This document shows positions 1 through 64,000 of a stretch of DNA of 64,000 nt, one piece after another. The stretch covers positions 875,781 through 939,780 of the forward strand of contig CAVXEA010000003.1 in assembly GCA_963760685.1 (NCBI GenBank), read 5' to 3'. A program made the translations under genes and the position numbers. The stretch comes from an uncultured Acidobacteriota bacterium. GTDB lineage: Bacteria > Acidobacteriota > Vicinamibacteria > Fen-336. Positions within the stretch are counted from its first letter, which is position 1, and each line of letters starts with the position of its first letter. Below the pieces are notes generated by a model. It had not been told where the DNA came from and searched no databases. It saw nothing but the letters and a program-made list of their open reading frames with translations.

Positions 1-63
1 GGGGGCCGCGGCGGCTTTGGCTTCGCGGACCCCGTCAGCTTCATCCCGTTGTTCGCTTGCCTC

Positions 64-81
64 TATGTCATGCCTGACATA
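64..81. promoter_or_regulatory. Inverted repeat TATGTCA-N4-TGACATA about 12 bp upstream of the toxin-antitoxin start. Candidate autoregulatory operator.
   Basis: Perfect 7-bp arms read directly; sits just 5' of the first TA gene. Confidence 0.4.
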
Positions 82-92
82 CGATAGCCGTT

Positions 93-431
93 GTGAGCCC
101 AAAGGACAAGCCCCTTGCCTGGCTCCACGAAGAAATCAAGAGCCCACCGCTGGGTCAGGCGGCGAGGATTGAGGCAGGCTACCTGCTCCGTGAACTCCAG
201 AGGGGCAGGGGTCTGGGCATGCCTCACTCGCGGCCCATGCCTGGTATTGGGCCGCGGTGTCATGAGTTGAGAGTGACGGACCAACACGAGACTTGGCGGA
301 TCATCTACAGGGTGGATGCCGACGCGATTGTCATCGTCGAGGTATTTGCCAAGAAGACCGCGCAGACGCCGCAGGGTGTGCTGGAGACGTGTCGGAAGAG
401 ACTGAAGGAATACGACGATGCGACCAAGTAA
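93..431 (+). CDS. Type II toxin, RelE/HigB-like (Gp49/DUF891-like killer protein)
   Basis: 112 aa. Its C-terminus (...IVIVEVFAKKTAQTPQGVLETCRKRLKEY) is typical of HigB/RelE-fold toxins. GTG start. Overlaps the downstream HTH gene by 14 nt. Confidence 0.6.
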   Translation: MSPKDKPLAWLHEEIKSPPLGQAARIEAGYLLRELQRGRGLGMPHSRPMPGIGPRCHELRVTDQHETWRIIYRVDADAIVIVEVFAKKTAQTPQGVLETCRKRLKEYDDATK

Positions 432-741
432 GCGGCAGAAGCTTGAGCGGAAGGGTTGGCGAATCGGGAGTGTGCGGGACTTTCTTGGCCTTTCTGATGA
501 AGAGGCGGCGTACGTCGAGCTCCGTCTACGGTTGGCAGACAGCCTGAAGAACAGGCGGACCAGGCGGAACCTCACACAGGCGGCATTTGCCAAGTTGATC
601 CAGTCCAGCCAGTCAAGGGTAGCCAAAATGGAGGGTGGCGATCCATCGGTCTCGCTGGACTTGTTGATTCGGTCCCTGTTGGCCCTCGGCGCATCGAGCC
701 GTGACCTGGCGCGCACCATATCCACGGCTTCAGTTCCCTAG
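418..741 (+). CDS. XRE-family HTH antitoxin (HigA-like)
   Basis: 107 aa with HTH motif RRNLTQAAFAKLIQSSQSRVAKME; toxin-first HigBA arrangement. Confidence 0.6.
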   Translation: MRPSKRQKLERKGWRIGSVRDFLGLSDEEAAYVELRLRLADSLKNRRTRRNLTQAAFAKLIQSSQSRVAKMEGGDPSVSLDLLIRSLLALGASSRDLARTISTASVP

Positions 742-749
742 GTCAAGCG

Positions 750-812
750 AACACCGAGATCAGCTGCGAGGGCCGCGGCCGCTATGACCGACGCGGACCT
801 CGTCAGCTGCAT
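750..812. repeat. REP-like imperfect palindromic element, copy A (AACACCGAGATCAGCTG ... CGTCAGCTGCAT)
   Basis: Internal inverted repeat CAGCTGCGAGG / CCTCGTCAGCTG. Same terminal motifs as copy B at 2730-2787; CGTCAGCTKCAT also occurs at 33-44. Confidence 0.5.
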
Positions 813-893
813 TGATGAGATGGACTCCTCCACCGACTCGATCGGCATCGATGTGCCTGAGTCGGTGCTTGGTAAGCAATGGAGGAGCCCATC

Positions 894-1925
894 ATGCAGA
901 ACGATACTCGTATCGCCGTGGACGTGGCAAAGAGCGTGTTCGAGATCGCAGTGTCGGATCGACCTGGGCATGTCGTCCGCCGGGAACGTCTGCCTCGCGC
1001 CCAGTTCCTGGAGTTCTTCGCCAACAACCCAGCCGCCACCGTGTTCATGGAGGCCTGTGGCTCGGCTCACTTCTGGGGACGCCGGATTCAGGATCTCGGC
1101 CATCGGGTGATCCTCATGCCCCCTCATCACGTCCGTCCCTATATCCGAGGCAACAAGACCGATCGTACCGATGCCAAGGGCATCCTGGAAGCCAGCCGTA
1201 ACGAAGACATTCATCCTGTCCCCGTGAAGACCGTGGCCCAGCAGGTCCTGACCTCGCTCCACCGGATGCGCTCGGCCTGGATGACCGAGCGGACGGCCCG
1301 CCTCAATACCCTGCGGGGGCTGCTGCGCGAGCTGGGCGTCTTCATCCCGGTGGGCGCTCGCCAGGTGGTGCCCGCGGTGTGGGCCCTCCTCGAGGACGCA
1401 GACTCGGACCTGCCCGCTGCCCTACGGCCTCTCTTCGCCGAGGCCTGTCACGAGATTCGCGACATCGAGGCGCGCATCAAGGAGGTCGAGGTCCGCCTGG
1501 AGACGATGGCCAAGGAACTCCCGGTCGTGGGGTACCTCCGCACCATTCCCGGCATCGGGCTTCTCACCGCCACCGCCCTCTGGTGCTTCATCGGAGACAT
1601 CCATCGGTTCCCGACTGGTCGCCACCTGGCCAGCTACCTCGGTCTCACTCCGCGGGAGTTCTCGAGCGGACTCAAACGAAATCTGGGTCGCATCTCCAAG
1701 CGCGGTGACGGCTACCTCCGCACCCTCCTCATCCACGGTGCCCGCTCCGTCCTTCTCCACGCCCGCACCAAGCAGCCGGATCGTCTGCGGGAGTGGGCGA
1801 ACAAGCTCGCTCAGACTCACGTCCACAACAAGGCCGCCGTGGCCGTGGCCAACAAGATGGCCCGCATCGTATGGGCCGTCTGGAGCCGACTCACCCCGTT
1901 CACAGAGATCCAGAAGGCTGCGTAG
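894..1925 (+). CDS. IS110-family transposase (DEDD recombinase; Transposase_20 C-terminal domain)
   Basis: 343 aa. N-terminus TRIAVDVAKSVFEIAV, C-terminus LRTIPGIGLLTATALWCFIGDIHRFPTGRHLASYLGLTPREFSSG ... ISKRGDGYLR. GGAGGAG RBS 6 nt upstream of the ATG. Confidence 0.9.
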   Translation: MQNDTRIAVDVAKSVFEIAVSDRPGHVVRRERLPRAQFLEFFANNPAATVFMEACGSAHFWGRRIQDLGHRVILMPPHHVRPYIRGNKTDRTDAKGILEASRNEDIHPVPVKTVAQQVLTSLHRMRSAWMTERTARLNTLRGLLRELGVFIPVGARQVVPAVWALLEDADSDLPAALRPLFAEACHEIRDIEARIKEVEVRLETMAKELPVVGYLRTIPGIGLLTATALWCFIGDIHRFPTGRHLASYLGLTPREFSSGLKRNLGRISKRGDGYLRTLLIHGARSVLLHARTKQPDRLREWANKLAQTHVHNKAAVAVANKMARIVWAVWSRLTPFTEIQKAA

Positions 1926-2279
1926 ATACGAACGGCCTACGACCACGGCGCATTGATGAAAGGAGTTCTCGCCCAGGGCTGCAAGCGTAAAGTCGCGTGA
2001 CGGCAGAACAGGTCGGACCGGCGCAGGGACAGCCGATAACAACTTGTGGCCTTCGAGGCCGCTGCATCGATTGGCTCCCTGCGCGCGGATTCCGTCATGG
2101 CCCGGAGCCCTCGGGGGCTCCTTCAATGAGGCCGGAGATACGTCTGCAGTCCGCCCCGTTCCCAACACGCGACTCGCTTCCCGCCACGGCTCGACTATGA
2201 AGAAAGCAAACGGCTAGCGATTTCTCACTTGACAGGAGGAGTCCAGATACTCGTTGTTGGACGGCATGTGCTCTCGGTT
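1926..2279 (+). ncRNA. Candidate IS110-family bridge/seek RNA in the 3' non-coding tail
   Basis: Non-coding 350 bp directly downstream of the recombinase, with a strong hairpin GGAGCCC-TCG-GGGGCTCC near 2102-2125. Position matches ncRNAs of IS1111-type elements. Structure not modelled. Confidence 0.35.
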
Positions 2280-2711
2280 TCAATTCGAGCGAGCCTCGCA
2301 AGGGACAATCAGACAGCAAGCGAGCTCCGATTCCTGCCACTCCCCACTGGGCAGCCTGGTGTATGACACGCACCCCTTTTCGTTCGCCACACGTTCGACT
2401 ACCAAGCCCTCCCACCGGATGCGACGCTGCCTAGCAATCGCTTCGACGAATACCACCGGTACACCTCTTGAGGAGTCTTCCACGCGAAGATCGCGCCAAA
2501 TCTCGCGAATCTCCGTAAGTAGTGGCTCCGGAACGGACGCGTCCGTCTGGTACTCGAACCACACATAGCGCGACTCCGCCGATCCGACGACCGCCTGTGC
2601 GGTCACTTCAACAACCCGACCTGACGACAGTGCACGTGGCTTCGCCTGCCGATGATCAGGCAACGTACAACTAAGCGATAAGGCCGTGAAGAGCACGACG
2701 ATCCGTCTCAT
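2280..2711 (-). CDS. Small secreted lipoprotein, hypothetical
   Basis: 143 aa with signal peptide plus lipobox MRRIVVLFTALSLSC. Confidence 0.5.
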   Translation of the reverse strand: MRRIVVLFTALSLSCTLPDHRQAKPRALSSGRVVEVTAQAVVGSAESRYVWFEYQTDASVPEPLLTEIREIWRDLRVEDSSRGVPVVFVEAIARQRRIRWEGLVVERVANEKGCVSYTRLPSGEWQESELACCLIVPCEARSN

Positions 2712-2729
2712 CGGGATTGATGTCCGTCC

Positions 2730-2787
2730 AACACCGAGATCAGCTGGGAACGCGACCGTCGTCGGCCGCGCGTTTCGTCAGCTGCAT
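2730..2787. repeat. REP-like palindromic element, copy B
   Basis: Starts AACACCGAGATCAGCTG and ends CGTCAGCTGCAT, like copy A. Internal repeat CAGCTGGGAACGCG / CGCGTTTCGTCAGCTG. Confidence 0.5.
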
Positions 2788-2841
2788 CTCGTTGTTCTAC
2801 GGCGCGCCCATGATACCCGCTCCACGAGTAGCGTCTCGATC

Positions 2842-3261
2842 CTAGTATGAGCGAATGGTGAAGAAGGATCCGCCCTCGCGAATACACTGGACGCGCCCAG
2901 TGCGGTCGAAGATGACAAGGCCGTCATTGGCGAACCAATGGCTATAGATCCACGCCTCTCCGACAGGCTGAGTCCTGCAGCCCTCTTCGGGCCGGGCCCT
3001 GTCTGCCCACACCTGCCCGTCGATGTCGCGCGTGGAGGGTGGCCCTAGTCGCTGCAGCACCACGGCGCTCGAGTCTGAGCGGGCGATGGCGGCGGCAACG
3101 CCACTTGGTCTACCACCGTACACGGCAAAGCCCACCAGCCCAGCTACGCCGAGGGTAGGGATGACCCAACACGCCAGAACGATGACCCAGAACATCATCC
3201 GAACCGTCGGCCTGGCAGGAGACGGCCTGAGACGTTCGGGTTCGCCGTGCGCCTCTTCCAC
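2842..3261 (-). CDS. Hypothetical small membrane protein
   Basis: 139 aa with one clear TM helix (MMFWVIVLACWVIPTLGVAGLVGFAVY); ORF only. Confidence 0.35.
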   Translation of the reverse strand: MEEAHGEPERLRPSPARPTVRMMFWVIVLACWVIPTLGVAGLVGFAVYGGRPSGVAAAIARSDSSAVVLQRLGPPSTRDIDGQVWADRARPEEGCRTQPVGEAWIYSHWFANDGLVIFDRTGRVQCIREGGSFFTIRSY

Positions 3262-3754
3262 GCGTCGCTCTCAGTTCACACGTCCGTAGAACACGGGATT
3301 AAGCTGCGGCCGCGCGTCCAGTTTGCCGTCGCGCGGCCGTCAGCTCCTGAGAAATGAGTTGTCAAGAGAATACTCTTCCCGCGCGCCCGCGCAATCACTT
3401 GCAACGGGCGAATGTTGACACGTGCGAGAGAGCTCGTCCTGGAGGCATCGGCCCACGCGAATGGTTCGATGAGGGCTGGTCCCACGACGACGTCTGGTAG
3501 CGATCGGCCAACCTCGACCTGCTCGACCTTAAAGCCGTTGGTGCGATCTCCCGCAGTGCGGGCGCGCCAAGCTCCTGACTGGGCCTCTGTGGGCCAAGGC
3601 TTTAGTCGGCACTCCGAGGGGGCATAACCTTCAATCGGGGTCTTCCCGTCGCGTCCAGGTGACCAGCTGACAGCTGGATGCTCTCCCTCGAACCTTTCTC
3701 GAGCAGCAACGGTGGACCTGCTTCCAGACCTCGTCGCCTCACGCCTGAGACTCT

Positions 3755-4753
3755 CTAAGGCTGTTCGACGACCGCGTGCCGCTTCGAGTCGTACACCTCC
3801 TGGTGTTTCCACATCGAGAGCACCGTCGCAGCGATGCGTCGGGCCAGGGTCAATCGCGCCAGAGGCGGCTTGATCCCCTTCTCGATCATTCGCTGGTAGT
3901 GGGCGTGCAGCGGATCGTCGGGCAACTGCGTGATCACCGTCATCGCCGCACCCTTGAACACAGACTTCAACAGAGGCTGGCGTTTCCGGCTCAAGCCGCG
4001 GGTGGACAGGTTCTGTGACCGCTCCAGGCCACCCTTCCTCCCCGGTCTCCAGTCTGCAGACGAGCGCGTGACGATCCCGAGCCCGCAGTAGCTCCAGAAC
4101 TGTTGCCGAGTCCGGAATCGATCGGGCACCGCCACGATCGCGACCACCTGCGCCGTCCGAATGGGACCCAATCCTGGCGCCGTTAGCAGTCTCCGGATGA
4201 TCGGATGCGACTTCGACTCCGTCAGCAGCCAACGCTCCGCTTCGTCTCGTGCAGGCACCACCAGATCCAGTTGCCGCGCCAGAATCTCCGCAAGCTGCCG
4301 GTAGGGGCCACTCAACCTTGCCAGCCATCCATCCCGGCGTTCCGGGTCGTAGACCCCAGCATCCGCGACGATCCCTCGCCCCAGGAACACCGCCTTCAAC
4401 CGATTCTTGGCACGCACCACGTCGGTGACCGCGAAGTTGTACGCGCGCACTGCCGTACGCAGTGCCGCCAGGTGATTCGGTGCCTTGAAGACCCGCGTCT
4501 CCACCGCCCCCACTCGAAGCTCCTCCGCTCGTGCGAACGCGCGCTTGATCCAGGCGACGTAGGCTTTCTCGGTGCGGGGACTGTAGTGGCGAGTCCGAAT
4601 CGCCGCCCGCACTCGATCGAGGAGTCGCACTGGAGCGGGCGGGATGACGCGCGTGACCGACCTGCCGCCGGAACCAAGCTCGGACGAGTCGTCAGGAGGG
4701 ACCGCGAGTCCCGGTCTGTGGCTTGAAGGTGGTTGGGGCCTGCTTTCCCGCAC
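3755..4753 (-). pseudogene. Chimeric or degenerate ORF: tyrosine-recombinase (integron-integrase-like) N-terminal SAM domain fused to an IS110 transposase C-terminal domain; lacks the DEDD catalytic N-terminus
   Basis: N-terminus LLDRVRAAIRTRHYSPRTEKAYVAWIKRAF matches the IntI/Phage_int_SAM_4 motif RxxHYSxRTExAYVxW. C-terminal half (IIRRLLTAPGLGPIRTAQVVAIVAVPDRFRTRQQFWSYCGLGIVTRSSADW) is IS110 Transposase_20. Confidence 0.6.
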
Positions 4754-4943
4754 TTCCTTCCTCCCCTCGACCCCTGAAGGTCCCTGCCTTGGTCCCGCTC
4801 GATGGCCATCGGGGAGAGCGGCTGCCAGCGCCTACCCTAGCCGAAGGCCGGGACAGGGGAGGACCGAATTCTCTTGCCATGGAGGCCGCCGGCAGTTGAA
4901 GGCGTTCAAGCTCGATCCGGTGGAGCTGCGCCAGGTAAGTCAC

Positions 4944-4955
4944 GCCCCGCGGGGC
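4944..4955 (-). terminator. GC palindrome GCCCCGCGGGGC just 3' of alr. Possible terminator hairpin.
   Basis: Perfect 12-bp palindrome 13 nt after the alr stop; no clear U-tract. Confidence 0.25.
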
Positions 4956-4967
4956 GCGCGGGCGGTC

Positions 4968-6110
4968 TCAGGGCTCGTAGAGGCGGGGGACGCGATCGTT
5001 GATGGCGGTCAGCACTTCATAGGGGATCGTTCCCGCCCACGCCGCGAGCTCCTCCACGGTGAGGCGCGCGCCCTGCTGCTCGCCGATGAGGACGACCTCG
5101 TCTCCGTTGTAGCCGGTGCCGTCCTCGATGTTCACCATCATCTGGTCCATGCAGATGGCGCCTACCTGCGCGACCCGCTGGCCGCGAAGGATCACCTGCG
5201 CCCGGTTCGACATGCTGCGGAAGTAGCCGTCGCCGTATCCCACCGGCACGGTCACCACGCGGACGCGATGATCGCTCTTCCAGGTGGAGCCGTAGCTGAC
5301 GGGGCTGCCCGCCTCGACGAGCTTGAAGTAGACGACGCGGGAGATCCAGGACAGCGCGGGGGTGACCTCGACCACGTGGGGAGCGTCCGCGTAGGGGTAG
5401 ACGCCGTACAGCAGGATGCCCGGGCGCACGAGGTCCAGATGGCTCTCGGGCAGACGCAGGATCGCCGCCGAGTTGGCCATGTGTCGCTGGGGCACGGCCA
5501 GGGAGCGTCGCTCGTAGAAACGCAGCACTTCTTCGAAGCGCGTGAGCTGGCGGCGCGCGTCAGCCAGGTCTTCCGCGTCGGCGTTCGCGAAGTGAGAATA
5601 GATCCCCTCCACCTCGACGTGAGGAGAACGGGCGGCGGCCTCCAGCAGGCCCTCCGCGTTGTAGTAGTGGACGCCGATGCGCTCCATGCCGGTGTCGATC
5701 TTGAGGTGAACGCGGGCCCGGACCTTCCGGGCCGCCGCAGCTTCCTCCACGTCGCGCAGTCGAGCCAGCGAAGGCACGGTCTGGGTGAGACCGTGGTCGA
5801 GAAAGAGCGGGATCTGACGCGTCCAGACGCCGCCAAAGACGAGGATGGGGTTCAGGATGCCGAGCCGACGGAGCGCGATCCCCTCTTCGACCAGGGCCAC
5901 GCCGAATGCGTCGGCCAGCGGAGCCAGGGCGCGCGCCACGGCCTCGAGGCCGTGGCCGTAGGCGTTGGCCTTCAGGATCGGCATGACCCGCGCGGGGGCG
6001 ACGTGCCTCTTGACCGCCAGGAGGTTGGCGCGGAGGCGGGAGAGGCGCACCACGGCGTAGGTGGGGCGGAGGCGGGCTTCCTCGGGGGTCAGGGGCGAGG
6101 GGTCGATCAC
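4968..6110 (-). CDS. alr: Alanine racemase
   Basis: 380 aa with PLP motif VMPILKANAYGHG and full-length similarity to Alr. Confidence 0.9.
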   Translation of the reverse strand: MIDPSPLTPEEARLRPTYAVVRLSRLRANLLAVKRHVAPARVMPILKANAYGHGLEAVARALAPLADAFGVALVEEGIALRRLGILNPILVFGGVWTRQIPLFLDHGLTQTVPSLARLRDVEEAAAARKVRARVHLKIDTGMERIGVHYYNAEGLLEAAARSPHVEVEGIYSHFANADAEDLADARRQLTRFEEVLRFYERRSLAVPQRHMANSAAILRLPESHLDLVRPGILLYGVYPYADAPHVVEVTPALSWISRVVYFKLVEAGSPVSYGSTWKSDHRVRVVTVPVGYGDGYFRSMSNRAQVILRGQRVAQVGAICMDQMMVNIEDGTGYNGDEVVLIGEQQGARLTVEELAAWAGTIPYEVLTAINDRVPRLYEP

Positions 6111-6166
6111 GAGCGTATTGTCACCGACGGCGGGTAAACTGCGTGCAAGGAGGTCGGGAGCCCAAC

Positions 6167-6769
6167 ATGGCCCTCCCCGGTGCTGAAGGCTCGGAAAGAC
6201 CTGCGATCGATCGACGAGGGACGCCGTCGTCGGCCTTCCGGATCCGCGACGCCACTCCCGCCGACGCGTCCGCCTTGCTCGAGATCTATCGCCCCTTCGT
6301 CACGGAGACCGCCGTGTCCTTCGAGATGGAGCCACCCTCGGTCGCGGAGTTCGAGGAGCGAATCGAGAAGGCCCTCGGCAAGTGGGCCTGGCTCGTTGCG
6401 GAGAACGACCGCGGTCTCGTGGGCTACGCCTACGCGACTGCTCACCGGCCGCGCGGTGCCTACCGGTGGTCGGTCGAGACCTCGGCCTACCTCGACGGCG
6501 ATCACCGCGGGCAGGGGCTGGGCAAGCGCCTCTACCGGGAGCTGCTGCCGCGGCTGGCCGACCAGGGCTACTGCACCGCCTACGCGGGCATCGCGCTGCC
6601 CAACGAGGCGAGCATCGCCCTTCACCGGTCAGTCGGCTTCACGCCGGTCGGGGTCTTCCGCCGCGCCGGCTGGAAGTTCGGCCGCTGGCACGACGTCTCC
6701 TGGTGGCAGCTCACCTTGGGTGACCAGCCGCCCGAGTCCGACTCCCCTGGCGAGCCCACCAAGGGCTGA
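6167..6769 (+). CDS. GNAT family N-acetyltransferase (phosphinothricin-acetyltransferase-like)
   Basis: Motifs IRDATPADASALLEIY, HRGQGLGKRLY, IALHRSVGF. Start codon uncertain. Confidence 0.75.
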   Translation: MALPGAEGSERPAIDRRGTPSSAFRIRDATPADASALLEIYRPFVTETAVSFEMEPPSVAEFEERIEKALGKWAWLVAENDRGLVGYAYATAHRPRGAYRWSVETSAYLDGDHRGQGLGKRLYRELLPRLADQGYCTAYAGIALPNEASIALHRSVGFTPVGVFRRAGWKFGRWHDVSWWQLTLGDQPPESDSPGEPTKG

Positions 6770-6933
6770 AACGGGAGGGCGCGGCCATCGCATTCCGGAG
6801 ACGAACAGTCGCCTCCCGGTTCCGCACACCTCCCCCTCGAAAGCACCCGTAACCTCCTGACGGGCGGACCCAGCATCCCGTCAGGCATGGCACGGCCGTT
6901 GCTGTCTCTCGCCCGATGGGTGGAGGCCGAGCC

Positions 6934-9363
6934 ATGAAGGAACTGGTGCGTGACGCTCGCTTCGGTCTGCGACTGCTCGCGGGGAGCCCCGGCTTCACGA
7001 GCGTCGCGGTGCTGGCTCTGGCCCTGGGGATCGCCGCGAGCACGGCGATCTTCAGCGTCGTCTACGCCACGTTGCTCGCGCCCTTGCCCTATCCGGAGCC
7101 CGACCAGCTCGTCATGGTCTGGTCCAAGATCCAGGGAAACAAGAACGTGACCGCGGCCGGCGACTATCTCGACTGGAAGCGGGAGAGTCGCGTCTTTCAG
7201 CACCTGAACGCGTGGACGGGGAGGGGCGTGAGCCTCGCGACGGGTGCGAGCCAGCCGGAGCAGGTCCAGGCCAGCGTCGTGACGCCGGGCTTCTACACGA
7301 TGGTCGGGGATCCCCTCCTCCTGGGGCGCGACTTCCTTCCGGAGGAAGGAGAAGTGGGGAAGGATCAGGTGGCGATCCTGACCCACCGGCTGTGGCAGCA
7401 GCGCTTTGGCGGCGACCGTGCGGTGGTCGGCCGCGAGATCCGGATCGACGGCAAGCCGCACACCGTCGTGGGGATCATGGCTCCGGGCCTCGCCGACCGT
7501 GGCCAGGCGGGGCTTTCGGTGCCCCTGGCCTTCGCTCCGGACCAGATCAATCACGACTTCCACTGGCTGCTGGTCATGGGCCGCCTGAAGCCCGGCATCT
7601 CGCTGGCCCAGGCCAACGCCGACATGGCGACCGTCACCGGCGGCATCGCCCAGGCCCACCCTGCCTCCAACCAGGGTTGGGGAGCGAGCGTCGAGCTGCT
7701 CCAGAACAACTTCCTGAGCCGCGACACCGTCGCCGGTCTTTGGATGCTCCTGGGAGCGGTGGGCTTCGTCCTGTTGATCGCCTGCGCCAACGTGGCGAAC
7801 CTCATGCTCGCGCGCGGAACGTCCCGGCAGCGGGAGATCGCGGTGCGGGCCTCCCTCGGAGCGGGTCGTCGTCGGATCTTTCAGCAGATGCTGGTCGAGA
7901 GCGTGGTCCTGGCCGCGATCGGCGGCGTCCTGGGCGTGGTCCTCGCCCAGATCCTGCTGGACGGGATCCTGGCCATGATGCCCGCCAACACCCTGCCCAC
8001 GGAGGCGGACGTCCGGCTGAACCTGCCGGTGCTGCTCTTCACCTTCGCGGTCTCGGTCGGGTCCGGAGTCCTGTTCGGCTGCATGCCGGCTTGGCAGGCC
8101 ACCCGGCTCGACCTCAGCACCACCCTCAAGGAGGAGGGACGGTCTTCGCTGGGAGGCGGCCGCACGCGTCTGCGTCAGGGCCTGGTGGTGGCCGAGCTCG
8201 CGCTCGCGCTGACCCTCCTGGCCGGAGGGGGGCTCGCCGTGTCGAGCCTCGTGAAGCTGATTGGCGTCGACCTCGGGTTCCGCACCGAACACCTGCTGAC
8301 GTTCTCACTGCCGGTGCCGAGTGGGCGCTTGCCCGGGCCCGATCAGATCCAGACCTTCTACACGCAGCTCGTGGAAAGGATCCAGGCGGTTCCCGGCGTC
8401 GCCTCGGCCTCGGTCTCGACCGGGATGCCCGTGGCGGGCACGGGGTTCGGTATGCCCTTCACGATCGTGGGCAAGCCCGTCGCGGATCGGTCGCGTCGCC
8501 CCGGCGCCGGGTTCAACATGGTGACGCCCGAATACTTCCGCACCTTCGGCCTGCAGGTCGAGAGGGGCCGCGCCTTCACCGAGGCCGATCGCGCCGGCGG
8601 AGTGCCGGTGGCGGTCGTAAACGCCACCTTCGTCAAGAGGTACCTGCCCGGTGTGGATCCCCTGAACCAGAGGCTCCTCATCGAGCAGCTCATCCCGGGT
8701 GTCACGAAGCTCGGGCCCGAGATCGAGTGGCAGATCGTGGGGGTCTATCGCGACGTGCGGAACGGCGGGCCCGGTGGGGACGCGTTCCCCGAGATCGACG
8801 TGCCCTTCGCGCAGAGCCCGTGGCCGGGCACGACGGTCGCGGTACAGACCGCGGGCGCACCGGGCGGCGTGGCGAGCGGGATCGCCGCGGTCGTGAAGTC
8901 GCTCGACCCCGACCTGCCCATGGCGGACGTCAAGAGCATGGACCAGATGGTCAGGGAAGCCACGGCCGGCGCGCGCTTCACCGCCGTGCTTTTCGGTACC
9001 TTCGCTGCGATGGCCTTGCTGCTCGCCGCGGTGGGGATCTACGGCGTGATGTCCTTCGTGGTGGCCACGCGTACCCACGAGATCGGCCTGCGGATGGCTC
9101 TCGGCGCCGGTCGTGCGCAGGTGCTGTGGCAGGTCCTCCGCGAGGGCATGACTACGGCGCTCCTGGGTACTGCTCTGGGCACGCTCGGGGCCCTCGCGGT
9201 CGGCCGGGCCATGAAGGGAATGTTCTACGGGGTGGGAACGATGGAGCCGGTGGCCTTTGCTTCGGTGGTGGCCCTGCTTCTGGCTTCGGCGGTCCTCGCC
9301 TGCCTCGTCCCTGCGCGCCGTGCCGCCTCGGTTGACCCGATGACGGCTCTCCGGCAGGACTGA
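6934..9363 (+). CDS. ADOP-type ABC transporter permease (duplicated FtsX, MacB-like)
   Basis: About 810 aa. N-terminus MKELVRDARFGLRLLAGSPGFTSVAVLALALGIAASTAIFSVVYATLLAPLPYPEPDQLVMVW is the hallmark of Acidobacterial duplicated orphan permeases. Two FtsX modules. GGAGG RBS. Confidence 0.9.
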   Translation: MKELVRDARFGLRLLAGSPGFTSVAVLALALGIAASTAIFSVVYATLLAPLPYPEPDQLVMVWSKIQGNKNVTAAGDYLDWKRESRVFQHLNAWTGRGVSLATGASQPEQVQASVVTPGFYTMVGDPLLLGRDFLPEEGEVGKDQVAILTHRLWQQRFGGDRAVVGREIRIDGKPHTVVGIMAPGLADRGQAGLSVPLAFAPDQINHDFHWLLVMGRLKPGISLAQANADMATVTGGIAQAHPASNQGWGASVELLQNNFLSRDTVAGLWMLLGAVGFVLLIACANVANLMLARGTSRQREIAVRASLGAGRRRIFQQMLVESVVLAAIGGVLGVVLAQILLDGILAMMPANTLPTEADVRLNLPVLLFTFAVSVGSGVLFGCMPAWQATRLDLSTTLKEEGRSSLGGGRTRLRQGLVVAELALALTLLAGGGLAVSSLVKLIGVDLGFRTEHLLTFSLPVPSGRLPGPDQIQTFYTQLVERIQAVPGVASASVSTGMPVAGTGFGMPFTIVGKPVADRSRRPGAGFNMVTPEYFRTFGLQVERGRAFTEADRAGGVPVAVVNATFVKRYLPGVDPLNQRLLIEQLIPGVTKLGPEIEWQIVGVYRDVRNGGPGGDAFPEIDVPFAQSPWPGTTVAVQTAGAPGGVASGIAAVVKSLDPDLPMADVKSMDQMVREATAGARFTAVLFGTFAAMALLLAAVGIYGVMSFVVATRTHEIGLRMALGAGRAQVLWQVLREGMTTALLGTALGTLGALAVGRAMKGMFYGVGTMEPVAFASVVALLLASAVLACLVPARRAASVDPMTALRQD

Positions 9364-9491
9364 CCCATTCCTCCGGGGGCCTGGCCGCCCCGGCACCGCG
9401 GTGGGCTAGAATCGGCGAGTCGGCGAGGGGGGCGGGGCCGCATGGGGAGTGCCGAGCACCGCGGTGACACGCGAGGCAGGACGCCGGGCGG

Positions 9492-10895
9492 ATGAGCTCG
9501 CGCCCGCTCCCCCGGATCGGAGCGCGGCTCGCCCTCCAGGGCGTTCTCGCTCTGAGCTACTTCCTCACGGCCAAGCTCGGCCTGCAGTTGGCCTTCCTCA
9601 ATTCGAGCGCCACGACCGTGTGGCCACCCACCGGGATCGCGATTGCAGGTCTCCTGGTCGGAGGCGCAGGCCTGTGGCCCGCCGTCCTGGTGGGCGCCTT
9701 CCTGGCCAACGTGGCCACGACGGGGCTGGTCCTGAGCTCCGCGGGGATCGCCATCGGCAACACCGCCGAGGCCCTGATCGGCGCCTACCTGGTCAACCGC
9801 TTCGCCGACGGCCGGGATGCGATGAAGCGGGCCCAGAGCATCGTCAAGTTCGCTTTCCTGGCGGGAGTTGTGAGCACGGCCATCAGCGCCACCCTGGGTG
9901 TCACCAGCCTCCTCGCCGGCGGCCTTCTCCGGCCCGGAACCTACGGGGCCGTGTGGCTCACGTGGTGGATGGGCGATCTGGTCGGAGCGGTGATGGTGGC
10001 TCCCGTCGTCCTCACCTGGAGCGCGGAGCCACGCCTCCGGTGGACCCGCGGTCAGGCGTTGGAGGCGGGGGCCCTGTTGCTGGCGCTGGTCATCGGTGGT
10101 CTCGCGATGTTCGGTGGGTTTCTCCGTCTCTACCCCTTGATCTTCCTGGCCCTGCCCCTGCTGCTCTGGCCCGCCTTCCGATTCGGACCGCGCGAAGCGG
10201 CGAGCGCGGCGGTGGTGCTGGCGGGAATCGCCGTGGCGGGGACCCTTCGGGGCCACGGCCCTTTTACGCATGGGTCGCCGAACGAGTCCCTCCTCGAGCT
10301 CCAGTCGTTCATGGGGGTCAATGCCGTGACCGCGGTCGCGGTGGCCGCGGTGGTTCGGGAGAGGAAGCGTCTCGAGGCGAGGCTGGCCCACCTCGCCGAC
10401 CACGATTCCCTCACCGACGTGCTCACGAGGCGGCGTTTCCAGGACGAGCTCGCTCAGCAACTGGCCCACTCCCAACGCTATGGCACGCCGGGAGCCGTGC
10501 TCTTCCTGGACCTGGACAACTTCAAGTCCGTGAACGACCGTCTGGGTCACGGAGTGGGGGACCAGATCCTGATGAACGTGGCGAGATCGCTGCGCGCGCG
10601 GCTGCGGGACAGTGACTTCCTCGGTCGTCTGGGCGGCGACGAGTTCGCCGTGCTCCTGCCCTGGGCCGACGGGGCTCAAGCCCAGGCCGTCGCCGCGCAA
10701 TTGGTGCGGACGATCGCCTCGGAGCGCACCGTCGTCGGCGGAACCGAAATCGCTATCGCGGCGAGCATCGGCATTGCCCTCATCCCCGAGCACGGGCAAA
10801 CCGTGGAAGAGCTGTTGGCCCATGCCGATGCGGCGATGTTCCAGGCCAAGGCCGCCGGGAGCAACCACCTGCAGGTCTACGCCCCGGGGGTATGA
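9492..10895 (+). CDS. Diguanylate cyclase with MASE1 membrane sensor and GGDEF domain
   Basis: Polytopic N-terminus. C-terminus RRRFQDELAQQL ... LFLDLDNFKSVNDRLGHGVGDQIL ... RLGGDEFAVLL. Confidence 0.85.
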   Translation: MSSRPLPRIGARLALQGVLALSYFLTAKLGLQLAFLNSSATTVWPPTGIAIAGLLVGGAGLWPAVLVGAFLANVATTGLVLSSAGIAIGNTAEALIGAYLVNRFADGRDAMKRAQSIVKFAFLAGVVSTAISATLGVTSLLAGGLLRPGTYGAVWLTWWMGDLVGAVMVAPVVLTWSAEPRLRWTRGQALEAGALLLALVIGGLAMFGGFLRLYPLIFLALPLLLWPAFRFGPREAASAAVVLAGIAVAGTLRGHGPFTHGSPNESLLELQSFMGVNAVTAVAVAAVVRERKRLEARLAHLADHDSLTDVLTRRRFQDELAQQLAHSQRYGTPGAVLFLDLDNFKSVNDRLGHGVGDQILMNVARSLRARLRDSDFLGRLGGDEFAVLLPWADGAQAQAVAAQLVRTIASERTVVGGTEIAIAASIGIALIPEHGQTVEELLAHADAAMFQAKAAGSNHLQVYAPGV

Positions 10896-10940
10896 CCGGC
10901 CGACTCGGAGCAGCCCACCCCGCGGACCGCGACCGCCTCC

Positions 10941-12341
10941 TCAGGAGCCGAAGATCTTCTTGAGGACGTCCTTCGCCTTGTCGGTGTTCGTGACCCGATA
11001 GATCAGCGAAACCTTCACCCGCCATTCCTGAATGCGCGCCTTGCCCTGGACCTCGGGCCCGGGCGGGAGGCCGAAGTCCGCGGCTCGACCGACGACGTAG
11101 ACCGGAGTGAGATTCAGCGTGTTGCCAAAGTCGCCCCACCGATACTCCACGGACACGTCGAGCTTGACGCTGTTCGAGTTGAGGCCGGTGCCGGCGGCGA
11201 GGATCCTGTGGTTGGAGTCGTCGCGCACCAGGGGGTCCCGCCCTCCCTGGGGCTCGCGGCTCCAGCCGAAGCGGAGCGGGACGAACTGGCCGTTGACCGG
11301 GAAGAGCTTCTCGATCCCCGCGTTTACCGTGATCGTGTCGCGAGTGGCGCTCAGCTCGGGTGGCAGCCCGTCGAACCCGCTCGTCGGCTGATCGGGTGAG
11401 TTGGGCGAGCCGACGACCAGGAACTGCGTCCACTGGTCGTAGGTGACGTCCACGGCCAGTCGCAAGAGGGGCTTCGGAAGCCAGGCGACACCCACGCCGA
11501 TCGACCGCGGGAAATGGATCTGGGGCCCGTTCTCGAAGCGAGCCTCGAAAGGGTCCGTCAGGCTGGAGAGGGTCGTCTGCGAGACCGCATAGTCGCCGAG
11601 GAGAGCCCCGTGATAGACCATTCCCACCCGGAACTTCGGATAGCCAAGGAGCAGCCCGAGGGTCAGGTTTTCGCCACGGACCGAGTTGGTGATGCGGACG
11701 GAGCTGAAGTCGGTGGGACCGGCGACCCCCGGGTCTTCGCTGGTGTTGGCGCTATCCTCCCAGTCGCCTCGGTAGAGATCCAGGCTGAAACCAAGGGACA
11801 AGCGGCTCGTGAGGCGGGCCGCGCCGGCGAACGACCAAAGGTCGATGCTGCCGTTGGTCTCGCCGTCGAGGCGGACGACGCCCTCGGGCCGAGAGGTCGG
11901 GGAAGACGGAACCCGCCGCATGTCGCCCCGCAAGCGTGCGTTCAACTGGTAGAGACGCCGCCAACCCACCTGGAGGGTGACGGGCTTGCCCGCCACGCCG
12001 AACGGAACGGCGGCGCTCGCGAACTCGATGTCGGTGGTCGTCGCGCTGGACTTCAGGGTCGTGAAGAAGGCGGAGTCGTCGCGGGCCTTGTAGCCCTCGA
12101 GGAAGGTGGTGCGCCCGCTCGTGCTCTGGACGAGGGAGAACTCGGGCTTGCGGAGCTGGGAGAGGCCCGCCGGGTTCCAGGAAGCGGCCGTGCCGTCGTC
12201 CGAGACCGCGATGAAGGCGTTGCCCATTCCGGCCGCCCGCGCGCCCGAGCCCGCACGGTTGAGCGAGGTCTCCTGAGCGCCCGCCGCGGCCGCGGCCGTC
12301 AGGAGGGCCGTGGCCAGCAGCTTCGTGCCCACCCTGCTCAT
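10941..12341 (-). CDS. Outer-membrane beta-barrel transport protein, FadL/OmpP1/TodX-like (OMP1)
   Basis: 467 aa with signal peptide MSRVGTKLLATALLTAAAAAGAQE and AGMGNAFIAVSDDGTAASWNPAGL motif. Start abuts the upstream kinase stop. Confidence 0.7.
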   Translation of the reverse strand: MSRVGTKLLATALLTAAAAAGAQETSLNRAGSGARAAGMGNAFIAVSDDGTAASWNPAGLSQLRKPEFSLVQSTSGRTTFLEGYKARDDSAFFTTLKSSATTTDIEFASAAVPFGVAGKPVTLQVGWRRLYQLNARLRGDMRRVPSSPTSRPEGVVRLDGETNGSIDLWSFAGAARLTSRLSLGFSLDLYRGDWEDSANTSEDPGVAGPTDFSSVRITNSVRGENLTLGLLLGYPKFRVGMVYHGALLGDYAVSQTTLSSLTDPFEARFENGPQIHFPRSIGVGVAWLPKPLLRLAVDVTYDQWTQFLVVGSPNSPDQPTSGFDGLPPELSATRDTITVNAGIEKLFPVNGQFVPLRFGWSREPQGGRDPLVRDDSNHRILAAGTGLNSNSVKLDVSVEYRWGDFGNTLNLTPVYVVGRAADFGLPPGPEVQGKARIQEWRVKVSLIYRVTNTDKAKDVLKKIFGS

Positions 12342-13139
12342 CGCGCCGCCGCGAGGAAGTCGCTGAGCTCGTTCAGCAGCTCTTCGGCGGAGGGCCGCTC
12401 GGAGGGGTCCTTGCTCAGCAGGCGCAGGACGATCCGGTCGAGGTCCTTCGAGAGCGCGAAGTTCAGGGTGGAAGGGACGGGAGGCGGGGTGAGGCAATGG
12501 CTGCGCAGCACCGCGAAGGGCGTGTCGCCGCGAAAGGGCAGGCTGCCGGTCAGCATCTCGAAGAACACCACGCCGAGCGAGTAGAGATCGCTTCCCGGCT
12601 GGCTCGTCGATTCGATGGTCTCGGGGGCGGCGTAGCTCGGGGTGCCGAGGAACGACCCGGTGGTGGTGAGCCCCTCGAGGCGCTGCGCGCGGGCGATCCC
12701 GTAGTCCATCACCTTCAAGCCTCCCGACTGCTCGAGCATGATGTTCGACGGCTTCAGATCGCGGTGGATCACGCCCTTGTTGTGGGCGTAGTCGAGCGCT
12801 TCCGCCACCTGGGAGGTGATCCGCGCCGCCAAGGGCGGATCCAGCCGGCCTTCGAGGTCGAGGCGCGCCCGCAAGGTCTCGCCGTCCACGAGCTCCATGG
12901 ACGAAGTAGGGCGTGTCGCCGACCTGGCCCCGATCGAAGATGCGGATGATGTTGGGGTGGTGCAGGGCGCGGCCGAGCTCCGCCTCGCGCAGGAAGCGCT
13001 CGAGGAAACGGGGATCGTCGAGGAAGCCGGCCAAGGGCCGCTTGAGGGCGAATCGCTCGCCGCGCCGCTCGGCCTCGTAGACGCAGGCCATGCCGCCCTT
13101 GCCGATGCGGCGGATCAACTTGTAGTCGCCGAAGGGCAT
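12338..13139 (-). CDS. Ser/Thr protein kinase, catalytic domain only; interrupted by a +1 frameshift near 12898
   Basis: N-terminal half (IGKGGMACVY ... FALK ... HHPNIIRIFD ... DTPYFV) is in one frame. C-terminal half (MELVDGETL ... HRDLKPSNIM ... SFLGTPSYAAPE) is in the next. The junction reads TTCGTC-C-ATGGAG, a single extra C. Confidence 0.8.
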
Positions 13140-14196
13140 GGGGAAGCTCTCGTCGGTCCCGCGGTCGCTTCCGCTGCCGATCGACGGAGTCGAGCGCGGG
13201 CGGTTGCGGAGGAGCAGTACTCGCCCCGCTCCTGATCCAAAGGACGACGCCGAGGGCCAGGAACGCGACGAGAAGCAGGGCCGCTCCCCATCGCAATCCA
13301 GGATGGGTCTCCAGGGCGGGGGCCGCGGCCGGAGCCGGGGCCGCCGGGCGATAGGGCAGCGCTGCGTCGAACGCCAGCGATGGGCCGGCGAGATCGAGCT
13401 CGCGGATGAGATCGTCACGTCCCTCGGACGAGAGCCGGATTCGGTGGCGGCCCCTGGCCAGGCCCGTGAGCCGCAGTCGCCCGGTCTCCGGATCCGTGCG
13501 CCCGACGGGCGCGTCGTCGAGAAACACCTGCGCGCCAGGAGGGTGGGAGGTGACGTCGATCGACGCCGTCGCGTCGGATGGGGTGGGGCGCGGCATAGCG
13601 CTTTCCCGGCTCGGAGCGGCGGGGTGGGTTGCGGGCGTGGCCGGGATTGGGGGCAGGGGGTGCGTGGCCACGGGCGGGGGCACCGCTTCGGCTGAAGTCG
13701 TGGCCGGCGGCGGCGCGGGCGTGACCTGGGCGGCGACCACCGCCGGTGAAGGGCTTGGCGTCGCGGTTGGAGCCGGAGGCGGCCGCTTCGCGAGGAGAGC
13801 CGCGCGCGCACGCGCCTCGAGGGCGGCTCGTTCCTCCGCGGGCTCGGCCCCGAGCCGCGCGGAGGTCTCCAGCACCTTGAGCGCGTCCTCGTAGGCTTCG
13901 AGGAGCAGGTCGGCCTCGGCCAGCCGAAGGTACGGAAAATAGCGGGGCTCGAAGTTGGTCCCGTAGGTGGGGACGTTCACGCCGGCTTGCGGACGCTTCT
14001 CGATCGCCCGCCGCAGAAGCTCCGCCGCGCGCTGACCCTGGCGGTTGCGCAAGGCGCGCACCCCGTCCGCGTAGAGCTCGTGCCACTCCTGGGCTGAAGC
14101 ACCCACGGGCCAGAGGCAGGCGAGTGCCAGCAAGGCGGCGGCGGCGAGCCTGGTAGAGCGGCCGAGACCGCGTGCACGAATGTCGAAGGGGGCCAC
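13140..14196 (-). CDS. Secreted/membrane protein: signal peptide, TPR-like 'YFPYL' region, Pro/Ala-rich linker, PEGA domain, C-terminal TM helix; possibly fused to the downstream kinase in the true sequence
   Basis: Signal peptide MAPFDIRARGLGRSTRLAAAALLALACLWPVGASA. PEGA domain VTSHPPGAQVFLDDAPVGRTDPETGRLRLTGLARGRHRIRL. TM helix LRWGAALLLVAFLALGVVLWI. No stop before the out-of-frame kinase start, so a hidden indel or a fusion is likely. Confidence 0.55.
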
Positions 14197-14245
14197 TCGG
14201 TCTCCGCTCGGGGCAGGATTATGCCCTACTTGCGACGGAAGGGGC

Positions 14246-16501
14246 TCAGGGCCTGGGCGGAGCGGTCTCCACTCGGAACCGGCTCACACACAGCCGACGT
14301 CGATCCGAAACGTCCCGGTCGAGGTCAGGAAACCGGATCTCGGCGTGGGTGATGCCGGTCTGCAACCGGATCGGCACGCGGAATCTTCGGTACTGGTCGA
14401 CGGGCACCTCGAAGGCGGCGACCGGGGTGTCGACGATGAGCCGCGGTCCGAGACCGCGAGCCCCCGGGCCCGGGATCGCTTCCATCTCGAGAAACCCGTC
14501 GACGTCCCGCGGGGTAAAGAGGAGAGCGCGGGTCCTTGCGCGTCCGAACCACACGCAGCCTCCGGGCCCGGGGGCATCGTCGCTCGGGGTGAGGATCGCC
14601 AGCATCTGCGGACGCGTCCCGTCCCGGACGAGGCCAATGTGTCCACCGAGTCGAAGGACGCCGTCCGTGACCGCGCCACGGAGTCCCGTCACCAGCGGCA
14701 GCACCGCGTCGGGACCCTGGCGAGGGCTCTTGCCGAGCGCGGCCCACAACTCCACGAACCGCCGGCCTGGGTCCGGCGGGATCCACAGGCTCCCCGTCCA
14801 GTCCCCGACGAGTCTTCGCGGATAGGCGAGGAGACCGAGGTAGAGCGGAAGCTGCTGGCTGGTGTCCGGGATGCGATCGGTCGCGAGCAACGTTCCCGAA
14901 GGCAACTCGCGGAAGGCGCGCCGAAGGGTCGGCCACTCGTCGAGAGGCCGGGGGCCACCGGCGAAGGCCTCGAGGCTGCCGCCCAGAACCCCGGCCAGCG
15001 CCCAGTGCACCGGGAGGAGGCCCAGGGGAGCGGCCGCGAGCCACGGGATCCAACGCCCGAGTCTGCGGCCAGCCGCGAGGGCCAGGAGACCCTGAAGCTC
15101 GGCGAGAAGGACGAGAGGATAGGCCCATTGCACGAGCTTGAAGACGCTCCAGGTGTGACCCCTCTCGGCGGTCCAGGGATCGTGAGCCACGAGCGCGAAC
15201 CACGCGATCCCGAGGGCGATACCGAAGGCCGAGGCGGAGAGGACGCCCGCTCGCGGCGCCTTCGCGATCCGGTAGGCGCCGAGGAGCGCCAGCGCGGCAT
15301 ACACGGGGGTCAGCCAGAGGTGGGCCGCTCGAAGGTTCTCGACCCATGGACCGAGGGACTCGGCGGTGAAAAGCCGCGCGCCGAGCGCGAGCTCTGAAAA
15401 GCCGACGGGCGACAGCGGCACGTGGAAACCGACCACCGTGCTCCCGAGAAAGCCGAGACCCCGGATCGGGCTGATTCCCTGGCCCACCAGCAGGATCAGC
15501 GCGACGACCCCGAAGACGCCGAGGCCCGCGGCCAACTGCCGTCGTCGGCCGGGCGCGCGTGAGCGTGCGATGGCCGAGAACAGCCACCATCCGGACGCCG
15601 CCGCGGCGACGGGGAGGAGGGCCAGGTAGGTGCTCGCGAGCCACGCCGTGAGCAAGCCGAGCAACGTGGCCTCGGAGGCGCGCCACCGTTCCTCAGGCAA
15701 GGTGCGAGAGAGCGCGAGGACGATCCCGAGAAGCGCTGAGGTTCCGAGGGTCTGCGCAAGGAACCCCGCGTGGTGCGCCCAGAGGAGTGGTTGGGGTAGT
15801 GCGGCAATGACCAGCCCCAGGGGAGCCAGCAAGCGGACCGGCCACTTCAGCATCCATCGTCCGACCACCAGGATGGCGACCACCGCGAGCACGAGACCGA
15901 AAGTGCTGAGAGCAGGGTAGACGACCAGCGGGGACGACACGCGAGCCATCGCCTGGGTGCCCGCCAGCAGGAACGCCGGGGCCAGCGGTGCCCGGGCGCC
16001 CTGGTAGAGGGTGGGGTAGAACGCGATCGGCTCGTCCGCTCGCCACACGGTCGGCGTCCCGAACGAGTGGTCCTGAAGCCACTGGGCAAACGCGCAGTAG
16101 GTGAGGCTGTCGTTGGCGGTCGCGAAGCTCCCGTTCCTCAGGACCGGCAGGAGGCCGACGAGGGCGACCGCCAGCGCCGGGACGAGGATCGTCGCCCATC
16201 GGCCCCATCCTCCCCGCGGCCGGAGCACATCGAGCTCGCGCCGCCAAGCCACGAGGCCGAGTGCGACTCCATGGGCGATGAGGATGAGCACGGTCGCGGA
16301 CGGGATAAGGCAACCGCGCACCGAGAGCGTCGTGAGCGATACCGTCCACCACGCCGTCCCCACGAGGCTCGACGCCACCGCCTCCAAGGGTCCGAGAGTG
16401 CGCAGCCATCGCGGCCCCAGGAGCGCTACGTGCAGGCGGCCGGTGAGGGTCGTGATCACGGCGAGGAGGACGACGACGGCCAGGCAGGTTGCGGAGGCCA
16501 T
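14246..16501 (-). CDS. Large polytopic integral membrane protein, GT-C-glycosyltransferase-like (paralog A)
   Basis: About 751 aa from MASATCLAVVVLLAV. At least 12 TM helices plus a 250-aa C-terminal soluble domain; motif ERGHTWSVFKLVQWAYP. The annotated ORF is extended upstream by out-of-frame Arg-rich junk. Confidence 0.55.
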   Translation of the reverse strand: MASATCLAVVVLLAVITTLTGRLHVALLGPRWLRTLGPLEAVASSLVGTAWWTVSLTTLSVRGCLIPSATVLILIAHGVALGLVAWRRELDVLRPRGGWGRWATILVPALAVALVGLLPVLRNGSFATANDSLTYCAFAQWLQDHSFGTPTVWRADEPIAFYPTLYQGARAPLAPAFLLAGTQAMARVSSPLVVYPALSTFGLVLAVVAILVVGRWMLKWPVRLLAPLGLVIAALPQPLLWAHHAGFLAQTLGTSALLGIVLALSRTLPEERWRASEATLLGLLTAWLASTYLALLPVAAAASGWWLFSAIARSRAPGRRRQLAAGLGVFGVVALILLVGQGISPIRGLGFLGSTVVGFHVPLSPVGFSELALGARLFTAESLGPWVENLRAAHLWLTPVYAALALLGAYRIAKAPRAGVLSASAFGIALGIAWFALVAHDPWTAERGHTWSVFKLVQWAYPLVLLAELQGLLALAAGRRLGRWIPWLAAAPLGLLPVHWALAGVLGGSLEAFAGGPRPLDEWPTLRRAFRELPSGTLLATDRIPDTSQQLPLYLGLLAYPRRLVGDWTGSLWIPPDPGRRFVELWAALGKSPRQGPDAVLPLVTGLRGAVTDGVLRLGGHIGLVRDGTRPQMLAILTPSDDAPGPGGCVWFGRARTRALLFTPRDVDGFLEMEAIPGPGARGLGPRLIVDTPVAAFEVPVDQYRRFRVPIRLQTGITHAEIRFPDLDRDVSDRRRLCVSRFRVETAPPRP

Positions 16502-16503
16502 GC

Positions 16504-18123
16504 CTACTCGACGTGCTCTCGCGCTTGCGCACAGCGGAGTATTCGCACACCGCGAAGGCGGTAAACCTCGTTGCACCCCGGCGCGAAGTCGGCCCGGGTC
16601 CATCCGGCCATCGACCTCTCGGCGGGACCGACCCATATCCAGTCGATGCGCCAGTGTCGGATCAGGCGCGCGGCCGCTTCGGGCGCGAGACGTCCCTGGA
16701 AGAACGCTTCGGCTTCGGCGGTGCGGCCCGCGTAATCGGGGGTCAGCGTCCAGTGGCCTGCGAAGACGTGAGCGGAGACGTGGCGGGGCAGGCGATTGCC
16801 GCTCTCCGCCGTGGCCAGTACCAGATCGGCCGGCCGGGCCTTGGCCGCAAGCCACTCCCACGCCTGGCGCTCTCCCTCCGAGAACCGGAAGTACGGCGCG
16901 GCCGCATCGCGGAAGCGCATGGCGAGGACGATGGCGCTGCTCGGCAGGGCGAGGGCGAGGATCGCGACCGGAAGCCAGGGACGGGCGCCCCGCGGGCGCT
17001 CGTCCCCGGCGATCACCGGCACGGCCAGCAGGACGAGGGGCCCCATGCTGGTGACCATCAGTTGGGGACTGTACGCGAGGGCGGTGGTGAAACGATTGGC
17101 GTGCACGAGCAGAAGGATCGTCGCGCCCCAGATCAGGAGCAACCGGTCCTCCGGGGTACGCAAGGGCAGGGCGCGATCGCGAACGACGCGCGCGGTGATC
17201 AGCACCACGGAGACGCCGAGCGCCAGAAGGTGTGCGGAGAACGGCACCACCGGCATCTGGCCCTGCTGGGCCAGTGGACGATAGGAAGGCGCGGTCCAGA
17301 TGACCCACACGGGGAGCCAGGCCGGTGCGAGGATCAGCAGCACCAGCGCGCGCTGCCCGAGCCGCCGAAGGTCGAGGACGGACGGCGAGAGGATATGGAA
17401 GGCGGGCAGGACGAGCGTGAACGCCAGGAGCTCGTAGGGTCGCGAGAGGCAGGCCAGGAGGGCCATGGCACCAGCGAGGGCATAGGCCGACGTTCGGCCC
17501 GTTCGCTCGCCACGGACCACGAAGGCGAGAGCGAACAGGACGAGGCCATGCGGGACGGCGAAGTGCGGGTTCTGGAGCATCTGCACGAACGGGTGGAGAC
17601 CGAAGCCTCCGAGATCCAACGGGAGCGAAGGCACGGGGCTGAAGGGCTCGCTGGGCGCCAGGGTGTGGGCGAGCTCGGCGACCCATCCGAATCCGCCGCC
17701 CAGGCCGAAGAGCGCGAGGGCGATCAGCCGGGCCTCGTATCGGGGCAGCACACCGGAGAGGGTCCAGAACCCGAAGACGAGGAGCGCCAGACCCGCGAGG
17801 CGCCAGGCCGTCAGGACCGCGGGATCGCCCAGCCCGCGCATCGCCCAGCCGACGACGAGCCACTCCAGGTTGAAGAGGATCGGTCGATGGGCTTCGGGTG
17901 CGTAGCGGTTCTCGAACAGGAGCCGCCCTTCGGCCGACTGGCGGGCGAAGGAGAGATAGGCGTGGAGGTCGTCGGAATGAGCGATCAAGCCGTCATAGTG
18001 ATGGCCGGCACGCGCCGACCGACGTCCATTCGCGTAGGGGAGCTCGGTGACGCCCGCGAGGAAGGCTAGCGCGAGAAGGGGCGCCAGGAATCGCCGGCGC
18101 CCGGAGCTACCTTGGCCCACCAT
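16504..18123 (-). CDS. Polytopic membrane protein, putative GT-C/YfhO-like glycosyltransferase
   Basis: 539 aa, multi-TM, C-terminal domain SAHVFAGHWTLTPDYAGRTAEAEAFF. Stop lies 2 nt from the start of the downstream gene. Confidence 0.5.
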   Translation of the reverse strand: MVGQGSSGRRRFLAPLLALAFLAGVTELPYANGRRSARAGHHYDGLIAHSDDLHAYLSFARQSAEGRLLFENRYAPEAHRPILFNLEWLVVGWAMRGLGDPAVLTAWRLAGLALLVFGFWTLSGVLPRYEARLIALALFGLGGGFGWVAELAHTLAPSEPFSPVPSLPLDLGGFGLHPFVQMLQNPHFAVPHGLVLFALAFVVRGERTGRTSAYALAGAMALLACLSRPYELLAFTLVLPAFHILSPSVLDLRRLGQRALVLLILAPAWLPVWVIWTAPSYRPLAQQGQMPVVPFSAHLLALGVSVVLITARVVRDRALPLRTPEDRLLLIWGATILLLVHANRFTTALAYSPQLMVTSMGPLVLLAVPVIAGDERPRGARPWLPVAILALALPSSAIVLAMRFRDAAAPYFRFSEGERQAWEWLAAKARPADLVLATAESGNRLPRHVSAHVFAGHWTLTPDYAGRTAEAEAFFQGRLAPEAAARLIRHWRIDWIWVGPAERSMAGWTRADFAPGCNEVYRLRGVRILRCAQAREHVE

Positions 18124-20434
18124 CGTCCGCCAGCAGGGTCAGGGACAGGGCGCACAGTCGGTGGGGGTCAGAGGCGGCCTCGGCGGGGAACGAGATCTGC
18201 ACCCGGCTGGTGCCTCGTCCCAGGAGCACCGGGAGATCGACGCGCGGGTACTCGCTCACCAGGACCTCGTGCGACTCTCCACCGCTGGTCACCCCGAGGC
18301 TCAGGGCCTGGGCCGCCGCGCCGCGGCCCGGGCTCGCCGTCAGTCGGAGCGTGGCCTTCATCTCGCGCGGACTGTACGCCAGGACGGTGGTGCGGGCGCG
18401 GCCGAGCCAGACGCATCCTCCCGGGCCCGGCTGGTCGTCGCTCGGCTGGAGGACGGCCAGGACCTGGGCGGTCGTTGGCTCTTTGACGAGGCCGATGCCG
18501 CCGCCCAGGCGAACGACCGCCTCCGTGACGAAGCCTCGGAGGCCGGTGACTACGGGGGCGATGGCTTCGCGCTCTGCGACCCGTTCGCCATCGGCAAGGA
18601 AGCTCCACAGACGCTCCGCGTCGTTTGCGGGATTCCGGGGGATCCAAAGGGCTCCGTTCCAATCGCCGGAGAGGTGCTTAGGGTAGGTGAGCAGACCCAC
18701 ATACGTCGGGAGAAAGGGCGTGGTCGCGAGCGGCGTGTCCGCGGCGAGATAGTGCACCGCGGCCGAGCCGAGGAAGCGCCTTCGGATCCCACCCCAGGCC
18801 TCGAGGGGCCGCGTCGAGCCGACGAACGCCTCGAGCTCCGTGCCCAGCCGGCCGCCCAGCGACCAGTACACCGGAGCCAGCGTGATCGGTACGAAGAGCA
18901 TCGCGGGTCCGAGCCACCGACCCCAGGGATGACGTCGCAAGCTCGAGGCGCCCTGCACCAGGGTCAACACGACGGGCGGATAGGACCACTGGGTGAGCTT
19001 GAAGAGGTTCCAGGTGTGTCCCCTCTCCCCGGTCCACGGGTCTCGGGCCATGAGGGCATACCAGGCGAAGGCCATGCCCAGCACGGTCAGGCAGCCCAGA
19101 AGCGGTCCACTGCGAGAGTCCCTGGCCGACACCCGGAGCCCTCGCACGATCAGCCAGAGATAGAGAGGAACGAGCCAGAGATGCCCGGACCGCAGGCGTT
19201 CGACGACCGGCCCCAGGCGGAACGGAGTCCAGAACCAGGCGCCCAGGGTCGCCTGCACGTAGCCCCAGGGGGAGAGATCGACATGGCTGCCCACGCGGAT
19301 GCCTCGAAGGAAATCAAACGCCCCCGGCAGGCTCAGGCCCTGAGCGATGACGAGCACGCTCCCCGTCGCCATGGCCAAGGCCACCCACAACGCCAAGCGC
19401 CTGACGTCGCCCCGAAGGCGAAGCGCGCGGTCGACCAACCACCACGCTCCAGCCCCACCCAGAAGCACCAGGAAGGGCGGATAGGTGCTGGCGAGGCCCG
19501 CCGCCAGGATGCCCAGAAGCCCGGCTTCTCGCGGTTGCCACCGGCGCTTTGCGCGGACCTGCGAAAGCTGGAGCAGCGCCGCGAGCAAGAGCGGCGTGGC
19601 GAAGGTCTGGGCCAGGAAGCCCATGTGGTGGGCCCAGGCCAAAGGCTGGAAGAGCGCGGCGAGCCCGATGCCCACCCAGAGTGGCCACCGAAGCGGCCAG
19701 CGCAGGGCGCGTCGCCCGAAGGCGAGGAGGCTGCCGACGGCCAAGACCAGTCCCCAGGCGCTGACCGCTGGATAGACGAGCACCGGAGACGTGGCGCGGG
19801 CCATCGCCTGAGCGCCCGCCAGAAGGAAGGCCGGAGCCAGCGGATAGCCAGCGCCCTCGTAGATCGCCGCGTAGTGAGCGAGCGGCTGGTCCGGGGGATA
19901 GACCGCAGTGCCCCGGAAAGAGTGGTCCTGGTACCACTGGGCCAGCGAGCAGTAGAGCAGCGAATCGTTCTCGGTCGCGAACGTCGCGTGGCGGAGGACC
20001 GGAAGCAGGGCGACGAGACCGGTCAGGACCGCAGGGACCAGCAAGGTCAGCCATGCGCGAGCGTGACCCACCGGGCGAAAGGCCTCCTGTTTCCCGCGCG
20101 CCAGGACGAGCATGCCCGCCACGGCATGGACCAGCAGGCCGGCCATGACGGAAGAGGGAGCGCTCAATCCCGCGGTCGACCCCGCGGTCAGCAAGACCAT
20201 CCAGAAGACCGTGCCGAGCACCGCGGACACCTGGGCTTCGAATGGTCCGAAGGCCAGGAGCCGCCTCGGTCCGGCCAGGGCGATGTAGAGACGTCCGGCG
20301 AGCGTGCAGACGAGGGCGAGGCCTCCGAGAAGCGCCAGACTCCTCAACTCGCCGGTTCGGCGCGGCGTACCGCGGGCCCGGGTCGGCGCGGCGCCACCCT
20401 CACCTTCGCGCTGGGCGTCGCGTCGCCGAACCAC
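18107..20434 (-). CDS. Large polytopic membrane protein, GT-C-like (paralog B of 14246-16501)
   Basis: Collinear with paralog A (ERGHTWNLFKLTQWSYP; FATENDSLLYCSLAQW versus FATANDSLTYCAFAQW). True start is uncertain and may be a non-ATG codon between 20350 and 20512. Confidence 0.55.
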   Translation of the reverse strand: MVRRRDAQREGEGGAAPTRARGTPRRTGELRSLALLGGLALVCTLAGRLYIALAGPRRLLAFGPFEAQVSAVLGTVFWMVLLTAGSTAGLSAPSSVMAGLLVHAVAGMLVLARGKQEAFRPVGHARAWLTLLVPAVLTGLVALLPVLRHATFATENDSLLYCSLAQWYQDHSFRGTAVYPPDQPLAHYAAIYEGAGYPLAPAFLLAGAQAMARATSPVLVYPAVSAWGLVLAVGSLLAFGRRALRWPLRWPLWVGIGLAALFQPLAWAHHMGFLAQTFATPLLLAALLQLSQVRAKRRWQPREAGLLGILAAGLASTYPPFLVLLGGAGAWWLVDRALRLRGDVRRLALWVALAMATGSVLVIAQGLSLPGAFDFLRGIRVGSHVDLSPWGYVQATLGAWFWTPFRLGPVVERLRSGHLWLVPLYLWLIVRGLRVSARDSRSGPLLGCLTVLGMAFAWYALMARDPWTGERGHTWNLFKLTQWSYPPVVLTLVQGASSLRRHPWGRWLGPAMLFVPITLAPVYWSLGGRLGTELEAFVGSTRPLEAWGGIRRRFLGSAAVHYLAADTPLATTPFLPTYVGLLTYPKHLSGDWNGALWIPRNPANDAERLWSFLADGERVAEREAIAPVVTGLRGFVTEAVVRLGGGIGLVKEPTTAQVLAVLQPSDDQPGPGGCVWLGRARTTVLAYSPREMKATLRLTASPGRGAAAQALSLGVTSGGESHEVLVSEYPRVDLPVLLGRGTSRVQISFPAEAASDPHRLCALSLTLLADDGGPR

Positions 20435-21480
20435 TCCGCTCCTTCCACCAGCATCCGCCACTGGAAGACGTACTCCCCGGGCTCCGCGGGGGCGGCGAGC
20501 GGGACCTTCCACTCCTTCGAGGCGCCCGGCCGGATCTCTTCGGACGGCTCCAGGTCCACCCGCTGTGCCTCACGTGGCTCATCCCCGACGAGGCCCAGCC
20601 TGAACTGCACGTCGGGCTCGCTGCGCCACGTGCTCGCGCCCACGTTTTCCAGGGTCAAGGTCACCACCTTCCGCTCCCGGGGGGCCAGGGAAAGGAGCGC
20701 CGGCATCGGCCGGCCCTCGATGTCCATCCCCACGAAACGGGTGCGGTTGCAGGTGTTGGTCAGGTTGGGCGCGAGCTTCCTGGGGGCCTTCCGGTTGCAG
20801 CGGAACCGCTTCTTGAGCGCCGGCGGATTCTTCTGGAGGTCGTCGTCCTGGTAGTACTCCCACTGGATCCAACCCCACTCCCGGCTGTAGTAGAACTTCT
20901 CGTAGCTGTTGACCCGCTGCCGGTCGGGGATGCCGGTGCGCAGGCTGTAGTCGTAGCGCAGCACGATCACGTCCTGGATGCCCAGATCGCCCCCGGCGTC
21001 GAAACGTGGAATCCGTGCCTCGAGCACGGTCTTGTACCCGAGCCGGAGCATGCGCCCCGGACGGCAGTCTCGCCGGTAGACGAGGTGCGTCTGGTTGGCG
21101 GCCATGTCGATCTCCTCGCCCACCCGCATCCGCCGCTTCATCCAGAGGCCGGGGACGAAGGCCTGGGGTTTGAGGCGGTTGCCGTCGGCCGCGTCGCTCC
21201 AGCTGCGGTCTTCCTTCAAGTAGATGTATTCGTCGTCCCAGGAGTAGTACTCGTAGGTGTTCGGATGCCACTTGACGTAGTAGGCCGCGTTTCCTTCGAC
21301 GGTCAGGCTCAGGGGATGCGAGCCGGCGTTCGGGTTGCCGGGCTCGTCGGTGTCGCCGAGGAGCGCGGTCTCGGGGTGTTGCGACAGGAAGAAGGGGAGC
21401 GTGTCGATCGCCTCTCCTCTCGGAGCCCCGCCGCAGGACACGGCCCCCGCTGACACCAGGACGAGGAAGAGGAGTCTCAA
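20344..21480 (-). CDS. Lipoprotein with C-terminal Ig-like (CARDB/NEW3-like) domain
   Basis: TTG start overlaps the upstream stop (TTGA). Lipobox LVLVSAGAVSC. Tyr/Trp-rich middle region (YYSWDDEYIYLKEDRSW; WGWIQWEYYQDDD) and C-terminal beta-sandwich-like segment. Confidence 0.5.
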   Translation of the reverse strand: MRLLFLVLVSAGAVSCGGAPRGEAIDTLPFFLSQHPETALLGDTDEPGNPNAGSHPLSLTVEGNAAYYVKWHPNTYEYYSWDDEYIYLKEDRSWSDAADGNRLKPQAFVPGLWMKRRMRVGEEIDMAANQTHLVYRRDCRPGRMLRLGYKTVLEARIPRFDAGGDLGIQDVIVLRYDYSLRTGIPDRQRVNSYEKFYYSREWGWIQWEYYQDDDLQKNPPALKKRFRCNRKAPRKLAPNLTNTCNRTRFVGMDIEGRPMPALLSLAPRERKVVTLTLENVGASTWRSEPDVQFRLGLVGDEPREAQRVDLEPSEEIRPGASKEWKVPLAAPAEPGEYVFQWRMLVEGAEWFGDATPSAKVRVAPRRPGPAVRRAEPAS

Positions 21481-23606
21481 GGCTCCGACTCGCCGGCCGG
21501 GTAGACGGCCAGCCGTTCCACGCGCCAGGCGACGAGCCGGCGGCGGGCGGGCGCGTGCTCTTCTCCGGCCTCCACCGTCCAGCCGTAGCTGAATCGAACC
21601 TCGTTGAGCCCAGGCTTCCAGGCCGGAGCACCGATCTCCAGGGTCTGCGTCTGCAGGCCCCCGGCAAGCGTCCACGAGCCGATCGCACGCCCGTTCACCT
21701 TCACGGCCACCGTCTGGGGAAGGCCCGCAGGATGAGGGCTCGGCTCCCCGCGAAAGCTGAGCCGGTAGTCCCGCGGGCCGACCAGCGACACGAGCAGGGT
21801 CGACTCGCTTCCTTCCGACCAGCGGAAGGGAGTTCCGTCGGGCGCGGACTCCGCGTACGACCAGCCGCGGCCGAGGAAGGGTTCGTCCGTCGGGGTGCCC
21901 ACGGCCACGATCACTTTCGTGGTGGGCTCGCGCCCGTAGACCAGGTCGAAGAGGTCCGGCCGGACGCCGTAGGTCCAGGCGAAGATCCACGGGGCCGGCG
22001 CGGCGGGCAGATGACCCAGTTGTCGGTAGACGCGGTGCGCGGCCCGCGACGCCGCCTCCGAGAAGGCGAAGGTAGCGTCGCGCGGGATCTCTCCCCGCCG
22101 CACCTGTCCTGCGAGAAGGAGGTTCCAGGCGGCGAGGCCCCCGAGACCGAGGAGCCCCAGCACGGCCGGGCGCGCCATGAGCTGCGTCGCCACCGCGCAG
22201 AGCCCGAGCACGAAGAGCGCGAACGCCTCGGTGAGGCGCCGGCTGCCGAACGACCAGGCCCCGCTCCAGGAGTAGCAGGCGGCCAGGAGGTAGACCCCGA
22301 AGGCCAGGGCCAGCAACAGCGACGCGGCCAGGCCACGGTCTCGCCGCGCGAGGAGCAACAGCCCCAGGGTTCCCAGGTACGCCACGGGCGTCCACGACAA
22401 GAGCCCGTTTCTCGAGGAGAACAGCACCTCGCCCACGAGCGGGTGGGCCCAGTTCTGGAAGGTGAAGGCGACGAGGTTCGACTCGCCGAGCAGCGAAGCG
22501 TGGCGCGAGGTGAGGTTGGCGTAGAGGAGGGGCAGGAGGGTGACCCCGAGGGTCAGGAGCGCCGCCCCCGCCGTGGTCACCAGCACGCGTCGGCTTTGCA
22601 GCACGCGCGGCCAGGGCGTCCGCCAGAGAAGGCCGGCCGCGGTGACGGCCGGACAGAGCAGGAGGTAGGCATCGTACCTCTGGGTCGAGACCAGCACGCC
22701 GCCGGCCACGGAGAGAAGGAGCCATCGCTTGCGACGACTCGGGTCGTCGCGCACGCGCAGCCACAGCCAGAGAAAGACGGCCACCGCCGCGGACGCCGTG
22801 GCGTGTGACATGCCCGGCTCGAACACGCTGTACCAGAGCAGAGGCGTGGCCAGCCAGGCGGCCGCAGCGCAGGTCGCGCAGAGCAGGGGAGAGAAGAACC
22901 GGCGGGCGATCCGACAGGCCAGGATCACGGCCACGTAGGCCCAGACCAGGCTGCCCAGGCACACGGCGTTGACGTAGGGAGGGCCGTAGCCGTCCGCGGC
23001 CAGGGTGGAGCCGAAAGGCCGCGCGGCGAGGACGAGAGCGTGTGCGAGGAGGAAGAACGGCGCCCAGAGGATCGCCGGTCCCGGCTCGACGGTGGGGTTC
23101 GGGGTGCGCCCGAGCCGGCGGCCCTCTTCGGCCCAGTACTGATAGCGCTCGGGAATGAACTCGGCGAACTCGTTGGTGAGATCGAGGTCGTGGTCGATCA
23201 CCACGGACCGGAGCTGAACGAAGAGCAAGGGGCCATCGACCTCGAGCCGGCCCCCGCGGGAGCTCAGGACGACGAGGAGAGCGAGGAACGTACCCGCCAA
23301 CAGCAGGTCGGGTGGCCGTAGCCGGCCGAGCCAGGAGCCGGGGCGGAATCCCGGGGAGGGCAATCCCCCCGCGCCTTGGTTGCGCCAGACCCGCAGGGCG
23401 AGAAGGGCGAAGGCGGCGAGGACGGCGAAGAGGAGGAGGCCGCCCCGCCCCCCGAAGGCCGAGATGACGAGTGCGATGAGGGGCGCGAGGAGGCGGGTTC
23501 GAGCGCCGAAGGCGACGATGACGAAAGCGGAGAAGGCCAGGAGGGCGAGGAGGAGCTCGATCAGGGCGTCGGCGAGAGCTGGCCGCTGCAGGATGTGCTG
23601 GCCCAC
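21477..23606 (-). CDS. Large polytopic membrane protein, GT-C-like, with C-terminal periplasmic domain
   Basis: About 709 aa from GTG at 23606, with GGAG RBS 9 nt upstream. Multi-TM, then GRGWSYAESAPDGTPFRWSEGSESTLLVSLVGPRDYRLSFRG ... domain. Confidence 0.55.
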   Translation of the reverse strand: MGQHILQRPALADALIELLLALLAFSAFVIVAFGARTRLLAPLIALVISAFGGRGGLLLFAVLAAFALLALRVWRNQGAGGLPSPGFRPGSWLGRLRPPDLLLAGTFLALLVVLSSRGGRLEVDGPLLFVQLRSVVIDHDLDLTNEFAEFIPERYQYWAEEGRRLGRTPNPTVEPGPAILWAPFFLLAHALVLAARPFGSTLAADGYGPPYVNAVCLGSLVWAYVAVILACRIARRFFSPLLCATCAAAAWLATPLLWYSVFEPGMSHATASAAVAVFLWLWLRVRDDPSRRKRWLLLSVAGGVLVSTQRYDAYLLLCPAVTAAGLLWRTPWPRVLQSRRVLVTTAGAALLTLGVTLLPLLYANLTSRHASLLGESNLVAFTFQNWAHPLVGEVLFSSRNGLLSWTPVAYLGTLGLLLLARRDRGLAASLLLALAFGVYLLAACYSWSGAWSFGSRRLTEAFALFVLGLCAVATQLMARPAVLGLLGLGGLAAWNLLLAGQVRRGEIPRDATFAFSEAASRAAHRVYRQLGHLPAAPAPWIFAWTYGVRPDLFDLVYGREPTTKVIVAVGTPTDEPFLGRGWSYAESAPDGTPFRWSEGSESTLLVSLVGPRDYRLSFRGEPSPHPAGLPQTVAVKVNGRAIGSWTLAGGLQTQTLEIGAPAWKPGLNEVRFSYGWTVEAGEEHAPARRRLVAWRVERLAVYPAGESEP

Positions 23607-23655
23607 GTCCTGCTTCTCCAGCGAAATGGCGGTGCTCCCTTCCGAAGACGCTCGG

Positions 23656-23661
23656 ATTATA
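23656..23661 (-). promoter_or_regulatory. Perfect TATAAT (-10) hexamer 50 nt upstream of the GTG of gene 21477-23606, overlapping the stop of the XRE-cupin gene
   Basis: Minus-strand TATAAT seen directly; the -35 element is weak. Confidence 0.25.
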
Positions 23662-24310
23662 CCTTCCGCTTCTGTTCGGTCTGTTCCGCCGCCGCCGTGA
23701 GCGAAAGGCTGGAGCGGCGCGCAGGGGCGCCTTCGGGCCCGCGCGTGAGGAGCACGACCGAATAGCCCACCGCGGTCACGCGGCCCGGGTTCGTGTACGA
23801 ATGGCGCTGGTCCCCACGAAACACCAGGACGTCGCCGGGGCCGACGCGCCACTGCTCGCCGGCCACCGCCAGCGTCACCTCGCCGGACTCGCAGGTGAAG
23901 TACTCGCGGGTTCCGGGCATGTGAGGGACGCCCGGCACGCGTCCCCGGGGTGGGATCTCCATGCGGTCGAGGACCATTCCGGGAATCGGATCGGGAAGGA
24001 GCTGGCGGATCATCCCGTCGCCCTGCCGGCGATCGCGCAAGCTCGCCCTCGGGTAGATTCGGCCGGTGGTTCGCGGGGCTGCGATCAGCTCCTCGATCGA
24101 CACCTGAAGCGCGGTGGCGACCTTGTCGAGCACCACCAGGGTGGGGTTGGCGGAGCCGGTTTCGAGGTGCCCCCAGGTGGCGCGAGGGATGGCCGCCAGC
24201 TTCGCCATCTGTCCCTGGGTCTGCCCGCGCGCTTCGCGGAGGTGGCGCATGTTCTCGGCCAGTCGTGCGGAGAGCTTCTCGGCCATGCCCAGAGGATAGA
24301 GCTGTGCCAA
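23657..24310 (-). CDS. XRE-family transcriptional regulator with C-terminal cupin domain
   Basis: HTH segment LREARGQTQGQMAKLAAIPRATWGHLETG, and cupin segment GDVLVFRGDQRHSYTNPG. Confidence 0.8.
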   Translation of the reverse strand: MAQLYPLGMAEKLSARLAENMRHLREARGQTQGQMAKLAAIPRATWGHLETGSANPTLVVLDKVATALQVSIEELIAAPRTTGRIYPRASLRDRRQGDGMIRQLLPDPIPGMVLDRMEIPPRGRVPGVPHMPGTREYFTCESGEVTLAVAGEQWRVGPGDVLVFRGDQRHSYTNPGRVTAVGYSVVLLTRGPEGAPARRSSLSLTAAAEQTEQKRKV

Positions 24311-24374
24311 TGAATTGGCAATGATGTTGAAGGATTGTCAGGCGGGGCCCATGGTGGAGGGCGGAGGTAGGGGA

Positions 24375-25105
24375 ATGGGCATCGACGGGCGAAGCGTACT
24401 GGTGACGGGAGGGAGCCGAGGGCTCGGGGCGGCGCTGGGCCGGGAGCTGGCGCGCCGCGGGGGGCGCGTCGTGCTCGTGGCCCGCGAGGGAGGTCCCCTG
24501 CGGGAGGTGGTGGCCGAGATCTGGAGCAGCGGGAGGAGAGGCGCATGCCCTGGCCGCGGACGTCGGCGATCCCCTGGCCGTCCATCCGCTGATCGGTGCC
24601 GCCAGCGCCCTCGTGGGGCCCCTCGACGTGGTCGTCCACAATGCCAGCACTCTGGGCGCGTCGCCCCTCCGCGATCTGGCCGACACCGAGGGCCAGGACT
24701 TCGCGCGCGCCCTGGAGGTGAACCTTCTCGGACCCTTCCGCATCACGAAGGCCGTGGTGGGATCGATGCTGTTGCGGCGTCGGGGGCTCGTGGTGAGCGT
24801 CACGTCGGACGCGGGGGTCGTCGCCTACCCGCGCTGGGGGGCCTACGGTGTCTCCAAGGCCGCGCTCGACCACCTGATGCGGACCTGGGCCGAGGAGCTG
24901 CGCGAGAGCGGCGTGCGCTTCCTGAGCGTCGACCCCGGCGAGATGGACACGCGCATGCACAAGGAGGCGGTTCCGGAGGCCGACCCGGCGACGCTCGCCT
25001 CCCCGGACGAGGTCGCGTCGCGAATGGCCGACCTGATCGAGGCAGTCGGAATCGTGGCCGAGCGGGGCCCGGGTCGAGCTCGCGTCGTTGCGGGCCGCGG
25101 CATGA
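24375..25105 (+). CDS. SDR-family short-chain dehydrogenase; frameshifted near 24525 and probably again near 25090
   Basis: N-terminus VLVTGGSRGLGAALGRELARRGGRVVLVAR. After a frame change: EAHALAADVGDPLAVHPLIGAASALVGPLDVVVHNAS ... YGVSKAALDHL. An ATGA stop/start overlap with queA is visible only in a third frame. Confidence 0.7.
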
Positions 25106-26172
25106 CGCCCGCCGCGTGGCCACGCGCGGACCGCCTCGACACGCGCCTCTTGCTCGTGGACCCCGAGGGTCCTCGGTTCGAGGACCGCCGCTTCGCCGAG
25201 CTGCCCGGCGTCCTGCGCGCGGGCGACCTGCTGGTCGTCAACGACGCGGCCACTCTGCCGGCTTCGCTGCCGGGGTCGAGCGAGCGGGGCACGGTCGAGG
25301 TGCGCCTCGCGGCCAGGGGCGCGACGAACCGGGAGTGGACCGCGGCGCTGTTCGGGGCCGGAGACTGGAGGCAGCGGACCGAGGACCGACCGGCCCCGCC
25401 CGCGTTGGCCGCGGGGTCGGCGCTCCGCTTCGGCGAAGGGCTCGGCGCTCGGATCGAGCGTGTCCACGACGTCTCGCCGCGGCTCGTGGATCTCCGGTTC
25501 GATCAGGACGGCGAAGAGCTCTGGAGCGCGCTCTACCGAATCGGCCGGCCGGTCCAGTACTCGTATCTCTGCGGTCCGGTCTTGCTGGGGCAGGTCCAGA
25601 GCGCCTTTCCCGGTCGGCCGGTCGCGGTGGAGATGGCCTCGGCGGGCCGAGCTCTCACCATTGCCTTACTGGGCGATCTCCGGCGCCACGGAGTGGGGGT
25701 CGCTTCCTTGACCCATGCGGCCGGCCTTTCCGCCACCGGCGATCCCACCCTGGACGCGGCGCTACCGCTGCCCGAGCGCTACCTGATTCCCGCCGCCACC
25801 GTCGAAGCGATCCAGGGAGCGCGGGAGGTCGGCGGGCGAGTGGTGGCGACGGGCACCACGGTCGTGCGCGCGCTCGAAGGATGTGCGGCCGCCCACGGGG
25901 GCGAGGTGCGGGAGGGAAGCGGGGTCACCGACCTTCGCATCGCGGGCGGTTTCGCGCCCAGGGTCGTGGACGGCCTGCTCACCGGCATGCACGAGCCCGG
26001 GACCACGCACTTCGAGCTGCTGCACGCGTTCGCTCCCGAGCCCGTGTTGCAGGCGGCGCACCGGCACGCCGAAAGCCGGGGCTACCTCGGCCACGAGTTC
26101 GGGGACGCGTGCCTGATCCTGGGACCGGCGTCCGCTAGCCGCGCCCGACGAACGGCATCCGCGTCGCCATGA
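25102..26172 (+). CDS. queA: S-adenosylmethionine:tRNA ribosyltransferase-isomerase
   Basis: Motifs [79 protein letters not shown]. Confidence 0.85.
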
Positions 26173-26893
26173 TCGTCATGAACGGCACGTTGGCGTCGAG
26201 CGGCAGGTTCGCCATGTAGACCACGGCACTCGCGACGTGGGCCACGTCCATGAGCGGCTCGGCCCGGGTCGAGCCGTCGGCCTGGAGCACCCCCGTCGCC
26301 ATCTTGGCCGAAAGCTCCGTGAGCGCGTTCCCCACGTCGATCTGGCCGCAGGCGATGTCGTAGGCGCGGCCGTCCAGGGCGATGCACTTGGTGAGGCCCG
26401 TGACCGCGTGCTTGGTCGCGGTGTAGGGAGCCGAGTGGGGCCTTGGGGTGTGGGCGGAGATGGAGCCGTTGTTGATGATGCGGCCGCCCCTCGGCTCCTG
26501 GCCCTTCATCATCCGGACGGCCTCCTGCGCGCAGAGGAACATGCCGTTGAGATTGACGTCCACCACCTTCTTCCACTGCTCGTAGGTGAGGTCCTCGATG
26601 GGCACCGGGGGAGAGCTGCGGCCCGCGTTGTTGAAGAGCACGTCGAGCCGCGCGAACGCTTCCTTCGTGCGGGCAAAGAGCGCCTTCACCGCCGCGGGAT
26701 CGGTGACGTCGGTCGGTACGGCCAGCGCGCGCGAAGCGGGCGCTGCGCTCTCGCGCACGACCTCGGCCAGCCGCTCCGCCCGGCGCCCGGCGAGGACCAC
26801 GCGGTATCCGTCCGCGAGGAGGGCGAGGGCCGCGGCCTTGCCGATGCCGCTGCCGGCCCCGGTAACGACGGCGACCCGGCCGTGAGGGTTCAT
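26135..26893 (-). CDS. SDR-family oxidoreductase
   Basis: 252 aa. N-terminus [38 protein letters not shown]. Catalytic YTATKHAV (YxxxK). Confidence 0.85.
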
Positions 26894-26933
26894 CCCAAGA
26901 TAGTATCCCCGTGGAATCCAAGCGGAGGCACCG

Positions 26934-29649
26934 ATGCCCAAGTCCCGAAAGGCCGGGGTCGACCGGCGCCAGTTCTTGAAGCGAGTCGGCGCCGCGGCCG
27001 GCCTGGTCGCGGTCGGGCCGTGCGAGGAGAGCGCCGGGAGCCAACGGCCCACGGAGGGCCAGGAAGCCGAGGGCCTGGCCCTGGTCGTCGACCCGGACGA
27101 CACCATCGCCTCGTCGCCACCGGCACAAGGAGCGGCCGACCTCCTCCGCCGGACGTGCGAGTCTCGCGGCCTTCCCGCGCGCATCTGCCGGAAGATCGAA
27201 GAGGTCCGACCGAAGGAACGGTGCATCCTGGTGGCGGGGAGCGGAACCAGTGCAGCGCCCGAGTCGTTCGTGCTCGCGCCCACTCGGCGCGGCGACCGCA
27301 CCCTGGTGCTGGCGAGCGCGCCCGACGCGCTGGGGCTCGCCTACGCGCTCACGGAGCTGGCCGATCGGGTCGACTGCTCGCGCGACCCGCGGCAGGCCCT
27401 CCAGGTGGCCGAAGAAGGTCGAGGATCGGCCGACCTGTCGCATCCGCAGCATCATGCGGCTCTTCGCCAGCGACGTGGAGGACAAAGGCTGGTTCCACGA
27501 CCGGTCCTTCTGGCCCTCGTACCTCGACATGCTCGTCACCCAGCGGTTCAACCGGTTCAACCTCGCCTTCGGTATCGGCTACGACTTCGCGCGGCAGCTC
27601 CGGGACACCTACTTCTACTTTCCCTATCCCTTCCTCCTCGCCGTGCCCGGCTACGACGTGCGCGCGGTGGGTCTCAGCGATGCGGAGCGCGACCGCAACC
27701 TGGAGACGCTCCGCTTCGTGGGCGAGGAGGTCGCGAAGCGTGGCCTGCACTTCCAGCTCGGCCTCTGGACCCACGCCTTCGAGTGGACGGACAGCCCGAA
27801 CGCCAACTACACGATCTCGGGTCTCACCCGCGAGAACCAGGCCGCGTACTGCCGCGACGCGGTGCGTGCGCTGCTCGAAGCGTGTCCGGCAATCCGCGGC
27901 CTGACCATCCGCACCCACGGCGAGAGCGGCGTCCCGGAAGGCGACGAGGGTCGCTACGCGCTTCTGGCAGACCCTCTTCAGCGGCGTGGCCGGGGCCGGC
28001 CGGCCCGTCGAGATCGACCTGCACGCCAAGGGCGTCGACCAGCGGATCATCGACCTCGCCCTGGCCACCGGGGCTGCCCGTCCGCGTCTCCCCCAAGTTC
28101 TGGGCCGAGCACATGGGGCTGCCCTACCTCCAGTCCTCGATTCGCGCCCTGGAGCTGCCCACGGAGGAGCCGACCGCCGACCGCCTCATGGCGCTCAGCA
28201 CGGGCACGCGCAACCACATGCGCTACAGCTACGGCGACCTGCTGATGAAGGGCCGCCGCTACGGCATCCTGCACCGGGTCTGGCCGGGGACGCAGCGGCT
28301 GCTGCTCTGGGGCGATCCGGCCTACGCGGCGCAGATGGGCCGCACGTTCAGCGCCTTCGGGGCCGACGGCGTCGAGTTCATGGAGCCGTTGTCCTTCAAG
28401 GGCCGCAAGGGCTCGGGCCTTCCGGGGGGACGCGATGCCTATCGGGATGCGTCGCTCCGCGCCCCGGGGGGCGACTGGCGCAAGTACGAGTACACCTACC
28501 GGCTGTGGGGCCGGCTGGCCTACGACCCGTCCGCGGATCCCGAGATCTGGCGGCGGCCGCTTCGGCAACAGTTCGGCGCGGCGGCCGAGGCCGTCGAATC
28601 CGGCCTCGCCCAGGCGAGCCGCATCCTGCCCCTCGATCAGCAGCGCCCACTGCCCGTCGGCCGCCAACAACAACTACTGGCCCGAGATCTACAGCAACAT
28701 GTCGCTCGTCGACGGCGTCAACCGCGGCTCGTACTCCGACACGCCGACCCCCAAGGTCTTCGGCCACGTGAGCAGCCTCGACCCCCAGCTCTTCGCGAGC
28801 GTCGACGAGCTCGTGGAGTCGCTCCTGGGTGCTGACGCCCGCGGGCAAGATCACGCCGGTCGAGGTGGCCCGACAGCTCGACCAGTGGGCGGAGTCCTCG
28901 GCGGCTGAGCTGGCCCGGGCCGGGGCCCGGGCTCGCCGACCGCACGGATCCTCGCTACCGGCGGGTCGCCGTCGACTGCGCGATCGCCGCCGGCCTCGGC
29001 CGGTTCTTCGCGCGGAAGCTCCGGGCCGCGCGTCCTCTTCGGGATCTTCGATCGCACCGGCGACCCCCGCGCGCGGGACGAGGCGCTCGGCCAGTACCGT
29101 GAGGCCCGAAGCGCCTGGGCCGACTTCGCGGCCGGGCCCGCCACCGTCTACGTTCGCGACATCACCTTCGGGTTCGACTCCCATCTGCGGGGCCACTGGC
29201 AGGACCGGCTGGCCGCGATCGACCGGGACATCGCCGCGCATCGAGACGCGAGCGCCAGAGGGCGCGGGGGCGGTGTCCAAGGAACGAGTGGCCGCCGCGA
29301 TCGCCGCCGTTCTCGACCCACCCCGAAGGCCGGTCGTGGCGGTGGAGCACACGCCCGGCCGCGTCCTTCGTGCCCGGGCAGGCCGTGCCCTCTCGTGGCC
29401 CGCGTGTCGCCCGACGCGACCTCCGTCCGCCTCCAGTACCGCCACCTCAACCAGGCCGAAACCTACAGCGCCCTGGACATGGAGCGGGAAGGTGCTGTGT
29501 GGCGCGCCACGGTGCCCGCCGACTACACGCAGTCACCGTACCCGTTGCAGTACTACTTCGAGGTGCGGTCCAACGCCGGCGTCGCGCTGTGGCCGGGGTT
29601 CAAGAGCGACTTCCTGGGACAGCCCTACTTCGTGTCTTCGCCGGCCTAG
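26934..29649 (+). pseudogene. Tat-secreted glycoside-hydrolase-like protein, about 900 aa; reading frame broken at least 8 times
   Basis: Tat motif [13 protein letters not shown]. Conserved blocks sit in alternating frames: FWPSYLDMLVTQRFNRFNLAFGIGYDF ... LGLWTHAFEWTD; VEIDLHAKGVDQRIIDLALATG; VSPKFWAEHMGLPYLQSS ... LWGRLAYDP; NNYWPEIYSNMSLVDGVNRGSYSD; YVRDITFGFDSHLRGHWQDRLAAID; C-terminus LQYRHLNQAETYSALDMEREGAVWRATVPADY. Confidence 0.7.
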
Positions 29650-29651
29650 CC

Positions 29652-29695
29652 CGGACTATTCACGAAGTCCACCTGACCGCTTCGTGAATAGTCCG
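29652..29695. terminator. Perfect 16-bp inverted repeat CGGACTATTCACGAAG-N12-CTTCGTGAATAGTCCG between convergent genes
   Basis: Read directly, 3 nt after the stop at 29649; no U-tract. Confidence 0.4.
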
Positions 29696-29815
29696 ATCTG
29701 GCCACATGTAAGGGGCCATTCGGGCACCAGCCCGAGCCCCTTTCCACGCCATCGCCAATCCATCGCCGTGTCGTGCGCCAAGAGGGCCATTGAGGAGCCG
29801 TCTGACGACTTCAGA

Positions 29816-29859
29816 ACGGATCATTCGTTCGGAACATCACGCGGCCTCACGAATGATCC
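29816..29859. terminator. Second inverted repeat CGGATCATTCGT-N20-ACGAATGATCCG, 15 nt from the ADH gene 3' end
   Basis: 12-bp arms, sequence-related to the first inverted repeat (ATTCACGAAG versus ATTCGTTCGG). Confidence 0.35.
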
Positions 29860-29873
29860 GGACTAGCGATGGC

Positions 29874-30893
29874 TCAGACCTTCAGCATCAGCTTGAGGGT
29901 CGCGCCGGGGTCGTGAGCCATCTTGCGGAAGGCAGCCTCGCCCTCGCCGAGGGGCATGGTGTCCGTCCACGGCTTGAGGTCGAAAGGCCGGGTCTCGAGC
30001 AGTCGCACCGAGGCCTCGAAGTCGCGCGGGGTGTAGGCGAACGAGGTGAAGACGGAGAGCTCGTTTCGCGTCATCTCGATCCAGGGCAGAGGCGAATCGT
30101 TCTCGGCGAGGCCCAGGAAGAGGAGGCGGCCGCCCTTGCCGCACGCGGCGACGGCGGCGCGTCTCGTCGCGGCATGCCCCACCGCCTCGACCACGTGCTC
30201 GGCGCCGCGTCCCTCCGTCCAAGACCGCAGCACTTCCTCCGCATTCTCGCGACCGCTGTGAATCGTGAGGTCCGCGCCCAGGGTCCGCGCGGCTGCCAGG
30301 CGTGCATCGTTGACGTCGATCACGCAGACCTTGGGCACTCCGCGGATCTTGGCCAGGAGCAGGGCCAGAGCGCCGATCGGTCCCGCACCGACGATGACCA
30401 TGGTGCGGGGCGCTTCGACCAGGGAGATGCGGAAGGCGTGGATCGCGACCGCCATCGGCTCGGCCAGGATGGCCTCGGCCTCGGGAAGCGATTCCGGAAG
30501 GGAGAAGAGCTGGCAGGTGGGCACGCTGACGTACTCGGCGTAGGTCCCGTGCAGGCGGTCCATGCCGAAGATCTTCCAATCGGGGCAGACGTTCTGTCGC
30601 CCCGCGAGGCACGCCGGACACGAGCGGCAGCTCACCAGGGGGTTGAAGCAGACGCGCTGCGATTCCTTCCAGCCGGTCACCCCGGAGGAGACGCCCGCGA
30701 TCCGCGCCACGGTTTCGTGGCCCATGACCAGCCCGGGCTGCCGGCGTTCGCTGTGGCCGAGGAAGCCGTGGATGTCCGAGCCGCAGATGCCCGCGGCCGA
30801 GACCTGGAGCAACACCTCGCCTTCCCCGGGGGTCGGCGTGGGCAGGTCCTGCATCTCCATCCTCTCGGGGCCGACGTAGACGAGGGCTCTCAT
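29874..30893 (-). CDS. Zn-dependent alcohol dehydrogenase (MDR family; threonine/sorbitol-dehydrogenase-like)
   Basis: 339 aa. Motifs GICGSDIHGF, GHETVARI, structural-Zn C..C..C, GAGPIGALALLLAK. ATGA overlap with the upstream Nramp-like gene. Confidence 0.85.
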   Translation of the reverse strand: MRALVYVGPERMEMQDLPTPTPGEGEVLLQVSAAGICGSDIHGFLGHSERRQPGLVMGHETVARIAGVSSGVTGWKESQRVCFNPLVSCRSCPACLAGRQNVCPDWKIFGMDRLHGTYAEYVSVPTCQLFSLPESLPEAEAILAEPMAVAIHAFRISLVEAPRTMVIVGAGPIGALALLLAKIRGVPKVCVIDVNDARLAAARTLGADLTIHSGRENAEEVLRSWTEGRGAEHVVEAVGHAATRRAAVAACGKGGRLLFLGLAENDSPLPWIEMTRNELSVFTSFAYTPRDFEASVRLLETRPFDLKPWTDTMPLGEGEAAFRKMAHDPGATLKLMLKV

Positions 30894-32419
30894 GGGTTTG
30901 CTCCGGGCAGGAAGGAGCGCACGAGCGCTCGGATGGCGAAGAACGAGAAGAACGCGTAGAAGACCGCGCAGGCCAGGAGGGCTGCCTCGCGCCACAAGGC
31001 GGGACGCACCGGCCGCGGCAGGAACCGGCGGTTCACGATGAGGATCTGAACGGCGCCGATGGCCAGGACCAGGCCCGCGACGTTGGCGAGGACGGTGAAG
31101 AGGCGGAACGGCGAGGCCGAGCGGATGGCCAGGATTCCCCAGAGGGAGAACACCAGCAGGATCCCGTAGTAGATGGCGCGGATTCCTCCTGCCCAGTTTC
31201 GCGCGCGTGGGCTCGCCATCCACGCCGCGTCGGTGACGGTCCGCACGAGGACGTCGGTGTTGCCGAGCTGGGTCTTGAAGAGGAGCCAGAAGCCGTTGAA
31301 GAGGGTGAGGAACCAGAAGCCGGGCCAGATGGTCTCGGCAAGGTACTTGGCCTGGTAGGAACCGGCGGCGAGGCCCTGGAGGTCCGTGCCCCGGGGGACG
31401 ACGAAGGTGGCGAGGTTGACGTTCAGGTACATGCCGAGAAAGCAGAAGAGTCCCCACACCCAGATCTGGTCGGCGTGGACGTAGCGCAGCCACTCGCGCC
31501 ACCGTCGCAGGTTGTCCTCGTTGGCAGGGAAGACCTTGCCCACGTGGGAGAGCGTGATCTCGTGGCCGCCGATGGCGCTGGGGATGGCGCCGACCTTGGC
31601 GCCCATGCCGAAGCCCTTGTCGCGGACCCAGTTGGTCACGGTCAGGTTCCCGAGCCCACCGGATCCGGCGGTGGCCGCGAGGGCCCCGATGAGGGCCCAG
31701 TCGATCGGCCGCGGCAGCCCGGTGAACTGGAAGAATCCGGTGAAGGTCTCCGCCCAGTGGGAGAACGGGACGAAGGCCACGTTGACGAAGATCAGGAACA
31801 CGAACACGACGGCGAGCATCGTCCAGGCGAAGTACTCGAGCATCCGCTCGATGGTGCCGCCGAAGGAAAGGATCAGGACCACGAACGCGATCAGGGCGGT
31901 GGCAATCCAGGCCAGGACCTCCCGGTCGGCGGCTTCCGGCACCCGCCCCATCCACGCGCTCAGGAGCGTCGCCGCGGCGCTTCCTGCCAGGGCCGGCCAC
32001 CCGAGCTGGAGGAAGCCGATGACCGTGTAGAAGGCGGCCCAGAAGCGGGGCCCGGGCTTGAGCCGCATGATCCCGCCGAAGATCGGCTCTCCCGTGTAGA
32101 GCGTGTAGCGGATCGCCTCCAGGTTGAAGACGACCTGGAGGGCGATGGCCACGGTCACGATCAGGAAGATCGAGGCCGAGTACTTGACCGCGGCAGCGGG
32201 ACCGACGAGCCACTCACCGCCTCCGATGGAGGTCGCGGCCATGACCGCGCCGGGCCCGATCACCTTGAGCACGTTCCGGAAACCGAAGGGCGGCGGCCCG
32301 GGCAGGTCTGTCACCTCCCAGGCGGGAAGCTCTCCGCAGGTTCGGGGCAGGAGGAGACCGTCGCCGGGGCGGGGTTCGCTCATGGCCATTCGTTGGTTCA
32401 CTCCGGTGGCTGTAGGTCT
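30890..32419 (-). CDS. Nramp-family-like divalent metal transporter
   Basis: About 510 aa, polytopic. N-terminus IGPGAVMAATSIGGGEWLVGPAAAVKYSASIFLIVTVAIALQVVFNLEA resembles the Nramp/MntH core. Single uninterrupted frame. Confidence 0.5.
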   Translation of the reverse strand, partial: RPTATGVNQRMAMSEPRPGDGLLLPRTCGELPAWEVTDLPGPPPFGFRNVLKVIGPGAVMAATSIGGGEWLVGPAAAVKYSASIFLIVTVAIALQVVFNLEAIRYTLYTGEPIFGGIMRLKPGPRFWAAFYTVIGFLQLGWPALAGSAAATLLSAWMGRVPEAADREVLAWIATALIAFVVLILSFGGTIERMLEYFAWTMLAVVFVFLIFVNVAFVPFSHWAETFTGFFQFTGLPRPIDWALIGALAATAGSGGLGNLTVTNWVRDKGFGMGAKVGAIPSAIGGHEITLSHVGKVFPANEDNLRRWREWLRYVHADQIWVWGLFCFLGMYLNVNLATFVVPRGTDLQGLAAGSYQAKYLAETIWPGFWFLTLFNGFWLLFKTQLGNTDVLVRTVTDAAWMASPRARNWAGGIRAIYYGILLVFSLWGILAIRSASPFRLFTVLANVAGLVLAIGAVQILIVNRRFLPRPVRPALWREAALLACAVFYAFFSFFAIRALVRSFLPGANP

Positions 32420-32443
32420 CTCGAGGTCGCCTTTCCTCGGACG

Positions 32444-33381
32444 CGCTACCTTCCGCCCGGGGCCTTCAGGTACTTCAGCATCTCCGAGTCCGTGGTGAGG
32501 ATCAGCCAGGTCTTGGCGTCGAGACTCTGGTCGAGCGTCTCCATGGTCTTCCAGAACTGGTAGAACTCGGGCTCCTTGTTGTAGGCCCGGGCGTAGATCG
32601 CAGTGGCCTTGCCGTCGGCCGCGCCCTTTCAGCTCCTGGGCCGAGCGGTATCCGGCGGAGGAGGCGGCGAGGACGTCCCGTTCCTTCTGGCCGCGGATCT
32701 CGGCGGCACGGCCCTGTCCCTCGGAACGGCTGCGCTCGGCGATGCGCTTTCTCTCGGAGCTCATCCGCTCGAAGACCTTCTGCTGCACCGTCTCCACGTA
32801 GTTGATGCGCTTGAAGCGCACGTCCACGAGCTCGATGCCGAACTCCGGGGTGATCTTGGCCGCCTTGTCCAGGATGATCTGCGCGATCTTGGCTCGTCCG
32901 GCCTGGATCTTCGCCATGGCCTCGGCGGCGCCGATGCCCTCGAGCTCTTCGGTGGTCTGGAAGGGCCGATTGCTCGAGCGCACGACCTCGATGAGGTCGA
33001 ACGAGGCCACCGCGTTCCGGGTCTCGCCGTCCACGATGTCGTCGAGGCGGCTCTGCGCCCCTCGCTCGTCACGCACGGCCTGGTAGAAGCGCAGGGGATC
33101 CGGATGCGCCACCGCGCGTAGGTGTCGACCCAGATGTACTTCTTGTCCCGGGTGGGGATCTCGGTGGCGTCGCCGTCGTACTCGAGCCAGCGTTTGTCGA
33201 ACCGGTGGACGACCTGGACGAACGGAATCTTCACGTGAAGGCCGGGCTCCTTGACGAGCCCGCCCACCGGGCGTCCGAACTGAACGAGGATCGCCTGCTC
33301 GGTCTCGTTCACGGTGTAGATGGCCGAGTTCAGCACGAAGAGGGCGAGGAGGACCGCCGCGATGCGCCAGGGGCGGCTCAC
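32444..33381 (-). CDS. hflC: SPFH protease modulator HflC; two 1-nt frameshifts near 32626 and 33105
   Basis: Three frames carry RPWRIAAVLLALFVLNSAIYTVNETEQAILVQFGRPV; then DPLRFYQAVRDERGAQSRLDDIV ... AQELKG; then AADGKATAIYARAYNKEPEFYQFWKTMETLDQSL ... KAPGGR*. GTGA overlap with hflK. Confidence 0.8.
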
Positions 33382-34407
33382 TGGGCCTTCTCCTTTTCCT
33401 TCGGTTCGTTGTCGAGCTGAAGCAGAGGCATGATGTTCCTCGCCTTGTCGTCGAGCACGATCTTCTTCCCGAGCTTGGGCATGAGCTGGCTCATGGTTTC
33501 GAGGTACATCCGCTTCCGGGTCACGGCGGGCGCCTTCCGGTACTCGTCGTAGAGGGCGTCGAACCGTTTGGCGTCGCCCTCCGCGTTGTTGACCCGCTCC
33601 ACGGCGTAGCCCTCGGCCGCGCGCACGGCCTGCTCGGCTTCGCCCTTGGCCTTCGGCACCGCCTTGTTGTACTCGGCCCAGGCGTCGTTGATGGCTCGCT
33701 CCTTCTCCTGGATGGCCTGGTTCACCTCGTTGAAGGCGGGCTTGACCGGGGTCGGCGGGTTGACGTCCTGCAGGACGAGCTGCTGGACCTCGATGCCGAT
33801 TCCGTAGAGCTCGCACAAGCCGCTGCAGCTCCTCCTTGGCCCGAAGGGCCACCTCTTCGCGGCCGATGGTCAGCACCTCGTCGACGCTGTGGTCGCCCAC
33901 CACCATGCGCATCGCCGCCTCGGACATGTAGCGAAAGGTCTCGGGGACGTCGCGGACGTGGAACAGGTACTGGCGCGGGTCCTTGATCCGGAACTGCACG
34001 ATCCACTCGACGACCGCCACGTTCAGGTCCCCGGTGAGCATGACGGACTCGCCCAGGGTCTCCGGCGACTCGGGGGCGAACTCGGAGCGCGCGGCGGCGC
34101 GGACGGTGCGGAATCCGAACTCCATCTTGAGCTGGCGCTGGACCGGCACCTTCGTCACCTGCTCCACCCCGAACGGGATCTTGAGATGCGGCCCGGGGTT
34201 GGTCGTGCGCTCGTAGGCCCCGAAGCGCTGGATCACCGCCACCTCGTCGGGCTCGACCTGGTAGTAGCCGGTGAAGAGCAGTACCACCGCGAAGAGGACG
34301 ATCGCACCGATCCGGAGCATGCCCGGGTTCGGACGAGGGAACGGGGGCAGGCGGAGGCCCTCGGGCCCGATGTCGATCGGACCCTGGCCCCAACCACTCT
34401 TGGCCAT
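33378..34407 (-). CDS. hflK: SPFH protease modulator HflK; 1-nt frameshift near 33820
   Basis: N-terminal TM plus ERTTNPGPHLKIPFGVEQVTKVPVQRQLKMEF. After the shift: GIGIEVQQLVLQDVNPPTPVKPAFNEV. Confidence 0.8.
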
Positions 34408-34459
34408 GAAATGTTCGTCTCCTTGGTCGTCTCCCGCGAGCCCGACAGGGGAGTCTACC

Positions 34460-35795
<1,336 letters not shown>

Positions 35796-35889
35796 TGGGC
35801 CGGTCCTTCTCCTCGAAGCGCGAGCCGCCGCGCCACCGGGGCCACATCCTAACCTCGTTGTGGGCCTTGCGCCTCCGTCCGCTTCGACC

Positions 35890-36375
35890 TTATCGGGAGC
35901 TCATGCCGACCCATCGCTCGACCTCGACCGCGGCCCGTCGGGTGAGGGGGCCGAGACGCTCGCGCGTCGCGAACCGGCACGAGCCCTCCGCGTCCAGGAC
36001 GCCGAGGTGGCCGGCGAGTTGGCCCCGGGCGTCGAGGAGGGGCAAGGTGAAGCAGTGGGTGGGCCTGGTATCGGCCAGCTCGGGCTCGTGCGGAAGGGCG
36101 CGGTGCAGGACACGGCCCAAGGGCAAGCCCGCGCTCTCCACGCCCTCAGGCGTTTCGAGCTGCGCGAAATCCGACCGAAGGCCGTAGTCACGAGCGAGCC
36201 AAAGGGAGAGGCGGCGCGGCTCGGACGGAGGATCGAAGGCCACCACGAACGCGAACCGCACGTCGAGCGCCGAAGCCACGAAGCCCACGAGACGGAGCAA
36301 GGTGCGGCTCGCGCTGCCGCGGGTCTCTTCCGATTCGGATTCGCCCACGGGGGGGGCAGCTTCGCAGAGGCTCAT
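35890..36375 (-). CDS. Small GAF-like domain protein, hypothetical
   Basis: 161 aa from MSLCEAAPP; GAF-like hydrophobic core, weak match. Confidence 0.3.
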   Translation of the reverse strand: MSLCEAAPPVGESESEETRGSASRTLLRLVGFVASALDVRFAFVVAFDPPSEPRRLSLWLARDYGLRSDFAQLETPEGVESAGLPLGRVLHRALPHEPELADTRPTHCFTLPLLDARGQLAGHLGVLDAEGSCRFATRERLGPLTRRAAVEVERWVGMSSR

Positions 36376-36542
36376 CCCGGGTCCGCAATGCAACTCGACT
36401 GCCAGGAAGGGGTCAGAGCCGCAAGTCACAGGCCCAGAAGGGATAGCGGGGCCAGGGGTCTCAACGGGCGCCGGAGCCGCGTCCGGCTTCCGCAAAGACT
36501 GCGTCCTGAAATCCGGAGAATGCGGTCCGCTCGCTGGCCGGA

Positions 36543-37907
36543 TCAGCCCTCGGCGGGCCTTCGAGCCAACACGATTCCGTGCTTCTTGATGCGCTCGTAG
36601 AGAGCGCTTCGCGACAGGCCCAGGCGCTCCGCCGCCCGGGGCACCGCCCCGTGCTCTTCGCGCAGCACGGCCTCGATGTGGAGGCGCTCGGCTTCGGCGA
36701 GGGTTCCCAAGGGGCCGGTTGCGGACGCAGGTCCACTCGCGGGCAAGCCTCCACCCAGATCGGCGTCGCTCAGGACGGGATGGTCCGAGAGGAGCACGGC
36801 CCGCTCCAGCACGTTCCGGAGCTGCCTGATGTTGCCCGGCCAGGGATGTGCCTTGAGCGCTCGCTCCGCCCCGTCCGACAGCGTGACCCGGGGTCGGCCC
36901 ATCTCGGCGCCGATGCGCTCCACGAGCCGCCTTGCGAGCAGCACGACGTCGTGGCCGCGTTCCCTCAAGGGAGGGACGACGAGGGGGAGGGCATTGATGC
37001 GATAGAGGAGGTCCTCCCGGAACTTCTGCTCCGTGACGAGGCGCCCGAGGTCCCGGTGGGTCGCGGCCACCAGCCGGATGTCGACCTGTCGGTCCCGCAC
37101 GTCGCCCAGGCGCCGGAAGCGGAAGTCCTCGACGACCTTCAGCAGCTTGGCCTGCACCTGAAGGTCCACGTCGCCGATCTCGTCGAGGAAGAGCGTGCCC
37201 TTGTGGGCCATCTCGAGGAGGCCGGGCTTGGACGCCACCGCCCCGGTGAACGCCCCCTTCTCGTGGCCAAAGAGCTCGCTCTCCAGGAGCTCGCGGGAAA
37301 GACCGGCGCAGTTGAGGTCCACGAAGGCCTCGTCGGCGCGCGGCCCGTTCCCGTGGAACCAACGGGCGAGGACGCCCTTGCCCGTGCCCGTTTCTCCGTG
37401 GATGAGGACCGGCACCGAGGACGAGGCGACGCGAGCGGCCTCGGCCGCGAGCTTGCGGATGGCGGGGCTCTCGCCGAAGAACGGGTCCACCGCCTGGCGG
37501 GTCTGCGCCGACTTGCCCACCAGCGAGACCCGCCGCATGCGGCGTGTCTCGAGGCCGCGCTCGACGACGACGAGCAGGGCGGAGAGCTCCACGGGCTTGG
37601 TCAGGAACTGGTCCGCTCCCTCCTTGATCGCCCGCACCGCGAGATCGATGCTCCCGTGCCCGGTCAGGAGGACCACGGGCAGCGACGCGTCCTGGGCCTT
37701 CAGGGCTCGCAAGACGTCGAGGCCGTCCCCGTCGGGCAGCGAGAAGTCCACGATCGCGGTGTCCGGCTGCTGCTTGCGCACGATCTCCAGCGCGGCGGCC
37801 AGGCCTCCGGCCTCGAGCGTCCGGTAGCCCTTGTTGGTCAGGAAGCGCCGCAAGGGAAGCCGCACATCGTCCTCGTCGTCGACGAGGAGGATCGTCCCCT
37901 CAGGCAT
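36543..37907 (-). CDS. Sigma-54-dependent response regulator (NtrC family: REC + AAA+ + Fis-type HTH)
   Basis: REC segment LLVDDEDDVR ... VVLLTGHG. AAA+ segment GETGTGKGVLARWFH, and GAFTGA motif. C-terminus ERLGLSRSALYERIKKHGI. Confidence 0.9.
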   Translation of the reverse strand: MPEGTILLVDDEDDVRLPLRRFLTNKGYRTLEAGGLAAALEIVRKQQPDTAIVDFSLPDGDGLDVLRALKAQDASLPVVLLTGHGSIDLAVRAIKEGADQFLTKPVELSALLVVVERGLETRRMRRVSLVGKSAQTRQAVDPFFGESPAIRKLAAEAARVASSSVPVLIHGETGTGKGVLARWFHGNGPRADEAFVDLNCAGLSRELLESELFGHEKGAFTGAVASKPGLLEMAHKGTLFLDEIGDVDLQVQAKLLKVVEDFRFRRLGDVRDRQVDIRLVAATHRDLGRLVTEQKFREDLLYRINALPLVVPPLRERGHDVVLLARRLVERIGAEMGRPRVTLSDGAERALKAHPWPGNIRQLRNVLERAVLLSDHPVLSDADLGGGLPASGPASATGPLGTLAEAERLHIEAVLREEHGAVPRAAERLGLSRSALYERIKKHGIVLARRPAEG

Positions 37908-40387
37908 CGGGCGCCTCCGCCGGGGAGTCGATGTTGCCGACGGGGAGGATCAGGGTGAAGCGGGCGCCGGCCCCCGGCCGGTTCTCGGCGAACACGTCGC
38001 CGCCGTGGGCCTCGGCCACGCGCTGCACGATCGGGAGCCCGAGCCCGGTCCCGCCCTTGCGGCGGCTGAAGAACGGCTCGAACGCCTGCTTCAGGTTCTC
38101 GCCGGGCAGGCCCGGACCCTCGTCCTCGACCGCGCAACGGGCGCAAGGCCAGGGGCCCTCCGTGTCGAGGCTTCCCACGATGCGGACCACGGAATCGCGG
38201 GGCGAGTGCTGGATCGCGTTGGCGAGCAGGTTCTCGAGGGCCTGCTCGACCCGGGCGGCGTCGATATCGAGCGCGGGCAGGTCGTCCGCGACCTCGTCCG
38301 CCACTCGGACCTGTCGCTCCCGGGCGAGGGTGGCGCAGGAGCGGACCGCGCGCCGCACCACGTCGAGGAGGCGCGTGGGTCCCCGGCGCAGCACCGAAGG
38401 CTTGCCGTAGTCGAGGAGGTCGCGCATGAGCTGGTTCAGGCGATCGACCTGGGAGCGCAGCAGGGCCGCGCCCTCCACGAACTCCGCCCCTTTCCCAAGC
38501 TCGCTCTCGAGCGCATCCACGGTGGCCGAGATGCTGAAGAGCGGATTGCGCACCTCGTGGGCGACCCCCGCCACCAGGGACCCGAGCGCCTCCATGGTCC
38601 GCGCCCGCCGGAGCTGGCTCTGCATGGCCATGAAGTCGGTCACGTCGCGGAAGGTGATGACCCGCCAGGGTGGCTCCCCCTCCCCACGAAACCAGGGGCT
38701 TCCCAGGAGATAGAACGAGCGCCCGCTCGACTCTTCGTGCGCCTCCCCCACGACCGACACGCGGGTCTCCCCGACCTCCCCGTGGAGCCGGTGAACGGTT
38801 CGCCACGGCTCGCGATCGGCGATGTCCTCGAGCTTCCGCCCCACCGCGTCCGCATAGGTCGACCCGGTCTGGAAGTCGCGCGCGGTCCGGTTGAGGCGCA
38901 CGATGCGCCCCAGGGCGTCGGCGAGGATGATGCCGAGGTCGAGGGCGTCGAAGGTCTGCCGCCACTCCTCGGCCGCCTGCCGGAGCTCGGCTTCGAGACG
39001 GCTCTGGCGGGCCTTCGCCATGACCCGGGCAGACACGTCGTTGATGGCACTGACCCGCACGGTGCGGCCCCGATGGGGAAGGGAGCGGGCGCGGACCTCG
39101 ACCGGAAAGACCGAGCCGTCCCGACGTCGGGCCAGGTGCTGGTAGGGTTCTTCGGAGGCGCTACGGAGGCTCGCCCTCACGCGCTCCTGATCCTCGTCGG
39201 CCACGAAGGCCATGACCTCGCGCCCGACCAGGTCGGCCACGCTGTAGCCCAGGAGCGCGGCGAGCTGCTCGTTCGCGTCGATGAACAGCGCCCCCCTCGG
39301 TGATCGCGATCCCCTCGAACGCCGCCGCGGCCAGTCTCTCGAATCGCTCCTCGCTCTCCCGTATGGCCTCTTCGGCGCGCTCGCGCTCGATGGCGGCGGC
39401 GAGGACGGCGGCCGCGGCCTTCAGGGCCTCGATCTCGGGGCCCGACCACTGGCGCTCGAAGCCCATCTCGTGGATGCCCATGACCCCCCACCACTGGCCG
39501 TTGGTGAGGATCGGCACCGCGGCGAAGGACTTCGTGCCCAGGATCTTGAACACCGCCTGCTCTTCCTCGGAGAGACGGCTCACGATGGCGACCAGCGGCT
39601 GGCCCTGCCGCATGCTGTCTTGCCGATGCCCCAAGCCGACGTCCTGCCAGCGGATGCCCTCCTTGATGCGAGGCTCCCTCAACAGCCGCGGTATGTCCGG
39701 CGCGGCCCATTCGGCGAGAAGCACGCCGCGGAGCGCATGGTCGGGGTCGACCTCGTTTCGGGTGATGCCGATGCGAGAGACGTTCACGGCGCGCCCTAGT
39801 CGCTCCAGGGCGAGGTCGATGTGGGTGAGCCAACGCCCAGGCTCGAGGAGCTGGGCGGCGCCGAAGGCCACCGCCTCCAGGATCCGGCCGCGTCGCTCCC
39901 GGTCTTCCTCGGCCTGCTTTCGCGCGGTGATGTCGGTGAGGGTGAGCCAGTAGCTGAGGAGGCGGCCCTCCTGGATCACGCCGAGCGCGCTGCCGTTCAC
40001 CCAGCGGCTCGACCCATCCTCCAGACGGTGGACCTCCTCGCCGTCGACCAGCCGATAGCCCGCGCGCACGAACTGGCGAATGCCCTCGAGCCGCTCCGGG
40101 TCGTCGTGCGGCATCAGCTCGGGGAGCAGGCGCCCCACCATCGCCGCCGCGTCGCGGTCATAAAGGCGCGCGAACAGCTCGTTGCAGTCGGCGATACGGC
40201 TATGCTGGGCGATCCGAGCAACCTGCTCTTCCTGCGGCGCCCCGACGTTCACCGGCTGATCGAGGGTGAAGCGGGCGATGGCGTTCCCGCTCAGGGCGAG
40301 GAACTGCCGATAGCGGTCGTCGCTCTCGGCTCGAGCGCTCGGCTCCGCACCACTTGCGACCCGGGGGACATCGGCCGGCCCCGTCAT
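37900..40387 (-). CDS. PAS-GAF-PAS sensor histidine kinase (NtrB-like); single indel in a G7 homopolymer near 39285
   Basis: HisKA H-box HEVRNPLFSI; HATPase GGTGLGLPIV. Upstream PAS/GAF modules continue in a second frame. The junction is ACCGAGGGGGGGCGCTGTTC. Confidence 0.8.
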
Positions 40388-40438
40388 GGTTTCTATGCGC
40401 GCTAGTCTACGCTCACCGGGGCCAGACGGGCCACCCCG

Positions 40439-41976
40439 TCAGCGTCCGGCGATGCGCAAGGCCAGGGCGTACGAGCTAGGACGGGCAGCGGGCAGCTCGA
40501 CGGTCAAGCCCGTGTCGTCGCGCGACCACGTCACGGGGGCCTTGGCCCCCAGGAGCTCGACCGACGCGATCTCGCGCGTCCAGTGCGTCGATTTGCGGGA
40601 GAGCGAGCGGATGGTCACGCGTCCGCTCGCGGGCCAGTCGAGCACGATCGCGTAGAGCTTGCCATCCTTCGTGGTGAAGCGGACGTCCTCGGCGGTGAAG
40701 GGCTTGCGCTTCTCGTCGGCGAAGGGTCCCTCGACCACGGCGGTCGGGCCTTCGCCGAAGATGACGAAGGGCCGGGTCCCGTAGATGGCCTCGCCGTTGA
40801 CCGCGAGCCACTGGCCGATCTCGCGCAGCATCTTCTCCTCGGGCTCCGCGATCGTACCGTCGGGCTTGGGTCCGATGTTGAGGAGCAGGCTGCCGTTCTT
40901 GCTGACGATGTCCACGAGGTCGTCCACGATCGAATCGACCGTCTTGTACTCGTGGTTCTTGACGTAGCCCCAGGAGGTCTTGGAGACCGAGGTGTCGGTC
41001 TGCCAGAAGAGCGGCCGTAGGTTCGCGAGCTGGCCGCGCTCGATGTCGAGAACGCCCGCGGTGTCGGGGAAGGACTCGCCGCCGTGCTTCTTGTAGTTGA
41101 TCGCGACTCCCTTGCCCCACTCCTGGCCGCGGTTGTAGTAGAAGGCCGCGAACTTCTGGAGGTTCGTGTGCGCCGCCGGCTGCGCGATCCACCAGTCGAA
41201 CCACACGAGCTGGGGCTTGTACTTGTCGACGAGCTCGGCGGTGCGCGCGAGCCAGTCGTCGAGGAACTCCTGGCTCGGCGGAGTCTCCTGCTTCTCCGAG
41301 CGCTCCCGGTCGGCGGCGGGGGCGTAGAGGCCGGCGTAGCGCGGGTCCTTGACGTCGGAGTCGAACTTCATGCCCTCGCCGAAGAACCACCAGTGCTCGA
41401 TGCGATGGGAGGAGAGGCCGAAGATCAGCCCCTCGGCCCGCGTGGCTTCCGCGAGCTCGCCCACCACGTCGCGCTTCGGCCCCATCTTGGCCGCGCTCCA
41501 GTCGGTGAAGGAGCAGTCGTACATGGGGAAGCCGTCGTGGTGCTCGGCCACGGGAACGACGTAGCGAAAGCCCGCGGCCTTGAAGAGCGCCGCCCAGCGC
41601 CGGGCGTCGAACTTCTCGGCCTTGAACATGCGGGATGAAGTCCTTGTAGCCGAAGCTTCGACTGCGGACCATAGGTGGCGACGTGGTGCGCGAACTCCTT
41701 CTCGCCCTGCTTGTACATGTTGCGCGGGTACCACTCGTTGCCGAACGCGGGCACGGAGTAGATCCCCCAGTGGATGAAGACCCCGAACTTGGCGTCCTCG
41801 TACCACTCCGGGGTCTTGAACTTCGCGAGGGACGCCCAGCTCGGCGCGAAGGGGCCCAAAGCCGCCACCTTGTCCACCTCGCGCACCTTTTCGGCGACTT
41901 TCCCATCCTCGGCCCCCTCGACGCCGGCTGCCCAGGGCAGCGCGAGCCACAACAAGGCGATCCGGATCTGGCTCAC
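40439..41976 (-). CDS. Alpha-L-fucosidase (GH29); frameshift near 41630
   Basis: Signal peptide, then WYEDAKFGVFIHWGIYSVPAFGNEWYPRNMY. After the shift: FKAEKFDARRWAALFKAAGFRYVVPVAEHHDGFPMYD. GTG start with GGAGG RBS. Confidence 0.8.
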
Positions 41977-41989
41977 GACGCTACCCTCC

Positions 41990-43842
<1,853 letters not shown>

Positions 43843-43843
<1 letters not shown>

Positions 43844-44706
43844 CAGTGCAGCTCGAGCGCCTCGCGGATCGCCTTCTCGGCGAGAGGGGCCATCACCGCG
43901 TAGCCGGCGGCGTTCGGGTGCAGGCCATCGTCGGTGAGCTCCGGCTTGAGCAGTCGGTTCGCGTCGGCGAGCGCCGAGAAGTAGTCGAGGTAGACGTGAT
44001 GGTTGGTCCGTGCGTAGTCGGCGAGCCAGCGGTTCAAGGTGAAGAGCGTCGCGGTCGGCCGATCCCTGGTTCGCACCATCGCCTCACCCTTCGCGTCCTT
44101 CTTGTCGTCGGACACGGGAAGCAGCGAGGCGAGCACGACCTTCAAGTGGTGAGCCTGCGCGAGCTCGGCCATCGTCGCCAGGTTGTTCTCGACTACCTCG
44201 AGGGCGACCGGCCCGGCGTTGCCGGCGATGTCGTTCGTCCCCGCCAGGATCACGACGGCATCGGCCTTCAGAGAGAGGACGTCGGCCCGAAAACGCACGA
44301 GCATCTGGGCGGTGGTCTGGCCGCCGATGCCGCGGTTCACGTAGGGCCGGCCGGCGAAGAACCCGCCGTACCCCGCCTTCGACCAGTTGTCGGTGATCGA
44401 GTCGCCGAAGAAGACCACGCGCCGCTCGCCGGACCGCGGCGCCCCGAGGGCTGCGTTGGCGGCGGCGTAGCGCGAGAGCCGTCCGTAGTCGAAGGCCACG
44501 AACTCCAGGCACTCGGTCCTCTCCCCGCCTTCGAAGCGCGCGCAGCCCTTCGGCCAGACCGGGAACCTCGCGTCCGGCGCGGCCGGCTCGTACTGCCCGG
44601 GGAAGGCCACCTGTGCGGGGGCTGGAGTCGGGTGGGCCGCGGGCGCCGGAGCCTGCGCCGCGGCGGCCGCGAGCCACGAGAGGAGGAGGGGAGCGAGCAT
44701 GGCCAT
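43843..44706 (-). CDS. SGNH/GDSL hydrolase (lipase/esterase)
   Basis: Signal peptide MAMLAPLLLSWLAAAAAQA. Motifs FFGDSITDNW, GTNDIAG, DDGLHPN. TGATG overlap with the GH3 start. Confidence 0.85.
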
Positions 44707-44809
44707 GCGGCATCCTACATTCCCCACTCCGCGGATGCCACGCGCCGCCCACGCTGGTCGAAGCCGTGCTTCGCATGGAGAAGGTAGAATGCCGGACCGA
44801 AAGGACCAC

Positions 44810-45648
44810 ATGAGCAGAGTGGGTCGGACGATCGGGTCGCTCCTTGCCGCCGCGCTCTGGGTACCGCCGGCGGCTTCGCCTCAGGACGCCCCGGGACCGC
44901 CGCCGCCGTCCTCGACTCGTTCGTCGGCCGGTCCCGAGGTTCACGAGCTGCTTCCCGATCTCGGGCGGATCGGGTCCGAGGTCGGGATCCTGGCCGGACC
45001 TTCGTGGAACCCCTACGAAGTGGGGGGCGGCTATCACGTCGGTGGCTTCATCGACCTGCCCCTCCTCCGGGTCCCAGGCGGCACGCTGTCGTACGAGATC
45101 CTGATCGCCTTCTCGGACGCGAAGAGCGATCCGTTCATGACCACCAACTCCGTCGCCTTCGTGGCGAACCTGGCCGCGGGGGCGAGCCCGGCCGACGCCC
45201 TCGCCGGCCCTCCTGCCGCACCCTTCCCCGTGCGGCGCCAGGTGACGACGCGGCTTCATCTTCTCGAGGTGGCGCCTTTCGCGCTCAGGTATGAGATCCA
45301 TACCCTCGACCACCTGAGGCTCCGGCCCTACTTCGGCCTCGGCCTCGACTTCCTGGTCACGATCACTCGCCAGGATCCGGTGCAAGGACGAGAGCCTGAT
45401 CTTCACGGGGACGGCGCCCTTCGACGCCGCGCTCATCGCCGCCCTCATCGCCCAGGCCCCGGAGCTCACGGACCGCAAGGTGCCGACCGGCCAGGGCAAC
45501 ATGGAGATCGGGGGCCACGCGATGGCTGGCTTGGAGATCCGCGTCTCGCGCGCGCTCTCCTTGAACCTCGAATACCGTCTGACCCAGATCGGATCCTCGA
45601 GCGGTCGTCTGCACGCCTTGAGCACCGCGGTGGGCCTCCACTGGTGAG
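44810..45648 (+). CDS. Small outer-membrane beta-barrel protein (OmpW/OmpA-like); frameshift near 45395
   Basis: Signal peptide MSRVGRTIGSLLAAALWVPPAASP. After the shift, C-terminus ...LEYRLTQIGSSSGRLHALSTAVGLHW*. Confidence 0.55.
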
Positions 45649-45654
45649 CGACCG

Positions 45655-46131
45655 TTGAATCGCAGGGCCCTGCTCGGAACCCTGTTGGGCGTTCCGGGGG
45701 CCGGCGCCCTCCTGCCTTCGACGGCAGAGGCCACGGAGTACACCTCCGCCCTCTCGGTCTTCGCCGCCGTCGACCTCCTGGAGGAGGAAGTGGACCTGCG
45801 TCTTCGTGCTCTGGCCGAGGCTTCGCCGGGGGCCAAGGCCTTCTCCCTGAGCGCCCTCGCCGACCACGAGCGCGCGCGCCAGGCCCGCGCCCGCCTCCGC
45901 CGTCGCCTCGCTCTGCCGCCCTCGTCCGCGGCGCGACCGTCCGCCTCCGGGCTCACGTCGCTCGAGGCCTTGCGGACGGCCCAGGAAGCGCTGGTGTACG
46001 CGCATGCCGAGGGATTGCCTGCGCTCGGCGATCCCCTTGCCGTGAACCTCATGGCGGGGCACATGGTCGAGCTCTCGCGCCAGCTCACCGTGACCCTTCT
46101 CTGGATCGAGTCCGAGGCGAGTCGTGGCTGA
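45655..46131 (+). CDS. Tat-signal small protein, hypothetical
   Basis: MNRRALLGTLLGVPGAGALL; overlaps the next gene. Confidence 0.45.
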   Translation: MNRRALLGTLLGVPGAGALLPSTAEATEYTSALSVFAAVDLLEEEVDLRLRALAEASPGAKAFSLSALADHERARQARARLRRRLALPPSSAARPSASGLTSLEALRTAQEALVYAHAEGLPALGDPLAVNLMAGHMVELSRQLTVTLLWIESEASRG

Positions 46132-46672
46132 GAGCCGGAACGAGCCGACCCAGGTCCTGGTGCCGCGCCGCGATTTCGTGGTTCGGATCGCGCAGGCCGC
46201 GGGCGTCGCGCCCCTGGTTCTCGGCCTGCTGGAGGGCACGGCCACGGCCTTGCCCCGGAGCGAGGAGACCGACTTGGCGATCCTCTATGCCGCCCTGGCC
46301 CTCGAGCACCACGCGATCGCCGTCTACGACGAGGGGCTGAAGCGCCGGCTCGTGCCCCCGGGCCTGCGGGACTACGCGGTCGAGTTCCGGGGCGACCACC
46401 TGGGCCATCGCGACACCCAGATCGCGATCGCCGAGGAACGCGGCGGCCGGCCCCCCGCGCCGCTCGATCACTACGAGATGGGACCCCTCCGGAGCGCCGA
46501 CGATCTCGTTCGCCAGGCGCTCGAGATCGAGGTGGCGGCACAGCGCGCGTACCTCGCGGTCATCAGCCAGATCCGGACCAAGGACTACCTGCTCTCCGCG
46601 GCCTTCATCCTGGTGGACGAGGTCCGCCACATGACGGTCTGGCGTCGCGTGCTCGGCCTCAAGATCTACTGA
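46124..46672 (+). CDS. Ferritin-like domain protein
   Basis: Four-helix-bundle-like pattern LALEHHAIAVYDEG ... LEIEVAAQRAYL ... ILVDEVRHM. Confidence 0.5.
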   Translation: MAESRNEPTQVLVPRRDFVVRIAQAAGVAPLVLGLLEGTATALPRSEETDLAILYAALALEHHAIAVYDEGLKRRLVPPGLRDYAVEFRGDHLGHRDTQIAIAEERGGRPPAPLDHYEMGPLRSADDLVRQALEIEVAAQRAYLAVISQIRTKDYLLSAAFILVDEVRHMTVWRRVLGLKIY

Positions 46673-46733
46673 CCGCCCCCGGCCGGGAAGGCGAGGCTTT
46701 GTGGCCCGCGGCCTTTGTGGTAACTGATGAGCC

Positions 46734-47276
46734 ATGCCGATCTACGAGTTCTACTGCTCGGACTGCCATCGGATCTTCAGCTTCCTGTCGAGGAGCGTGA
46801 ACACGAACAAGCAGCCGGCGTGCCCTCGCTGCGGCCGGGCCAGGACTGACCCGACGCGTCTCGTCCTTCGCGATCTCCAAGGGCCGCAAGGAAGAGCCGG
46901 CCCGGCCGGTCGAGCCCGACCTTCCTGGCCTTCCTCCGGGCATGGACGAGGCGCGGCTCGAGCAGGCGATGGCGACCCTGAGCCGGGAAGCCGAAGGCAT
47001 GAACGAGGAAGACCCGCGGCAGGGGGCGAAGCTCATGAGGCGCCTCTTCGAGGCGACGGGAATGCCGGTGGGCGCGGGAATGGAGGAAGCGCTTCGCCGC
47101 ATGGAGTCGGGGGAGGACCCGGAGAAGATCGAAGAGGAGATGGGGGACGTGATGGAGGATCCCCTCGCCCCGAAGGAGGGGGTGAGCCTTCGAGCGACGG
47201 GCCCCGGAAGGCGCTCCGGGGCTTGCGCCGGCGGGTCCTGCCGCCCAGCGTCGATCCCGAGCTCCACGAGATGTAG
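46734..47276 (+). CDS. FmdB-family zinc-ribbon regulatory protein; frameshift near 46848
   Basis: [36 protein letters not shown]. Junction GGGCCAGG is probably one C short. Confidence 0.6.
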
Positions 47277-47292
47277 AGTTAGGGAGCACGCC

Positions 47293-48519
47293 ATGGACCC
47301 AGCGTTCCGAGAGTTCCTCGCCGGCGAGCTCACGCAGATCCAGGAGCAGGGCCTCTTCAAGGAAGAATGGCCGCTCCTCGGGCCCCAGGGGGCCGAGATC
47401 CGCGTGTCGCGGGCAGCCCGAGCCCGTGCTCAACTTCTGCGCGAACAACTACCTGGGCCTCTCGGGCCATCCCGAGCTGATCGCCGCCGCCCACCGCTCC
47501 CTGGACGAGTGGGGCTACGGCATGTCGAGCGTGCGCTTCATCTGCGGCACCCAGGCCCTCCACCTGGAGCTGGAGCGTCGCGTCGCGCAGTTCCTGGGCA
47601 TGGAGGATGCGATCCTCTACGCCGCCTGCTTCGACGCGAACGGCGGGGTCTTCGAGCCCCTGCTCGGCCCCGACGACGCGATCGTGGCCGACAAGCTGAA
47701 CCACGCCTCGATCATCGACGGGGTGCGCCTCTGCAAGGCCAAGCGCTACCTCTACGAGCACGCGGACATGGCCGACCTCGAGGCGAAGCTCGAGGAGGCG
47801 GCCGGGCGCGCGCTTCCGCATGATCGTGACGGACGGCGTCTTCTCGATGGACGGCGACATCGCACCCCTCGGGGCGATCTGCGATCTCGCCGATCGCCAC
47901 CGGGCTCTCGTGATGGTGGACGACTGCCACGCCACGGGCTTCATGGGCAAGACGGGTCGGGGGACCTTCGAGCACTGCGGCGTCGGCGGGACGCATCGAC
48001 GTCATCACCACCACCTTCGGCAAGGCGCTCGGAGGCGCCCTCGGGGGCTGCACCGCGGGAAGCAAGGAGATCATCGGGCTTCTCCGCCAGCGGAGCCGGC
48101 CCTATCTCTTCTCGAACGCGCTCCCCGCCGCCGTCTGCGGCGCCACCCTTCGCGCCCTCGAGCTCGTGTCCGAGACCACCGAGCTTCGGGACCGCCTGGA
48201 GGCCAACACCCGCGTCTTTCGCGAGCGCATGACCGCGGCGGGCTTCGACATCCGGCCGGGTGTCCATCCCATCGTGGCCATCCTGTTCTCCCGGTTCGCG
48301 CCCGACGACGCGCCCCTGGCCCAGCGCTTCGCCCGGGCTCTTCTCGAGGAGGGCATCTACGTGAAGGGCTTCTTCTACCCGGTGGTGCCCAAGGGCCTCT
48401 CGCGGATCCGCGTTCAGGTCTCGGCCGGGCACACCACGGCCCACCTCGACCGCGCCGTCGCCGCGTTCACCAAGGTCGGACGCGACGCTCGGCGTCCTGT
48501 CCCGCTGAAGGAGGCCTGA
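47293..48519 (+). CDS. kbl: 2-amino-3-ketobutyrate CoA ligase (glycine C-acetyltransferase); 3 frameshifts
   Basis: [26 protein letters not shown]; then [18 protein letters not shown] ... [18 protein letters not shown]; then [16 protein letters not shown] ... [10 protein letters not shown]; then [19 protein letters not shown] ... [22 protein letters not shown], in successive frames. Confidence 0.85.
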
Positions 48520-49374
48520 ATGCTGGCCGCGACCGCGTTGCTCCTGTCGACCCTGGCCCTGGCCGGGCCGGAGAACCTCGGCCTGGCTCGAGCCCTATCG
48601 GGCCGGTGTCCGTCTCGTCGAGCAGGGCAAGGGCGCCGAAGCCAGGAAGGCGCTGGAGACGGCCCTCGGCCAGCGCGGCGTCGGCGGCCTGCGCGTGCCG
48701 GTCGGAGGCGTCGAGTACGTCGACTACCTGCCCCATCTCTACCTGGCGATGGCCTGCCAGATGAGTGGCGACCCCGATGCGGGGCGCGCCTATCTCGTGG
48801 CCGCCGAGCAGGAGGGGTTCGCCGCGAAGAGCGAAGCGCGGCCGGCCCCTGCTCGACGCGCAACGGGTCCTGCTTGCGCGCCGAGCCGCCGCCGCCCCGC
48901 GCCGCGACCAGCGCCCCGCGCTCCGGGTCCGTCCCTCGCTACCGGGACTACGAGCGCAAGCCGGTCGTCCTTTCGGAGCCGCGAGGTCGACGACGCTGCG
49001 CGCCGAGGTCCTGGCGCGCTGCCAGCTGAAGCCGGAGACCCGGCCCCAGGACGCGCCCTGGTACTTCCACTACGAGCTCGGCCGGGACCTCTACCGCCGC
49101 GGCGACCCGCAGCGGGCGCTCGACGCGCTCATCGAGGCCGCGACCCTGCGCGCGGACCCGGGCCACGGCGCGCGGATCTACGGCATGTGGTTCATGGACT
49201 ACCTGCCCGTACCTGGAGATCGCCCGCGCCCACGCGCGGCTCGGGAACTGGGACTGCGCGCAGAACGCGCTCGAGTTCTCACGCCAGGCGAAAGAGGTCT
49301 CCGAGCACGACAAGGAGTTCGCGGAGTTCCGGAGTCTCGCCCTCGAGACCGAGAGCCACCTCAAGAAGAAGTAG
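48520..49374 (+). pseudogene. Secreted TPR-like protein with 'YxxYLPxxYL' repeats; about 4 frameshifts
   Basis: Signal peptide [17 protein letters not shown]. Repeat blocks [29 protein letters not shown] and WYFHYELGRDLYRRGDPQRALDAL ... MWFMDYLP. C-terminus ...FRSLALETESHLKKK*. Confidence 0.5.
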
Positions 49375-49397
49375 CGCGAACCCCGACGCCCGGTCGG

Positions 49398-50628
49398 TCA
49401 GAACCGATAGACGACCGAGACCAGGCTTTCCTTCAGCGCGCTTCGCGAAGTTCGCCGCGAAGTCGATCTGGAAGTGGCCGCCCAGCACGAAGCCCGCTCC
49501 GAAGGTGCCGTGGACCTGGTTCGAATCCTGGAGCTTCTGGCCGTCGTGGTCGGGATCGGTGAAGACGCCGGCCCGGATCGAGAAGGGCGTCTTGCCCGAA
49601 AGGAAGGTGTACTCGGTGCCCAGGTGGAACTCGACAGCCGTCGTCGATTCCCTCCAGGATGTCGGCGTTGTCGGTCAGGTCTTCCCGACTGGGGGACAGC
49701 ACCGAGTACTTGATCCACCGGACCTCGGTCGACAACACCCAGCGGTCGGTGGGGCGGAACGCGATGCCGCCGCTCAGGATGTCCGGGACCTGGTAGTCCA
49801 CGTCCTCGGGGGTGGGTCCGCTGGCGAGGGCGTCGCCGAAGTTGGGGCCGGAGGAGAACTCCTGCGTCGATCCGCGTGAGGCTGTACTTGCCGCCCTGCT
49901 CGTAGAACGACCCCGGCCGAGAACTTGCCGTTCGGGTTCACGAGCACGCCGACGTTGAAGGTGACCTGCCGGTTCTCGTCGTTGATCTGCCGCGACAGCC
50001 GATACGTGTCCCCGTCCACGTCGGCGTAGTCGAAGACGTTGCCGGTGTTCTGCGAACCTGAGCGCGAGAATCCCGGACGGAGGCTCCCACCGCGAGGTTG
50101 GGAGTGATCTTGAAGGCCACGGAGGCCCCGATGTTGTCGAGCAGGAGGTCCGCACTCGAGCTCAGGGCGAGGTTCGCGGGCGTGCCCTCGAAGACCTCCC
50201 CCTGGTCGGAAGAACGGGAAGAGCTCTTGAAGTTGGTCGCCTGCTGGTAGTAGACGGAGATCGCCGCGCCTCTTGAAGGGGTAGACGAAGCTGAAGTAGG
50301 CGGGCGAGACCACCTTGCGTCGCGAAGGTCGCCTGTCTGATTCGGGTCACCCAGGAAGGGGTTGACGAACTCGTTCTCGAACCGCGTGGTGCGCAGGTGC
50401 GCGGAGATCTCGGGCTTGGTCAGGATGGTGAGGCCGGCCGGGTTCGACTCGGCCGCGGTCGCGTCGTCGGCGATCGGCGACGAACGTGGCTCCCATGCCG
50501 AGGGCCCGGGCCCCGGGCGGCGCGAACTGGAACTGGACGGGGATGGTGCGGGCCCGTGGCTTCGTTTGCGCCATGGCCAACGGGGCCGCCAGGAACAGGA
50601 CACCGAGACCCATCATGGTCCGCCGCAT
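49398..50628 (-). pseudogene. FadL-like outer-membrane beta-barrel (OMP2, paralog of 10941-12341); at least 4 frameshifts
   Basis: Signal peptide MRRTMMGLGVLFLAAPLAMAQ; GARALGMGATFVAD. In another frame SPIADDATAAESNPAGLTILTKPE (compare OMP1 AVSDDGTAASWNPAGL). C-terminus ...LVSVVYRF*. Confidence 0.6.
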
Positions 50629-50715
50629 CGGACGACTCCTTTCCATGCCCAACACGGGAAGGAGCAACGAATACCATAGGCGCACCTTCAGGGGCAACCG
50701 TCCCCAGGATCCCGG

Positions 50716-51815
50716 TCACCGGCTCTGCTTGAAGAGCTCGACGAAGCGGGGGCGAGAACGCCTGCGGATCGGGGCTCGCCTGAGGATCGAGCTTCTTGCA
50801 GGCGCGGGCGTCGGCCTGTGAGCTCGCCAGGAGGCCTTGATCCTTCTCCCCGCCGATCAGGTAGAGGGCGTGGCGGGCCGCCGCCCGCAGCATCAGGCCT
50901 TGAGCGCCCGCCTTGCCGGGGAGCGCGTCCGCGCCCGCGAGGAGCGCTACCGTTTGCGGGTACTGGGCCGCGAAGAACGCCCGCGCTCCGGCCCGCAGCT
51001 CGTCCGGGGCCGGCGCCCTGGTCGGCGGCGCCGTGGGGACGGTGCTGGGCGACGGAGTCGGCTTGGGAGCAGGGGTCGCCTCGGCGCGCCTTCGCGTGGC
51101 ATGGCTGCATCACCCCGTCGAGCTGCTGGGCCGCGCGGTCCGCGGCCTCGCGCGCTTCCCCGAGCGGACCGAGATCAGGCTTCCGGCGCGCGGCCTCGAG
51201 CTTGGCGCGGGCTGAGGCCAGAGCCTCCCGCGCCCGTTCCTGGGTCGGGCCGAGCGCGCCGTCCTGGCTCCAGAGCGGGGCCAGAACCGGATCACCCGAA
51301 AGCGCTATCACCGCTCGCATGGCGTCGTCGGCGCGCTTCAGCGCGGCTTCGGCCGCCTGCGTGGCCTGGGCCACGGCTGCGGGGTCGGGCCCGGGCAAGA
51401 CGGCGGGGGAGTGGGCTTGGGCGGTGCGGACTTGGCCTCGCACGACCCCCTTGTTCTTCGCCAGGGTCCGGTACTGATCGGTCTTGCGCACCGCCCCCTG
51501 GGCTTCGGAGATGGCCCACGACCGCAGAGCGCCCGGGCAATCGCCGGAGTTGAAGAGGGCGAGCCCGAGGTAGAAGTGAGGCAGGTAGGTCTCGAAGCGC
51601 TGGCCGTAGAAACGGATCGTCTCGCCTTCGGTGGGCCTGGAAGCGATGGCCTCCTGCATCAGACGGGCAGCGTCTGCCCACTTGGACTTCTCGACGGCCT
51701 CGACGCCCTGCTTGTAGCCGTCCTTGTAGTCGGCCGAGGCGAGGCGCGCGAACCCCGGCAGGGCCAGGAGCAAGAGGGCGACCGGCGCGAGAAGGCTCCG
51801 GGTCCGCCTCCTCAA
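50716..51815 (-). CDS. Secreted 'YxxYLPxxYL'-repeat TPR-like protein (paralog of 48520-49374); at least 1 frameshift
   Basis: TTG start with GGAGGG RBS. Signal peptide MRRRTRSLLAPVALLLLALPGFARLASA. Motif RFYGQRFETYLPHFYLGLALFNSGDCPGAL. Start overlaps the stop of the upstream kinase-PEGA gene. Confidence 0.55.
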
Positions 51816-54168
51816 AAGCCGACCCTCCGAAGGTATTCGTCGGCGTCGACGTGCTGGAGCTCGACGAGCAACGGCTCGGTGGCCGCGGCCCGGACGCGCG
51901 CCTTCCGTGTCACCGCGGGGCCGGCCTGGGGGTTCTTGAGCGTCACCGTGTACTCGCCTATCGGCAAGGTCAGGAAGAGCGGCGTGAAGCGCGTCGGAGG
52001 AAGCGACACTCTCTTGCCCGACGCGTCCACCACCTCGACCACCTCGGCCCAGGGCAGCGCGTCGACGGTCGAGCACCCCGGAACCCGCGGCCACCGGCTC
52101 CGAAACCGGGGGAGCGGTCGGGGCGGCCGACGGGGCTGCCGTCGGGCTTGGAAGCGTCGAGGTGGAGACGGAGGTCGAGGGCTCCGGTGCCGGAGCGTCG
52201 CCGCGGCCCTTGAGGACCCAGTAAGCGCCACCACCGACCACGAGCAATGCCAGGAGCCCGCCGATTCCCGCCCAGAGGCCGAACGACATGTCGGTCTTCG
52301 TCTGAGCCTGCGGGCGCTGGGCGCTGGCGGGCGGTGCCGGCCCCCGCGGAATGGCGGTTGGCTGAATGGCGGTCGGAGGAGCCGCCTTTACCTTGACCGT
52401 CGCCTCGCGGGCCTGTCGCTCTTCGTCCTTCAGGCGCTGCCGCAGAGCGCGAAACGCCTCGGCTCCGAGCTCCCGCTCGTGACGGGAAAGGAGGCTCGAG
52501 GCCTCCCGCAGGTCGCCGACCTCGATCCGCTCTTCGACCGCCGCCACCGCGGCCGCCACGCTCCGCCCCTTGCGTTCCTCGTCCAACTGCTTCTGGACGG
52601 CGGCCGTCACGCGCGCCAGGAACTTCTTGACCTCGTGGTTCTCGGGGTGGAGCTGGAGGGCCTCGCGCAGGAGGTCCTGGGCTTCGGCCGGGCGCTGCGC
52701 CTGCTCGAGCGCCTGGGCCCGGCCCAGGCGCTCCTTGACCGCAGCATCCCGTCGCTCGATCTTCGCCTGCTGCAGGAGCTTCTGGGCGGCGGGCAGCGGC
52801 TCGCGCCCGCCGTGACGATGAAGCGCCTCGGCCAGCGCCTCCTCCGCCCGCTCCAGCTGGCCTTCGCGCAGGTAGCCGCTCGACCTCGGCCCCGGCCGCC
52901 CGGGCCCCTTCTCTCTCCCGCTCCTCGTATTGCTTCTTCTCGATGGCTTCGTCCACGGTCCGGAGAAGCGACTGCACCTCTTCGTTGTTGGGATCGAGGT
53001 CGAGGGCCGCGGTCAGGGCGATCCGGGCCTCGTCGAGGCTCTTCTCGGCCCGCAGGGCCCGGGCCCGCTCGACGAGGCCGGAGAGGCGTTCGGAACGCTG
53101 GCGGTCCTCCTCCCACGCCTTGCGGATCTCGGCGATCCGGGCCATGAGCGGGTCCATGACCTGCGAGAAGGTCGCGCTGTCGCGGTGCCGCTTGCGGGCG
53201 AGGGTCAGCTCCAGCTCGGCCGCGGTCAGGTCGCCCTTCTCGACCGCGTCCCGGAGGCGCTTCTCCAGGCTGCGGAGGGTCTCGAGCTCGACCGCGGTCT
53301 GGGCGGTCGAGATGACCTGGGTCGCCGTCTCGGGCGTGGGCGCCACCGGGGAGGCGTTTCCCTTGACCTGCTCGCGGATCGGCCGCAGGTCGGCGAGCAG
53401 AGGCGTGAAGCTCGCGTAGCGTTCGGCCGGGTTCTTGGCGAGGCTCTTCTTGACCAGCCGCTCGAGGGCGGGCGGACACTGGGGCCATACCGAGGACAGG
53501 GGCGCAGGCTCTTGACCGATGATCTGGAAGAGGACCGCCGACATGTTGTCCGCCACGAACGGGCGCTGGCCGGCCAGGAGCTCGTAGCTCATGACCCCGT
53601 AGGAGAAGATGTCGGCGCGCAGGTCCACCTTCTCGCCGCGGATCTGCTCCGGGGGCAGGTAGCCGGCGGTGCCCATCGCCATGCCGGTGTGGGTGAGCTG
53701 GGTCTCGGCGCTCGCCAGCTTGGCGATGCCGAAGTCCATGATCTTGACGCTGTCGTCTTCGAGGATGCGGATGTTGGCGGGCTTGATGTCGCGGTGCACG
53801 ACGCCCTGCGCGTGCGCGTACTCGAGGCCCTCGGCCACCTGGACCAGGTAGCTCAGCTTCGTGTAGTCGTCGAGCGGATCGCGCCTCTTGATCTTGTGGG
53901 CCAGGTCCTCCCCGGGCAGGTACTCCTGAACCAGGTAGGGGACCCCGTCCTGGACCCCAAGATCGAAGACGGTGACCACGTGCCGGTGCTGCAGGTTGCC
54001 CGCGATCTCGGCCTCGCGGAAGAAGCGCTTACGTATCTCTTCGTCTTCCGTGGAGCAGGTCTTGATCGCGACCCTTCGCTTGATGAAGGGATCGCGGCCT
54101 TCGAAGACCACGCCGAAGCCGCCCTGGCCGATCTTGCGAACGACCTCGTATTTTCCGATCTTCTGCAT
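51812..54168 (-). pseudogene. Ser/Thr kinase - coiled-coil - TM - PEGA membrane kinase; frameshifted at least twice
   Basis: Kinase domain MQKIGKYEVVRKIGQGGFGVV ... HRDIKPANI ... DFGIAK ... GTAGYLPPE. Long coiled coil. TM FGLWAGIGGLLALLVVGGGAYWVL. PEGA domain LPWAEVVEVVDASGKRVSLPPTRFTPLFLTLPIGEYTVTL. Spread over three frames. Confidence 0.7.
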
Positions 54169-54310
54169 AGGGTGATGGGGACCGGCTCTCCGGAAAACGG
54201 CGCCATTGTACAGCCTGATGCGTCCGTCTCTTGAGGCGAAAGCGCGCGGCGCGTATAGTCCATCTCCTAACGCACCTCTGCCGCCACCTTGGCGTCGCAG
54301 GGGAAGGGTC

Positions 54311-54739
54311 ATGCTTCGGGTCCTCGTCGTCGAAGAACGCCAGGCGGTCCGGGACGGCCTCAAGCGGCTGCTTGCCGTGGCCGGTGAGATCACCGTCGTC
54401 GGAGAGGCGGGGGGAACCGGCGAGGCCGCCGAGATCGCGGGGCGCGTGGACTGCGACCTCGTGGTGCTGGGCATGGCGGGGCTCAGCCCCTGCGGTATGG
54501 ATGCGGTCCGGCGGCTCAGGGCCGCGCTGCCGGGCCTGCACGTCCTGGCCGTGGGACCGGTCGCGTTGGCGGATCAAGCGCGCGAGGCCGTTGCCCAGGG
54601 CGCTTCCGGCTACCTGGACATCAGCCGAGCGCGCGAGGATCTGGTCAAGGCCATTCGCGCGGTGAGCCGAGGCAGCGTGTTCGTGAGTGCGTCGGCCAAG
54701 GAATCCCGCCGCCGGGGGCCTGCCCCGGTGAACACCTAG
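54311..54739 (+). CDS. Stand-alone receiver (REC) domain, atypical or pseudo-receiver
   Basis: CheY-like fold MLRVLVVEERQAV ... CDLVVLGMAGLSPCGMD. The acidic pair is EE rather than DD. The phospho-acceptor position reads Gly (LVVLG) rather than Asp. Confidence 0.6.
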   Translation: MLRVLVVEERQAVRDGLKRLLAVAGEITVVGEAGGTGEAAEIAGRVDCDLVVLGMAGLSPCGMDAVRRLRAALPGLHVLAVGPVALADQAREAVAQGASGYLDISRAREDLVKAIRAVSRGSVFVSASAKESRRRGPAPVNT

Positions 54740-54825
54740 CCGGCCTCGGTCCTCCACCATCCGAGTCGCCCCGCCGCGGCATGTCGTGGATTGACAAGGT
54801 AGCCTCCGGAAGCTACCTTTGGCCC

Positions 54826-55116
54826 ATGAGAGCCGTCGGCCTCAAGATTCTCAAGAACCGGCTCGCCGAGTACGTGCGCCTGGCCGCCTCGGGCGAGACC
54901 GTTCTCGTGACCGATCGCGACCGTGTTGTGGCTGAGCTCGTGCCTCCCACCGCGGGACGCAGTCCCTGGCTGGCCGATGCCCAGCTCGCGGAGGCGGTGC
55001 GCGAGGGGCAGGTGACCGCGCCCCTCATGGTTGCCGAAGGGCCACCCCCTAGAATGCCGGTCGCCCCCTTGAGAGAGCTTCTCGTAGAGCTCGACCTGGA
55101 TCGCCAGGACCGTTGA
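54826..55116 (+). CDS. Phd/YefM-type antitoxin
   Basis: MRAVGLKILKNRLAEYVRLAASGETVLVTDRDRVVAELVP. Confidence 0.65.
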   Translation: MRAVGLKILKNRLAEYVRLAASGETVLVTDRDRVVAELVPPTAGRSPWLADAQLAEAVREGQVTAPLMVAEGPPPRMPVAPLRELLVELDLDRQDR

Positions 55117-55508
55117 TCTACGTCGACACATCGGTCGTCCTCGCTCACCTGCTGGCCGAAGACCGCACGCCCCCGGCGAGGCTCTGGTCAGAGCCCCTGG
55201 TTTCCAGCCGCTTGCTGCACTACGAAACCTGGGCCCGCATCCACGCGCGCGGGCTCGGGTCGAGCCATGGCGAAGCCGTTCGCGCCACCCTCGCGAGGAT
55301 TGCCGCTGTGGAGATGCAGCCGCTCGTGCTTCAGCGCGCGCTGGAGCCGTTTCCGGCGTCGGTGCGGACGCTCGATGCGCTGCACCTGGGCTCCCTCGAG
55401 TTCCTGCGCACGCACGGCCAATCGGTGGCGCTCGCAACCTACGACGAGCGCATGACGACGGCCGCCCGGGCCCTCGGGATCCCGCTCTTCGCGCTCTTCG
55501 CGCTCTAG
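55113..55508 (+). CDS. PIN-domain toxin (VapC-like)
   Basis: MIYVDTSVVLAHL ... with TTGA overlap with the antitoxin. PIN acidic residues at positions 5 and 86 (DTS ... TLD). Confidence 0.65.
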   Translation: MIYVDTSVVLAHLLAEDRTPPARLWSEPLVSSRLLHYETWARIHARGLGSSHGEAVRATLARIAAVEMQPLVLQRALEPFPASVRTLDALHLGSLEFLRTHGQSVALATYDERMTTAARALGIPLFALFAL

Positions 55509-55527
55509 CGCCGCCGCCCGGCGCGGG

Positions 55528-55746
55528 TCAGCGCGACAGCCAGTACGGTCGGTAGTAGTGGTCGGGACCAGCGAGCTTCGAGGGCTTCAGGGGCCGTCGA
55601 AACGCGGCTTCGATCGCGCGCGAGGCGGCTTCGGGGTTCTCCAGCGTGTCGAAGACGAAGCCCACGAGGAACAAGGTGACGAGCCCGCCGGCGACGACGA
55701 CGAGGGGCACGGCCACGATGAAGAGGAACTGGATCAGGGCCATCAA
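55528..55746 (-). CDS. Small membrane protein, hypothetical
   Basis: 72 aa, one TM (LIQFLFIVAVPLVVVAGGLVTLFLVGFVF). Confidence 0.35.
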   Translation of the reverse strand: MMALIQFLFIVAVPLVVVAGGLVTLFLVGFVFDTLENPEAASRAIEAAFRRPLKPSKLAGPDHYYRPYWLSR

Positions 55747-55753
55747 GGCTGCC

Positions 55754-56206
55754 TCACTGGATTCGCATCCTGCCGCTGAATCCTTCTTCGTGGGTATGGA
55801 AGAACTGGAGCGCCGTCTCGGGCCAGCGCCAGCAGTAGTAGCCGGAGCCGTTGTCGAAGTCGACGAGCCAGATGCCCTTGACCTCGATGCCGAAAGACCT
55901 CACCCGGCCCGCCCACTCGTTGACGATGATCGTGGCCTGGGCCTCGAAGCGCTCGGCATCGAGCTTTCCCTCCCCGACCGCGCTGCGCAGGTCCTCGACT
56001 TCCTGGTGCGCCTTCTCCGTGAGCTGACGCACCTCGGGAAGCAAGGCTGCCGCCTCCTCGTAGGAGAATGTGCGCTTTTCGGCGATTCCGCGATCCGCCA
56101 GGGGCCACCTCGCTTCGCGTCCGCGCGCCGCGCGTTCGCGACCGGCGGGAGTATAGCAAAGCTTGACCCCCTGGGAGGCCAGCCATAGACTTCCGCGGAT
56201 GGCCAC
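55754..56206 (-). CDS. DUF2203-like conserved hypothetical protein
   Basis: ...ATIIVNEWAGRVRSFGIEVKGIWLVDFDNGSGYYCWRWPE... Start is likely downstream of the annotated M. Confidence 0.45.
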   Translation of the reverse strand: MAIRGSLWLASQGVKLCYTPAGRERAARGREARWPLADRGIAEKRTFSYEEAAALLPEVRQLTEKAHQEVEDLRSAVGEGKLDAERFEAQATIIVNEWAGRVRSFGIEVKGIWLVDFDNGSGYYCWRWPETALQFFHTHEEGFSGRMRIQ

Positions 56207-59200
56207 CTCGTGGCACCTGACCTCTTTGACGGTCCTCGGGGGAACGCTTCACGGTAAGAAGCTCGCCATCGAAGACGTGGTGGTCGAAGTCCTGATCGGC
56301 TCCGATCCCGACTGCCACCTGCACCTCGACCTTCCGACTGTGAGCCCCATCCACGCCCGGCTCTGGATCGAGCCCGACGACGTGACGGTCTACGGGACGA
56401 AGAGCGGCCCCGGCGTCTTCGTCAACTTCGATCGGATCGACGGCGACGGAAAGCTGCAGCCGGGCGACTTGCTGTGGCTCGGGCCACCGCAGGCGGCCGG
56501 GAGCGTGATGCTCCAGGTCCGCTTCGAAGAGCGCGACACCCTGCCTTCGGTCGTGGTCAGCCCTCTCGCCGACGAGGACCAGGCGGCCGGGGCGCCGGAC
56601 CCGACCCCCGACGTCGCGGAGCCGGGTCCGATTCCCCTGTCGGTCTCGGTGGAGCCGATGCCCGCCGAGGCGAAGGTGGACGCGGAATCGAAGCCGGACC
56701 GCGCGGCGGAGGCCTCAGACGAAGAGCTCGGCGTGTTGCCCGAGGACGCGCCCCCGCCGTTGCAGATCGCACTGCACGCGGAAGAGCCCGAAGCATCGAG
56801 CCCGCCGATTCCCGCGCCGCTCCTGGAGACGCCGGCACTCCCGGCGGCCGCGCCCAGCGGGTTCGAGGACTTCCTGGTCATGGACTCGGCAGCCTCGGCT
56901 CCGACTTCGTTCGCCGCGTCCGCCGACGAGTTCGTGGTTTCGGGCTTCGAGGCCGAGTGGCCGGAGGCCAGCGAGCCCAAGGGTGGCGCCGCGTCCGAGG
57001 ATCGCGGGGCGCCGGTGCCCGAGGCTCGACCGGATCCTCCACCAGCCCCGCTCGCGAACGACGACGTCTTCTTCGTCGACGTCGGCGCTCAGCCGCCGCA
57101 GGTCGCCGAGGAGGCGGAGAGCCACGACGGGTTCTTCATCGACGACGGCATCGCCCCGGCCCCCCCCGCGGCCATGCCGGCCACCCCGCCCCGTATCGCG
57201 GCCCCGGGAGCCGACCAGGATCTGTCCTTCGCGGCCGCCTTCCTCGAAGAGCCTCTGCCCAAGGCCAAGCCGCCGTCCCCGCCGCCTGCCCCTGCACCGC
57301 GTCCAGCCGCTCCCTCTCCACCCCCCGTGGCCAAGCCGGCGCCCGCCGCCCCCAAGCCGGCGCCCGTCCCGCGGCCTTCCGAGCCGGCGCCGCCCAAGCC
57401 CTCGCCCGCGGTGTCGCAAGCCGTGGCCTCCCCGGCGCTTCCTCCGCGGCCGCCCTCGGCCACGAGCGCCGTGCGCCCCCTTCCGCGTCCAGATGTTTCC
57501 CAGTCGGTCGCGCGCGGCGACCGGCCGCCGGTGCCCCGCGCCGATCGCACCCAGGCCTTGCGGGCCCGGCCCCCGGCTCGCCCGCTCGGCCGCTACGCCT
57601 TGCTCGGCCTGATCGCCGTGGTCGTCCTCGGCGGGATCGGGTTTGTCGTGTCGACCTTCCTGCGCGGCGTGCGCCTCGAAAGGATCGAGCCGCAGCGCGC
57701 TCGGGTCGGCGAGACCGTGGCCCTCGTCGGCAGTGGATTCGCGAGCTCGCCGGGAGACAATGCGGTGCTCTTCGACGACAAGCCGGCCAGTGTGACCACC
57801 GCCGCTCCCACGCGCCTGGAGGTCGTGGTGCCGGACGTCGCCCCGAGCGGCACCGACGTCAAGGCCGCGGTTCGGGTGCGGGTGGGCCGCGCCGAGTCGC
57901 TGACCGTCGCGATGTCGGTCTTCTCGGGCCCCGTCCTGCACGGGATCTCACCGGACGTGGCCATGCCGGGCGACGAGGTCGTTCTCGCCGGCTCGGGTTG
58001 GGGTCTTGGCCCCACGGTCCGTTTCGGAGGCTTGCCTGCGGATGTGATGGAAGCCCGCGAGACCTCGATCCGCGTGCGGGTCCCCGCCATCGACGGGGGC
58101 CCCGGGACCTCGGCCCCGGTGGTGGTCAGCTCCGGCTTGCTCGAGTCGAACCCCGGGCCTTTCTACGTCGGACGCATTCCCCTGGTCACCAGGGCCGAGC
58201 CGACGAGCGTGGCCGCGGGGGACGTCGTGACCCTGAGTGGCCGTGGCTTCCGTCGCGAGCGCTCGCAGAACGTGGTCCAGGTCGGGGGGGTGCGGGCCCT
58301 CGTGGTCGCCGCTTTCGACAGCGAGATCAAGGTCGTGGTGCCTCGCGTGGCGGCAGGGTCTCGCCTGTTGGAGGTGCGCGTTCCGAGCTCGGTGGCTCCA
58401 GCCCAGGTTCCGCTCGTGGTGAGCGGGGCGACGGAGGCCCTCGATTTCCATTTCGTCGCGGAGCCATTCGAGGCCGCGCCGGGGCGTGACCACGCGGTGC
58501 TCGCCACCGCCCTCGGGCCCGCTTTCGTCCTCGCGTCGTCGGGCGGCCGCTCCGCCGCCGAGCGCGCATTGGAAGCGGCTCGCCGACTCAACGAAGCGGC
58601 CCCGGCCCTCAAGGCGGCGCCCGATCTCACGTTCGAGTTGCGGGACGCCGACTCGAAGCCTTCCCTGGGCCTCATCGGCCGGCCCGAGATCCTGATCGAG
58701 GTCACCGACGAGGACGCCGTCGCCTACGCCGAGGATTGGACCGGCCTCCGCGGGCGCGGCGGAGCCGTGACTTCGGGTCGCCTGGGAAAATGGTGGGAGG
58801 CGGTCGCCAGGGACCTCGCGCTCCTGCTGGTCCGCCGGGCGCGGCCTCATTTCGCGGCCGACCTCGCCCCCGAAGGGCGAGCTCTCGTGGACTTCTTCCA
58901 GGCTTCTGAGCGCGGTGGCGGCGCCGGAGCCTCGGCCAAGCCTCCGCTCCGCGACGCGCTCCGGCTCGTGGCGCTCCGCGTTCCTCCCGGGGTTCGGGGG
59001 CCCGTGATGGTGGCTCCGGTCTCCGGGTCCAGCCCGACGGCCTCCGGAACGCCCCCGTCGTCCGTCGCCCAGCCGATGCCACGTCTCGAAGGGCCTTGGA
59101 CCGGCACCGAGACCGAAGGCGACCGACAGCGGTACGTGACCGTGACCTTCCGCGGCGCGACGGGCACCCTCGCCTACGAGAGTGCCATGACCGTGAGCAC

Positions 59201-59375
59201 TCCCCTCCTGAGCGTCGACCAGCCGCAGCGGGGAGTGGCGCGGTTCAGCGTCGAGCTGCGCGGGGGGCTCCGCTACTACGTCGGCCGCTGGGAGGGCCAG
59301 GCCCTCTCCGGCAAGATCTCGACGGATCCGGGCGGTTCGCAGAGCCTTGGCACCTTCGAACTCCGCCCCCGATAA
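56199..59375 (+). CDS. FHA-domain membrane protein: FHA - Pro/Ala-rich linker - TM - 4x IPT/TIG-like - C-terminal domain
   Basis: FHA segment LTVLGGTLHGKKLAIEDVVVEVLIGSDPDCHLHL ... VSPIHARLWIE ... GTKSGPGVFVN. TM YALLGLIAVVVLGGIGFVVSTFL. Repeated RIEPQRARVGETVALVGSGF / ISPDVAMPGDEVVLAGSGW / EPTSVAAGDVVTLSGRGF modules. Uninterrupted 3.2-kb frame. Confidence 0.75.
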   Translation: MATSWHLTSLTVLGGTLHGKKLAIEDVVVEVLIGSDPDCHLHLDLPTVSPIHARLWIEPDDVTVYGTKSGPGVFVNFDRIDGDGKLQPGDLLWLGPPQAAGSVMLQVRFEERDTLPSVVVSPLADEDQAAGAPDPTPDVAEPGPIPLSVSVEPMPAEAKVDAESKPDRAAEASDEELGVLPEDAPPPLQIALHAEEPEASSPPIPAPLLETPALPAAAPSGFEDFLVMDSAASAPTSFAASADEFVVSGFEAEWPEASEPKGGAASEDRGAPVPEARPDPPPAPLANDDVFFVDVGAQPPQVAEEAESHDGFFIDDGIAPAPPAAMPATPPRIAAPGADQDLSFAAAFLEEPLPKAKPPSPPPAPAPRPAAPSPPPVAKPAPAAPKPAPVPRPSEPAPPKPSPAVSQAVASPALPPRPPSATSAVRPLPRPDVSQSVARGDRPPVPRADRTQALRARPPARPLGRYALLGLIAVVVLGGIGFVVSTFLRGVRLERIEPQRARVGETVALVGSGFASSPGDNAVLFDDKPASVTTAAPTRLEVVVPDVAPSGTDVKAAVRVRVGRAESLTVAMSVFSGPVLHGISPDVAMPGDEVVLAGSGWGLGPTVRFGGLPADVMEARETSIRVRVPAIDGGPGTSAPVVVSSGLLESNPGPFYVGRIPLVTRAEPTSVAAGDVVTLSGRGFRRERSQNVVQVGGVRALVVAAFDSEIKVVVPRVAAGSRLLEVRVPSSVAPAQVPLVVSGATEALDFHFVAEPFEAAPGRDHAVLATALGPAFVLASSGGRSAAERALEAARRLNEAAPALKAAPDLTFELRDADSKPSLGLIGRPEILIEVTDEDAVAYAEDWTGLRGRGGAVTSGRLGKWWEAVARDLALLLVRRARPHFAADLAPEGRALVDFFQASERGGGAGASAKPPLRDALRLVALRVPPGVRGPVMVAPVSGSSPTASGTPPSSVAQPMPRLEGPWTGTETEGDRQRYVTVTFRGATGTLAYESAMTVSTPLLSVDQPQRGVARFSVELRGGLRYYVGRWEGQALSGKISTDPGGSQSLGTFELRPR

Positions 59376-61741
59376 CCCGCCCGCCCCGCGCCCTCCGGGG
59401 CAGGCCCTGATCGGCGAGCACATCGGTCACTATCGCGTCGTCCTGGCGCCTCGGGCAGGGAGGCATGGGCGAGGTCTTCCTGGCCGAGGACATGACCCTT
59501 CGCCGCCAGGTCGCCCTGAAGGTCTGCGCGGCCGAGGAGGCGGGCGAGCGGCTCCTCCACGAGGCCCGTGCCGCTTCGGCGCTCGTGCACCCCAACATCG
59601 CCGTGGTGTACGAGGTGGGGAGCTTCGAGCGCGACGGACGCGAGCAGACTTACATCGCCATGGAGTACGTGCCCGGCCGTACCCTCGCGCGGCTCGCCCA
59701 GGAGCGCGAGCTCGCTCCGGGCGAGGTCCTCGACATCGTGGGCCAGGTGGTCGAGGCCTTGACCGCCGCTCACGCCCACGGCGTCGTCCACCGCGACATC
59801 AAGCCCTCGAACGTCATGGTGACCGAGGATGGCCGGGTCAAGGTCCTCGACTTCGGCCTCGCCAAGCACGTGCCGTTCGTGGGCGAGTCGGCCGACACGT
59901 GGAGCGGGCAAGGCCGCCTGTCGGAGGCGACGGGCGCGCTCGTCGGCACCGCGGCCTACATGTCACCCGAGCAGGTGAAGGGCCTGGACGTGGACGCCCG
60001 GAGCGACATCTTCTCCCTGGGAGTCCTGCTCTACGAGCTTCTCGCCGGGGGACGCCCCTTCGCGGGCGAGACCGCGGTGGAGGTCCTCGGCGCCGTGCTG
60101 CACCTCGATCCTGCGCCGCTCGAGGTCGCCGCGCTGCCCGGCCTCGAGCGCGTGGTCCTGAGGATGCTGTCCAAGGACCGGGAGCAGCGGTTCGCCAGCA
60201 TGGCCGAGGTCGGCGAGGCCCTCGCGGAGGTGCGTCGCGGGTCTTCGCCGCGCGAAGACGCGCCGGCGAGCCCGACTCCGACCGTGGCCGCGATCCGCTT
60301 CACCAACATCACCGGCCGCCCGGAGGACGACTGGCTGGGCACGGGGATCGCGGAGACCCTGATGTCCGACCTGAAGGTCCGGGAGGGGTTGAGCCTCGTC
60401 TCGCGCGAGCGGACGCATGGAGGTGCTGCGGAAGCTCGGGGCGCGGGGCGTGCGCGAGGAATCGCTGGCCCTGGCCCTCGGGCCGGGAGGTCGGCGCGCG
60501 CTTCGTGGTGAGCGGCGGGTACCAGCGGCAGGGCGAGGAGATCCGCGTCACCGTACGCGTCACGGAGATCGCGACCGGCGCGGTCGCGGGCACGTCGAAG
60601 GTCGACGGCCGCATGGGAGAGATCTTCGAGCTGCAGGACCGCATCGCCCAGGGCGCTGCGTCGCTTCTCCGGGTCAGCGTGGCCCCGCCCTCGCGGCGGG
60701 CCGGGAACGACACCGAGGTCCTCGAGGCCTACGAGGCCTACTCCCGCGGCCTCGTGTTCCTGCGGGCGGAGAGCCACGAGTCGCTGGACCGCGCGCTCGA
60801 GTCGTTCGATCGGGCGATCCATCTGGATCCGGCCTACGCGAAGGCGCACATGCAGCGGGGCGTGGCCCTGGCCGTGAAGGCCGGCCACCTGGGGCGCCCG
60901 GATCTCTACGAGCCCGCGCTTCAGAGCCTGCGCAAGGCCACCGAGCTCCGACCCTCGCTGGCCGAGGCCTGGCGGGAGCTCGGGGCCACCCTCGTCTATA
61001 CGCGCGAGGACGAAGCCGTCGAGGCCATCGAGCGCGCCCTCACCCTCGAGCCGGGAGACGCGAGCGCGCATGCCGCCCTGGCGCGGGCCTTCTTCATCGG
61101 GAAAGGGGACTTCGCGCGGGCGGCGGTCGAGTACGAGCGGGCCCTGCTCCTGAACCCACAGGCCGGGTGGACCGCGTTGCAGCTCGCCCACTGCGCGGCG
61201 TTCCTGGGCGAGTACGCCCGCGGGGAAGCGATCGCGCGGCGCGCCATCGTCCTTCAGGAGGAGCTGCTCGCCGGGCCAGGAGGGGCTCTTGATCATCGGC
61301 GCCTACCTCCGCCTCGGCCACCTCCACGCTCTCCAGGGCAGATACGCGGAGGCGAAGACCCAGTTCGAGCGCGAGATCGAGTTCCTCGGGCGGGTGGACC
61401 ATGCCTTGAAGGCGCGCATCTTCATCGAGCTCCACACCCGTCTGGGGGCCGCCCTGCCTGGGCCTCGGCGACGAGGCCGGCGGCCGCGCCACCCTCGACC
61501 TCGCCATCGGGACCTTCGAGCGCCGACTGCGCCTCGAGGGCGACGACCCTTTCACCCGCTACTACGCGGCTTGCGCGCACGCCCTGCGGGGCGATCGTGG
61601 GTCGGCCCTCGACAGCCTCGAGAAGGCGGCGGCCGGGCGCCGCGCTTTCACGCTCGCCCGGGCCAGGATCGATCCGCTGTTCGACACGCTGCGCACGGAG
61701 CCGCGGTTCCTGAGCCTGATCGGTCCCGCCAGTCGCCGCTA
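59347..61741 (+). pseudogene. Ser/Thr kinase with C-terminal periplasmic-like domain and TPR repeats; at least 4 frameshifts
   Basis: Kinase domain GMGEVFLAEDMTLRRQVALKV ... HRDIKPSNVMV ... DFGLAK ... GTAAYMSPE. Then FTNITGRPEDDWLGTGIAETLMSDL ... RFVVSGGYQRQGEEIRVTVRVTE. Then TPR blocks AYAKAHMQRGVAL ... AEAWRELGATL. C-terminus ...IDPLFDTLRTEPRFLSLIG. Confidence 0.7.
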
Positions 61742-61855
61742 ATCCTAATCTCTCGTCAACCCAGCGTTCCTTGGTTGACGCTTTTCAGATACATGAACAT
61801 CCCAGTTTACGTATCCTGTTCGCCACGTTTGGATAGAGAATGAACCAAAACCGAC

Positions 61856-61883
61856 TTGACAAATCGATCATAGTGCCTATCTT
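61856..61883 (+). promoter_or_regulatory. Near-consensus sigma70 promoter TTGACA-N16-TATCTT in an AT-rich island
   Basis: Perfect -35 hexamer, 16-nt spacer, TATCTT -10, about 80 nt upstream of the ATG at 61963. Confidence 0.5.
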
Positions 61884-61962
61884 CAAACTACTGAACCAAC
61901 CAACCGAGTCGCACTTTCTTGGGGGAAGTCCGCAGGGACTCGTAATTAGAGGGGGAGAAGTT

Positions 61963-62202
61963 ATGCGGCGTGCCATGATCGCTCTTGTCGGGGCAGCGGC
62001 TTTGGTGATCCTTAGCATGTCAATTTCCGCCTTTGCGAGCACAGCGTGCAAAGAGTGTAAATTGCAGACGGAGGGGCGTTTTCATGGAACGTACACCTGC
62101 ATTTTCAGCGAGGATCATTGCGACTGCAATCCCGATGGCGAATCGTGCGTTGAGACTTCCGGTTGTAATGGGCCAGACCACATTTGCGTCTACAGTGAGT
62201 AG
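61963..62202 (+). CDS. Small secreted cysteine-rich protein (8 Cys in about 54 mature residues)
   Basis: Signal peptide MRRAMIALVGAAALVILSMSISAFA. Mature part STACKECKLQTEGRFHGTYTCIFSEDHCDCNPDGESCVETSGCNGPDHICVYSE. AGGGGGAG RBS 6 nt upstream. Locally low GC. Confidence 0.6.
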   Translation: MRRAMIALVGAAALVILSMSISAFASTACKECKLQTEGRFHGTYTCIFSEDHCDCNPDGESCVETSGCNGPDHICVYSE

Positions 62203-62208
62203 AGGTCC

Positions 62209-64000
62209 ATGTCCCGCCGTCCTGCGTTCACGTTGGTGCTTCTTCTCCTGGCCTCCGCGAAGAGCGCAGCGGCCCAGCCAAACGTCGTCAATGTCAGCCT
62301 AGTCGGTCCCGACCAGAGCGCGATAAGCGGCCGAGTCACCGCTGAGCCGGTTGCGAGCGCGGTTCAACTCCGACCGGAGACATTCAATGTAGGCACGGTG
62401 GGTGGGCGGGTGACGCTGCACCTGAGACCGGGGCTCTGGCGACTCACGGCCGAGGCCACAGGCTGGTGGGTTCTACCTAAGGAGGTCCAAGTCGGCGCGA
62501 GCCTGCCGGAGCTGAATATAGGGCTGCGGGCTTGGCCGGCGGCCAAGATCAGGGTCCCTCTCCGGTCGCCGCCGCCTGAGCTACGCGTTCCGGTCGTCCG
62601 ACTCGTTCTCCGGCCCGAGGGTGCAACGGCGAGGGATTCGGCCACGGAATGGGAGGCGGCAGCCACCTGCCCACCGGTTGGTTTGGCCTGGGTATGTGAC
62701 GTGCCCGCGGCGCGCCTCGACCTGCAGCTGCGACCGAAGGGCTTCGTTCCTGTTTATTTGTGGGGTGTGGTTCCTGAACGAGGATCAACCACAGTTCTTG
62801 CCCCCGTTGCCTTGCGCCGCGGCCCATCGATCTCGGGCTGGGTACACGACCGGGCCAATCGTCCCGCAGGCGGCGCGAGCGTCGCCCTGACCAGCCCCGA
62901 CAGCGCAACGTGCTGTGCACCCGACGACAGTGCGCGTTCTGATCGAGTTGCGAGTCCACCTGAGCGGTCAAACGCCCGAGGCTTCTTCCAGCTGGCTCCC
63001 GCGCCTCTCGGCGAGCTGTGGCTGATAGCACGCCTAAGCGACCTCAGAAGCGTTCCAATGAGAATCGACCTGAAAGAGCCGGACGTGGAGATCAGCCTCC
63101 TCGATCCGCTCGTTCTGCAGCCCCCCGCGAGTTTGCTCGTCCACGCTCAGCCGCCGTTCGATCCTTCAGGGATGCCCTGGAAAGTGCGGGTACGGGCGCT
63201 CCAACCCAAGAACCGGGCCACCGTCATCGCTCGAAACGCTCCTATGTCCCGCGATGGTGAGTGGCAACGCGACGGACTAGCTGCAGGCGAATACAGCGTC
63301 GCCTTGGTCACGCGGGACGACGCGGTTTGGCGTGAGGAAGTGATTACACTCGAGCCGGGCCTACGCGAGGTAACTCTCGACACGAACGTGTTTCGCGTGA
63401 AGGGAAGCGTCTCGATGGGTCGTGCCGCTCTCGGGAAGGCCAAGGTTGTCCTGAGTTCCGGCCGTTTGAAAGCGTCCTTCTCAGCGAACGAGCAGGGAGA
63501 GTTCGAGGGCGATTTGCCCTTCCGCCTCGACCCAGAAGCATCAGTCACGGCGATGGTGACGACGGCGGACCCAGCCGTCGAGTATATAACCATGGCCGAG
63601 GTCGAGGGTGACAGTTCCGAAGCCTTCGTGCGGATACGCTTGGCCAACGGCGGCATTGAAGGCCGCGTGCTGGGCCCGAACGGGATGCCCTGGCAGGGCA
63701 AGGCTTCGATCATCGTGAGTGGCCTTTCCAGAGATTCGTCCCCCAGCACACAAGTGTCCATGGGGCCCTCCGAGGAGGGGCGGTTCCGACTGCGCGGCCT
63801 CGAGCCCGGTCAATACAAGATAGAGGCACTGTCGGCGCCCAGACTCGAATGCGAGAGCTTGACGGTTGACGTGACATCGGACGACCCTCGGAATATCGAG
63901 CTGCAACTCAAGGAACCACTGCAGATTAGCGGAACCGTTGCGGGCGCCGAAGGGTTGGGGATCGCCGCGGCGGAAGTGACCGCGTACGGCTCCAATCAGA
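62209..64000 (+). CDS. Large secreted protein with tandem carboxypeptidase-regulatory-like (CarboxypepD_reg) beta-sandwich repeats; 3' end beyond the window
   Basis: Open frame from the ATG at 62209 to the window end (at least 597 codons, hand-translated, no stop). It is absent from the ORF track because it has no stop. Signal peptide MSRRPAFTLVLLLLASAKSAAAQP. Repeats ISGRVTAEP.., ISGWVHDRANRPAGGASVALTS, VKGSVSMGRAALGKAKVVLSSG, IEGRVLGPNGMPWQGKASIIVSG, ISGTVAGAEGLGIAAAEV. GAGG RBS 7 nt after the upstream stop. Confidence 0.7.
   Translation, partial: MSRRPAFTLVLLLLASAKSAAAQPNVVNVSLVGPDQSAISGRVTAEPVASAVQLRPETFNVGTVGGRVTLHLRPGLWRLTAEATGWWVLPKEVQVGASLPELNIGLRAWPAAKIRVPLRSPPPELRVPVVRLVLRPEGATARDSATEWEAAATCPPVGLAWVCDVPAARLDLQLRPKGFVPVYLWGVVPERGSTTVLAPVALRRGPSISGWVHDRANRPAGGASVALTSPDSATCCAPDDSARSDRVASPPERSNARGFFQLAPAPLGELWLIARLSDLRSVPMRIDLKEPDVEISLLDPLVLQPPASLLVHAQPPFDPSGMPWKVRVRALQPKNRATVIARNAPMSRDGEWQRDGLAAGEYSVALVTRDDAVWREEVITLEPGLREVTLDTNVFRVKGSVSMGRAALGKAKVVLSSGRLKASFSANEQGEFEGDLPFRLDPEASVTAMVTTADPAVEYITMAEVEGDSSEAFVRIRLANGGIEGRVLGPNGMPWQGKASIIVSGLSRDSSPSTQVSMGPSEEGRFRLRGLEPGQYKIEALSAPRLECESLTVDVTSDDPRNIELQLKEPLQISGTVAGAEGLGIAAAEVTAYGSNQ

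What the first reader, a model, noticed from the sequence alone, without database searches (positions are those of the whole stretch)
813..2279. Intact IS110-family (IS1111-like) element with a 350-bp 3' non-coding tail: candidate bridge/seek RNA
The DEDD transposase at 894-1925 is full length. It has only about 80 bp of 5' leader but about 350 bp of non-coding DNA after its stop, which is the layout of IS1111-type members. Those members encode a structured guide ncRNA downstream of the recombinase that pairs with both target and donor DNA. The tail contains a strong hairpin (GGAGCCC-TCG-GGGGCTCC near 2102-2125). The element sits beside REP-like palindromes, the known preferred targets of this family. 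If an ncRNA is present, its loops should be complementary to the flanking REP-like core.
Basis: partly seen in the sequence, partly recalled or inferred. Interest (0 to 1): 0.6.

Follow-up and report, generated by a model that had tools for sequence, protein, structure and literature searches.

The report
attC-targeting IS1111 element with guide RNA
This is an intact jumping gene of the IS1111 type that carries, after its transposase gene, a folded guide RNA whose loops match the integron recombination site (attC) it sits in; the kind is already known, and this is a new environmental member of it.

Summary
The element is window 813-2249 (1437 bp), not 813-2279. The transposase is 894-1925, with 11-bp subterminal inverted repeats at 821-831 and 2235-2245.

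The 3' tail holds a conserved structured RNA at 1997-2153. A covariance model built from it finds the same RNA after the transposase gene in 100 related elements. These include ISPa25 and ISPa21; ISPa21 is about 90% identical to ISKpn4, whose seekRNA was purified experimentally. On that alignment 84.6% of cells pair and 39 of 42 pairs show compensatory changes.

Two variable loops match the flanks. AACAACUUGU is complementary to the right flank, and GCUGCAUC equals the left flank plus one base. Across 37 distinct elements the loops track their own flanks (0 of 20,000 permutations).

The flanking palindromes are not REPs. They are integron attC sites in a gene-cassette array. The insertion lies 6 nt from the RYYYAAC box, the same position and orientation as ISPa25 in a class 1 integron.

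Verdict: a new environmental member of the known IS1111-attC group with a seekRNA/bridge RNA (45-51% transposase identity to named members). RNA expression and activity are inferred, not shown. Interest is modest.

The parts
745..812 (.). Left part of the interrupted integron attC site. It ends in ...CGTCAGCTGCAT, the left target flank.
   Evidence: Imperfect palindrome shared with sister sites. The reconstructed site matches the intact sister attC at 2724-2802 over the 21 nt CGTCAGCTGCATCTCGTTGTT. The intact sister folds as a bulged hairpin as single-stranded DNA (z -6.6 and -4.3).
813..2249 (+). The complete insertion sequence, 1437 bp, IS1111 type.
   Evidence: Ends defined from more than 25 independent insertions of relatives. 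There is no target duplication when compared with the sister attC.
813..820 (+). Left terminal extension TGATGAGA. With base 821 it reads TGaTGAGAT, an extended -10-like motif for the circle-junction promoter.
   Evidence: Conserved as TGATGnnA in relatives. It lies 18 nt from the TTGACA at the right end once the ends are joined. Promoter function is inferred by analogy with ISEc11 (PMC11187229).
821..831 (+). Left subterminal inverted repeat (IRL), TGGACTCCTCC.
   Evidence: Perfect 11-nt inverted repeat with 2235-2245. ISPa25 has the identical repeat.
819..893 (+). Leader hairpin in which IRL pairs with a third, inverted copy of the repeat (881-891, GGAGGAGCCCA) that overlaps the ribosome-binding site.
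   Evidence: Repeat pair I20. RNA fold -42.2 kcal/mol, z -4.5. A transcript starting at 828 leaves the AGGAG unpaired. The third copy changes together with the repeat sequence in several distant relatives.
894..1925 (+). DEDD transposase/recombinase, 343 aa, with the GL-P----SG motif (GLTPREFSSG).
   Evidence: Pfam and NCBIfam NF033542 at 334.8 bits. Identity is 50.7% to the ISPa25 transposase and 45% to the ISKpn4 transposase.
1997..2153 (+). Conserved structured non-coding RNA (long seekRNA / bridge RNA), seven helices P0-P6.
   Evidence: Model R1 matches 100 tails at full length. Covariation: 84.6% paired, 39 of 42 pairs with changes on both sides, slid controls 28-40%. RNAalifold on a structure-blind alignment found P0 and P2-P5.
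2022..2083 (+). Target-binding module: outer stems P2 and P3, an internal loop, and hairpin P4 (2047-2061).
   Evidence: Folds this way on its own, -33.5 kcal/mol, z -5.0. Helices 3-5 covary.
2038..2047 (+). 5' guide loop AACAACUUGU, complementary to the top strand of the right flank. AACAAC pairs with GTTGTT 2253-2258 and G2046 with C2250, giving 7 of 9.
   Evidence: Read directly from the sequence. It changes with the flank in relatives, for example L001 AACAAG with CTTGTT and L003 AACAACCG with CGGTTGTT.
2061..2069 (+). 3' guide loop GCUGCAUCG. It is identical to the left flank GCTGCAT (806-812) plus the first right-flank base C2250, so it would pair with the bottom strand (8 of 8).
   Evidence: Loop-flank permutation tests gave 0 of 20,000.
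2092..2098 (+). CCGUCAU, the 3' strand of helix P0, which pairs with GUGACGG 1997-2003. It is also complementary to the left end of the element (TGATG, with one G-T wobble), so it is a candidate left-end (donor) guide.
   Evidence: P0 covaries (helix 1). The complement tracks the element's own left end weakly (4.94 against 4.35; 1 of 20,000 permutations).
2104..2121 (+). It is a scaffold element inside stem P5 (2099-2102 with 2130-2133).
   Evidence: Helices 6 and 7 (99.4% and 85.5% paired, with compensatory changes).
2134..2151 (+). 3' single-stranded segment GGAGAUACGUCUGCAGUC. AGAUA equals the right end of the element (A2245 + GATA 2246-2249), so it is a candidate right-end (donor) guide. 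It is followed by the conserved CUGCAGUC.
   Evidence: This segment tracks the element's own right end across 35 elements (5.71 against 3.68; 0 of 20,000).
2229..2234 (+). TTGACA, a -35-like hexamer facing out of the right end (circle-junction promoter).
   Evidence: TTGAC or TTGC is conserved immediately before the right repeat in relatives and in ISPa25. No sigma-70-like promoter was found on the + strand of the linear element.
2235..2245 (+). Right subterminal inverted repeat (IRR), GGAGGAGTCCA.
2246..2249 (+). Right terminal extension GATA.
   Evidence: Conserved in the relatives; the following base varies.
2250..2265 (.). Right part of the interrupted attC: CTCGTT followed by GTTGGAC (2256-2262), the complement of the RYYYAAC box when read on the - strand.
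   Evidence: Complementary to CCGTCCAAC at 2724-2732 at the far end of the same cassette (I16), the hallmark of an integron cassette.

Best explanation
Window 813-2249 is an intact insertion sequence of the IS1111 group of the IS110 family, from the subgroup that inserts into integron attC sites.

Proposed mechanism (inferred):
- The element encodes a DEDD recombinase and, in the same transcript downstream of the stop codon, a guide RNA of about 157 nt (1997-2153), of the seekRNA/bridge RNA kind.
- The conserved helices of the RNA are the protein-binding scaffold.
- One internal loop holds two short programmable guides. The 5' guide pairs with the top strand to the right of the insertion point (GTTGTT...C). 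The 3' guide pairs with the bottom strand to the left of it (GCTGCAT, plus C).
- Two further single-stranded or switchable segments match the element's own left end (TGATG) and right end (AGATA).
- After excision as a circle, the joined ends form a promoter: TTGACA in the right end, 18 nt, then TGnTGAGAT in the left end. This promoter drives both transposase and RNA.
- The RNA-protein complex then inserts the circle 6 nt from the RYYYAAC box of a matching attC, without target duplication.

Shown here: the anatomy, the RNA structure with covariation, guide-flank and guide-end co-variation across relatives, the attC nature of the target, and homology to elements whose RNA was purified.

Inferred: transcription, processing, RNA-protein binding, the junction promoter, and present-day activity.
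For: - Domains and ends.
- RNA structure: a structure-blind alignment gives P0 and P2-P5 with 13 compensatory pairs. The 100-sequence model alignment gives 84.6% pairing, 39 of 42 compensatory pairs, and slid controls of 28-40%.
- Strand: many G-U pairs fit only the + strand transcript.
- Homology: the same model matches ISPa25 (100.7 bits) and ISPa21 (85.5 bits) at full length. ISPa21 is about 90% identical to ISKpn4 (supplementary identity table). ISKpn4 and ISPst6 seekRNAs co-purified with their transposases, and the ISEc11 RNA was essential for transposition (PMC11187229).
- Guide order: top-strand match 5' of bottom-strand match, as published for IS1111 members (PMC11187229).
- Guide-flank match in the window: 8 of 8 on the left and 7 of 9 on the right.
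- Loops track their own flanks: 37 diverse elements, 0 of 20,000 permutations; 29 close relatives in a fixed register, 0 of 20,000.
- Donor segments: the 3' segment tracks the right end (0 of 20,000); the P0 3' strand tracks the left end (1 of 20,000).
- attC identity and geometry. The position and orientation are the same as ISPa25 in the blaOXA-17 attC of a class 1 integron.
Against: - There is no expression data. No promoter was found inside the linear element, so the RNA must come from the junction promoter or from read-through, which is untested.
- The proposed -10 (TGAGAT) is weak and the spacer is 18 nt.
- The right guide has two internal mismatches in the window. Many relatives match their flanks only partly or with a 1-nt shift.
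- The donor-guide assignment is tentative. The right-end match is only 5 nt. The left-end guide is also one strand of an RNA helix. In ISPa25 that helix changed while the left end did not.
- Rfam 15 has no family that matches, so no curated model confirms the RNA class.
- Only one copy is in the window and no identical copy is on record, so recent activity is unproven.
- The 100-sequence alignment was fitted to the model, which favours pairing.
Confidence: 0.88

Rival explanations
1. The element is a REP-targeting IS1111 member, like ISPa11, and the flanking palindromes are chromosomal REP elements.
For: The flanks are repeated, GC-rich, imperfect palindromes. REPs are known targets of some family members (PMC11187229).
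Against: - The palindromes end in RYYYAAC and GTTRRRY boxes.
- Each cassette's terminal box is complementary to the box at its other end (I9 and I16), which is specific to integron cassettes.
- The sites separate short ORFs, including a toxin-antitoxin pair.
- An integron-integrase N-terminal remnant lies beside the array.
- The closest named relatives are attC-targeting elements.
- The insertion point relative to the AAC box equals that of ISPa25 in a class 1 integron.
Confidence: 0.03
2. The conserved 3' tail acts only as DNA (transposase-binding sites or end sequences) or as an ordinary 3' untranslated region, with no guide function. On this view the loop-flank matches arise because pieces of target were copied into the element.
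For: No expression data exist. The tail lies inside the element next to the right end. Rfam gives no match.
Against: - Compensatory changes preserve RNA helices, including G-U pairs that would be A-C on the other strand.
- The variable positions sit exactly in the two loops and change with the flanks across 37 elements.
- One loop is complementary to the flank rather than identical, which copying would not give.
- Homologous RNAs were purified with their transposases and shown to be required in related elements (PMC11187229).
Confidence: 0.04
3. The element has the right anatomy but is an inactive relic, stranded in a decaying integron.
For: - There is a single copy in 64 kb (one search found one match in the window).
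- No identical protein is on record.
- A sister attC 530 bp away with the identical 21-nt target is unoccupied.
- The neighbouring integrase is destroyed.
Against: The ORF, both repeats, both extensions, all RNA helices and the guide-target match are intact. Relatives with 76-93% identity are found in many metagenomes, in different attC sites.
Confidence: 0.2

Closest known systems
ISPa25 (IS1111-attC group; Pseudomonas aeruginosa class 1 integrons)
   Same: - Best named protein match, 50.7% identity.
- Identical 11-nt subterminal repeat TGGACTCCTCC and the same TGATG left end.
- TTGAC just before the right repeat.
- The 3' RNA matches model R1 at full length, 100.7 bits.
- Inserted 6 nt after the RYYYAAC box of an attC, with the transposase gene antisense to the cassettes.
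   Different: - Only about 51% protein identity.
- Right extension TATA, against GATA here.
- Guide loops AACAAUGC and CUUGAACG are tuned to the class 1 type attC (CTTGAG|CGACTTGTT), against AACAACUUG and CUGCAUCG for GCTGCAT|CTCGTTGTT here.
- Clinical plasmid host, against a chromosomal array in a GC-rich environmental genome.
ISKpn4 / ISPst6 / ISPa21 (IS1111-attC group with experimentally purified seekRNA)
   Same: - Same family, layout and attC targeting, with the RNA downstream of the transposase gene.
- The ISPa21 tail matches R1 at 85.5 bits.
- Guide order is top-strand match first (PMC11187229).
   Different: 45% identity to the ISKpn4 transposase. The repeat (ATGGACTCTCCCC) and the guide loops differ. 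Their RNA was shown biochemically; here it is only predicted.
IS621 bridge RNA (IS110 group; PMC11208160)
   Same: [quoted passage not shown] The element circularises and forms a junction promoter.
   Different: - In IS621 the RNA lies upstream of the recombinase gene.
- The order of the guides is reversed.
- Subterminal repeats are 2-3 bp.
- A shared CT core is duplicated at both ends.
- Here no shared core can be read from the junctions, and the donor-matching nucleotides sit in a multi-branch arrangement, as noted for IS1111 members in PMC11208160.
ISPa11 (REP-targeting IS1111 member)
   Same: IS1111 layout and a downstream seekRNA; it targets a folded palindromic repeat (PMC11187229).
   Different: Its target is a REP, not an attC. 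The window's flanks fail the REP reading and meet the attC criteria.

Membership tests
IS110 family, IS1111 group | DEDD (RuvC-like) N-terminal domain plus C-terminal PF02371 domain carrying the GL-P----S/T-G motif | tested here: met
   PF01548 and PF02371. NF033542 at 334.8 bits, cut-off 140. GLTPREFSSG is present in the translation.
IS110 family, IS1111 group | Subterminal inverted repeats of about 11-13 bp with asymmetric terminal extensions (7 and 3 bp in the literature) | tested here: met
   Perfect 11-bp repeats at 821-831 and 2235-2245. Extensions are 8 and 4 nt as counted here; they become 7 and 3 if the repeat is counted as 12 nt with a terminal mismatch. Asymmetric as described in PMC11187229.
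IS110 family, IS1111 group | The longer non-coding region lies downstream of the transposase gene | tested here: met
   81 bp upstream against 324 bp downstream.
IS110 family, IS1111 group | No target-site duplication | tested here: met
   Joining the flanks gives CGTCAGCTGCAT|CTCGTTGTT, identical over 21 nt to the intact sister attC at 2776-2796. This is indirect, because the true empty site is not available.
IS110 family, IS1111 group | Circular intermediate with a promoter formed at the junction | not testable with these tools
   TTGACA 2229-2234 and TGnTGAGAT 813-821 would lie 18 nt apart in a circle. The -35 is conserved in relatives. Circle formation itself needs an experiment.
IS1111-attC subgroup | Insertion at a fixed position and orientation in integron attC sites | tested here: met
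   The flanks meet attC criteria. The insertion is 6 nt from the RYYYAAC box, antisense to the cassettes, as for ISPa25 in L160. Most of the close relatives checked also sit in ...CAGCTTCAT|CnnnTTGTTnGG sites.
IS1111-attC subgroup | Transposase clusters with named members (ISPa25, ISPa21, ISKpn4, ISPst6) | tested here: met
   These are the best named matches in the plasmid collection: ISPa25 50.7%, ISPa21 46.8%, ISKpn4 45%. No tree was built.
seekRNA / bridge RNA | Conserved secondary structure with covariation in the long non-coding end | tested here: met
seekRNA / bridge RNA | [quoted passage not shown] | tested here: met
   Window: 7 of 9 and 8 of 8, overlapping at C2250. Family-wide co-variation gave 0 of 20,000.
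seekRNA / bridge RNA | Segments matching the element's own ends (donor recognition) | tested here: inconclusive
   The right-end match co-varies strongly and the left-end match weakly. The matches are short (5 nt), and the left-end guide is also part of RNA helix P0.
seekRNA / bridge RNA | The RNA is made, binds the transposase and is required for transposition | not testable with these tools
   RNA binding was shown for ISKpn4, ISPst6 and ISPa11, and binding plus a requirement for transposition for ISEc11 (PMC11187229). Here this rests on homology only.
Integron attC site (for the flanks) | RYYYAAC ... GTTRRRY boxes, an imperfect palindrome with extrahelical bases, and a terminal box complementary to the start of its own cassette | tested here: met
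   GTCCAAC/GTTGGAC, GTAGAAC/GTTCTAC and AGCGAAC/GTTCGCT pairs (I9 and I16). Bulged hairpin folds. No curated attC model was available in the tools.
REP element (for the flanks) | Short palindromes dispersed in intergenic regions around the chromosome, not organised as cassettes | tested here: not met
   The two 17- and 21-nt arm motifs that were searched (up to 3 mismatches) occur only at three of the four sites in 1-3360 and nowhere else in the 64 kb. The fourth site, at about 3285-3360, is diverged and was recognised by eye.
Any Rfam 15 family | Match to a curated covariance model | tested here: not met
   No match in 1926-2249 even at E up to 10. Nothing in the output points to a bridge RNA or seekRNA family in this release.

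The most novel reading that the evidence does not exclude
The element may carry a two-layer RNA switch that ties activity to the excised circle.

1. The left inverted repeat pairs with a third, inverted copy of itself that overlaps the ribosome-binding site (819-893, -42 kcal/mol). Read-through transcripts from the neighbouring cassette would then be untranslatable. A transcript started at the junction promoter lacks the 5' half of the hairpin and would be translated.
2. In the guide RNA, the segment complementary to the element's left end (CCGUCAU) is held in helix P0 by an RNA copy of that end (GUGACGG). This would act as a built-in decoy that must be displaced before donor DNA can be bound.

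Both features change together with the end sequences in several distant relatives. I did not find either described for IS1111 elements in the two papers read.
Probability: 0.25. Interest if true: 0.45.

Novelty: new member of a known kind. Interest (0 to 1): 0.3.

Why it matters
RNA-guided IS110/IS1111 recombinases are being developed as programmable genome-editing tools, so well-annotated natural variants with defined ends, RNA scaffold, guides and target are useful raw material. This element and its roughly 50 environmental relatives form a lineage only 45-51% identical to the clinical IS1111-attC elements. They keep the same RNA scaffold with guide loops retuned to a different attC consensus, and in two relatives to a non-attC repeat. 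That gives a natural series of reprogrammed guides on one scaffold. For integron biology, it shows that attC-targeting elements also populate chromosomal cassette arrays in environmental bacteria, where they split attC sites and could freeze cassettes in place. None of this changes current understanding; it extends it.

Tried and rejected
- Rfam 15 scan of 1-5000 at E up to 10: only chance-level microRNA and riboswitch matches, none in the tail.\n- Exact-protein look-ups of the transposase with either start codon: nothing on record, so no identical second copy could be used to define the ends.\n- The closest relative, L080 (93%): its left end is rearranged and was of no use for the boundary.\n- An outer helix for the 3' half (CGGAU 2085-2089 with GUCCG 2149-2153), predicted by single-sequence folding: only 33% of cells pair across relatives. 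Rejected.\n- A helix between the 5' end (1999-2007) and CUGCAGUC (2143-2151), from the minimum-energy fold: 48% paired. Rejected.\n- A shared core nucleotide or dinucleotide duplicated at both junctions, as in IS621: no candidate (T, AT or A) reproduces both observed junctions from the sister attC sequence. Rejected for this element, although the L043-type relatives are compatible with a TG core.\n- Coding potential of the small ORFs in the tail (1997-2200, 2044-2217): rejected, because relatives differ by indels that are not multiples of three and by paired compensatory changes.\n- An internal promoter for the RNA: none found on the + strand.\n- Tetu and Holmes 2008 (PMC2447020) could not be read. 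The known IS1111-attC insertion position was therefore taken from the ISPa25 locus itself.
Full report
**1. What is in the sequence**

Window 813-2249 (+) is a compact mobile element.
- The ORF 894-1925 has an alternative ATG at 879, and GGAGGAG lies 7-8 nt before 894. It encodes a 343-aa protein with Pfam DEDD_Tnp_IS110 and Transposase_20.
- The protein scores 334.8 bits against NCBIfam NF033542 'IS110 family RNA-guided transposase', cut-off 140. It carries the GL-P----SG motif (GLTPREFSSG).
- Perfect 11-nt inverted repeats, TGGACTCCTCC and GGAGGAGTCCA, lie at 821-831 and 2235-2245. They are subterminal: 8 nt (TGATGAGA) lie outside the left repeat and 4 nt (GATA) outside the right one.
- The leader is 81 bp and the 3' non-coding tail is 324 bp.

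**2. The ends**

No identical copy exists in the window or on record, so I used relatives.
- Scans of genome and metagenome collections returned 159 loci at 38-93% protein identity.
- In more than 25 independent insertions of the close relatives, the conserved sequence starts at TGATG and ends at ...GTCCAGATA. The adjoining bases vary: T/C/G on the left and C/T/G on the right.
- The element is therefore 813-2249, not 813-2279.
- Joining the flanks gives CGTCAGCTGCAT|CTCGTTGTT. This is identical over 21 nt to an intact sister site at 2776-2796, so there is no target duplication, as expected for IS1111 members (PMC11187229).

**3. The tail encodes a conserved structured RNA**

- The tails of relatives align from about 70 nt after the stop codon over about 157 nt, whereas the sequence on either side is variable.
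- RNAalifold on a structure-blind MAFFT alignment of eight tails predicted five of the helices, with 13 compensatory pairs.
- I built covariance model R1 from 42 sequences with seven helices, P0-P6. It matched 100 tails at full length, always downstream of the transposase gene. One of these is window 1997-2153 at 156.8 bits.
- On that alignment 84.6% of cells pair and 39 of 42 pairs show changes on both sides. The covariation score is 0.56. Sliding the partners by 1-3 columns gives 28-40% pairing and scores of 0.05-0.09.
- The alignment is fitted to the model, which favours pairing, but the blind alignment agrees.
- Frequent G-U pairs fit only the + strand transcript.
- Two further helices suggested by single-sequence folding are not kept in relatives (33% and 48% paired).
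- Rfam 15 has no matching family.

**4. The loops are guides**

The module 2022-2083 folds on its own (z -5.0) into two stacked stems, an internal loop and a hairpin.
- The 5' side of the loop, AACAACUUGU (2038-2047), is complementary to the top strand of the right flank. AACAAC pairs with GTTGTT 2253-2258 and G2046 with C2250, giving 7 of 9.
- The 3' side, GCUGCAUC (2061-2068), is identical to the left flank GCTGCAT (806-812) plus C2250, giving 8 of 8. It would therefore pair with the bottom strand.
- The two matches overlap at the insertion point, and the top-strand match comes first. This is the arrangement reported for IS1111 seekRNAs (PMC11187229).
- Across relatives the scaffold is constant while these two loops vary, and they vary with the flanks. 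For 37 elements with distinct loops, the longest exact loop-flank match averages 5.6 + 5.9 nt for an element's own flanks, against 3.3 + 3.4 for other elements' flanks (0 of 20,000 permutations).
- Within 29 close relatives in a fixed register, the figures are 10.0 matches for own flanks against 7.2 for others (0 of 20,000).
- Examples: L003 AACAACCG with CGGTTGTT; L001 AACAAG with CTTGTT. L004 and L123 carry different loops that match a non-attC repeat.

**5. Recognition of the element's own ends**

This part is less certain.
- The single-stranded segment GGAGAUAC (2134-2141) repeats the right end (A + GATA). It tracks the right end across 35 elements (5.7 against 3.7; 0 of 20,000).
- CCGUCAU (2092-2098) is complementary to the left end TGATG. 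It tracks the left end weakly (4.94 against 4.35; 1 of 20,000). It is also the 3' strand of RNA helix P0, which covaries in its own right.
- In ISPa25, P0 changed while the left end did not.

**6. The target is an integron attC, not a REP**

- Each palindrome starts with an RYYYAAC-type box and ends with a GTTRRRY-type box.
- Each box is complementary to the box at the other end of the same cassette: 43-59 with 744-760, and 2250-2264 with 2724-2738 (I9 and I16). GTTCTAC 2794-2800 pairs with GTAGAAC 3287-3293.
- The intact site folds as a bulged hairpin (z -6.6 and -4.3).
- The sites separate short ORFs, among them a Gp49-type toxin with an HTH antitoxin.
- From the position of the extra base and the direction of two cassette ORFs, I infer that the array runs on the - strand. 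This uses the rule, recalled from the literature, that the extrahelical bases lie on the R''-L'' arm.
- To the right of the array, ORF 3755-4753 (-) begins with an integron-integrase N-terminus (residues 37-83). It continues as a truncated IS110-family transposase (residues 79-319), so the integrase is destroyed. Housekeeping genes follow.
- Read on the - strand, the insertion is GTCCAAC-AACGAG|element|ATGCAGCTG, 6 nt after the AAC.

**7. Comparison with known elements**

- The best named matches are ISPa25 (50.7%), ISPa21 (46.8%), ISPa62 and ISPpu25. Identity to the ISKpn4 transposase is 45%.
- ISPa25 in plasmid pHPA0698-3 sits between qacEdelta1 and blaOXA-17 of a class 1 integron. There it reads GGCTAAC-AAGTCG|element|CTCAAGG, also 6 nt after the AAC and antisense to the cassettes.
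- ISPa25 has the identical repeat TGGACTCCTCC, the TGATG start, and TTGAC before the right repeat.
- R1 matches the ISPa25 and ISPa21 tails at 100.7 and 85.5 bits.
- ISPa21 is about 90% identical to ISKpn4. ISKpn4 and ISPst6 seekRNAs were purified with their transposases, and an ISPa25 seekRNA was predicted by alignment (PMC11187229).
- The window element therefore belongs to the IS1111-attC group as a new, distant lineage whose close relatives come from Acidobacteriota and other MAGs and from metagenome contigs.

**8. Expression logic (inferred)**

- No sigma-70-like promoter lies on the + strand of the linear element.
- Joining the ends places TTGACA (2229-2234) 18 nt from TGaTGAGAT (813-821). 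The -35 is conserved in relatives. This resembles the junction promoter known for ISEc11 (PMC11187229).
- In the leader, the left repeat pairs with a third, inverted copy of the repeat that overlaps the ribosome-binding site (-42.2 kcal/mol, z -4.5). A transcript starting at 828 leaves that site open.
- The third copy changes with the repeat sequence in several distant relatives, for example GTGGATGGCTC with GAGCCATCCAC-CATG.
- This would block translation of read-through transcripts from the upstream cassette.

**9. Verdict**

- The kind is already known, and this is a new member of it.
- Not shown here: RNA production, protein binding, circle formation and current activity.

Noticed in passing
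window 1-3370: The left edge of the window is an integron-type gene-cassette array. It has four attC sites (1-60 partial, 745-812 plus 2250-2265 split by the element, 2724-2802, about 3285-3360). The cassettes hold a Gp49/HigB-like toxin with an HTH antitoxin (93-741, + strand) and two unannotatable ORFs (2280-2711 and 2842-3261, - strand). The array continues beyond the window start.
   Followed up: partly
window 3755-4753 (-): A chimeric ORF. Residues 37-83 match the N-terminus of integron integrases. Residues 79-319 match positions 110-342 of the IS110-family transposase model, so the DEDD N-terminal part is missing. It is only 33% identical over 55 aa to the transposase at 894-1925. It looks like a second, unrelated and truncated IS110-family element that destroyed the integrase gene. 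Its ends and any RNA were not examined.
   Followed up: partly
window 2776-2796: An unoccupied sister attC 530 bp from the element carries the identical 21-nt target CGTCAGCTGCATCTCGTTGTT, yet has no insertion. The partial attC at 33-53 differs at 2 positions.
   Followed up: no
window 819-893 and 881-891: A third copy of the terminal repeat (GGAGGAGCCCA) overlaps the ribosome-binding site and pairs with the left repeat in a strong hairpin. Equivalent third copies just before the start codon occur in several distant relatives with different repeat sequences.
   Followed up: partly
L004 941-2310 and L123 (right flank): Two relatives (60-61% identity) sit in a non-attC repeat...CTGGGGT|TGACTCCAGTGGACTCCAGGGGACTGCAGTGG. 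Their guide loops are changed to match (CAAGGAGUC with GACTCC; UGGGGU with TGGGGT). This looks like natural retargeting on the same RNA scaffold.
   Followed up: partly
L007 1706-1762: This relative has a tandem duplication of its right end (GGGGGAGGAGTCCATAGAT, twice). In this element the RNA's 3' segment AUAGAUUAAUG equals right end plus left end (ATAGAT+TAATG), a match to the circle junction that is longer than in the window element.
   Followed up: no
L155 25-180 (-), L049 1002-1159 and 2210-2367, L039 2757-2874, L027 6577-6741, L043 2637-2789: Several loci contain extra matches to the RNA model beyond the one after the transposase gene that brought the locus in: second copies, opposite-strand copies, or partial ones. 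They could be neighbouring elements or solo RNA modules, as reported for the Ssr9 RNA of ISPpu9 (abstract of PMC12288879, listed).
   Followed up: no
window 2144-2151: CUGCAGUC at the 3' end of the RNA is almost invariant across the close clade and common in distant relatives. It does not form a conserved helix with the 5' end. Its role is unexplained.
   Followed up: partly
L161 (ISPa21) about 2420-2500 and 3760-3800: In this ISPa21 copy the 10-nt string ATACGAATTG appears both just before the left repeat and just after the right repeat. The RNA's 3' segment AUAUACGAAU matches right end plus CGAAT. The meaning (true left extension, target duplication, or a remnant of a second copy) was not resolved.
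   Followed up: no

Follow-up and report, generated by a model that had tools for sequence, protein, structure and literature searches.

To our knowledge, few routes are known by which information passes from the outer membrane to the cytoplasm, namely TonB-dependent cell-surface signalling, Rcs, and sigma-E/DegS. In FecA-FecR-FecI cell-surface signalling, the gene for an outer-membrane barrel is paired with that for a bitopic inner-membrane protein, whose periplasmic part is thought to touch the barrel and to control a cytoplasmic output. In Rcs, the outer-membrane lipoprotein RcsF is bound to outer-membrane proteins (OMPs) and signals to the inner-membrane protein IgaA. TonB reaches its barrels with a Pro-rich, periplasm-spanning spacer that carries a distal OMP-binding domain. 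PASTA-type kinases such as PknB and PrkC have an N-terminal kinase and a C-terminal sensor, and the order of ectodomain first and kinase last is, as far as we know, unusual in bacteria. The solved members of the FadL family have 14 strands, and canonical FadL releases its substrate laterally into the membrane rather than to a periplasmic partner. FadL-family barrels are also able to serve as protein-binding scaffolds, as in BamG (PMC12611786).

The window analysed here is a whole stretch of 64,000 nucleotides from an uncultured Acidobacteriota bacterium. Its locus 1 (10941-14196, minus strand) is a two-gene operon, in which a receptor-type kinase gene, termed K1, is followed by a barrel gene, termed OMP1. 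Homologue alignments identified K1 (12338-14196, minus strand) as a single receptor-type Ser/Thr kinase gene encoding approximately 600 aa if repaired. Along the minus strand, it encodes a signal peptide (14092-14196; MAPFDIRARGLGRSTRLAAAALLALACLWPVGASA followed by QEW, the mature part of homologues starting with AQEW), a TPR-like 'YGTNFEPRYFPYLRLAEA' domain, hereafter YLP (13795-14094; …PTYGTNFEPRYFPYLRLAEA…; custom HMM E 3e-45, AF2 model, and profile search against the PDB), a Pro/Ala/Thr-rich tether (13564-13794), a PEGA domain (13360-13563), a transmembrane (TM) helix (13237-13293; GLRWGAALLLVAFLALGVVLWI; hydropathy 2.49), and a C-terminal cytoplasmic Hanks-type Ser/Thr kinase domain (12347-13139; PF00069 E 1e-52; read in two frames). 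The PEGA domain scored 26.2 bits against PF08308 (E 7.5e-6; gathering cutoff 20.8) and is a beta-sandwich in the AF2 model of the homologue P0004. In that model, the YLP region (residues 1-107) had a pLDDT of approximately 90, the tether was disordered, and helix 265-288 corresponded to the TM helix. Putative catalytic motifs of the kinase domain (G-loop GKGGMACVY, ALK, HRDLKPSN, DYG, and APE) place it in the Hanks-type family PF00069. A phage-defence kinase (PD-T4-6 and others in PADLOC) was considered and rejected, as the matches of the K1 orthologue were confined to the generic kinase domain; PADLOC gave no matches for the OMP or for the lipoprotein described below.

The preliminary description had listed these components in this order on the minus strand, and both were retained; its separation of the ectodomain and the kinase was not. 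The intact homologues P0004, P0009, P0028, and L163:8202-10004 (600 aa) are single polypeptides, and the alignment of P0004 to positions 14100-12341 of the window runs through three successive frames. DNA alignment to the 91%-identical L163 located exactly two 1-nt insertions in K1, at approximately 13206 and 12901. Read in this way, K1 is one fused receptor gene rather than two, and its predicted topology is type-I (N-out, C-in) with the eukaryote-like order of ectodomain, TM, and kinase. Like PknB/PrkC and eukaryotic receptor kinases, it is a Hanks kinase that crosses the membrane once and carries its sensor outside the cytoplasm, but unlike in PknB/PrkC the signal peptide and ectodomain come first and the kinase is C-terminal, as in eukaryotes; a full-text literature search returned no description of a bacterial Hanks-type kinase with a C-terminal kinase domain. 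The span between YLP and TM was 100-190 aa with 17-33% Pro in K1 homologues. This geometry is similar to that of TonB, in that a long Pro-rich spacer extends from an anchor in the inner membrane and bears at its far end a domain placed to reach a barrel, although there is no homology, no ExbBD-type motor is present, and a kinase occupies the cytoplasmic side. The K1 stop codon TGA (12340-12338) overlaps the OMP1 ATG (12341-12339) as ATGA, consistent with the abutting kinase stop and OMP start noted previously, and the same coupling was present in L001 and L163.

OMP1 (10941-12341, minus strand) is intact and encodes a FadL-family beta-barrel of 466 aa, as indicated by profile, AF2 model, and Foldseek. 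Against PF03349 (FadL/OmpP1/TodX; gathering cutoff 29.7), OMP1 scored 24.0 bits, below the cutoff, and its paralogue OMP2 in locus 2 scored 73.6 bits, above it; a precomputed PF03349 match is on record for many homologues that are at least 55% identical to OMP1. Foldseek search of the OMP1 model (pLDDT 82.4, pTM 0.81) against the PDB gave BamG, FadL, TodX, and TbuX at the top (E 1e-16 to 1e-10, TM 0.55-0.69, with 0.6-0.69 for BamG and FadL as the best), and the best structural matches were the BamG/PorV-type barrels 9hiv_F, 9n2d_B, and 9hjm_F, with a sequence identity of 13-15%. As modelled, OMP1 has the FadL-type barrel fold. Its N-terminus bears the NPA hatch motif, and its C-terminus is extended by an amphipathic helix (TNTDKAKDVLKKIFGS). 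The hatch segments of OMP1 (…DDGTAASWNPAGL) and OMP2 (…DDATAAESNPAGL) both include NPA, and the segment had a low pLDDT in the OMP1 model. The xxDDxTAAxxNPAGL motif, once thought to mark the two paralogues, was indeed found in both but is not specific to them, being a hatch signature of FadL, PorV, and BamG.

The OMPs analysed here have the N-terminal GMG..F.AVADD...NPAGL motif in common with BamG and PorV, which provide a precedent for barrels of the FadL type whose role is to bind proteins, either in place of lipid transport or alongside it. Unlike those systems, the genomic context here contains no BAM or T9SS genes, and neighbour clustering found T9SS genes absent among the conserved neighbours of the OMP loci. 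Membership in PorV was rejected (41-52 bits against 90 for NF033709 and 18-25 against 250 for NF033710, with the match restricted to the N-terminal 40 residues), and so was membership in the BamG family (NF053685; 33-51 bits for the window OMPs and 85 for a Desulfonema OMP, against a cutoff of 250), the likeness being structural only. Kinase-linked OMPs did not cluster with generic FadL proteins regardless of the kinase, an outcome that would have contradicted the preliminary description, but formed a separate subgroup, marked by a C-terminal helix of its own. All kinase-linked OMPs whose C-terminus is intact have this helix, and it was absent from OMP2 and from 54/54 lipoprotein-linked OMPs. 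This co-occurrence is confounded by shared phylogeny, since the kinase-fused form amounts in essence to a single clade.

The YLP domain is a TPR variant of approximately 95 aa, composed of two TPR-like hairpins and a conserved beta-hairpin insert; the secondary structure in the AF2 model is H-H, beta-hairpin, H-H-H. When the YLP profile was compared with the PDB, consensus TPR proteins were matched at 6-45 and 54-88, and the p67phox TPR domain across both repeats. These matches place YLP in the TPR superfamily, and it differs from generic TPRs in the hairpin insert and the invariant Y-G ... Y.P residues, which sit in and around the beta-hairpin. The motif W.xY.xG ... R ... YG..F..Y.P is kept from Acidobacteriota to Desulfobacterota, Nitrospirota, and Hydrogenedentota. 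With this insert and a specific genomic partner, YLP is not a generic TPR lacking a specific association, the other outcome that would have contradicted the preliminary description. No dedicated model in Pfam or NCBIfam matched the domain.

Locus 2 (49398-54168) lies elsewhere in the window. Its kinase2 (51812-54168, minus strand; frameshifts at approximately 52913 and 52067) consists of an N-terminal Ser/Thr kinase (Pkinase E 7e-55; putative motifs GQGGFGVV, AIK, HRDIKPAN, DFG, and PPE), a TPR/coiled region, a TM helix, a Pro-rich linker, and a periplasmic beta-rich domain of approximately 75 aa. The TTG start of the secreted protein YLP2 (50716-51815, minus strand; 3' end uncertain owing to one or more frameshifts) overlaps the kinase2 stop as TTGA; YLP2 has a helical C-terminal part in addition to a single YLP domain (51441-51737). 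OMP2 (49398-50628, minus strand) is a paralogous FadL-family barrel, 23% identical to OMP1, and its C-terminus is the canonical ...VVYRF without extension. Three of the four components attributed to both loci, i.e., the kinase, the secreted YLP protein, and the paralogous OMP, were thus recovered here, and the fourth, PEGA, was not: the periplasmic C-terminal domain of kinase2 gave no Pfam match up to E 10 and a probability of 0.1% with hhalign against the K1 PEGA profile. Locus 2 is best read as a split version, in which a secreted YLP protein and a barrel accompany a conventional bitopic kinase. Convergent with OMP2 lies YLP3 (48520-49374, plus strand), a secreted protein previously called a YLP-repeat protein; it does contain tandem YLP domains (48578-48856 and 49050-49335), but the motif occurs once per approximately 95-aa domain and is not a repeat. 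The 80 control loci centred on kinase2-like kinases (approximately 0.6 Mb) contained no OMP and no significant YLP, and the sole close kinase2 relative in the locus scan was a 2-kb fragment (L083). As the nearest relatives of kinase2 elsewhere are without the module, the kinase link of locus 2 rests on the local overlap and the analogous loci L049 and L058. A metagenome scan with YLP2 gave 600 pattern matches and no relative, and an Rfam gathering scan of the window found no RNA families. A third, unrelated kinase also lies within the window.

Frameshifts are pervasive in the window, affecting K1, kinase2 (two shifts), OMP2 (at least six), YLP3, and kbl (47426-48519) in this assembly. An assembly error is indicated, as the housekeeping gene kbl is struck as well; if the frameshifts were real, the module would be decaying in this genome.

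To examine conservation, a census was made of 80 OMP-centred loci from one-genome-per-species contigs. A YLP domain was located within 6 kb of the OMP in 53/80 loci, and no match was found farther away (329 kb of far sequence scanned, against 744 kb of near sequence). A same-strand kinase adjoins the OMP in 24/26 acidobacterial loci, and 17/26 have a YLP-(PEGA)-TM-kinase fusion, whichever of the two genes comes first; this fusion is confined to an Acidobacteriota (Vicinamibacteria-like) clade. Among complete non-acidobacterial loci, YLP adjoins the OMP in 28/37, carried on a lipoprotein of approximately 680 aa with no kinase fusion, and in about a quarter no YLP could be detected near the OMP. 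L049, L051, L058, L164, and locus 2 of the window each acquired kinases independently. When sampling started from YLP, a Toluene_X OMP was found 1-2 genes away in 2/3 contigs, and one YLP locus (L166) had no OMP within 7 kb. OMP distances correlated with those of the neighbouring YLP domains (r = 0.89, Mantel p = 0.001), a mirror-tree correlation subject to the same phylogenetic confounding as the helix co-occurrence. The conserved core is the OMP plus the YLP domain, recurring far beyond chance. The conserved envelope-signalling unit proposed in the preliminary description holds for this pair and not for the kinase, which is not universal; a role in signalling is suggested by signalling outputs of four kinds to which the loci are repeatedly linked.

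The many frameshifts in the module genes and the third kinase in the window might nevertheless be read as chance adjacency in a kinase-rich genome and/or pseudogenes, with no functional unit at all. This is highly improbable given the adjacency in more than 50 species of several phyla, the clean negative controls, the intact 600-aa K1 gene in the 91%-identical relative, and the frameshifted kbl, which points to assembly error.

The lipoprotein outside Acidobacteriota has YLP at its head, followed by Ig-like and CsgG-like parts, and at its C-terminus it matches the C-terminal domain of TsaP as well as the profiles of CsgG, LpoB, and FlgO. It often neighbours a TM cyclase-CHAT-CsgG-like protein, which was found in 23 loci and whose CsgG-like domain is periplasmic, and an ECF sigma/zf-HC2 anti-sigma pair, found in 12-14 loci; one or both of these form the cytoplasmic output there, where any is present. 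This arrangement is reminiscent of Rcs, with three tiers of barrel, partner lipoprotein, and inner-membrane signalling protein, but the proteins are unrelated in sequence, the outputs differ, and in Acidobacteriota the middle tier and the inner-membrane kinase are a single fused protein. The pairing of a barrel with a bitopic protein and the adjoining ECF sigma/anti-sigma pairs are likewise reminiscent of FecA-FecR-FecI. However, the barrel here is of the FadL family and not a 22-strand TonB-dependent receptor, it lacks an N-terminal signalling domain and a TonB box, the transducer is a Hanks kinase (cyclase-CHAT elsewhere), and a TPR variant takes the place of FecR as the contact domain. Membership in TonB-dependent/FecR/ECF signalling was rejected on the basis of the FadL-type barrel and of the absence of FecR and ECF sigma beside either window locus; the resemblance is an analogy only.

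The CsgG, LpoB, FlgO, and TsaP matches raise the question of whether the barrel and the YLP-Ig-CsgG-like lipoprotein form a structural outer-membrane complex for envelope assembly, export, or anchoring, comparable with PorV shuttles, BamG-BamH, AlgK-AlgE, PelB-PelC, or FlgT/TsaP rings, with the kinases, cyclase-CHAT, and ECF factors as its regulators. The scaffold BamG among the closest structural relatives of OMP1 and the scores of the N-terminal OMP motif against PorV_fam are in line with this. We consider it quite unlikely, as the PorV and BamG scores are all far under their cutoffs, the conserved neighbours include no genes for cargo, a synthase, or T9SS, and the acidobacterial kinase ectodomain replaces the whole lipoprotein, which is hard to square with a structural Ig/CsgG role.

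Building on the established gene structure, domain content, topology features, barrel fold, and conserved adjacency with its statistics, we propose that locus 1 encodes a receptor kinase with its dedicated barrel, in which YLP docks on the barrel and a signal crosses the envelope. We give this reading a probability of roughly 0.55; docking, direction, and signal are what we infer. YLP, at the far end of a Pro-rich tether of 100-190 aa (often with PEGA) anchored in the inner membrane, would span the periplasm and dock on the cognate barrel from its periplasmic side. One or both of two candidate sites would provide the contact, namely the C-terminal amphipathic helix, present on kinase-linked barrels only, and the conserved hatch segment. 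When the barrel binds a hydrophobic ligand, for example, or the outer membrane is perturbed, the resulting change in the barrel would be passed on to the kinase in the cytoplasm. The pair of OMP and YLP may feed other outputs in other phyla, through the YLP-Ig-CsgG-like lipoprotein with cyclase-CHAT and often ECF sigma/anti-sigma.

The retained FadL fold and NPA hatch motif, together with source annotations of the homologues as long-chain fatty acid transporters, would also suit a substrate-sensing regulon without docking. The barrel would then take up a hydrophobic compound like any other FadL-type channel; YLP would be a periplasmic ligand or peptide sensor of the compound or its product, as TPR-like domains can bind small peptides and ligands; and the kinase or cyclase-CHAT/ECF would only regulate uptake and catabolism, the adjacency reflecting co-regulation. 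This seems rather unlikely, although less so than a structural complex: neighbour clustering around the OMP-YLP pair gave only signalling and envelope proteins, with no conserved catabolic, cargo, synthase, or T9SS genes; kinase-linked barrels bear a partner-specific C-terminal helix; and YLP is placed at the far tether end or on an outer-membrane-anchored lipoprotein, which suits outer-membrane contact better than soluble-ligand sensing.

If docking is correct, a FadL-family barrel and a receptor kinase would add a new route from the outer membrane to the cytoplasm through a recognisable domain of approximately 95 aa, and the abundant, poorly understood soil Acidobacteriota would gain a eukaryote-like receptor-kinase layout. 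The reading predicts that YLP binds the barrel, possibly via the C-terminal helix of the latter. More tentatively, YLP may have docking to one branch of the FadL family as its dedicated role, and the OMP-YLP pair may be the shared front end of a widespread, undescribed trans-envelope pathway, with the barrel as a sensor and not only a transporter. Its outputs would be at least three, i.e., the type-I receptor Ser/Thr kinase in Acidobacteriota, a transmembrane adenylyl/guanylyl-cyclase-CHAT protease, and, in Desulfobacterota, Nitrospirota, and others, ECF sigma/anti-sigma pairs. This offers a testable role for the uncharacterised lipoprotein family and the cyclase-CHAT membrane proteins; no description of the OMP-YLP-kinase module or of its lipoprotein, CHAT, and ECF forms was found in the literature and curated families. 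A search of a set of 5.8 billion proteins with the YLP alignment profile returned only short fragments of less than 180 aa, named 'TPR' or 'hypothetical' and revealing no domain architectures. When proteins are clustered at 50% identity, some 800 to 4,000 clusters contain the domain.

Read from its sequence, locus 1 on the minus strand is composed of two genes, encoding a putative receptor kinase, K1 (12338-14196), and an outer-membrane barrel, OMP1 (10941-12341), whose start overlaps the K1 stop in a common ATGA. The K1 gene is frameshifted in the window. Three-frame reading of minus strand 12250-13450 gave the unbroken order of signal peptide, TPR-like domain, PEGA, and transmembrane (TM) helix, then MPFGDYKLIRRIGKGG...TPYFV/MELVDGETL...LAAAR. 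When the N-terminal 333 aa served as the query of a homology search, single polypeptides of 549-583 aa were retrieved (P0004, P0009, P0028, P0033, and P0034), all of which combine this N-terminal domain with a kinase at the C-terminus, and tblastn with P0004 spanned window 14100-12341, passing through three consecutive frames. In the close relative L163 (JGI contig Ga0483978_0000023), whose OMP is 90% identical, one intact 600-aa kinase gene overlaps the OMP gene by 4 nt; the only non-3n gaps in the DNA alignment (91% identity) were two 1-nt insertions, both in the window, at approximately 13206 and 12901. Therefore, we concluded that K1 is one gene. The preliminary description had listed a secreted YLP-PEGA-TM protein, a kinase, and an OMP in this order; all these components were recovered, but the kinase is not a separate gene.

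The frameshifts in the window copies of the module are most likely assembly errors. GC3-based frame segmentation of the window (69% GC) indicated many same-strand frame changes inside genes, for example at 26902-28828, 32390-36327, 41636-44710, 49398-50650, and 47426-48519 (+), the last being a kbl-like α-oxoamine-synthase housekeeping gene spread over three frames. That such genes are broken points to many indels, and the pattern fits a long-read assembly rich in indels. Comparable damage was observed in the related MAG loci L007, L035, and L166 and in the database proteins P0002 and P0012. Toward the window ends (1-5000 and 61000-64000), the GC content was 60-65% versus about 70% elsewhere, and the GC3 coding signal was weak; an IS110-family transposase (DEDD_Tnp_IS110 and Transposase_20) was located at 879-1925 (+).

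Pfam analysis of K1 gave PEGA above the cutoff and Pkinase with an E value of 1e-52, and the catalytic motifs of the kinase domain were intact. Between the N-terminal domain and the TM helix lies a tether of 100-190 aa with 17-33% proline, with or without PEGA; the N-terminal domain lies in the periplasm and the kinase in the cytoplasm. K1 has an unusual topology, that of a type-I receptor kinase. Convergent with OMP1 is a MASE1-GGDEF diguanylate cyclase gene (9492-10895, +), next to a MacB/FtsX-type duplicated permease gene (6916-9363, +); this synteny was kept in L163 but not in locus L001.

The N-terminal YLP domain, named after its motif, could be aligned with homologues over about 95 residues in all four window copies. 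In the AF2 model of P0004 it comprises two helices, a β-hairpin (VPTYG/FEPRY), and three helices with a pLDDT of about 90, the rest of the model being a disordered Pro-rich stretch, a PEGA β-sandwich, a TM helix, and the kinase. The repeat described from the sequence proved to be TPR-like: in a profile search against the PDB, the YLP profile matched consensus TPRs on both sides of the hairpin, and p67phox across both repeats. In p67phox, a hairpin is inserted between TPRs. Y8, A23, R34, Y44-G45, Y52, and P54 were invariant or nearly so, concentrated in and around the hairpin. Neither Pfam nor NCBIfam contains a YLP-specific family. When 1.84 billion cluster representatives were searched exhaustively with the profile, 790 proteins matched at E ≤1e-30 and 4,312 at E ≤1e-10, the best being mostly 650-710 aa with the domain N-terminal. 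Among the matches, P0289 (834 aa) and P0280 (940 aa) contained 8 and 3 matched stretches, respectively; YLP units can therefore truly be arrayed in tandem, which is also the case in YLP3, a neighbour of locus 2.

The barrels were assigned by profile and model. Toluene_X scored 24 bits for OMP1, just under the cutoff, and 73.6 bits for its paralogue OMP2, and the NCBIfam matches of the two barrels (PorV_fam, BamG, and FadL) all stayed below threshold. The AF2 model of OMP1 (pLDDT 82, pTM 0.81) best matched BamG from three Bacteroidota BAM structures, followed by FadL, TodX, and TbuX (TM 0.55-0.69), so the model gives OMP1 a FadL fold. BamG is a precedent for a FadL-family barrel serving as a protein-binding scaffold (PMC12611786). 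The N-terminal motif shared by the OMPs, which the preliminary description had noted in both paralogues, is indeed present and contains the FadL NPA hatch signature; since the PorV and BamG profiles share it, it marks the family rather than the module. As a rule, barrels end at the β-signal. The kinase-linked OMPs carry a further ~16 aa after the last strand (consensus ...SLIYRxTDTxKLxxxLKKxFGS), with a predicted amphipathic helix at 453-464 in the OMP1 model (OMP1 C-terminus, window 10941-10991, minus). This extension was found on all acidobacterial OMPs whose C-terminus reads intact (among those of L001-L025, L032, L035, and L043); it was absent from OMP2 and from 54/54 OMPs of other phyla, which end in ...IYHF or ...VYRF. 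A helix beyond the β-signal is thus an unusual feature of kinase-linked OMPs and a candidate docking peptide.

To test the association, one genome per species was scanned with an alignment of four OMPs, the best 80 loci were kept, and their six-frame translations were searched with custom HMMs for kinase, YLP, OMP, and PEGA. All loci but one came from MAGs. They were divided into 26 Acidobacteriota/Vicinamibacteria-like loci (OMP at least 36% identical) and 54 from other phyla (25-31%), including Geobacteraceae, Desulfobacterales, Nitrospirota, Hydrogenedentota, and Lentisphaerota. A same-strand kinase adjoined the OMP in 24/26 acidobacterial loci; L011 has no flanking sequence, and L018 is the one exception. 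YLP-(PEGA)-TM-kinase was found in 17 of the 26, directly upstream of the OMP, 2 kb upstream with an opposite-strand gene inserted, or downstream. A ~700-aa opposite-strand protein lay between kinase and OMP in seven acidobacterial loci (L002:9634-11712(-), L010:7765-9933, L017, L021, L025, L043, and L013); it has a hydrophobic N-terminal stretch and no Pfam match. YLP occurred within 6 kb of the OMP in 36/54 other-phyla loci (28/37 of those with full flanks), never fused to a kinase (0/54), and the kinase-fused form is essentially confined to one clade. No YLP match was found beyond 6 kb in 329 kb of sequence flanking the best 80 OMP loci, and 80 loci centred on kinases like kinase2 of locus 2 (about 0.6 Mb) contained neither OMP nor significant YLP. 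In the reverse test from YLP fragments, a Toluene_X OMP lay one or two genes downstream in two of three contigs (L164 and L165); L166 had a cyclase-CHAT gene and no OMP within 7 kb. The distance matrices of OMP and adjacent YLP correlated (r = 0.89, Mantel p = 0.001), to which shared ancestry contributes. The adjacency counts and clean controls bear out the proposed co-occurrence of OMP and YLP, and these comparative data contradict coincidence or pseudogenes as the explanation.

Outside Acidobacteriota, YLP forms the N-terminal part of a uniform 645-736-aa protein, with a lipobox in most copies. Among 31 such proteins, Pfam identified Glucodextran_B-type Ig domains in all 31, CsgG in 22, LpoB in 10, and FlgO in 8, and a PDB profile search matched the C-terminal domain of TsaP. 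Neighbour clustering and Pfam revealed recurrent partners: a protein of 900-1,200 aa that combines Guanylate_cyc and CHAT with a CsgG-like domain and optional TPR (23 loci; one copy, in L051, with an extra N-terminal Pkinase), and an ECF sigma factor with a zf-HC2 anti-sigma factor (12-14 loci). In 4/5 cyclase-CHAT proteins examined, CHAT is followed by one TM segment; with this topology, cyclase and CHAT would be cytoplasmic and the CsgG-like part periplasmic. The cluster of ECF sigma, anti-sigma, cyclase-CHAT protein, YLP lipoprotein, and FadL-like OMP recurs at L026:13317-15998, L040:2345-5242, L051:6296-9892, and L080:5466-7180 and in at least 20 further loci; we found no description of it. 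These partners and the kinase indicate that the OMP-YLP pair has repeatedly been wired to differing signalling proteins.

Gene structure, domains, conserved adjacency, and the FadL fold are established by the data. Given the K1 arrangement of signal peptide, YLP, tether, TM helix, and kinase, we favour contact-dependent trans-envelope signalling, a kind already known. YLP would dock onto its cognate barrel, possibly at the C-terminal helix, and any change in this barrel would be passed on to the K1 kinase; docking, signalling direction, and stimulus are all putative. One rival to this reading is a co-regulated uptake channel whose YLP partner senses a ligand; another is a structural, export, or anchoring complex. 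K1 resembles TonB in geometry, its distal domain being placed to reach the outer membrane. In its logic, such signalling also resembles the Rcs pathway and cell-surface signalling of the FecA-FecR-FecI type; the components that define these two systems are absent here. In their sources the module proteins are named "hypothetical", "TPR repeat protein", or "long-chain fatty acid transport protein". We found no curated family dedicated to YLP, to the lipoprotein, or to the OMP subgroup and no literature description of the module, and PADLOC matched no system beyond the generic kinase domain.

At locus 2, kinase2 (51812-54168, minus), rebuilt across frameshifts, has an N-terminal kinase, a TPR region, a TM helix, a Pro-rich linker, and a C-terminal domain of ~75 aa; Pfam identified Pkinase and TPRs. 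Its stop overlaps the TTG start of the gene for the secreted protein YLP2 as TTGA, and OMP2 starts about 70 nt downstream of YLP2. Three of the four components proposed here (kinase, secreted YLP protein, and paralogous OMP) were present; neither Pfam nor hhalign recognised the kinase2 C-terminal domain as PEGA. The third YLP protein, YLP3 (48520-49374, plus), was also found; it has two domain copies and is convergent on OMP2. L058 and L049 share the component set of locus 2, namely a bitopic N-terminal kinase, an OMP, and YLP on a protein of its own; conservation of locus 2 itself was not seen in the 80 loci around kinase2-like kinases. Divergent from kinase2 is a stand-alone response-regulator receiver protein (54206-54739, +). 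Further along lies a 1,070-aa FHA-IPT/TIG protein (56163-59375, +), and immediately after it a third Ser/Thr kinase (59347-61713, +), which has TPRs at its C-terminus; the two are plausibly an FHA/kinase pair with no relation to the OMP module.

Follow-up and report, generated by a model that had tools for sequence, protein, structure and literature searches.

What does a soil bacterium do with four large polytopic membrane proteins that are encoded side by side, together with a secreted protein and behind a regulator? We addressed this question for a locus in a Vicinamibacteria-like genome of a soil Acidobacteriota bacterium, within a 64-kb stretch of DNA that is referred to here as the window. 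Acidobacteriota are abundant in soil, and to our knowledge little has been learned about the chemistry of their envelopes and exopolysaccharides. Some of the most important envelope glycans are made or modified by GT-C enzymes; examples are mycobacterial arabinan, the modifications of lipid A, and N- and O-linked glycans of proteins. With moderate confidence, we read the genes as an operon for four integral-membrane glycosyltransferases of the GT-C fold and a partner protein, B; the operon follows the regulator gene R and would serve extracytoplasmic glycosylation of an envelope glycan. The enzymes of the operon probably decorate this glycan on the outer side of the membrane.

The six genes are co-directional, in the order R-A-B-C-D-E (Table 1). 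The initial annotation had placed A, B, D and E exactly as we found them, while two starts were revised. The start given earlier for C (20434) was rejected because it would create a 91-nt overlap with B, against the statement in the same annotation that the genes overlap or abut by 0-17 nt. Read from TTG 20347, C shares the 4-nt overlap TTGA with the stop codon of B, identical to the A/B junction, and independent gene calls also gave a product of 746 aa. For R, the earlier start at TTG 24310 was replaced by ATG 24286, which is most likely correct since both an exact 209-aa gene call and the start of the ortholog in a related locus (L001) agree with it. The 4-nt start/stop codon overlaps at A/B and B/C are consistent with translational coupling; C and D overlap by 17 nt, D and E are separated by 2 nt, and a 50-nt gap lies between R and A.

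Table 1. Genes of the locus, its downstream neighbours and candidate promoter elements
Feature	Coordinates in the window	Strand	Description
R	23657..24286	-	209 aa; XRE-type HTH and cupin transcription regulator; corrected start
A	21477..23606	-	709 aa; polytopic membrane protein; GTG start
B	20344..21480	-	378 aa; predicted secreted, probably a lipoprotein
C	18107..20347	-	746 aa; GT-C-fold membrane protein; corrected start TTG 20347
D	16504..18123	-	539 aa; GT-C-fold membrane protein, between C and E
E	14246..16501	-	751 aa; GT-C-fold membrane protein
PEGA-domain Ser/Thr kinase	~12353-14196	-	downstream neighbour; +1 insertions at ~13206 and 12901
FadL/Toluene_X-like outer-membrane protein	10941-12341	-	downstream neighbour; Toluene_X E 1.6e-5
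Sigma-70-like promoter TTGCCA-17-TATCCT	24293..24321	-	putative; ahead of R
Perfect TATAAT	23656..23661	-	overlaps the R stop codon, 50 nt upstream of the A GTG

Pfam and NCBIfam searches with the six operon proteins named only the domains of R and the Ig domain of B. In R, Pfam identified HTH_31 (1.3e-11, aa 17-75) and Cupin_2 (1e-11, aa 116-183; numbering of the 217-aa call), an N-terminal Cro/C1-type HTH and a C-terminal cupin that bear out the earlier description of an XRE-cupin regulator. Orthologs with 88-94% identity lie upstream of A in two related loci, L001 and L016. The putative promoter ahead of R is the sole promoter-like site in positions 12000-24700, where 0.3 are expected. Its predicted -10 element ends only 7 nt before ATG 24286, a distance at which the R mRNA may lack a leader. 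The TATAAT over the R stop codon that had been pointed out in the initial annotation is indeed there, and it is the single TATAAT on both strands of the window (0.33 expected). An internal promoter may have its -10 element here; no recognisable -35 was found for it.

Searches of PDB sequences with profiles of the membrane proteins gave nothing significant for any family, and only fold comparison worked. The AlphaFold2 models of E (pLDDT 86) and D (pLDDT 89) were confident, and in both the multi-helix membrane module superposed on solved GT-C enzymes. ArnT was a strong structural match to both D and E, although these matches do not discriminate between subfamilies, with ALG12, STT3B, AftA and ArnT falling within 2 Z units of one another. 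The four proteins fall into three distantly related sequence families, A, C/E and D, which profile comparison linked: hhalign aligned the A-family and C/E-family profiles with a probability of 79% (E 1.6e-5, 590 columns), and the D and C/E profiles with a probability of 66% over 417 columns. Together, the E and D models, the paralogy of C and E, and the homologs of A with these profile alignments upheld the earlier GT-C-fold reading of the four membrane proteins.

A search for an acidic motif in the first loop had also been suggested, and an Asp proved to be conserved there in all three families. N130-D131 of E, V123-D124 of A and D51-D52 of D were placed in the same columns by hhalign; D131 and D124 are invariant and D52 is at least 90% conserved in the D family, and their placement at the membrane and the active-site groove is deduced from alignments and secondary structure. 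In A, D124 sits in the loop that follows the canonical TM1, a helix that in A, C and E appears to be preceded by about three extra N-terminal helices. Each of the three families also has invariant Asp, His and Arg residues in its loops. In E, the positions that are invariant or nearly so are N130-D131, H243-H244 and D441-P-W...G-H-x-W-x-x-F-K-x-x-Q-W. We assign the GT-C fold with confidence to all three families, and the candidate catalytic residues are clear. The locus appears to add new sequence families to a known superfamily, two of them invisible to Pfam and NCBIfam and the third at the edge of PMT_2. YfhO proteins, which the four resemble in size, in their many TM helices and in a C-terminal extracytoplasmic domain, were also considered, and the YfhO profile (PF09586) matched none of A, C, D and E at E <= 1 and none of 25 C/E or 20 D family members at E <= 0.1.

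The link of A to PMT_2 comes from its homologs. Pfam gave no match for A itself at E <= 1, and the gathering threshold of PMT_2 (PF13231, 26.1 bits) was not reached. PF13231 was matched by 6 of 30 A homologs, and P0054 (48% identical to A, 32.7 bits) and P0069 (32.9 bits) both scored above the gathering threshold. Because these homologs pass the threshold whereas A does not, we consider A a divergent relative of PMT_2 and not a detectable member, and through its homologs it would be a PMT_2/ArnT-like GT-C with a C-terminal beta-sandwich. This C-terminus weakly resembles the galactose-binding domain of beta-galactosidase.

C and E are 46% identical over their full length and share the motif ERGHTW[SN][VL]FKL[VT]QW[AS]YP, as had been noted earlier, so that their paralogy is secure. 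The predicted structure of E ends in a CBM35/CBM6-like beta-sandwich, and C, its paralog, has a CBM-like C-terminal domain as well. The family comprises ~520 cluster representatives among 1.84 billion proteins, and all 11 of the loci recovered from reference genomes belonged to Acidobacteriota or Vicinamibacteria MAGs. No family was named by Pfam or NCBIfam for ten distant representatives. Distant C/E homologs sit inside polysaccharide clusters with Wzy_C, GT2, GT4, DegT, FdtA and epimerase genes. The DUF6311-like partner of distant C/E genes had no BLASTP similarity to D, and hhalign matched its family weakly to A (45% probability) and to D (28%); in the literature on DUF6311 and on Vicinamibacteria glycosyltransferases we found nothing relevant.

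D belongs to a second unnamed family; judged from its model, its overall build is like that of OST enzymes and AftA, ending in a predicted alpha/beta domain of the AglB/STT3 type. Unlike STT3/AglB/PglB (GT66), it has no match to an OST sequence family, and the WWDYG motif is absent from its C-terminal domain; T-A-E-S-G occupies the position in the sole sequence alignment at hand, which is weak (E 0.42). Distant D homologs have YfhO-type GT-Cs as tandem neighbours or lie close to Kdo genes, one of them beside Kdo-synthesis and LapB genes.

B is, by its signal peptide, a secreted protein. The signal peptide ends in AVSC; set against the lipobox [LVI][ASTVI][GAS]C, the B sequence MRLLFLVLVSAGAVSC has the Cys (position 16), whereas position -3 is an Ala; the L016 ortholog reads AALTC, and lipidation of B is plausible. 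The Ig-like C-terminus described earlier was borne out by a match to N_BRCA1_IG, the NBR1-type Ig-like domain PF16158, at aa 264-353 (33.2 bits, E 8e-8; gathering threshold 28 bits), which is on record for B orthologs too. ILRUN (6vhi) matched B weakly. No solved relative was found for the Tyr/Trp-rich N-terminal domain, and chromodomain matches to it were rejected as noise (E > 1). A 27%-identical copy of this domain is fused to an M23 peptidase, only a hint that it may bind cell wall or glycan. B adjoins A in all six loci that hold a close B homolog.

Conservation of the operon in relatives had been expected from the initial annotation, and this held for the core R-A-B-C(+E), which recurs, but not for D, which is not conserved and by this comparison is a lineage-specific insertion between C and E. 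Ka/Ks values of 0.19-0.30 against an 88%-identical relative demonstrated that the operon is under purifying selection. The initial annotation had suggested selection from the lack of frameshifts in the operon; flanking genes do carry frameshifts, but with ~3 in ~10 kb of flanks, none in 10 kb is only marginally unlikely, and we set this weak argument aside in favour of Ka/Ks.

From these features we infer the activity, donor, acceptor, role of B and regulation as follows. All characterised GT-C enzymes that we know of act on polyprenyl-phosphate (or diphosphate) sugars. By analogy, such a carrier would be flipped across the cytoplasmic membrane, and each enzyme would move its sugar from the outer face to a periplasmic acceptor. 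The Asp with which the first extracytoplasmic loop begins (D124 in A, D52 in D, D131 in C/E) may be the catalytic or acceptor-activating residue, and A, C and E would bind the glycan acceptor through their C-terminal CBM-like beta-sandwich domains, as in EmbC, AftD and GT136. The enzymes would not form a fixed set, since D is not conserved in the operon. With several of them, a single envelope polysaccharide or glycolipid could receive more than one kind of sugar or linkage, with B as a candidate periplasmic glycan-binding or scaffolding partner of A, and the cupin domain of R might couple expression to a small-molecule signal.

Known systems provide partial parallels. The mycobacterial EmbA/B/C, AftA, AftB and AftD likewise join a GT-C module to extracytoplasmic carbohydrate-binding domains, and the embCAB operon also holds several paralogous GT-Cs in tandem. 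In contrast to these, the GT-Cs described here have no Pfam or NCBIfam family match and are much smaller than Emb or AftD, the host is a Gram-negative-type Acidobacteriota, and no decaprenyl-phosphoarabinose pathway genes were seen. ArnT and other PMT_2 proteins (PF13231; CAZy GT83/GT39-type) share the acidic residue after TM1, whereas A, C and E add a C-terminal beta-sandwich and Ara4N genes are absent. A further parallel to our reading, with a polysaccharide modified outside the cytoplasm by a GT-C with a C-terminal CBM, comes from three-component periplasmic glycosylation of the GT136 type and from O-antigen glucosylation of the Gtr type; GT136 (Citrobacter youngae ORF12) glycosylates a finished polysaccharide in the periplasm with a polyprenyl-phosphate sugar donor (PMC11127046). 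GT136/Gtr systems encode a polyprenyl-P-sugar synthase and a flippase beside the GT-C, whereas here the operon has four GT-Cs and a secreted Ig-domain protein instead. No such synthase (GtrB/DPM1-like GT2) or flippase (GtrA/MATE) was found in the operon, its flanks or the surveyed genes of the window, or within 10 kb in L001 or L016. Nor did the flanks or other surveyed window genes hold nucleotide-sugar or lipid-carrier genes, in agreement with the initial annotation. These absences count against the proposed mechanism, as does the fact that A itself has no Pfam match.

A bolder form of the proposal, to which we give only a small chance, is an Acidobacteriota-specific envelope-glycan machine of A-B plus C/E, made up solely of periplasm-facing GT-Cs of new families. 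B would serve either as a subunit that the machine requires or as primer or acceptor for the growing glycan, the donor genes would be unlinked, R would sense a metabolite, and the whole would form a self-contained extracytoplasmic assembly line instead of decorating the product of a Wzy or ABC pathway.

The affinity of the A family to PMT_2, which is named after protein mannosyltransferases, raises the alternative of protein O-glycosylation, in which A would initiate on secreted proteins or lipoproteins, possibly B, and C, D and E would extend the glycan in the periplasm. The constant neighbourhood of A and B, their putative translational coupling and the resemblance of D to oligosaccharyltransferases, C-terminal domain included, would fit this alternative. 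However, PMT_2 takes in ArnT-like lipid and glycan transferases too, D lacks the sequon-binding WWDYG, and B, as read from its sequence, lacks the Ser/Thr/Pro-rich linker typical of bacterial O-mannosylated lipoproteins. With CBM-like domains on A, C and E pointing to glycan acceptors, and distant C/E relatives housed in polysaccharide loci, we consider protein O-glycosylation unlikely.

The same ArnT-like members of PMT_2, the dedicated regulator directly upstream and the distant D homolog adjoining Kdo-synthesis and LapB genes could instead indicate enzymes that work like ArnT or the rhizobial RgtA-D and decorate a glycolipid of the envelope, be it lipid A, LPS core or some other lipid-anchored glycan, only under certain conditions, with R switching them on upon an environmental signal. 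This reading appears doubtful, as no genes for Ara4N- or GalA-type donor synthesis lie nearby, the CBM-like domains are a better fit for polymeric acceptors, and the structural matches do not separate the GT-C subfamilies. Finally, the large polytopic proteins and the lack of an adjacent donor pathway might suggest polymer export or another transporter, as the initial annotation had allowed, or non-catalytic GT-C-like scaffolds, but this is very improbable and we found no support for export, since no transporter fold ranked above 19th for E or 22nd for D in the structure comparison, which does not point to an unrelated transporter family, and transporter matches in Foldseek had probabilities of at most 0.28. 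Also against it, the loops carry invariant Asp, His and Arg, and the operon has no ABC, Wzx, OPX or PCP partner genes.

Glycosylation of an envelope glycan by GT-Cs, our preferred reading, overturns nothing known. If activity is shown, new CAZy GT families would probably be set up for the three families, and the locus offers concrete genes and point mutations for testing. As for the surroundings, the PEGA kinase and FadL/Toluene_X-like genes also follow the operon in L001 and L016, and whether their products are part of the system is uncertain. At the other end, the SDR gene beside the operon has its frame shifted near 24481-24533.

The stretch at 14246-24310 carries six co-directional genes, all on the minus strand, that encode in order an XRE-cupin regulator (R), a large membrane protein (A), a secreted Ig-domain protein (B) and three further large membrane proteins (C, D and E). 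The operon in the initial annotation was confirmed after two start corrections, its coordinates being right for A, B, D and E but not for the starts of C (20434) and R (24310). A start of C at 20434 was rejected; its overlap with B would be 91 nt. The B/C junction reads GCG AGT TGA / TTG AGG AGT and forms a TTGA overlap like that at A/B. Independent gene calls in two other assemblies and a protein collection also give C 746 aa, and the C ortholog in L001, the locus of an 88%-identical relative, is 745 aa long and overlaps B in the same way. The corrected start of R matches an exact 209-aa gene call and agrees with the start of the L001 ortholog. Ka/Ks was computed against L001 for R, A, B, C and E, and the operon genes are real and under selection.

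Genes of the operon and other features in the window, with Ka/Ks relative to L001
Feature	Coordinates	Strand	Length	Junction with next gene	Ka/Ks
R	start ATG 24286 (corrected)	minus	209 aa	50-nt gap	0.19
A	21477-23606	minus	709 aa	4-nt overlap	0.21
B	20344-21480	minus	378 aa	4-nt overlap	0.21
C	start TTG 20347 (corrected)	minus	746 aa	17-nt overlap	0.30
D	16504-18123	minus	539 aa	2-nt gap	
E	14246-16501	minus	751 aa		0.29
Sigma-70-like promoter match	24321-24293				
PEGA-domain Ser/Thr kinase	12353-14196				
Short-chain dehydrogenase	24321-25044				
GH3 glycosidase	41990-43488				
PAS/GAF histidine kinase	37900-40438				

Pfam and NCBIfam gave no name to A, C, D or E. Word-seeded homology searches of 5.8 billion proteins yielded no more than 29 relatives for E, 45 for A and 22 for D, and the few named ones all came from Vicinamibacteria or Acidobacteria MAGs. 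C and E are 46% identical over their full length. Used as a profile in an exhaustive search of 1.84 billion proteins, the C/E alignment retrieved 520 cluster representatives at E <= 1e-3; ten sampled representatives gave no family, save for one sub-threshold methyltransferase match. AlphaFold2 models built from these alignments were confident for both E (pLDDT 85.9, pTM 0.89) and D (pLDDT 89.0, pTM 0.89), and Foldseek matched E to AftA (1e-5) and PglB (2e-5), followed by AftD, STT3 and ArnT. At the level of fold, A, C, D and E belong to the GT-C glycosyltransferase superfamily, which supports the earlier GT-C reading. The export system offered as its alternative found no support, and a transporter or non-catalytic role is highly improbable; the fold searches argue against such a role.

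Profile-profile alignment matched the A and C/E families across 590 columns, the C-terminal beta domain among them (79% probability, E 1.6e-5), and the C/E and D families across 417 columns (66% probability). In these alignments N130-D131 of E, V123-D124 of A and D51-D52 of D share columns, shortly past the helix equivalent to canonical TM1; D131 of E and D124 of A are invariant and D52 of D is at least 90% conserved. Solved GT-C enzymes have a proposed catalytic Asp at the equivalent position, after TM1 (PMC11127046). Judging from the E model and the profile alignments, A, C and E seem to possess about three additional N-terminal helices ahead of canonical TM1.

Comparison with named families placed A as a sub-threshold relative of PMT_2: PF13231 matches occurred in 6 of 30 A-family members, and two members, one of them 48% identical to A, exceeded the gathering threshold. 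D is similar in build to OST and AftA but lacks the oligosaccharyltransferase WWDYG, which is replaced by T-A-E-S-G in the sole sequence alignment at hand (E 0.42). C and E resemble the 'GT-C plus CBM' enzymes Emb, AftD and GT136 in architecture but lie outside all their sequence families; the CBM-type extra domains of EmbC, AftD and GT136 bind glycan acceptors (PMC11127046). The Gtr/GT136 'three-component' systems require an adjacent synthase and flippase, and the operon falls outside that definition. Although the GT-C superfamily itself is well known, the sequence families and the unusual GT-C-only operon with a secreted Ig-domain partner are new here, and a literature search for these families found no mention of them.

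Gene order in related loci was R-A-B-C-E in L001, R-A-B-C in L016 (A 74% identical), A-B-C in L019, E-A-B in L018, and A-B followed by a convergent GH113 gene in L020, as against R-A-B-C-D-E in the window. The A-B pair is invariant and usually has a C/E-type gene attached; R lies upstream in every locus where that region is present. L001 and L016 are flanked alike: two SDRs, a chalcone-isomerase-like gene and QueA border the operon at one end, the PEGA kinase and a FadL-like protein at the other. D is an insertion into the operon; close homologs of D, at 76% and 52% identity, are solitary in unrelated contexts. The 76%-identical homolog (L027, 471-2132) stands alone, flanked by UPF0175 antitoxin-like and PcfJ-like genes, suggesting that D-type genes move between contexts. 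Distant D homologs occur in tandem with YfhO-type GT-Cs, as in L026 (6148-12037), where the genes of three large membrane proteins run consecutively and overlap at their ends, or, as in L025 (4626-9602), beside genes for Kdo synthesis and LapB. Tandem arrays of differing GT-Cs seem to recur.

Acidobacteriota MAGs are the source of the distant C/E homologs (31-37% identical), none of which has A, B, D or R nearby. In 12 of 13 such loci (L002-L015; e.g. L003 8241-10004) the C/E gene comes right after, and often overlaps by 4 nt, the gene of a conserved ~580-aa membrane protein. The DUF6311 signal of this protein is weak, and a Y-x-G-D following its first helix is conserved; it may represent another GT-C-like partner family. 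Several distant C/E homologs lie within Wzy-type polysaccharide clusters together with Wzy_C, GT2, GT4, Glycos_transf_4, DegT, FdtA, epimerases and methyltransferases, and a 59%-identical A homolog adjoins Wzy_C, RmlC-like and methyltransferase genes.

The signal peptide of B ends in AVSC, plausibly a non-canonical lipobox. Its Tyr/Trp-rich N-terminal domain contains four invariant Cys, and Pfam, NCBIfam and a solved-structure search returned no recognisable relative of it; its C-terminal domain is NBR1-type Ig-like (PF16158, E 8e-8). The two domains occur in the opposite order in 45-47%-identical homologs (L021, 371-1255; L022, 1037-1921), a distant homolog (L023) consists of the Tyr/Trp-rich domain alone, and in L024 (4453-5778; 27% identity) this domain is fused to an M23 peptidase with no Ig partner. 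Judged by the reversed order and the M23 fusion, it acts as an independent extracytoplasmic module. No protein of the locus is better conserved than R, whose orthologs share 88-94% identity; some of these carry the automatic JGI name 'regulator of sulfur utilization'.

GT-C enzymes use polyprenyl-phosphate- or polyprenyl-diphosphate-linked sugars on the extracytoplasmic membrane face, with the active site between the first loop and the membrane module. Arguing from such established knowledge of the superfamily, the reading with most support is one in which A, C and E, and D in this lineage, would each take a sugar off a lipid carrier and add it to an envelope glycan on the periplasmic side, with B as the putative periplasmic partner of A and R as the presumed switch; fold, conserved residues, synteny and selection are shown here, and the remainder we infer. 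No donor-pathway genes were encoded near the operon among the surveyed window genes or in the L001 and L016 flanks. A glycan acceptor is supported by the distant family members in polysaccharide clusters; protein O-glycosylation with B as the target is unlikely, and ArnT-like decoration of a glycolipid is equally doubtful. This uncharacterised Acidobacteriota gene set now has a clear, testable annotation; the locus would not surprise a glycobiologist.

Compared with its L001 ortholog, the PEGA kinase gene immediately downstream of E contains two single-base insertions (~13206 and ~12901), neither within a long homopolymer, which spread its reading frame over three frames; either the gene is a pseudogene or the assembly is in error. 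The short-chain dehydrogenase gene divergent from R has its frame shifted near 24481-24533. The initial annotation had taken the frameshift-free operon as a sign of selection. Window genes outside the operon do carry frameshifts, but this is weak evidence for selection, since several related long-read MAG loci show similar split hits. Frameshifts are common in the window, and the GH3 glycosidase and PAS/GAF histidine kinase genes look split into overlapping ORFs.

A TATAAT overlaps the R stop codon, as first described, and is the only one on both strands of the window (0.33 expected); no -35 element was found with it. A sigma-70-like TTGCCA-17-TATCCT, the only such match within 12000-24700, ends 7 nt ahead of the corrected R ATG, so the R mRNA may be leaderless. 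At 6853-10895 local gene content differs from that of the close relative L001: of the two MacB-like permease genes there the window has one, and it is without the chalcone-isomerase-like gene. Its MASE1-GGDEF gene and remaining MacB-like gene share 95-98% identity with those of L001.

Follow-up and report, generated by a model that had tools for sequence, protein, structure and literature searches.

Why are so many conserved genes of this acidobacterial genome interrupted by single-nucleotide shifts of the reading frame? Is the organism losing these genes, or do the shifts exist only in the deposited sequence? The question arises in a window of 64 kb, i.e. the whole stretch of DNA analyzed here, which is part of a 3,447,677-bp contig deposited at NCBI and ENA. 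An earlier note on this DNA had attributed the shifts to assembly error, with some real decay of glycoside hydrolase genes. Judged from the sequence comparisons described below, the frame breaks are most probably (at roughly 0.93) consensus errors of the deposited assembly, almost all of them spurious single extra bases whose density is locally uneven, and there is no support for a real decay of the hydrolase genes.

Extent and nature of the frame breaks

Within-gene frame switches were detected by a codon-usage HMM, as a screening of whole ORFs by GC3 was too crude at 70% GC and was dropped. The sites of the events were placed by frameshift-aware protein-to-DNA alignment, which, together with searches with the repaired proteins, was used instead of tblastn with all ORFs of the relatives, since the latter produced too many spurious antisense matches. 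Wherever two independent references were used, the sites agree between them.

The window contains 56 one-base frame breaks in 18 genes (Table 1), 54 of them at 24.3-61.7 kb and two at 12.9-13.2 kb, at a rate of about 1 per kb. The abundant single-nucleotide breaks of the earlier note were found again at or near the positions given there, and their number, about 45, was too low. Its counts hold for the Ser/Thr kinase with TPR repeats (4), kbl (3), hflC (2), the PEGA-like Ser/Thr kinase (2, with 2 or more claimed) and SDR1 (2, with 1-2 claimed), as well as for the single breaks in hflK, thrC, the histidine kinase, the small outer-membrane protein and the fmdB-type protein. Other counts had to be revised, i.e. 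Tat-GH has 10 breaks (about 9 claimed), OMP2 10 (4 or more), the TPR-like secreted protein 6 (about 4) and GH3 3 (4), and the YLP-motif protein and the fucosidase, for which single breaks had been listed, have 4 and 2, respectively. The single break assigned to a kinase at 12338-13139 exists, but this region is part of a 600-aa gene with two breaks. That gene falls outside the interval 24375-61741 to which the earlier note referred.

The breaks are highly uniform. Extra bases account for 53 of the 56 and missing bases for three (binomial p = 8e-13), and every single event (56/56) has a size of 1 nt; indels in multiples of three are seen in the nucleotide comparison as ordinary variation among relatives. 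Most apparent -1 shifts are two insertions 10-35 nt apart, and the residues between them match the reference, as in the fucosidase, where the eight residues FGYKDFIP between the two insertions are an exact match in the third frame. In case of the OMP2 pair 50053/50063, just three residues lie in between, and a single deletion is therefore still possible at this point.

Table 1. Genes with one-base frame breaks and clean blocks in the 64-kb window
Position	Strand	Feature	Frame breaks
12338..14196	-	TPR/PEGA-TM-Ser/Thr kinase gene	2 insertions (~12901, ~13206)
24321..25105	+	short-chain dehydrogenase SDR1	2 insertions (24530, 25045)
25102..26172	+	queA	1 missing base (~26130-26138), last four codons
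26934..29649	+	Tat-signal protein, ~900 aa (Tat-GH)	10 insertions (27409, 27960, 28068, 28636, 28835, 28929, 29031, 29239, 29354, 29387)
32446..33381	-	hflC	1 insertion (32629, TT to TTT), 1 deletion (~33102)
33378..34407	-	hflK	1 insertion (33818)
34460..35795	-	thrC	1 insertion (35708, AA to AGA)
37879..40387	-	PAS-GAF-PAS histidine kinase	1 insertion (~39289)
40442..41985	-	alpha-L-fucosidase	2 insertions 25 nt apart (41630, 41655)
41993..43822	-	GH3 glycoside hydrolase	3 insertions (42644, 42771, 43474)
44810..45644	+	small outer-membrane protein	1 insertion (45383)
46734..47166	+	fmdB-type zinc-ribbon protein	1 insertion (~46842)
47289..48486	+	kbl, 2-amino-3-ketobutyrate CoA ligase type aminotransferase	3 insertions (~47406, 47806, 47980)
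48520..49371	+	TPR-like secreted protein	6 insertions (48580, 48839, 48873, 48979, 48995, 49206)
49398..50628	-	FadL-like outer-membrane protein OMP2	10 insertions (49437, 49636, 49868, 49908, 50053, 50063, 50271, 50317, 50333, 50475)
50716..51815	-	YLP-motif/TPR-like protein	3 insertions (50752, 51110, 51452), 1 deletion (~51400)
51812..54168	-	Ser/Thr kinase with C-terminal PEGA-like region	2 insertions (52070, 52875)
59465..61741	+	Ser/Thr kinase with TPR repeats	4 insertions (60416, 60480, 61273, 61457)
13300..24500		clean block	0 frame-breaking indels in 11.2 kb, 12.4 expected at window-wide rate (Poisson P = 4e-6)
52900..60400		clean block	0 in 7.5 kb (P = 2.5e-4)

Once repaired, all 18 genes align in a single frame and over their full length to intact orthologues in related metagenome contigs, with 73-99% amino-acid identity from end to end (single-frame matches in contigs L001, L003-L005 and L008-L012). 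In the raw frames, single Pfam domains are spread over two to three frames with complementary profile coordinates. This is the case with kbl, whose Aminotran_1_2 domain is found in three frames (profile positions 2-143, 147-196 and 208-360) and whose repaired product matches both L003 and L005 at 91% identity without a change of frame. The adh_short domain of SDR1 lies in two frames, there are gaps relative to L001, and the ORF has full length once repaired. Pfam domains are likewise split in the fucosidase, in GH3 (aligned in a single frame to L010) and, over two frames, in the histidine kinase (to L011), and the Zn_ribbon_8 domain of the fmdB-type protein, which aligns to L005, falls in another frame. 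Intact orthologues of the small outer-membrane protein (278 aa, L010), the PEGA-like kinase (779 aa, L008) and the 12338..14196 kinase (600 aa, L012) were found, the last with nucleotide gaps at 12901 and 13206 and a full-length frameshift-aware alignment at 91% identity; homologues of the 59465..61741 kinase with 85-86% identity are intact as well, with single-frame alignments in L008 and L009. The sites in the TPR-like secreted protein come from the references L003 and L005, those in the YLP-motif protein from L003 and L008. For OMP2, the references L003 and L004 agree on the ten sites to within 6 nt, and L003, L004, L005 and L008 each contain a single-frame match to the repaired protein. 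In Tat-GH, the identical ten extra bases are seen against both L001 (92% nucleotide identity) and L002 (84%), and their repair yields an ORF without stop codons and without multi-base indels.

Some of the searches returned few or no matches. OMP2 matched only three short contigs among the metagenome contigs, and the FHA protein matched only Vicinamibacteria relatives among the genome contigs, at 32% identity. In an exact look-up of the protein collection with repaired thrC, hflK, hflC, SDR1 and Tat-GH products, including seven start variants, there were no independent copies of the same strain; the ADH control was likewise unmatched.

Selection on the repaired genes

Do the affected genes bear any other mark of decay? 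Among the 8,476 aligned codons of the 18 genes, there are no internal nonsense codons, and the one stop that was scored falls within the final few codons of queA. The dN/dS values of the repaired genes (0.05-0.20) are in the same range as those of their intact neighbors (0.08-0.21); hflK (99% identity) has a dN/dS of 0.05, and hflC (97% amino-acid identity to L001) one of 0.07. Even Tat-GH has a dN/dS of 0.18. Its lineage-specific amino-acid changes amount to 11 in the window and 33 in the orthologue, i.e. there is no rate acceleration, and its own nucleotide changes are distributed 9/9/31 over the three codon positions (63% third-position), so that no relaxation of selection is seen on the disrupted lineage. 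The lesion spectrum of pseudogenes, with nonsense codons, indels of mixed size and a deletion bias, is absent. Instead, single-base indels whose removal restores full ORFs occur without other signs of decay, and they also affect essential single-copy genes, with thrC, kbl, hflK and hflC among the housekeeping genes concerned. What speaks more strongly for an artefact than a location in homopolymers, and strongly supports the assembly error assumed by the earlier note, is the 53:3 excess of insertions together with the uniform size of 1 nt, the missing nonsense codons and the purifying selection that still acts on the repaired genes.

Position and sequence context of the extra bases

The strong clustering that had been claimed is significant (index of dispersion 2.5 in 47 one-kb bins, p = 8e-8), but it does not indicate a decay of glycoside hydrolase genes, as had been suggested. 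The breaks are densest in OMP2 and the TPR-like gene, beside kbl and the YLP-motif gene, with 16 events over 2.1 kb, whereas the densities of GH3 (3 in 1.8 kb) and of the fucosidase (2 in 1.5 kb) are close to the mean of the window. Break density tracks position and not gene class or function.

Two blocks are free of breaks (Table 1). The block at 13300..24500 shows only 3-nt indels relative to L001/L012 at 86-90% nucleotide identity, and it is the only part of the window that was found in the Logan assemblies of two sequencing runs, ERR12036786 and ERR15459708, whose contigs end near 13.1 kb and 24.2 kb. Short-read support does not account for every clean block, because a further one at 5-12.9 kb was not found in these assemblies. 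The block at 52900..60400 contains a response regulator, DUF2203, the 3.2-kb FHA gene and the start of the Ser/Thr kinase with TPR repeats. The freedom from breaks reported for 14-24 kb, the permease, FHA, alr, ADH, Nramp (confirmed by NCBIfam), NtrC and the IS110 transposase holds, and so does that of queA, apart from a single-nucleotide difference within the final four codons. The IS110 transposase is located at 879-1925, not at 16.5-18.1 kb. A dependence of the errors on GC content was rejected, as clean and dirty blocks do not differ in GC, and so was a dependence on divergence from the relative, as there are regions of 89% identity with 0 events and of 96% with several.

The inserted bases are mostly non-templated and do not resemble slippage. 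When 17 one-base insertions were mapped against L001, the closest relative, ten turned out not to extend a homopolymer (e.g. GG to GCG, CC to CGC, AA to AGA). The proposed location in homopolymers therefore applies only weakly; it covers a minority of the sites, among them the histidine kinase insertion, which is the only one in a long run (C7, which reads as G7 on the coding strand). The break sites have no evident sequence or methylation motif in common. A simple stacking of two SNP alleles was considered and is not supported, because a hand count of the contexts shows a transition partner of a neighboring base inserted at just 5 of the 11 clean sites, about as many as expected by chance.

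In many respects, the window resembles the residual consensus indels of Nanopore or PacBio assemblies and MAGs, in which one-base indels split conserved and even essential genes (PMC9262707, PMC8812927). Such indels fragment genes in a coverage-dependent manner (PMC9262707), and the rate of about 1 per kb, the inheritance of truncated proteins by public annotation and, probably, the dependence on local support are common to both. In contrast to the published residual errors, which mainly concern homopolymer length (PMC8812927, PMC9262707), some 95% of the events in the window are insertions, and most lie outside homopolymers. This signature is atypical and unusual for nanopore-type errors, which lie in runs and are mostly deletions. 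When divergent alleles are collapsed, reads are misaligned and indel errors introduced (PMC8445201), and this would likewise generate frameshifts in particular stretches and leave those clean where the population is uniform; here it is a candidate cause. In high-GC genomes with biased Illumina libraries, long-read-first assemblies are more error-prone (PMC6325685). The contig would have been built from error-prone long reads. Where reads were few or contradicted each other, extra bases may have survived the consensus or polishing step, possibly because the depth was low, several strains were assembled together or polishing with short reads was patchy, while better-supported stretches would have come out clean.

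Alternative explanations and consequences

What alternatives exist for consensus errors? It is conceivable, though unlikely, that a few of the events are genuine differences in the organism and only the rest are errors. Candidates are the change in the last four codons of queA, the C7 insertion of the histidine kinase, the hflC deletion and the insertion/deletion pair of the YLP-motif protein. Homopolymer runs are natural slippage sites, the queA event alters only the C-terminal tail and may be natural, the YLP pair, about 50 nt apart, restores the frame after some 16 codons in a poorly conserved, Pro/Ala-rich low-complexity linker, and one-base indels relative to the relative are also present in intergenic DNA, where natural variation is expected. 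On the other hand, these sites are indistinguishable from the other 50, the histidine kinase retains full conservation of its domains beyond the C7 run, and repaired hflC is 97% identical to its orthologue, with a dN/dS of 0.07. A very recent burst of real, non-templated single-base insertions, either in the genome itself or in a sub-population that dominates the reads, is highly improbable. It would have struck accessory genes no less than housekeeping genes over patches of several kb, and neither selection nor further mutation would have left another trace yet; if true, it would imply an unusual insertion-generating mutational process, e.g. a faulty polymerase or repair system that affects the DNA in patches.

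A recent pseudogenisation, in which the lineage loses glycoside hydrolases, outer-membrane proteins, kinases and some housekeeping genes by frameshift, has very little probability as well. Pseudogenes accumulate in reductive genome evolution, e.g. in Mycobacterium leprae and host-restricted Salmonella, and the clustering of many frameshifted genes in one region, with ten breaks in Tat-GH alone, is reminiscent of this. The window also contains IS elements and differs from its relatives in gene content, and the genome is therefore not static. However, bacterial mutation and pseudogene decay are reportedly deletion-biased, as Mira, Ochman and Moran in 2001 and Kuo and Ochman in 2009 are said to have found, which is the opposite of the insertion excess observed here. 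The missing nonsense codons and multi-base indels, the maintained selection, the position of most events outside runs, the dependence of density on position rather than function and the disruption of thrC, kbl and hflKC argue in the same direction. In contrast to these examples of reductive evolution, the organism is a member of a free-living soil lineage of high GC, and its nearest named relatives are Vicinamibacteria. Programmed recoding, i.e. ribosomal +1 frameshifting or transcriptional slippage that restores the frame, is of negligible probability. It would agree with shifts that go nearly all in one direction, but nothing specific points to it. A single gene can have as many as ten sites, no slippery motif is common to them, and the sites are not conserved, because all relatives encode these proteins in one frame.

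As consensus errors and not gene decay best explain the frame breaks, they represent a data-quality problem. The deposited record contains 18 genes of the window in truncated or split form, thrC, kbl and hflKC among them, and the truncated 393-aa thrC product, present in NCBI/ENA, has already entered public protein collections. Without repair of the frames or renewed polishing, the contig would lead to wrong pathway reconstructions, pseudogene counts and pangenome comparisons for this genome. The signature of single-base insertions (some 95% of the events) that fall mostly outside homopolymers and form kb-scale patches differs from the usual picture of homopolymer deletions and could serve to flag similarly affected public long-read assemblies. 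The frame breaks themselves have no biological significance, and the organism almost certainly carries intact thrC, kbl, hflKC, hydrolase and kinase genes.

Detection and catalogue of the frame breaks

With a GC content of 62-73%, and ~70% across most of its length, the window is filled with long spurious ORFs in all six frames, so that ORF lists are unable to show frame breaks. Decoding with a codon-usage HMM, which had six states for the coding frames and one for non-coding DNA and was trained on long clean ORFs, revealed many direct same-strand frame-to-frame switches at 24.3-61.7 kb and at 12.9-13.2 kb; at 13.3-24.3 kb, and wherever 4.9-12.3 kb is coding, it switched at ordinary gene boundaries only. 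When raw frame translations were scanned against Pfam with stops masked, single domains were found divided between frames with complementary profile coordinates, such as adh_short (positions 3-47 in one frame, 44-191 in another), Alpha_L_fucos (9-80 and 87-345 in separate frames) and Aminotran_1_2 of kbl (2-143, 147-196 and 208-360 across three frames). The N- and C-terminal domains of GH3 lie in different frames, as do PAS/GAF and PAS/HisKA/HATPase of the histidine kinase, and the zinc ribbon of fmdB is out of frame with the remainder of its gene.

The Tat-signal protein (Tat-GH), once its 1-nt indels are undone ("repaired"), has full-length homologues of up to 87% identity in a protein search. 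Window 5-36 kb has a syntenic counterpart, 86-96% identical at the nucleotide level, on the contig of the best match, JGI Ga0483978_0000023 (loci L001 and L012), and related metagenome contigs (L003-L005, L008, L009, L010, L011) cover 38-62 kb. All HMM-repaired proteins align in related loci as one HSP in one frame that spans all junctions; the relatives are therefore intact and the breaks window-specific.

Gaps were read directly from the nucleotide alignment to L001, L002 and L012, and more distant references were compared by a purpose-written protein-to-DNA alignment allowing +1 and -1 shifts; wherever two references were run, both gave the same sites. The total is 56 events in 18 genes, which confirms and extends the frame breaks of the earlier note, whose figure of about 45 had the right order of magnitude but was an undercount. 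Where the HMM path seems to shift by -1, several cases prove to be a pair of +1 events separated by 10-35 nt: the few residues between them agree with the reference when read in the third frame (FGYKDFIP in the fucosidase).

Features of the window, with 1-nt events per gene and dN/dS relative to the L001 orthologue (broken genes repaired)
Feature	Position (strand)	Events	dN/dS
IS110-family transposase	879-1925 (+)
Two overlapping ORFs	3276-4753 (-)
PEGA-TM-kinase	12338-14196 (-)	2
539-aa ORF	16504-18123 (-)
Its inverted repeat (12 nt)	16517-16528, 18065-18076
Two genes	20.3-23.6 kb	intact	0.21
SDR1	24321-25105 (+)	2	0.20
SDR2		intact	0.08
queA		1 (last four codons)
Tat-GH	26934-29649 (+)	10	0.18
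ADH		intact	0.12
Nramp-family transporter	30893-32389 (-)
hflC		2	0.07
hflK		1	0.05
thrC		1	0.08
Histidine kinase		1
Fucosidase		2
GH3		3
Small OMP		1
fmdB		1
kbl		3
TPR-like secreted protein	48520-49371 (+)	6
OMP2 (FadL-like)	49398-50628 (-)	10
YLP-repeat protein		4
STK-PEGA	51812-54168 (-)	2
STK	59465-61741 (+)	4
Region after STK	61742-63375

Distribution along the window and its gene content

The events are clustered, as had been claimed: an index of dispersion of 2.5 (p = 8e-8) was obtained from 47 one-kb bins for which comparison with relatives was possible. Three blocks are free of events: 13.3-24.5 kb, where 12.4 would be expected (P = 4e-6), 52.9-60.4 kb (P = 2.5e-4) and 4.96-12.9 kb (P = 1.5e-4). 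Within the 2.1 kb of TPR-like and OMP2 there are 16 (P = 4e-9). Density rises smoothly from ~44 kb, peaks near 50 kb and is zero by 53 kb, with a second hump at 27.4-29.4 kb. The clustering tracks position rather than gene class: event density in GH3 and the fucosidase is close to average, and the peak falls outside the hydrolases.

Several features were observed alongside. The left end of the window (62% GC) carries an intact transposase (DEDD_Tnp_IS110 and Transposase_20). A second locus there consists of two ORFs that overlap; one of them matches Transposase_20 and Phage_int_SAM_4 in part, and the locus is possibly an element that has been broken or frameshifted. At the other end, the region after STK (~63% GC) has no HMM coding signal and no Pfam match for its ORFs; in L008 and L009 a DeoC-family aldolase gene directly follows STK, so that an insertion or rearrangement is present at this place in the window. 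The Nramp-family gene (NCBIfam NF037982, 167 bits) between ADH and hflC is missing from the corresponding position in L001, and an extra 789-aa MacB/FtsX-type permease gene of L012 (11526-13895), between GGDEF and outer-membrane-protein genes, has no counterpart at window 10890-10934. Repaired, the PEGA-TM-kinase is one 600-aa protein, intact in L012, with signal peptide, TPR-like and PEGA region, transmembrane helix and C-terminal Ser/Thr kinase, a domain order opposite to the one usual in PknB-type proteins. The Tat-GH family (homologues P0001-P0120) is very large: at E <= 1e-10 it has no fewer than 4,498 members of ~900 aa, which almost always lack a Pfam domain, and no PDB relative by sequence; the sole other match of Tat-GH is weak (alpha-D-galacturonidase, NCBIfam NF049878, at 30.7 bits where the cut-off is 1300), and its predicted label as a hydrolase is plausible.

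Decay or assembly error

All 56 events are 1 nt in size, with 53 extra and 3 missing bases (binomial p = 8e-13), and differences of 3, 6 and 9 nt from the relatives are ordinary in-frame variation. Mutation in bacteria is biased to deletions, opposite to this excess of extra bases. The 18 repaired genes, which include thrC, kbl and hflKC, are free of internal stops over 8,476 aligned codons, the sole stop scored being in the C-terminal tail of queA, and dN/dS is 0.05-0.20 for the five broken genes compared with L001 and 0.08-0.21 for intact ones. Could the hydrolase genes nevertheless be truly decaying, as the earlier note had considered for part of the breaks? Ten independent frameshifts in Tat-GH should have been accompanied by neutral substitutions, by nonsense codons and by indels longer than 1 nt, and none of these is seen: dN/dS remains low, private amino-acid changes number 11 in the window lineage vs 33 in L001 (outgroup L002), and the window-private nucleotide changes fall 9/9/31 on the three codon positions. 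With the near-average density in GH3 and the fucosidase and a peak outside hydrolases, genuine decay of this class is not upheld. Assembly error, the other reading of the earlier note, is supported, and we put its probability at about 0.93. Natural variation might account for a small number of sites, namely the queA tail, a C7 run and a compensated pair in the YLP-repeat linker.

Seventeen one-base insertions were mapped against L001, and ten are not run extensions. Flanks identical to L001 make the inserted base exactly identifiable at eight, and in six of these it is not a copy of either neighbour, often breaking up a run (GGGG to GCGGG, CC to CGC, GG to GCG, AA to AGA). A short run is lengthened from 2 to 3 at two sites (29354 and 32629), and the histidine-kinase insertion, mapped separately, is within the long C7 run. 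The events do not show the slippage pattern of natural frameshift mutations, and they also differ from the residual errors reported for long reads, whose pattern is one of homopolymer length (PMC8812927, PMC9262707).

Public copies and possible cause

In exact look-ups, five of ten tested ORF products, among them the truncated 393-aa thrC product, were found on one 3,447,677-bp NCBI/ENA contig. The 539-aa protein (16.5-18.1 kb) is present, and identical, in Logan assemblies of two sequencing runs, with neighbours whose product lengths match those of the window; these contigs (9.4 and 11 kb) correspond to ~13.1 to 22.5 or 24.2 kb, essentially a clean block. Exact look-ups in Logan did not find intact genes from elsewhere in the window. 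This hints that the block at 13.3-24.5 kb has better support, or less polymorphism, in the samples, but the link is partial only, because the clean block at 5-12.9 kb is likewise absent from Logan. The 539-aa ORF itself has a strong coding signal, no match in Pfam or NCBIfam and an inverted repeat at its edges; seen against L012, the closest relative, it forms an insertion of 1.58 kb between two paralogous ~750-aa genes, and it may be an uncharacterised mobile gene.

The best explanation is that a consensus or polishing step of long-read assembly left spurious single-base insertions, at a density that local read support would set. Low local depth, misaligned reads from co-assembled strains (compare PMC8445201) or uneven polishing with short reads, the genome being high in GC (compare PMC6325685), may cause the unevenness. 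As simple predictors of events, GC content and divergence from the relative were tested and not supported, nor was the stacking of two SNP alleles, counted manually from site contexts. The frame breaks are a problem of data quality, not a biological feature, and their error signature is unusual in being dominated by insertions.
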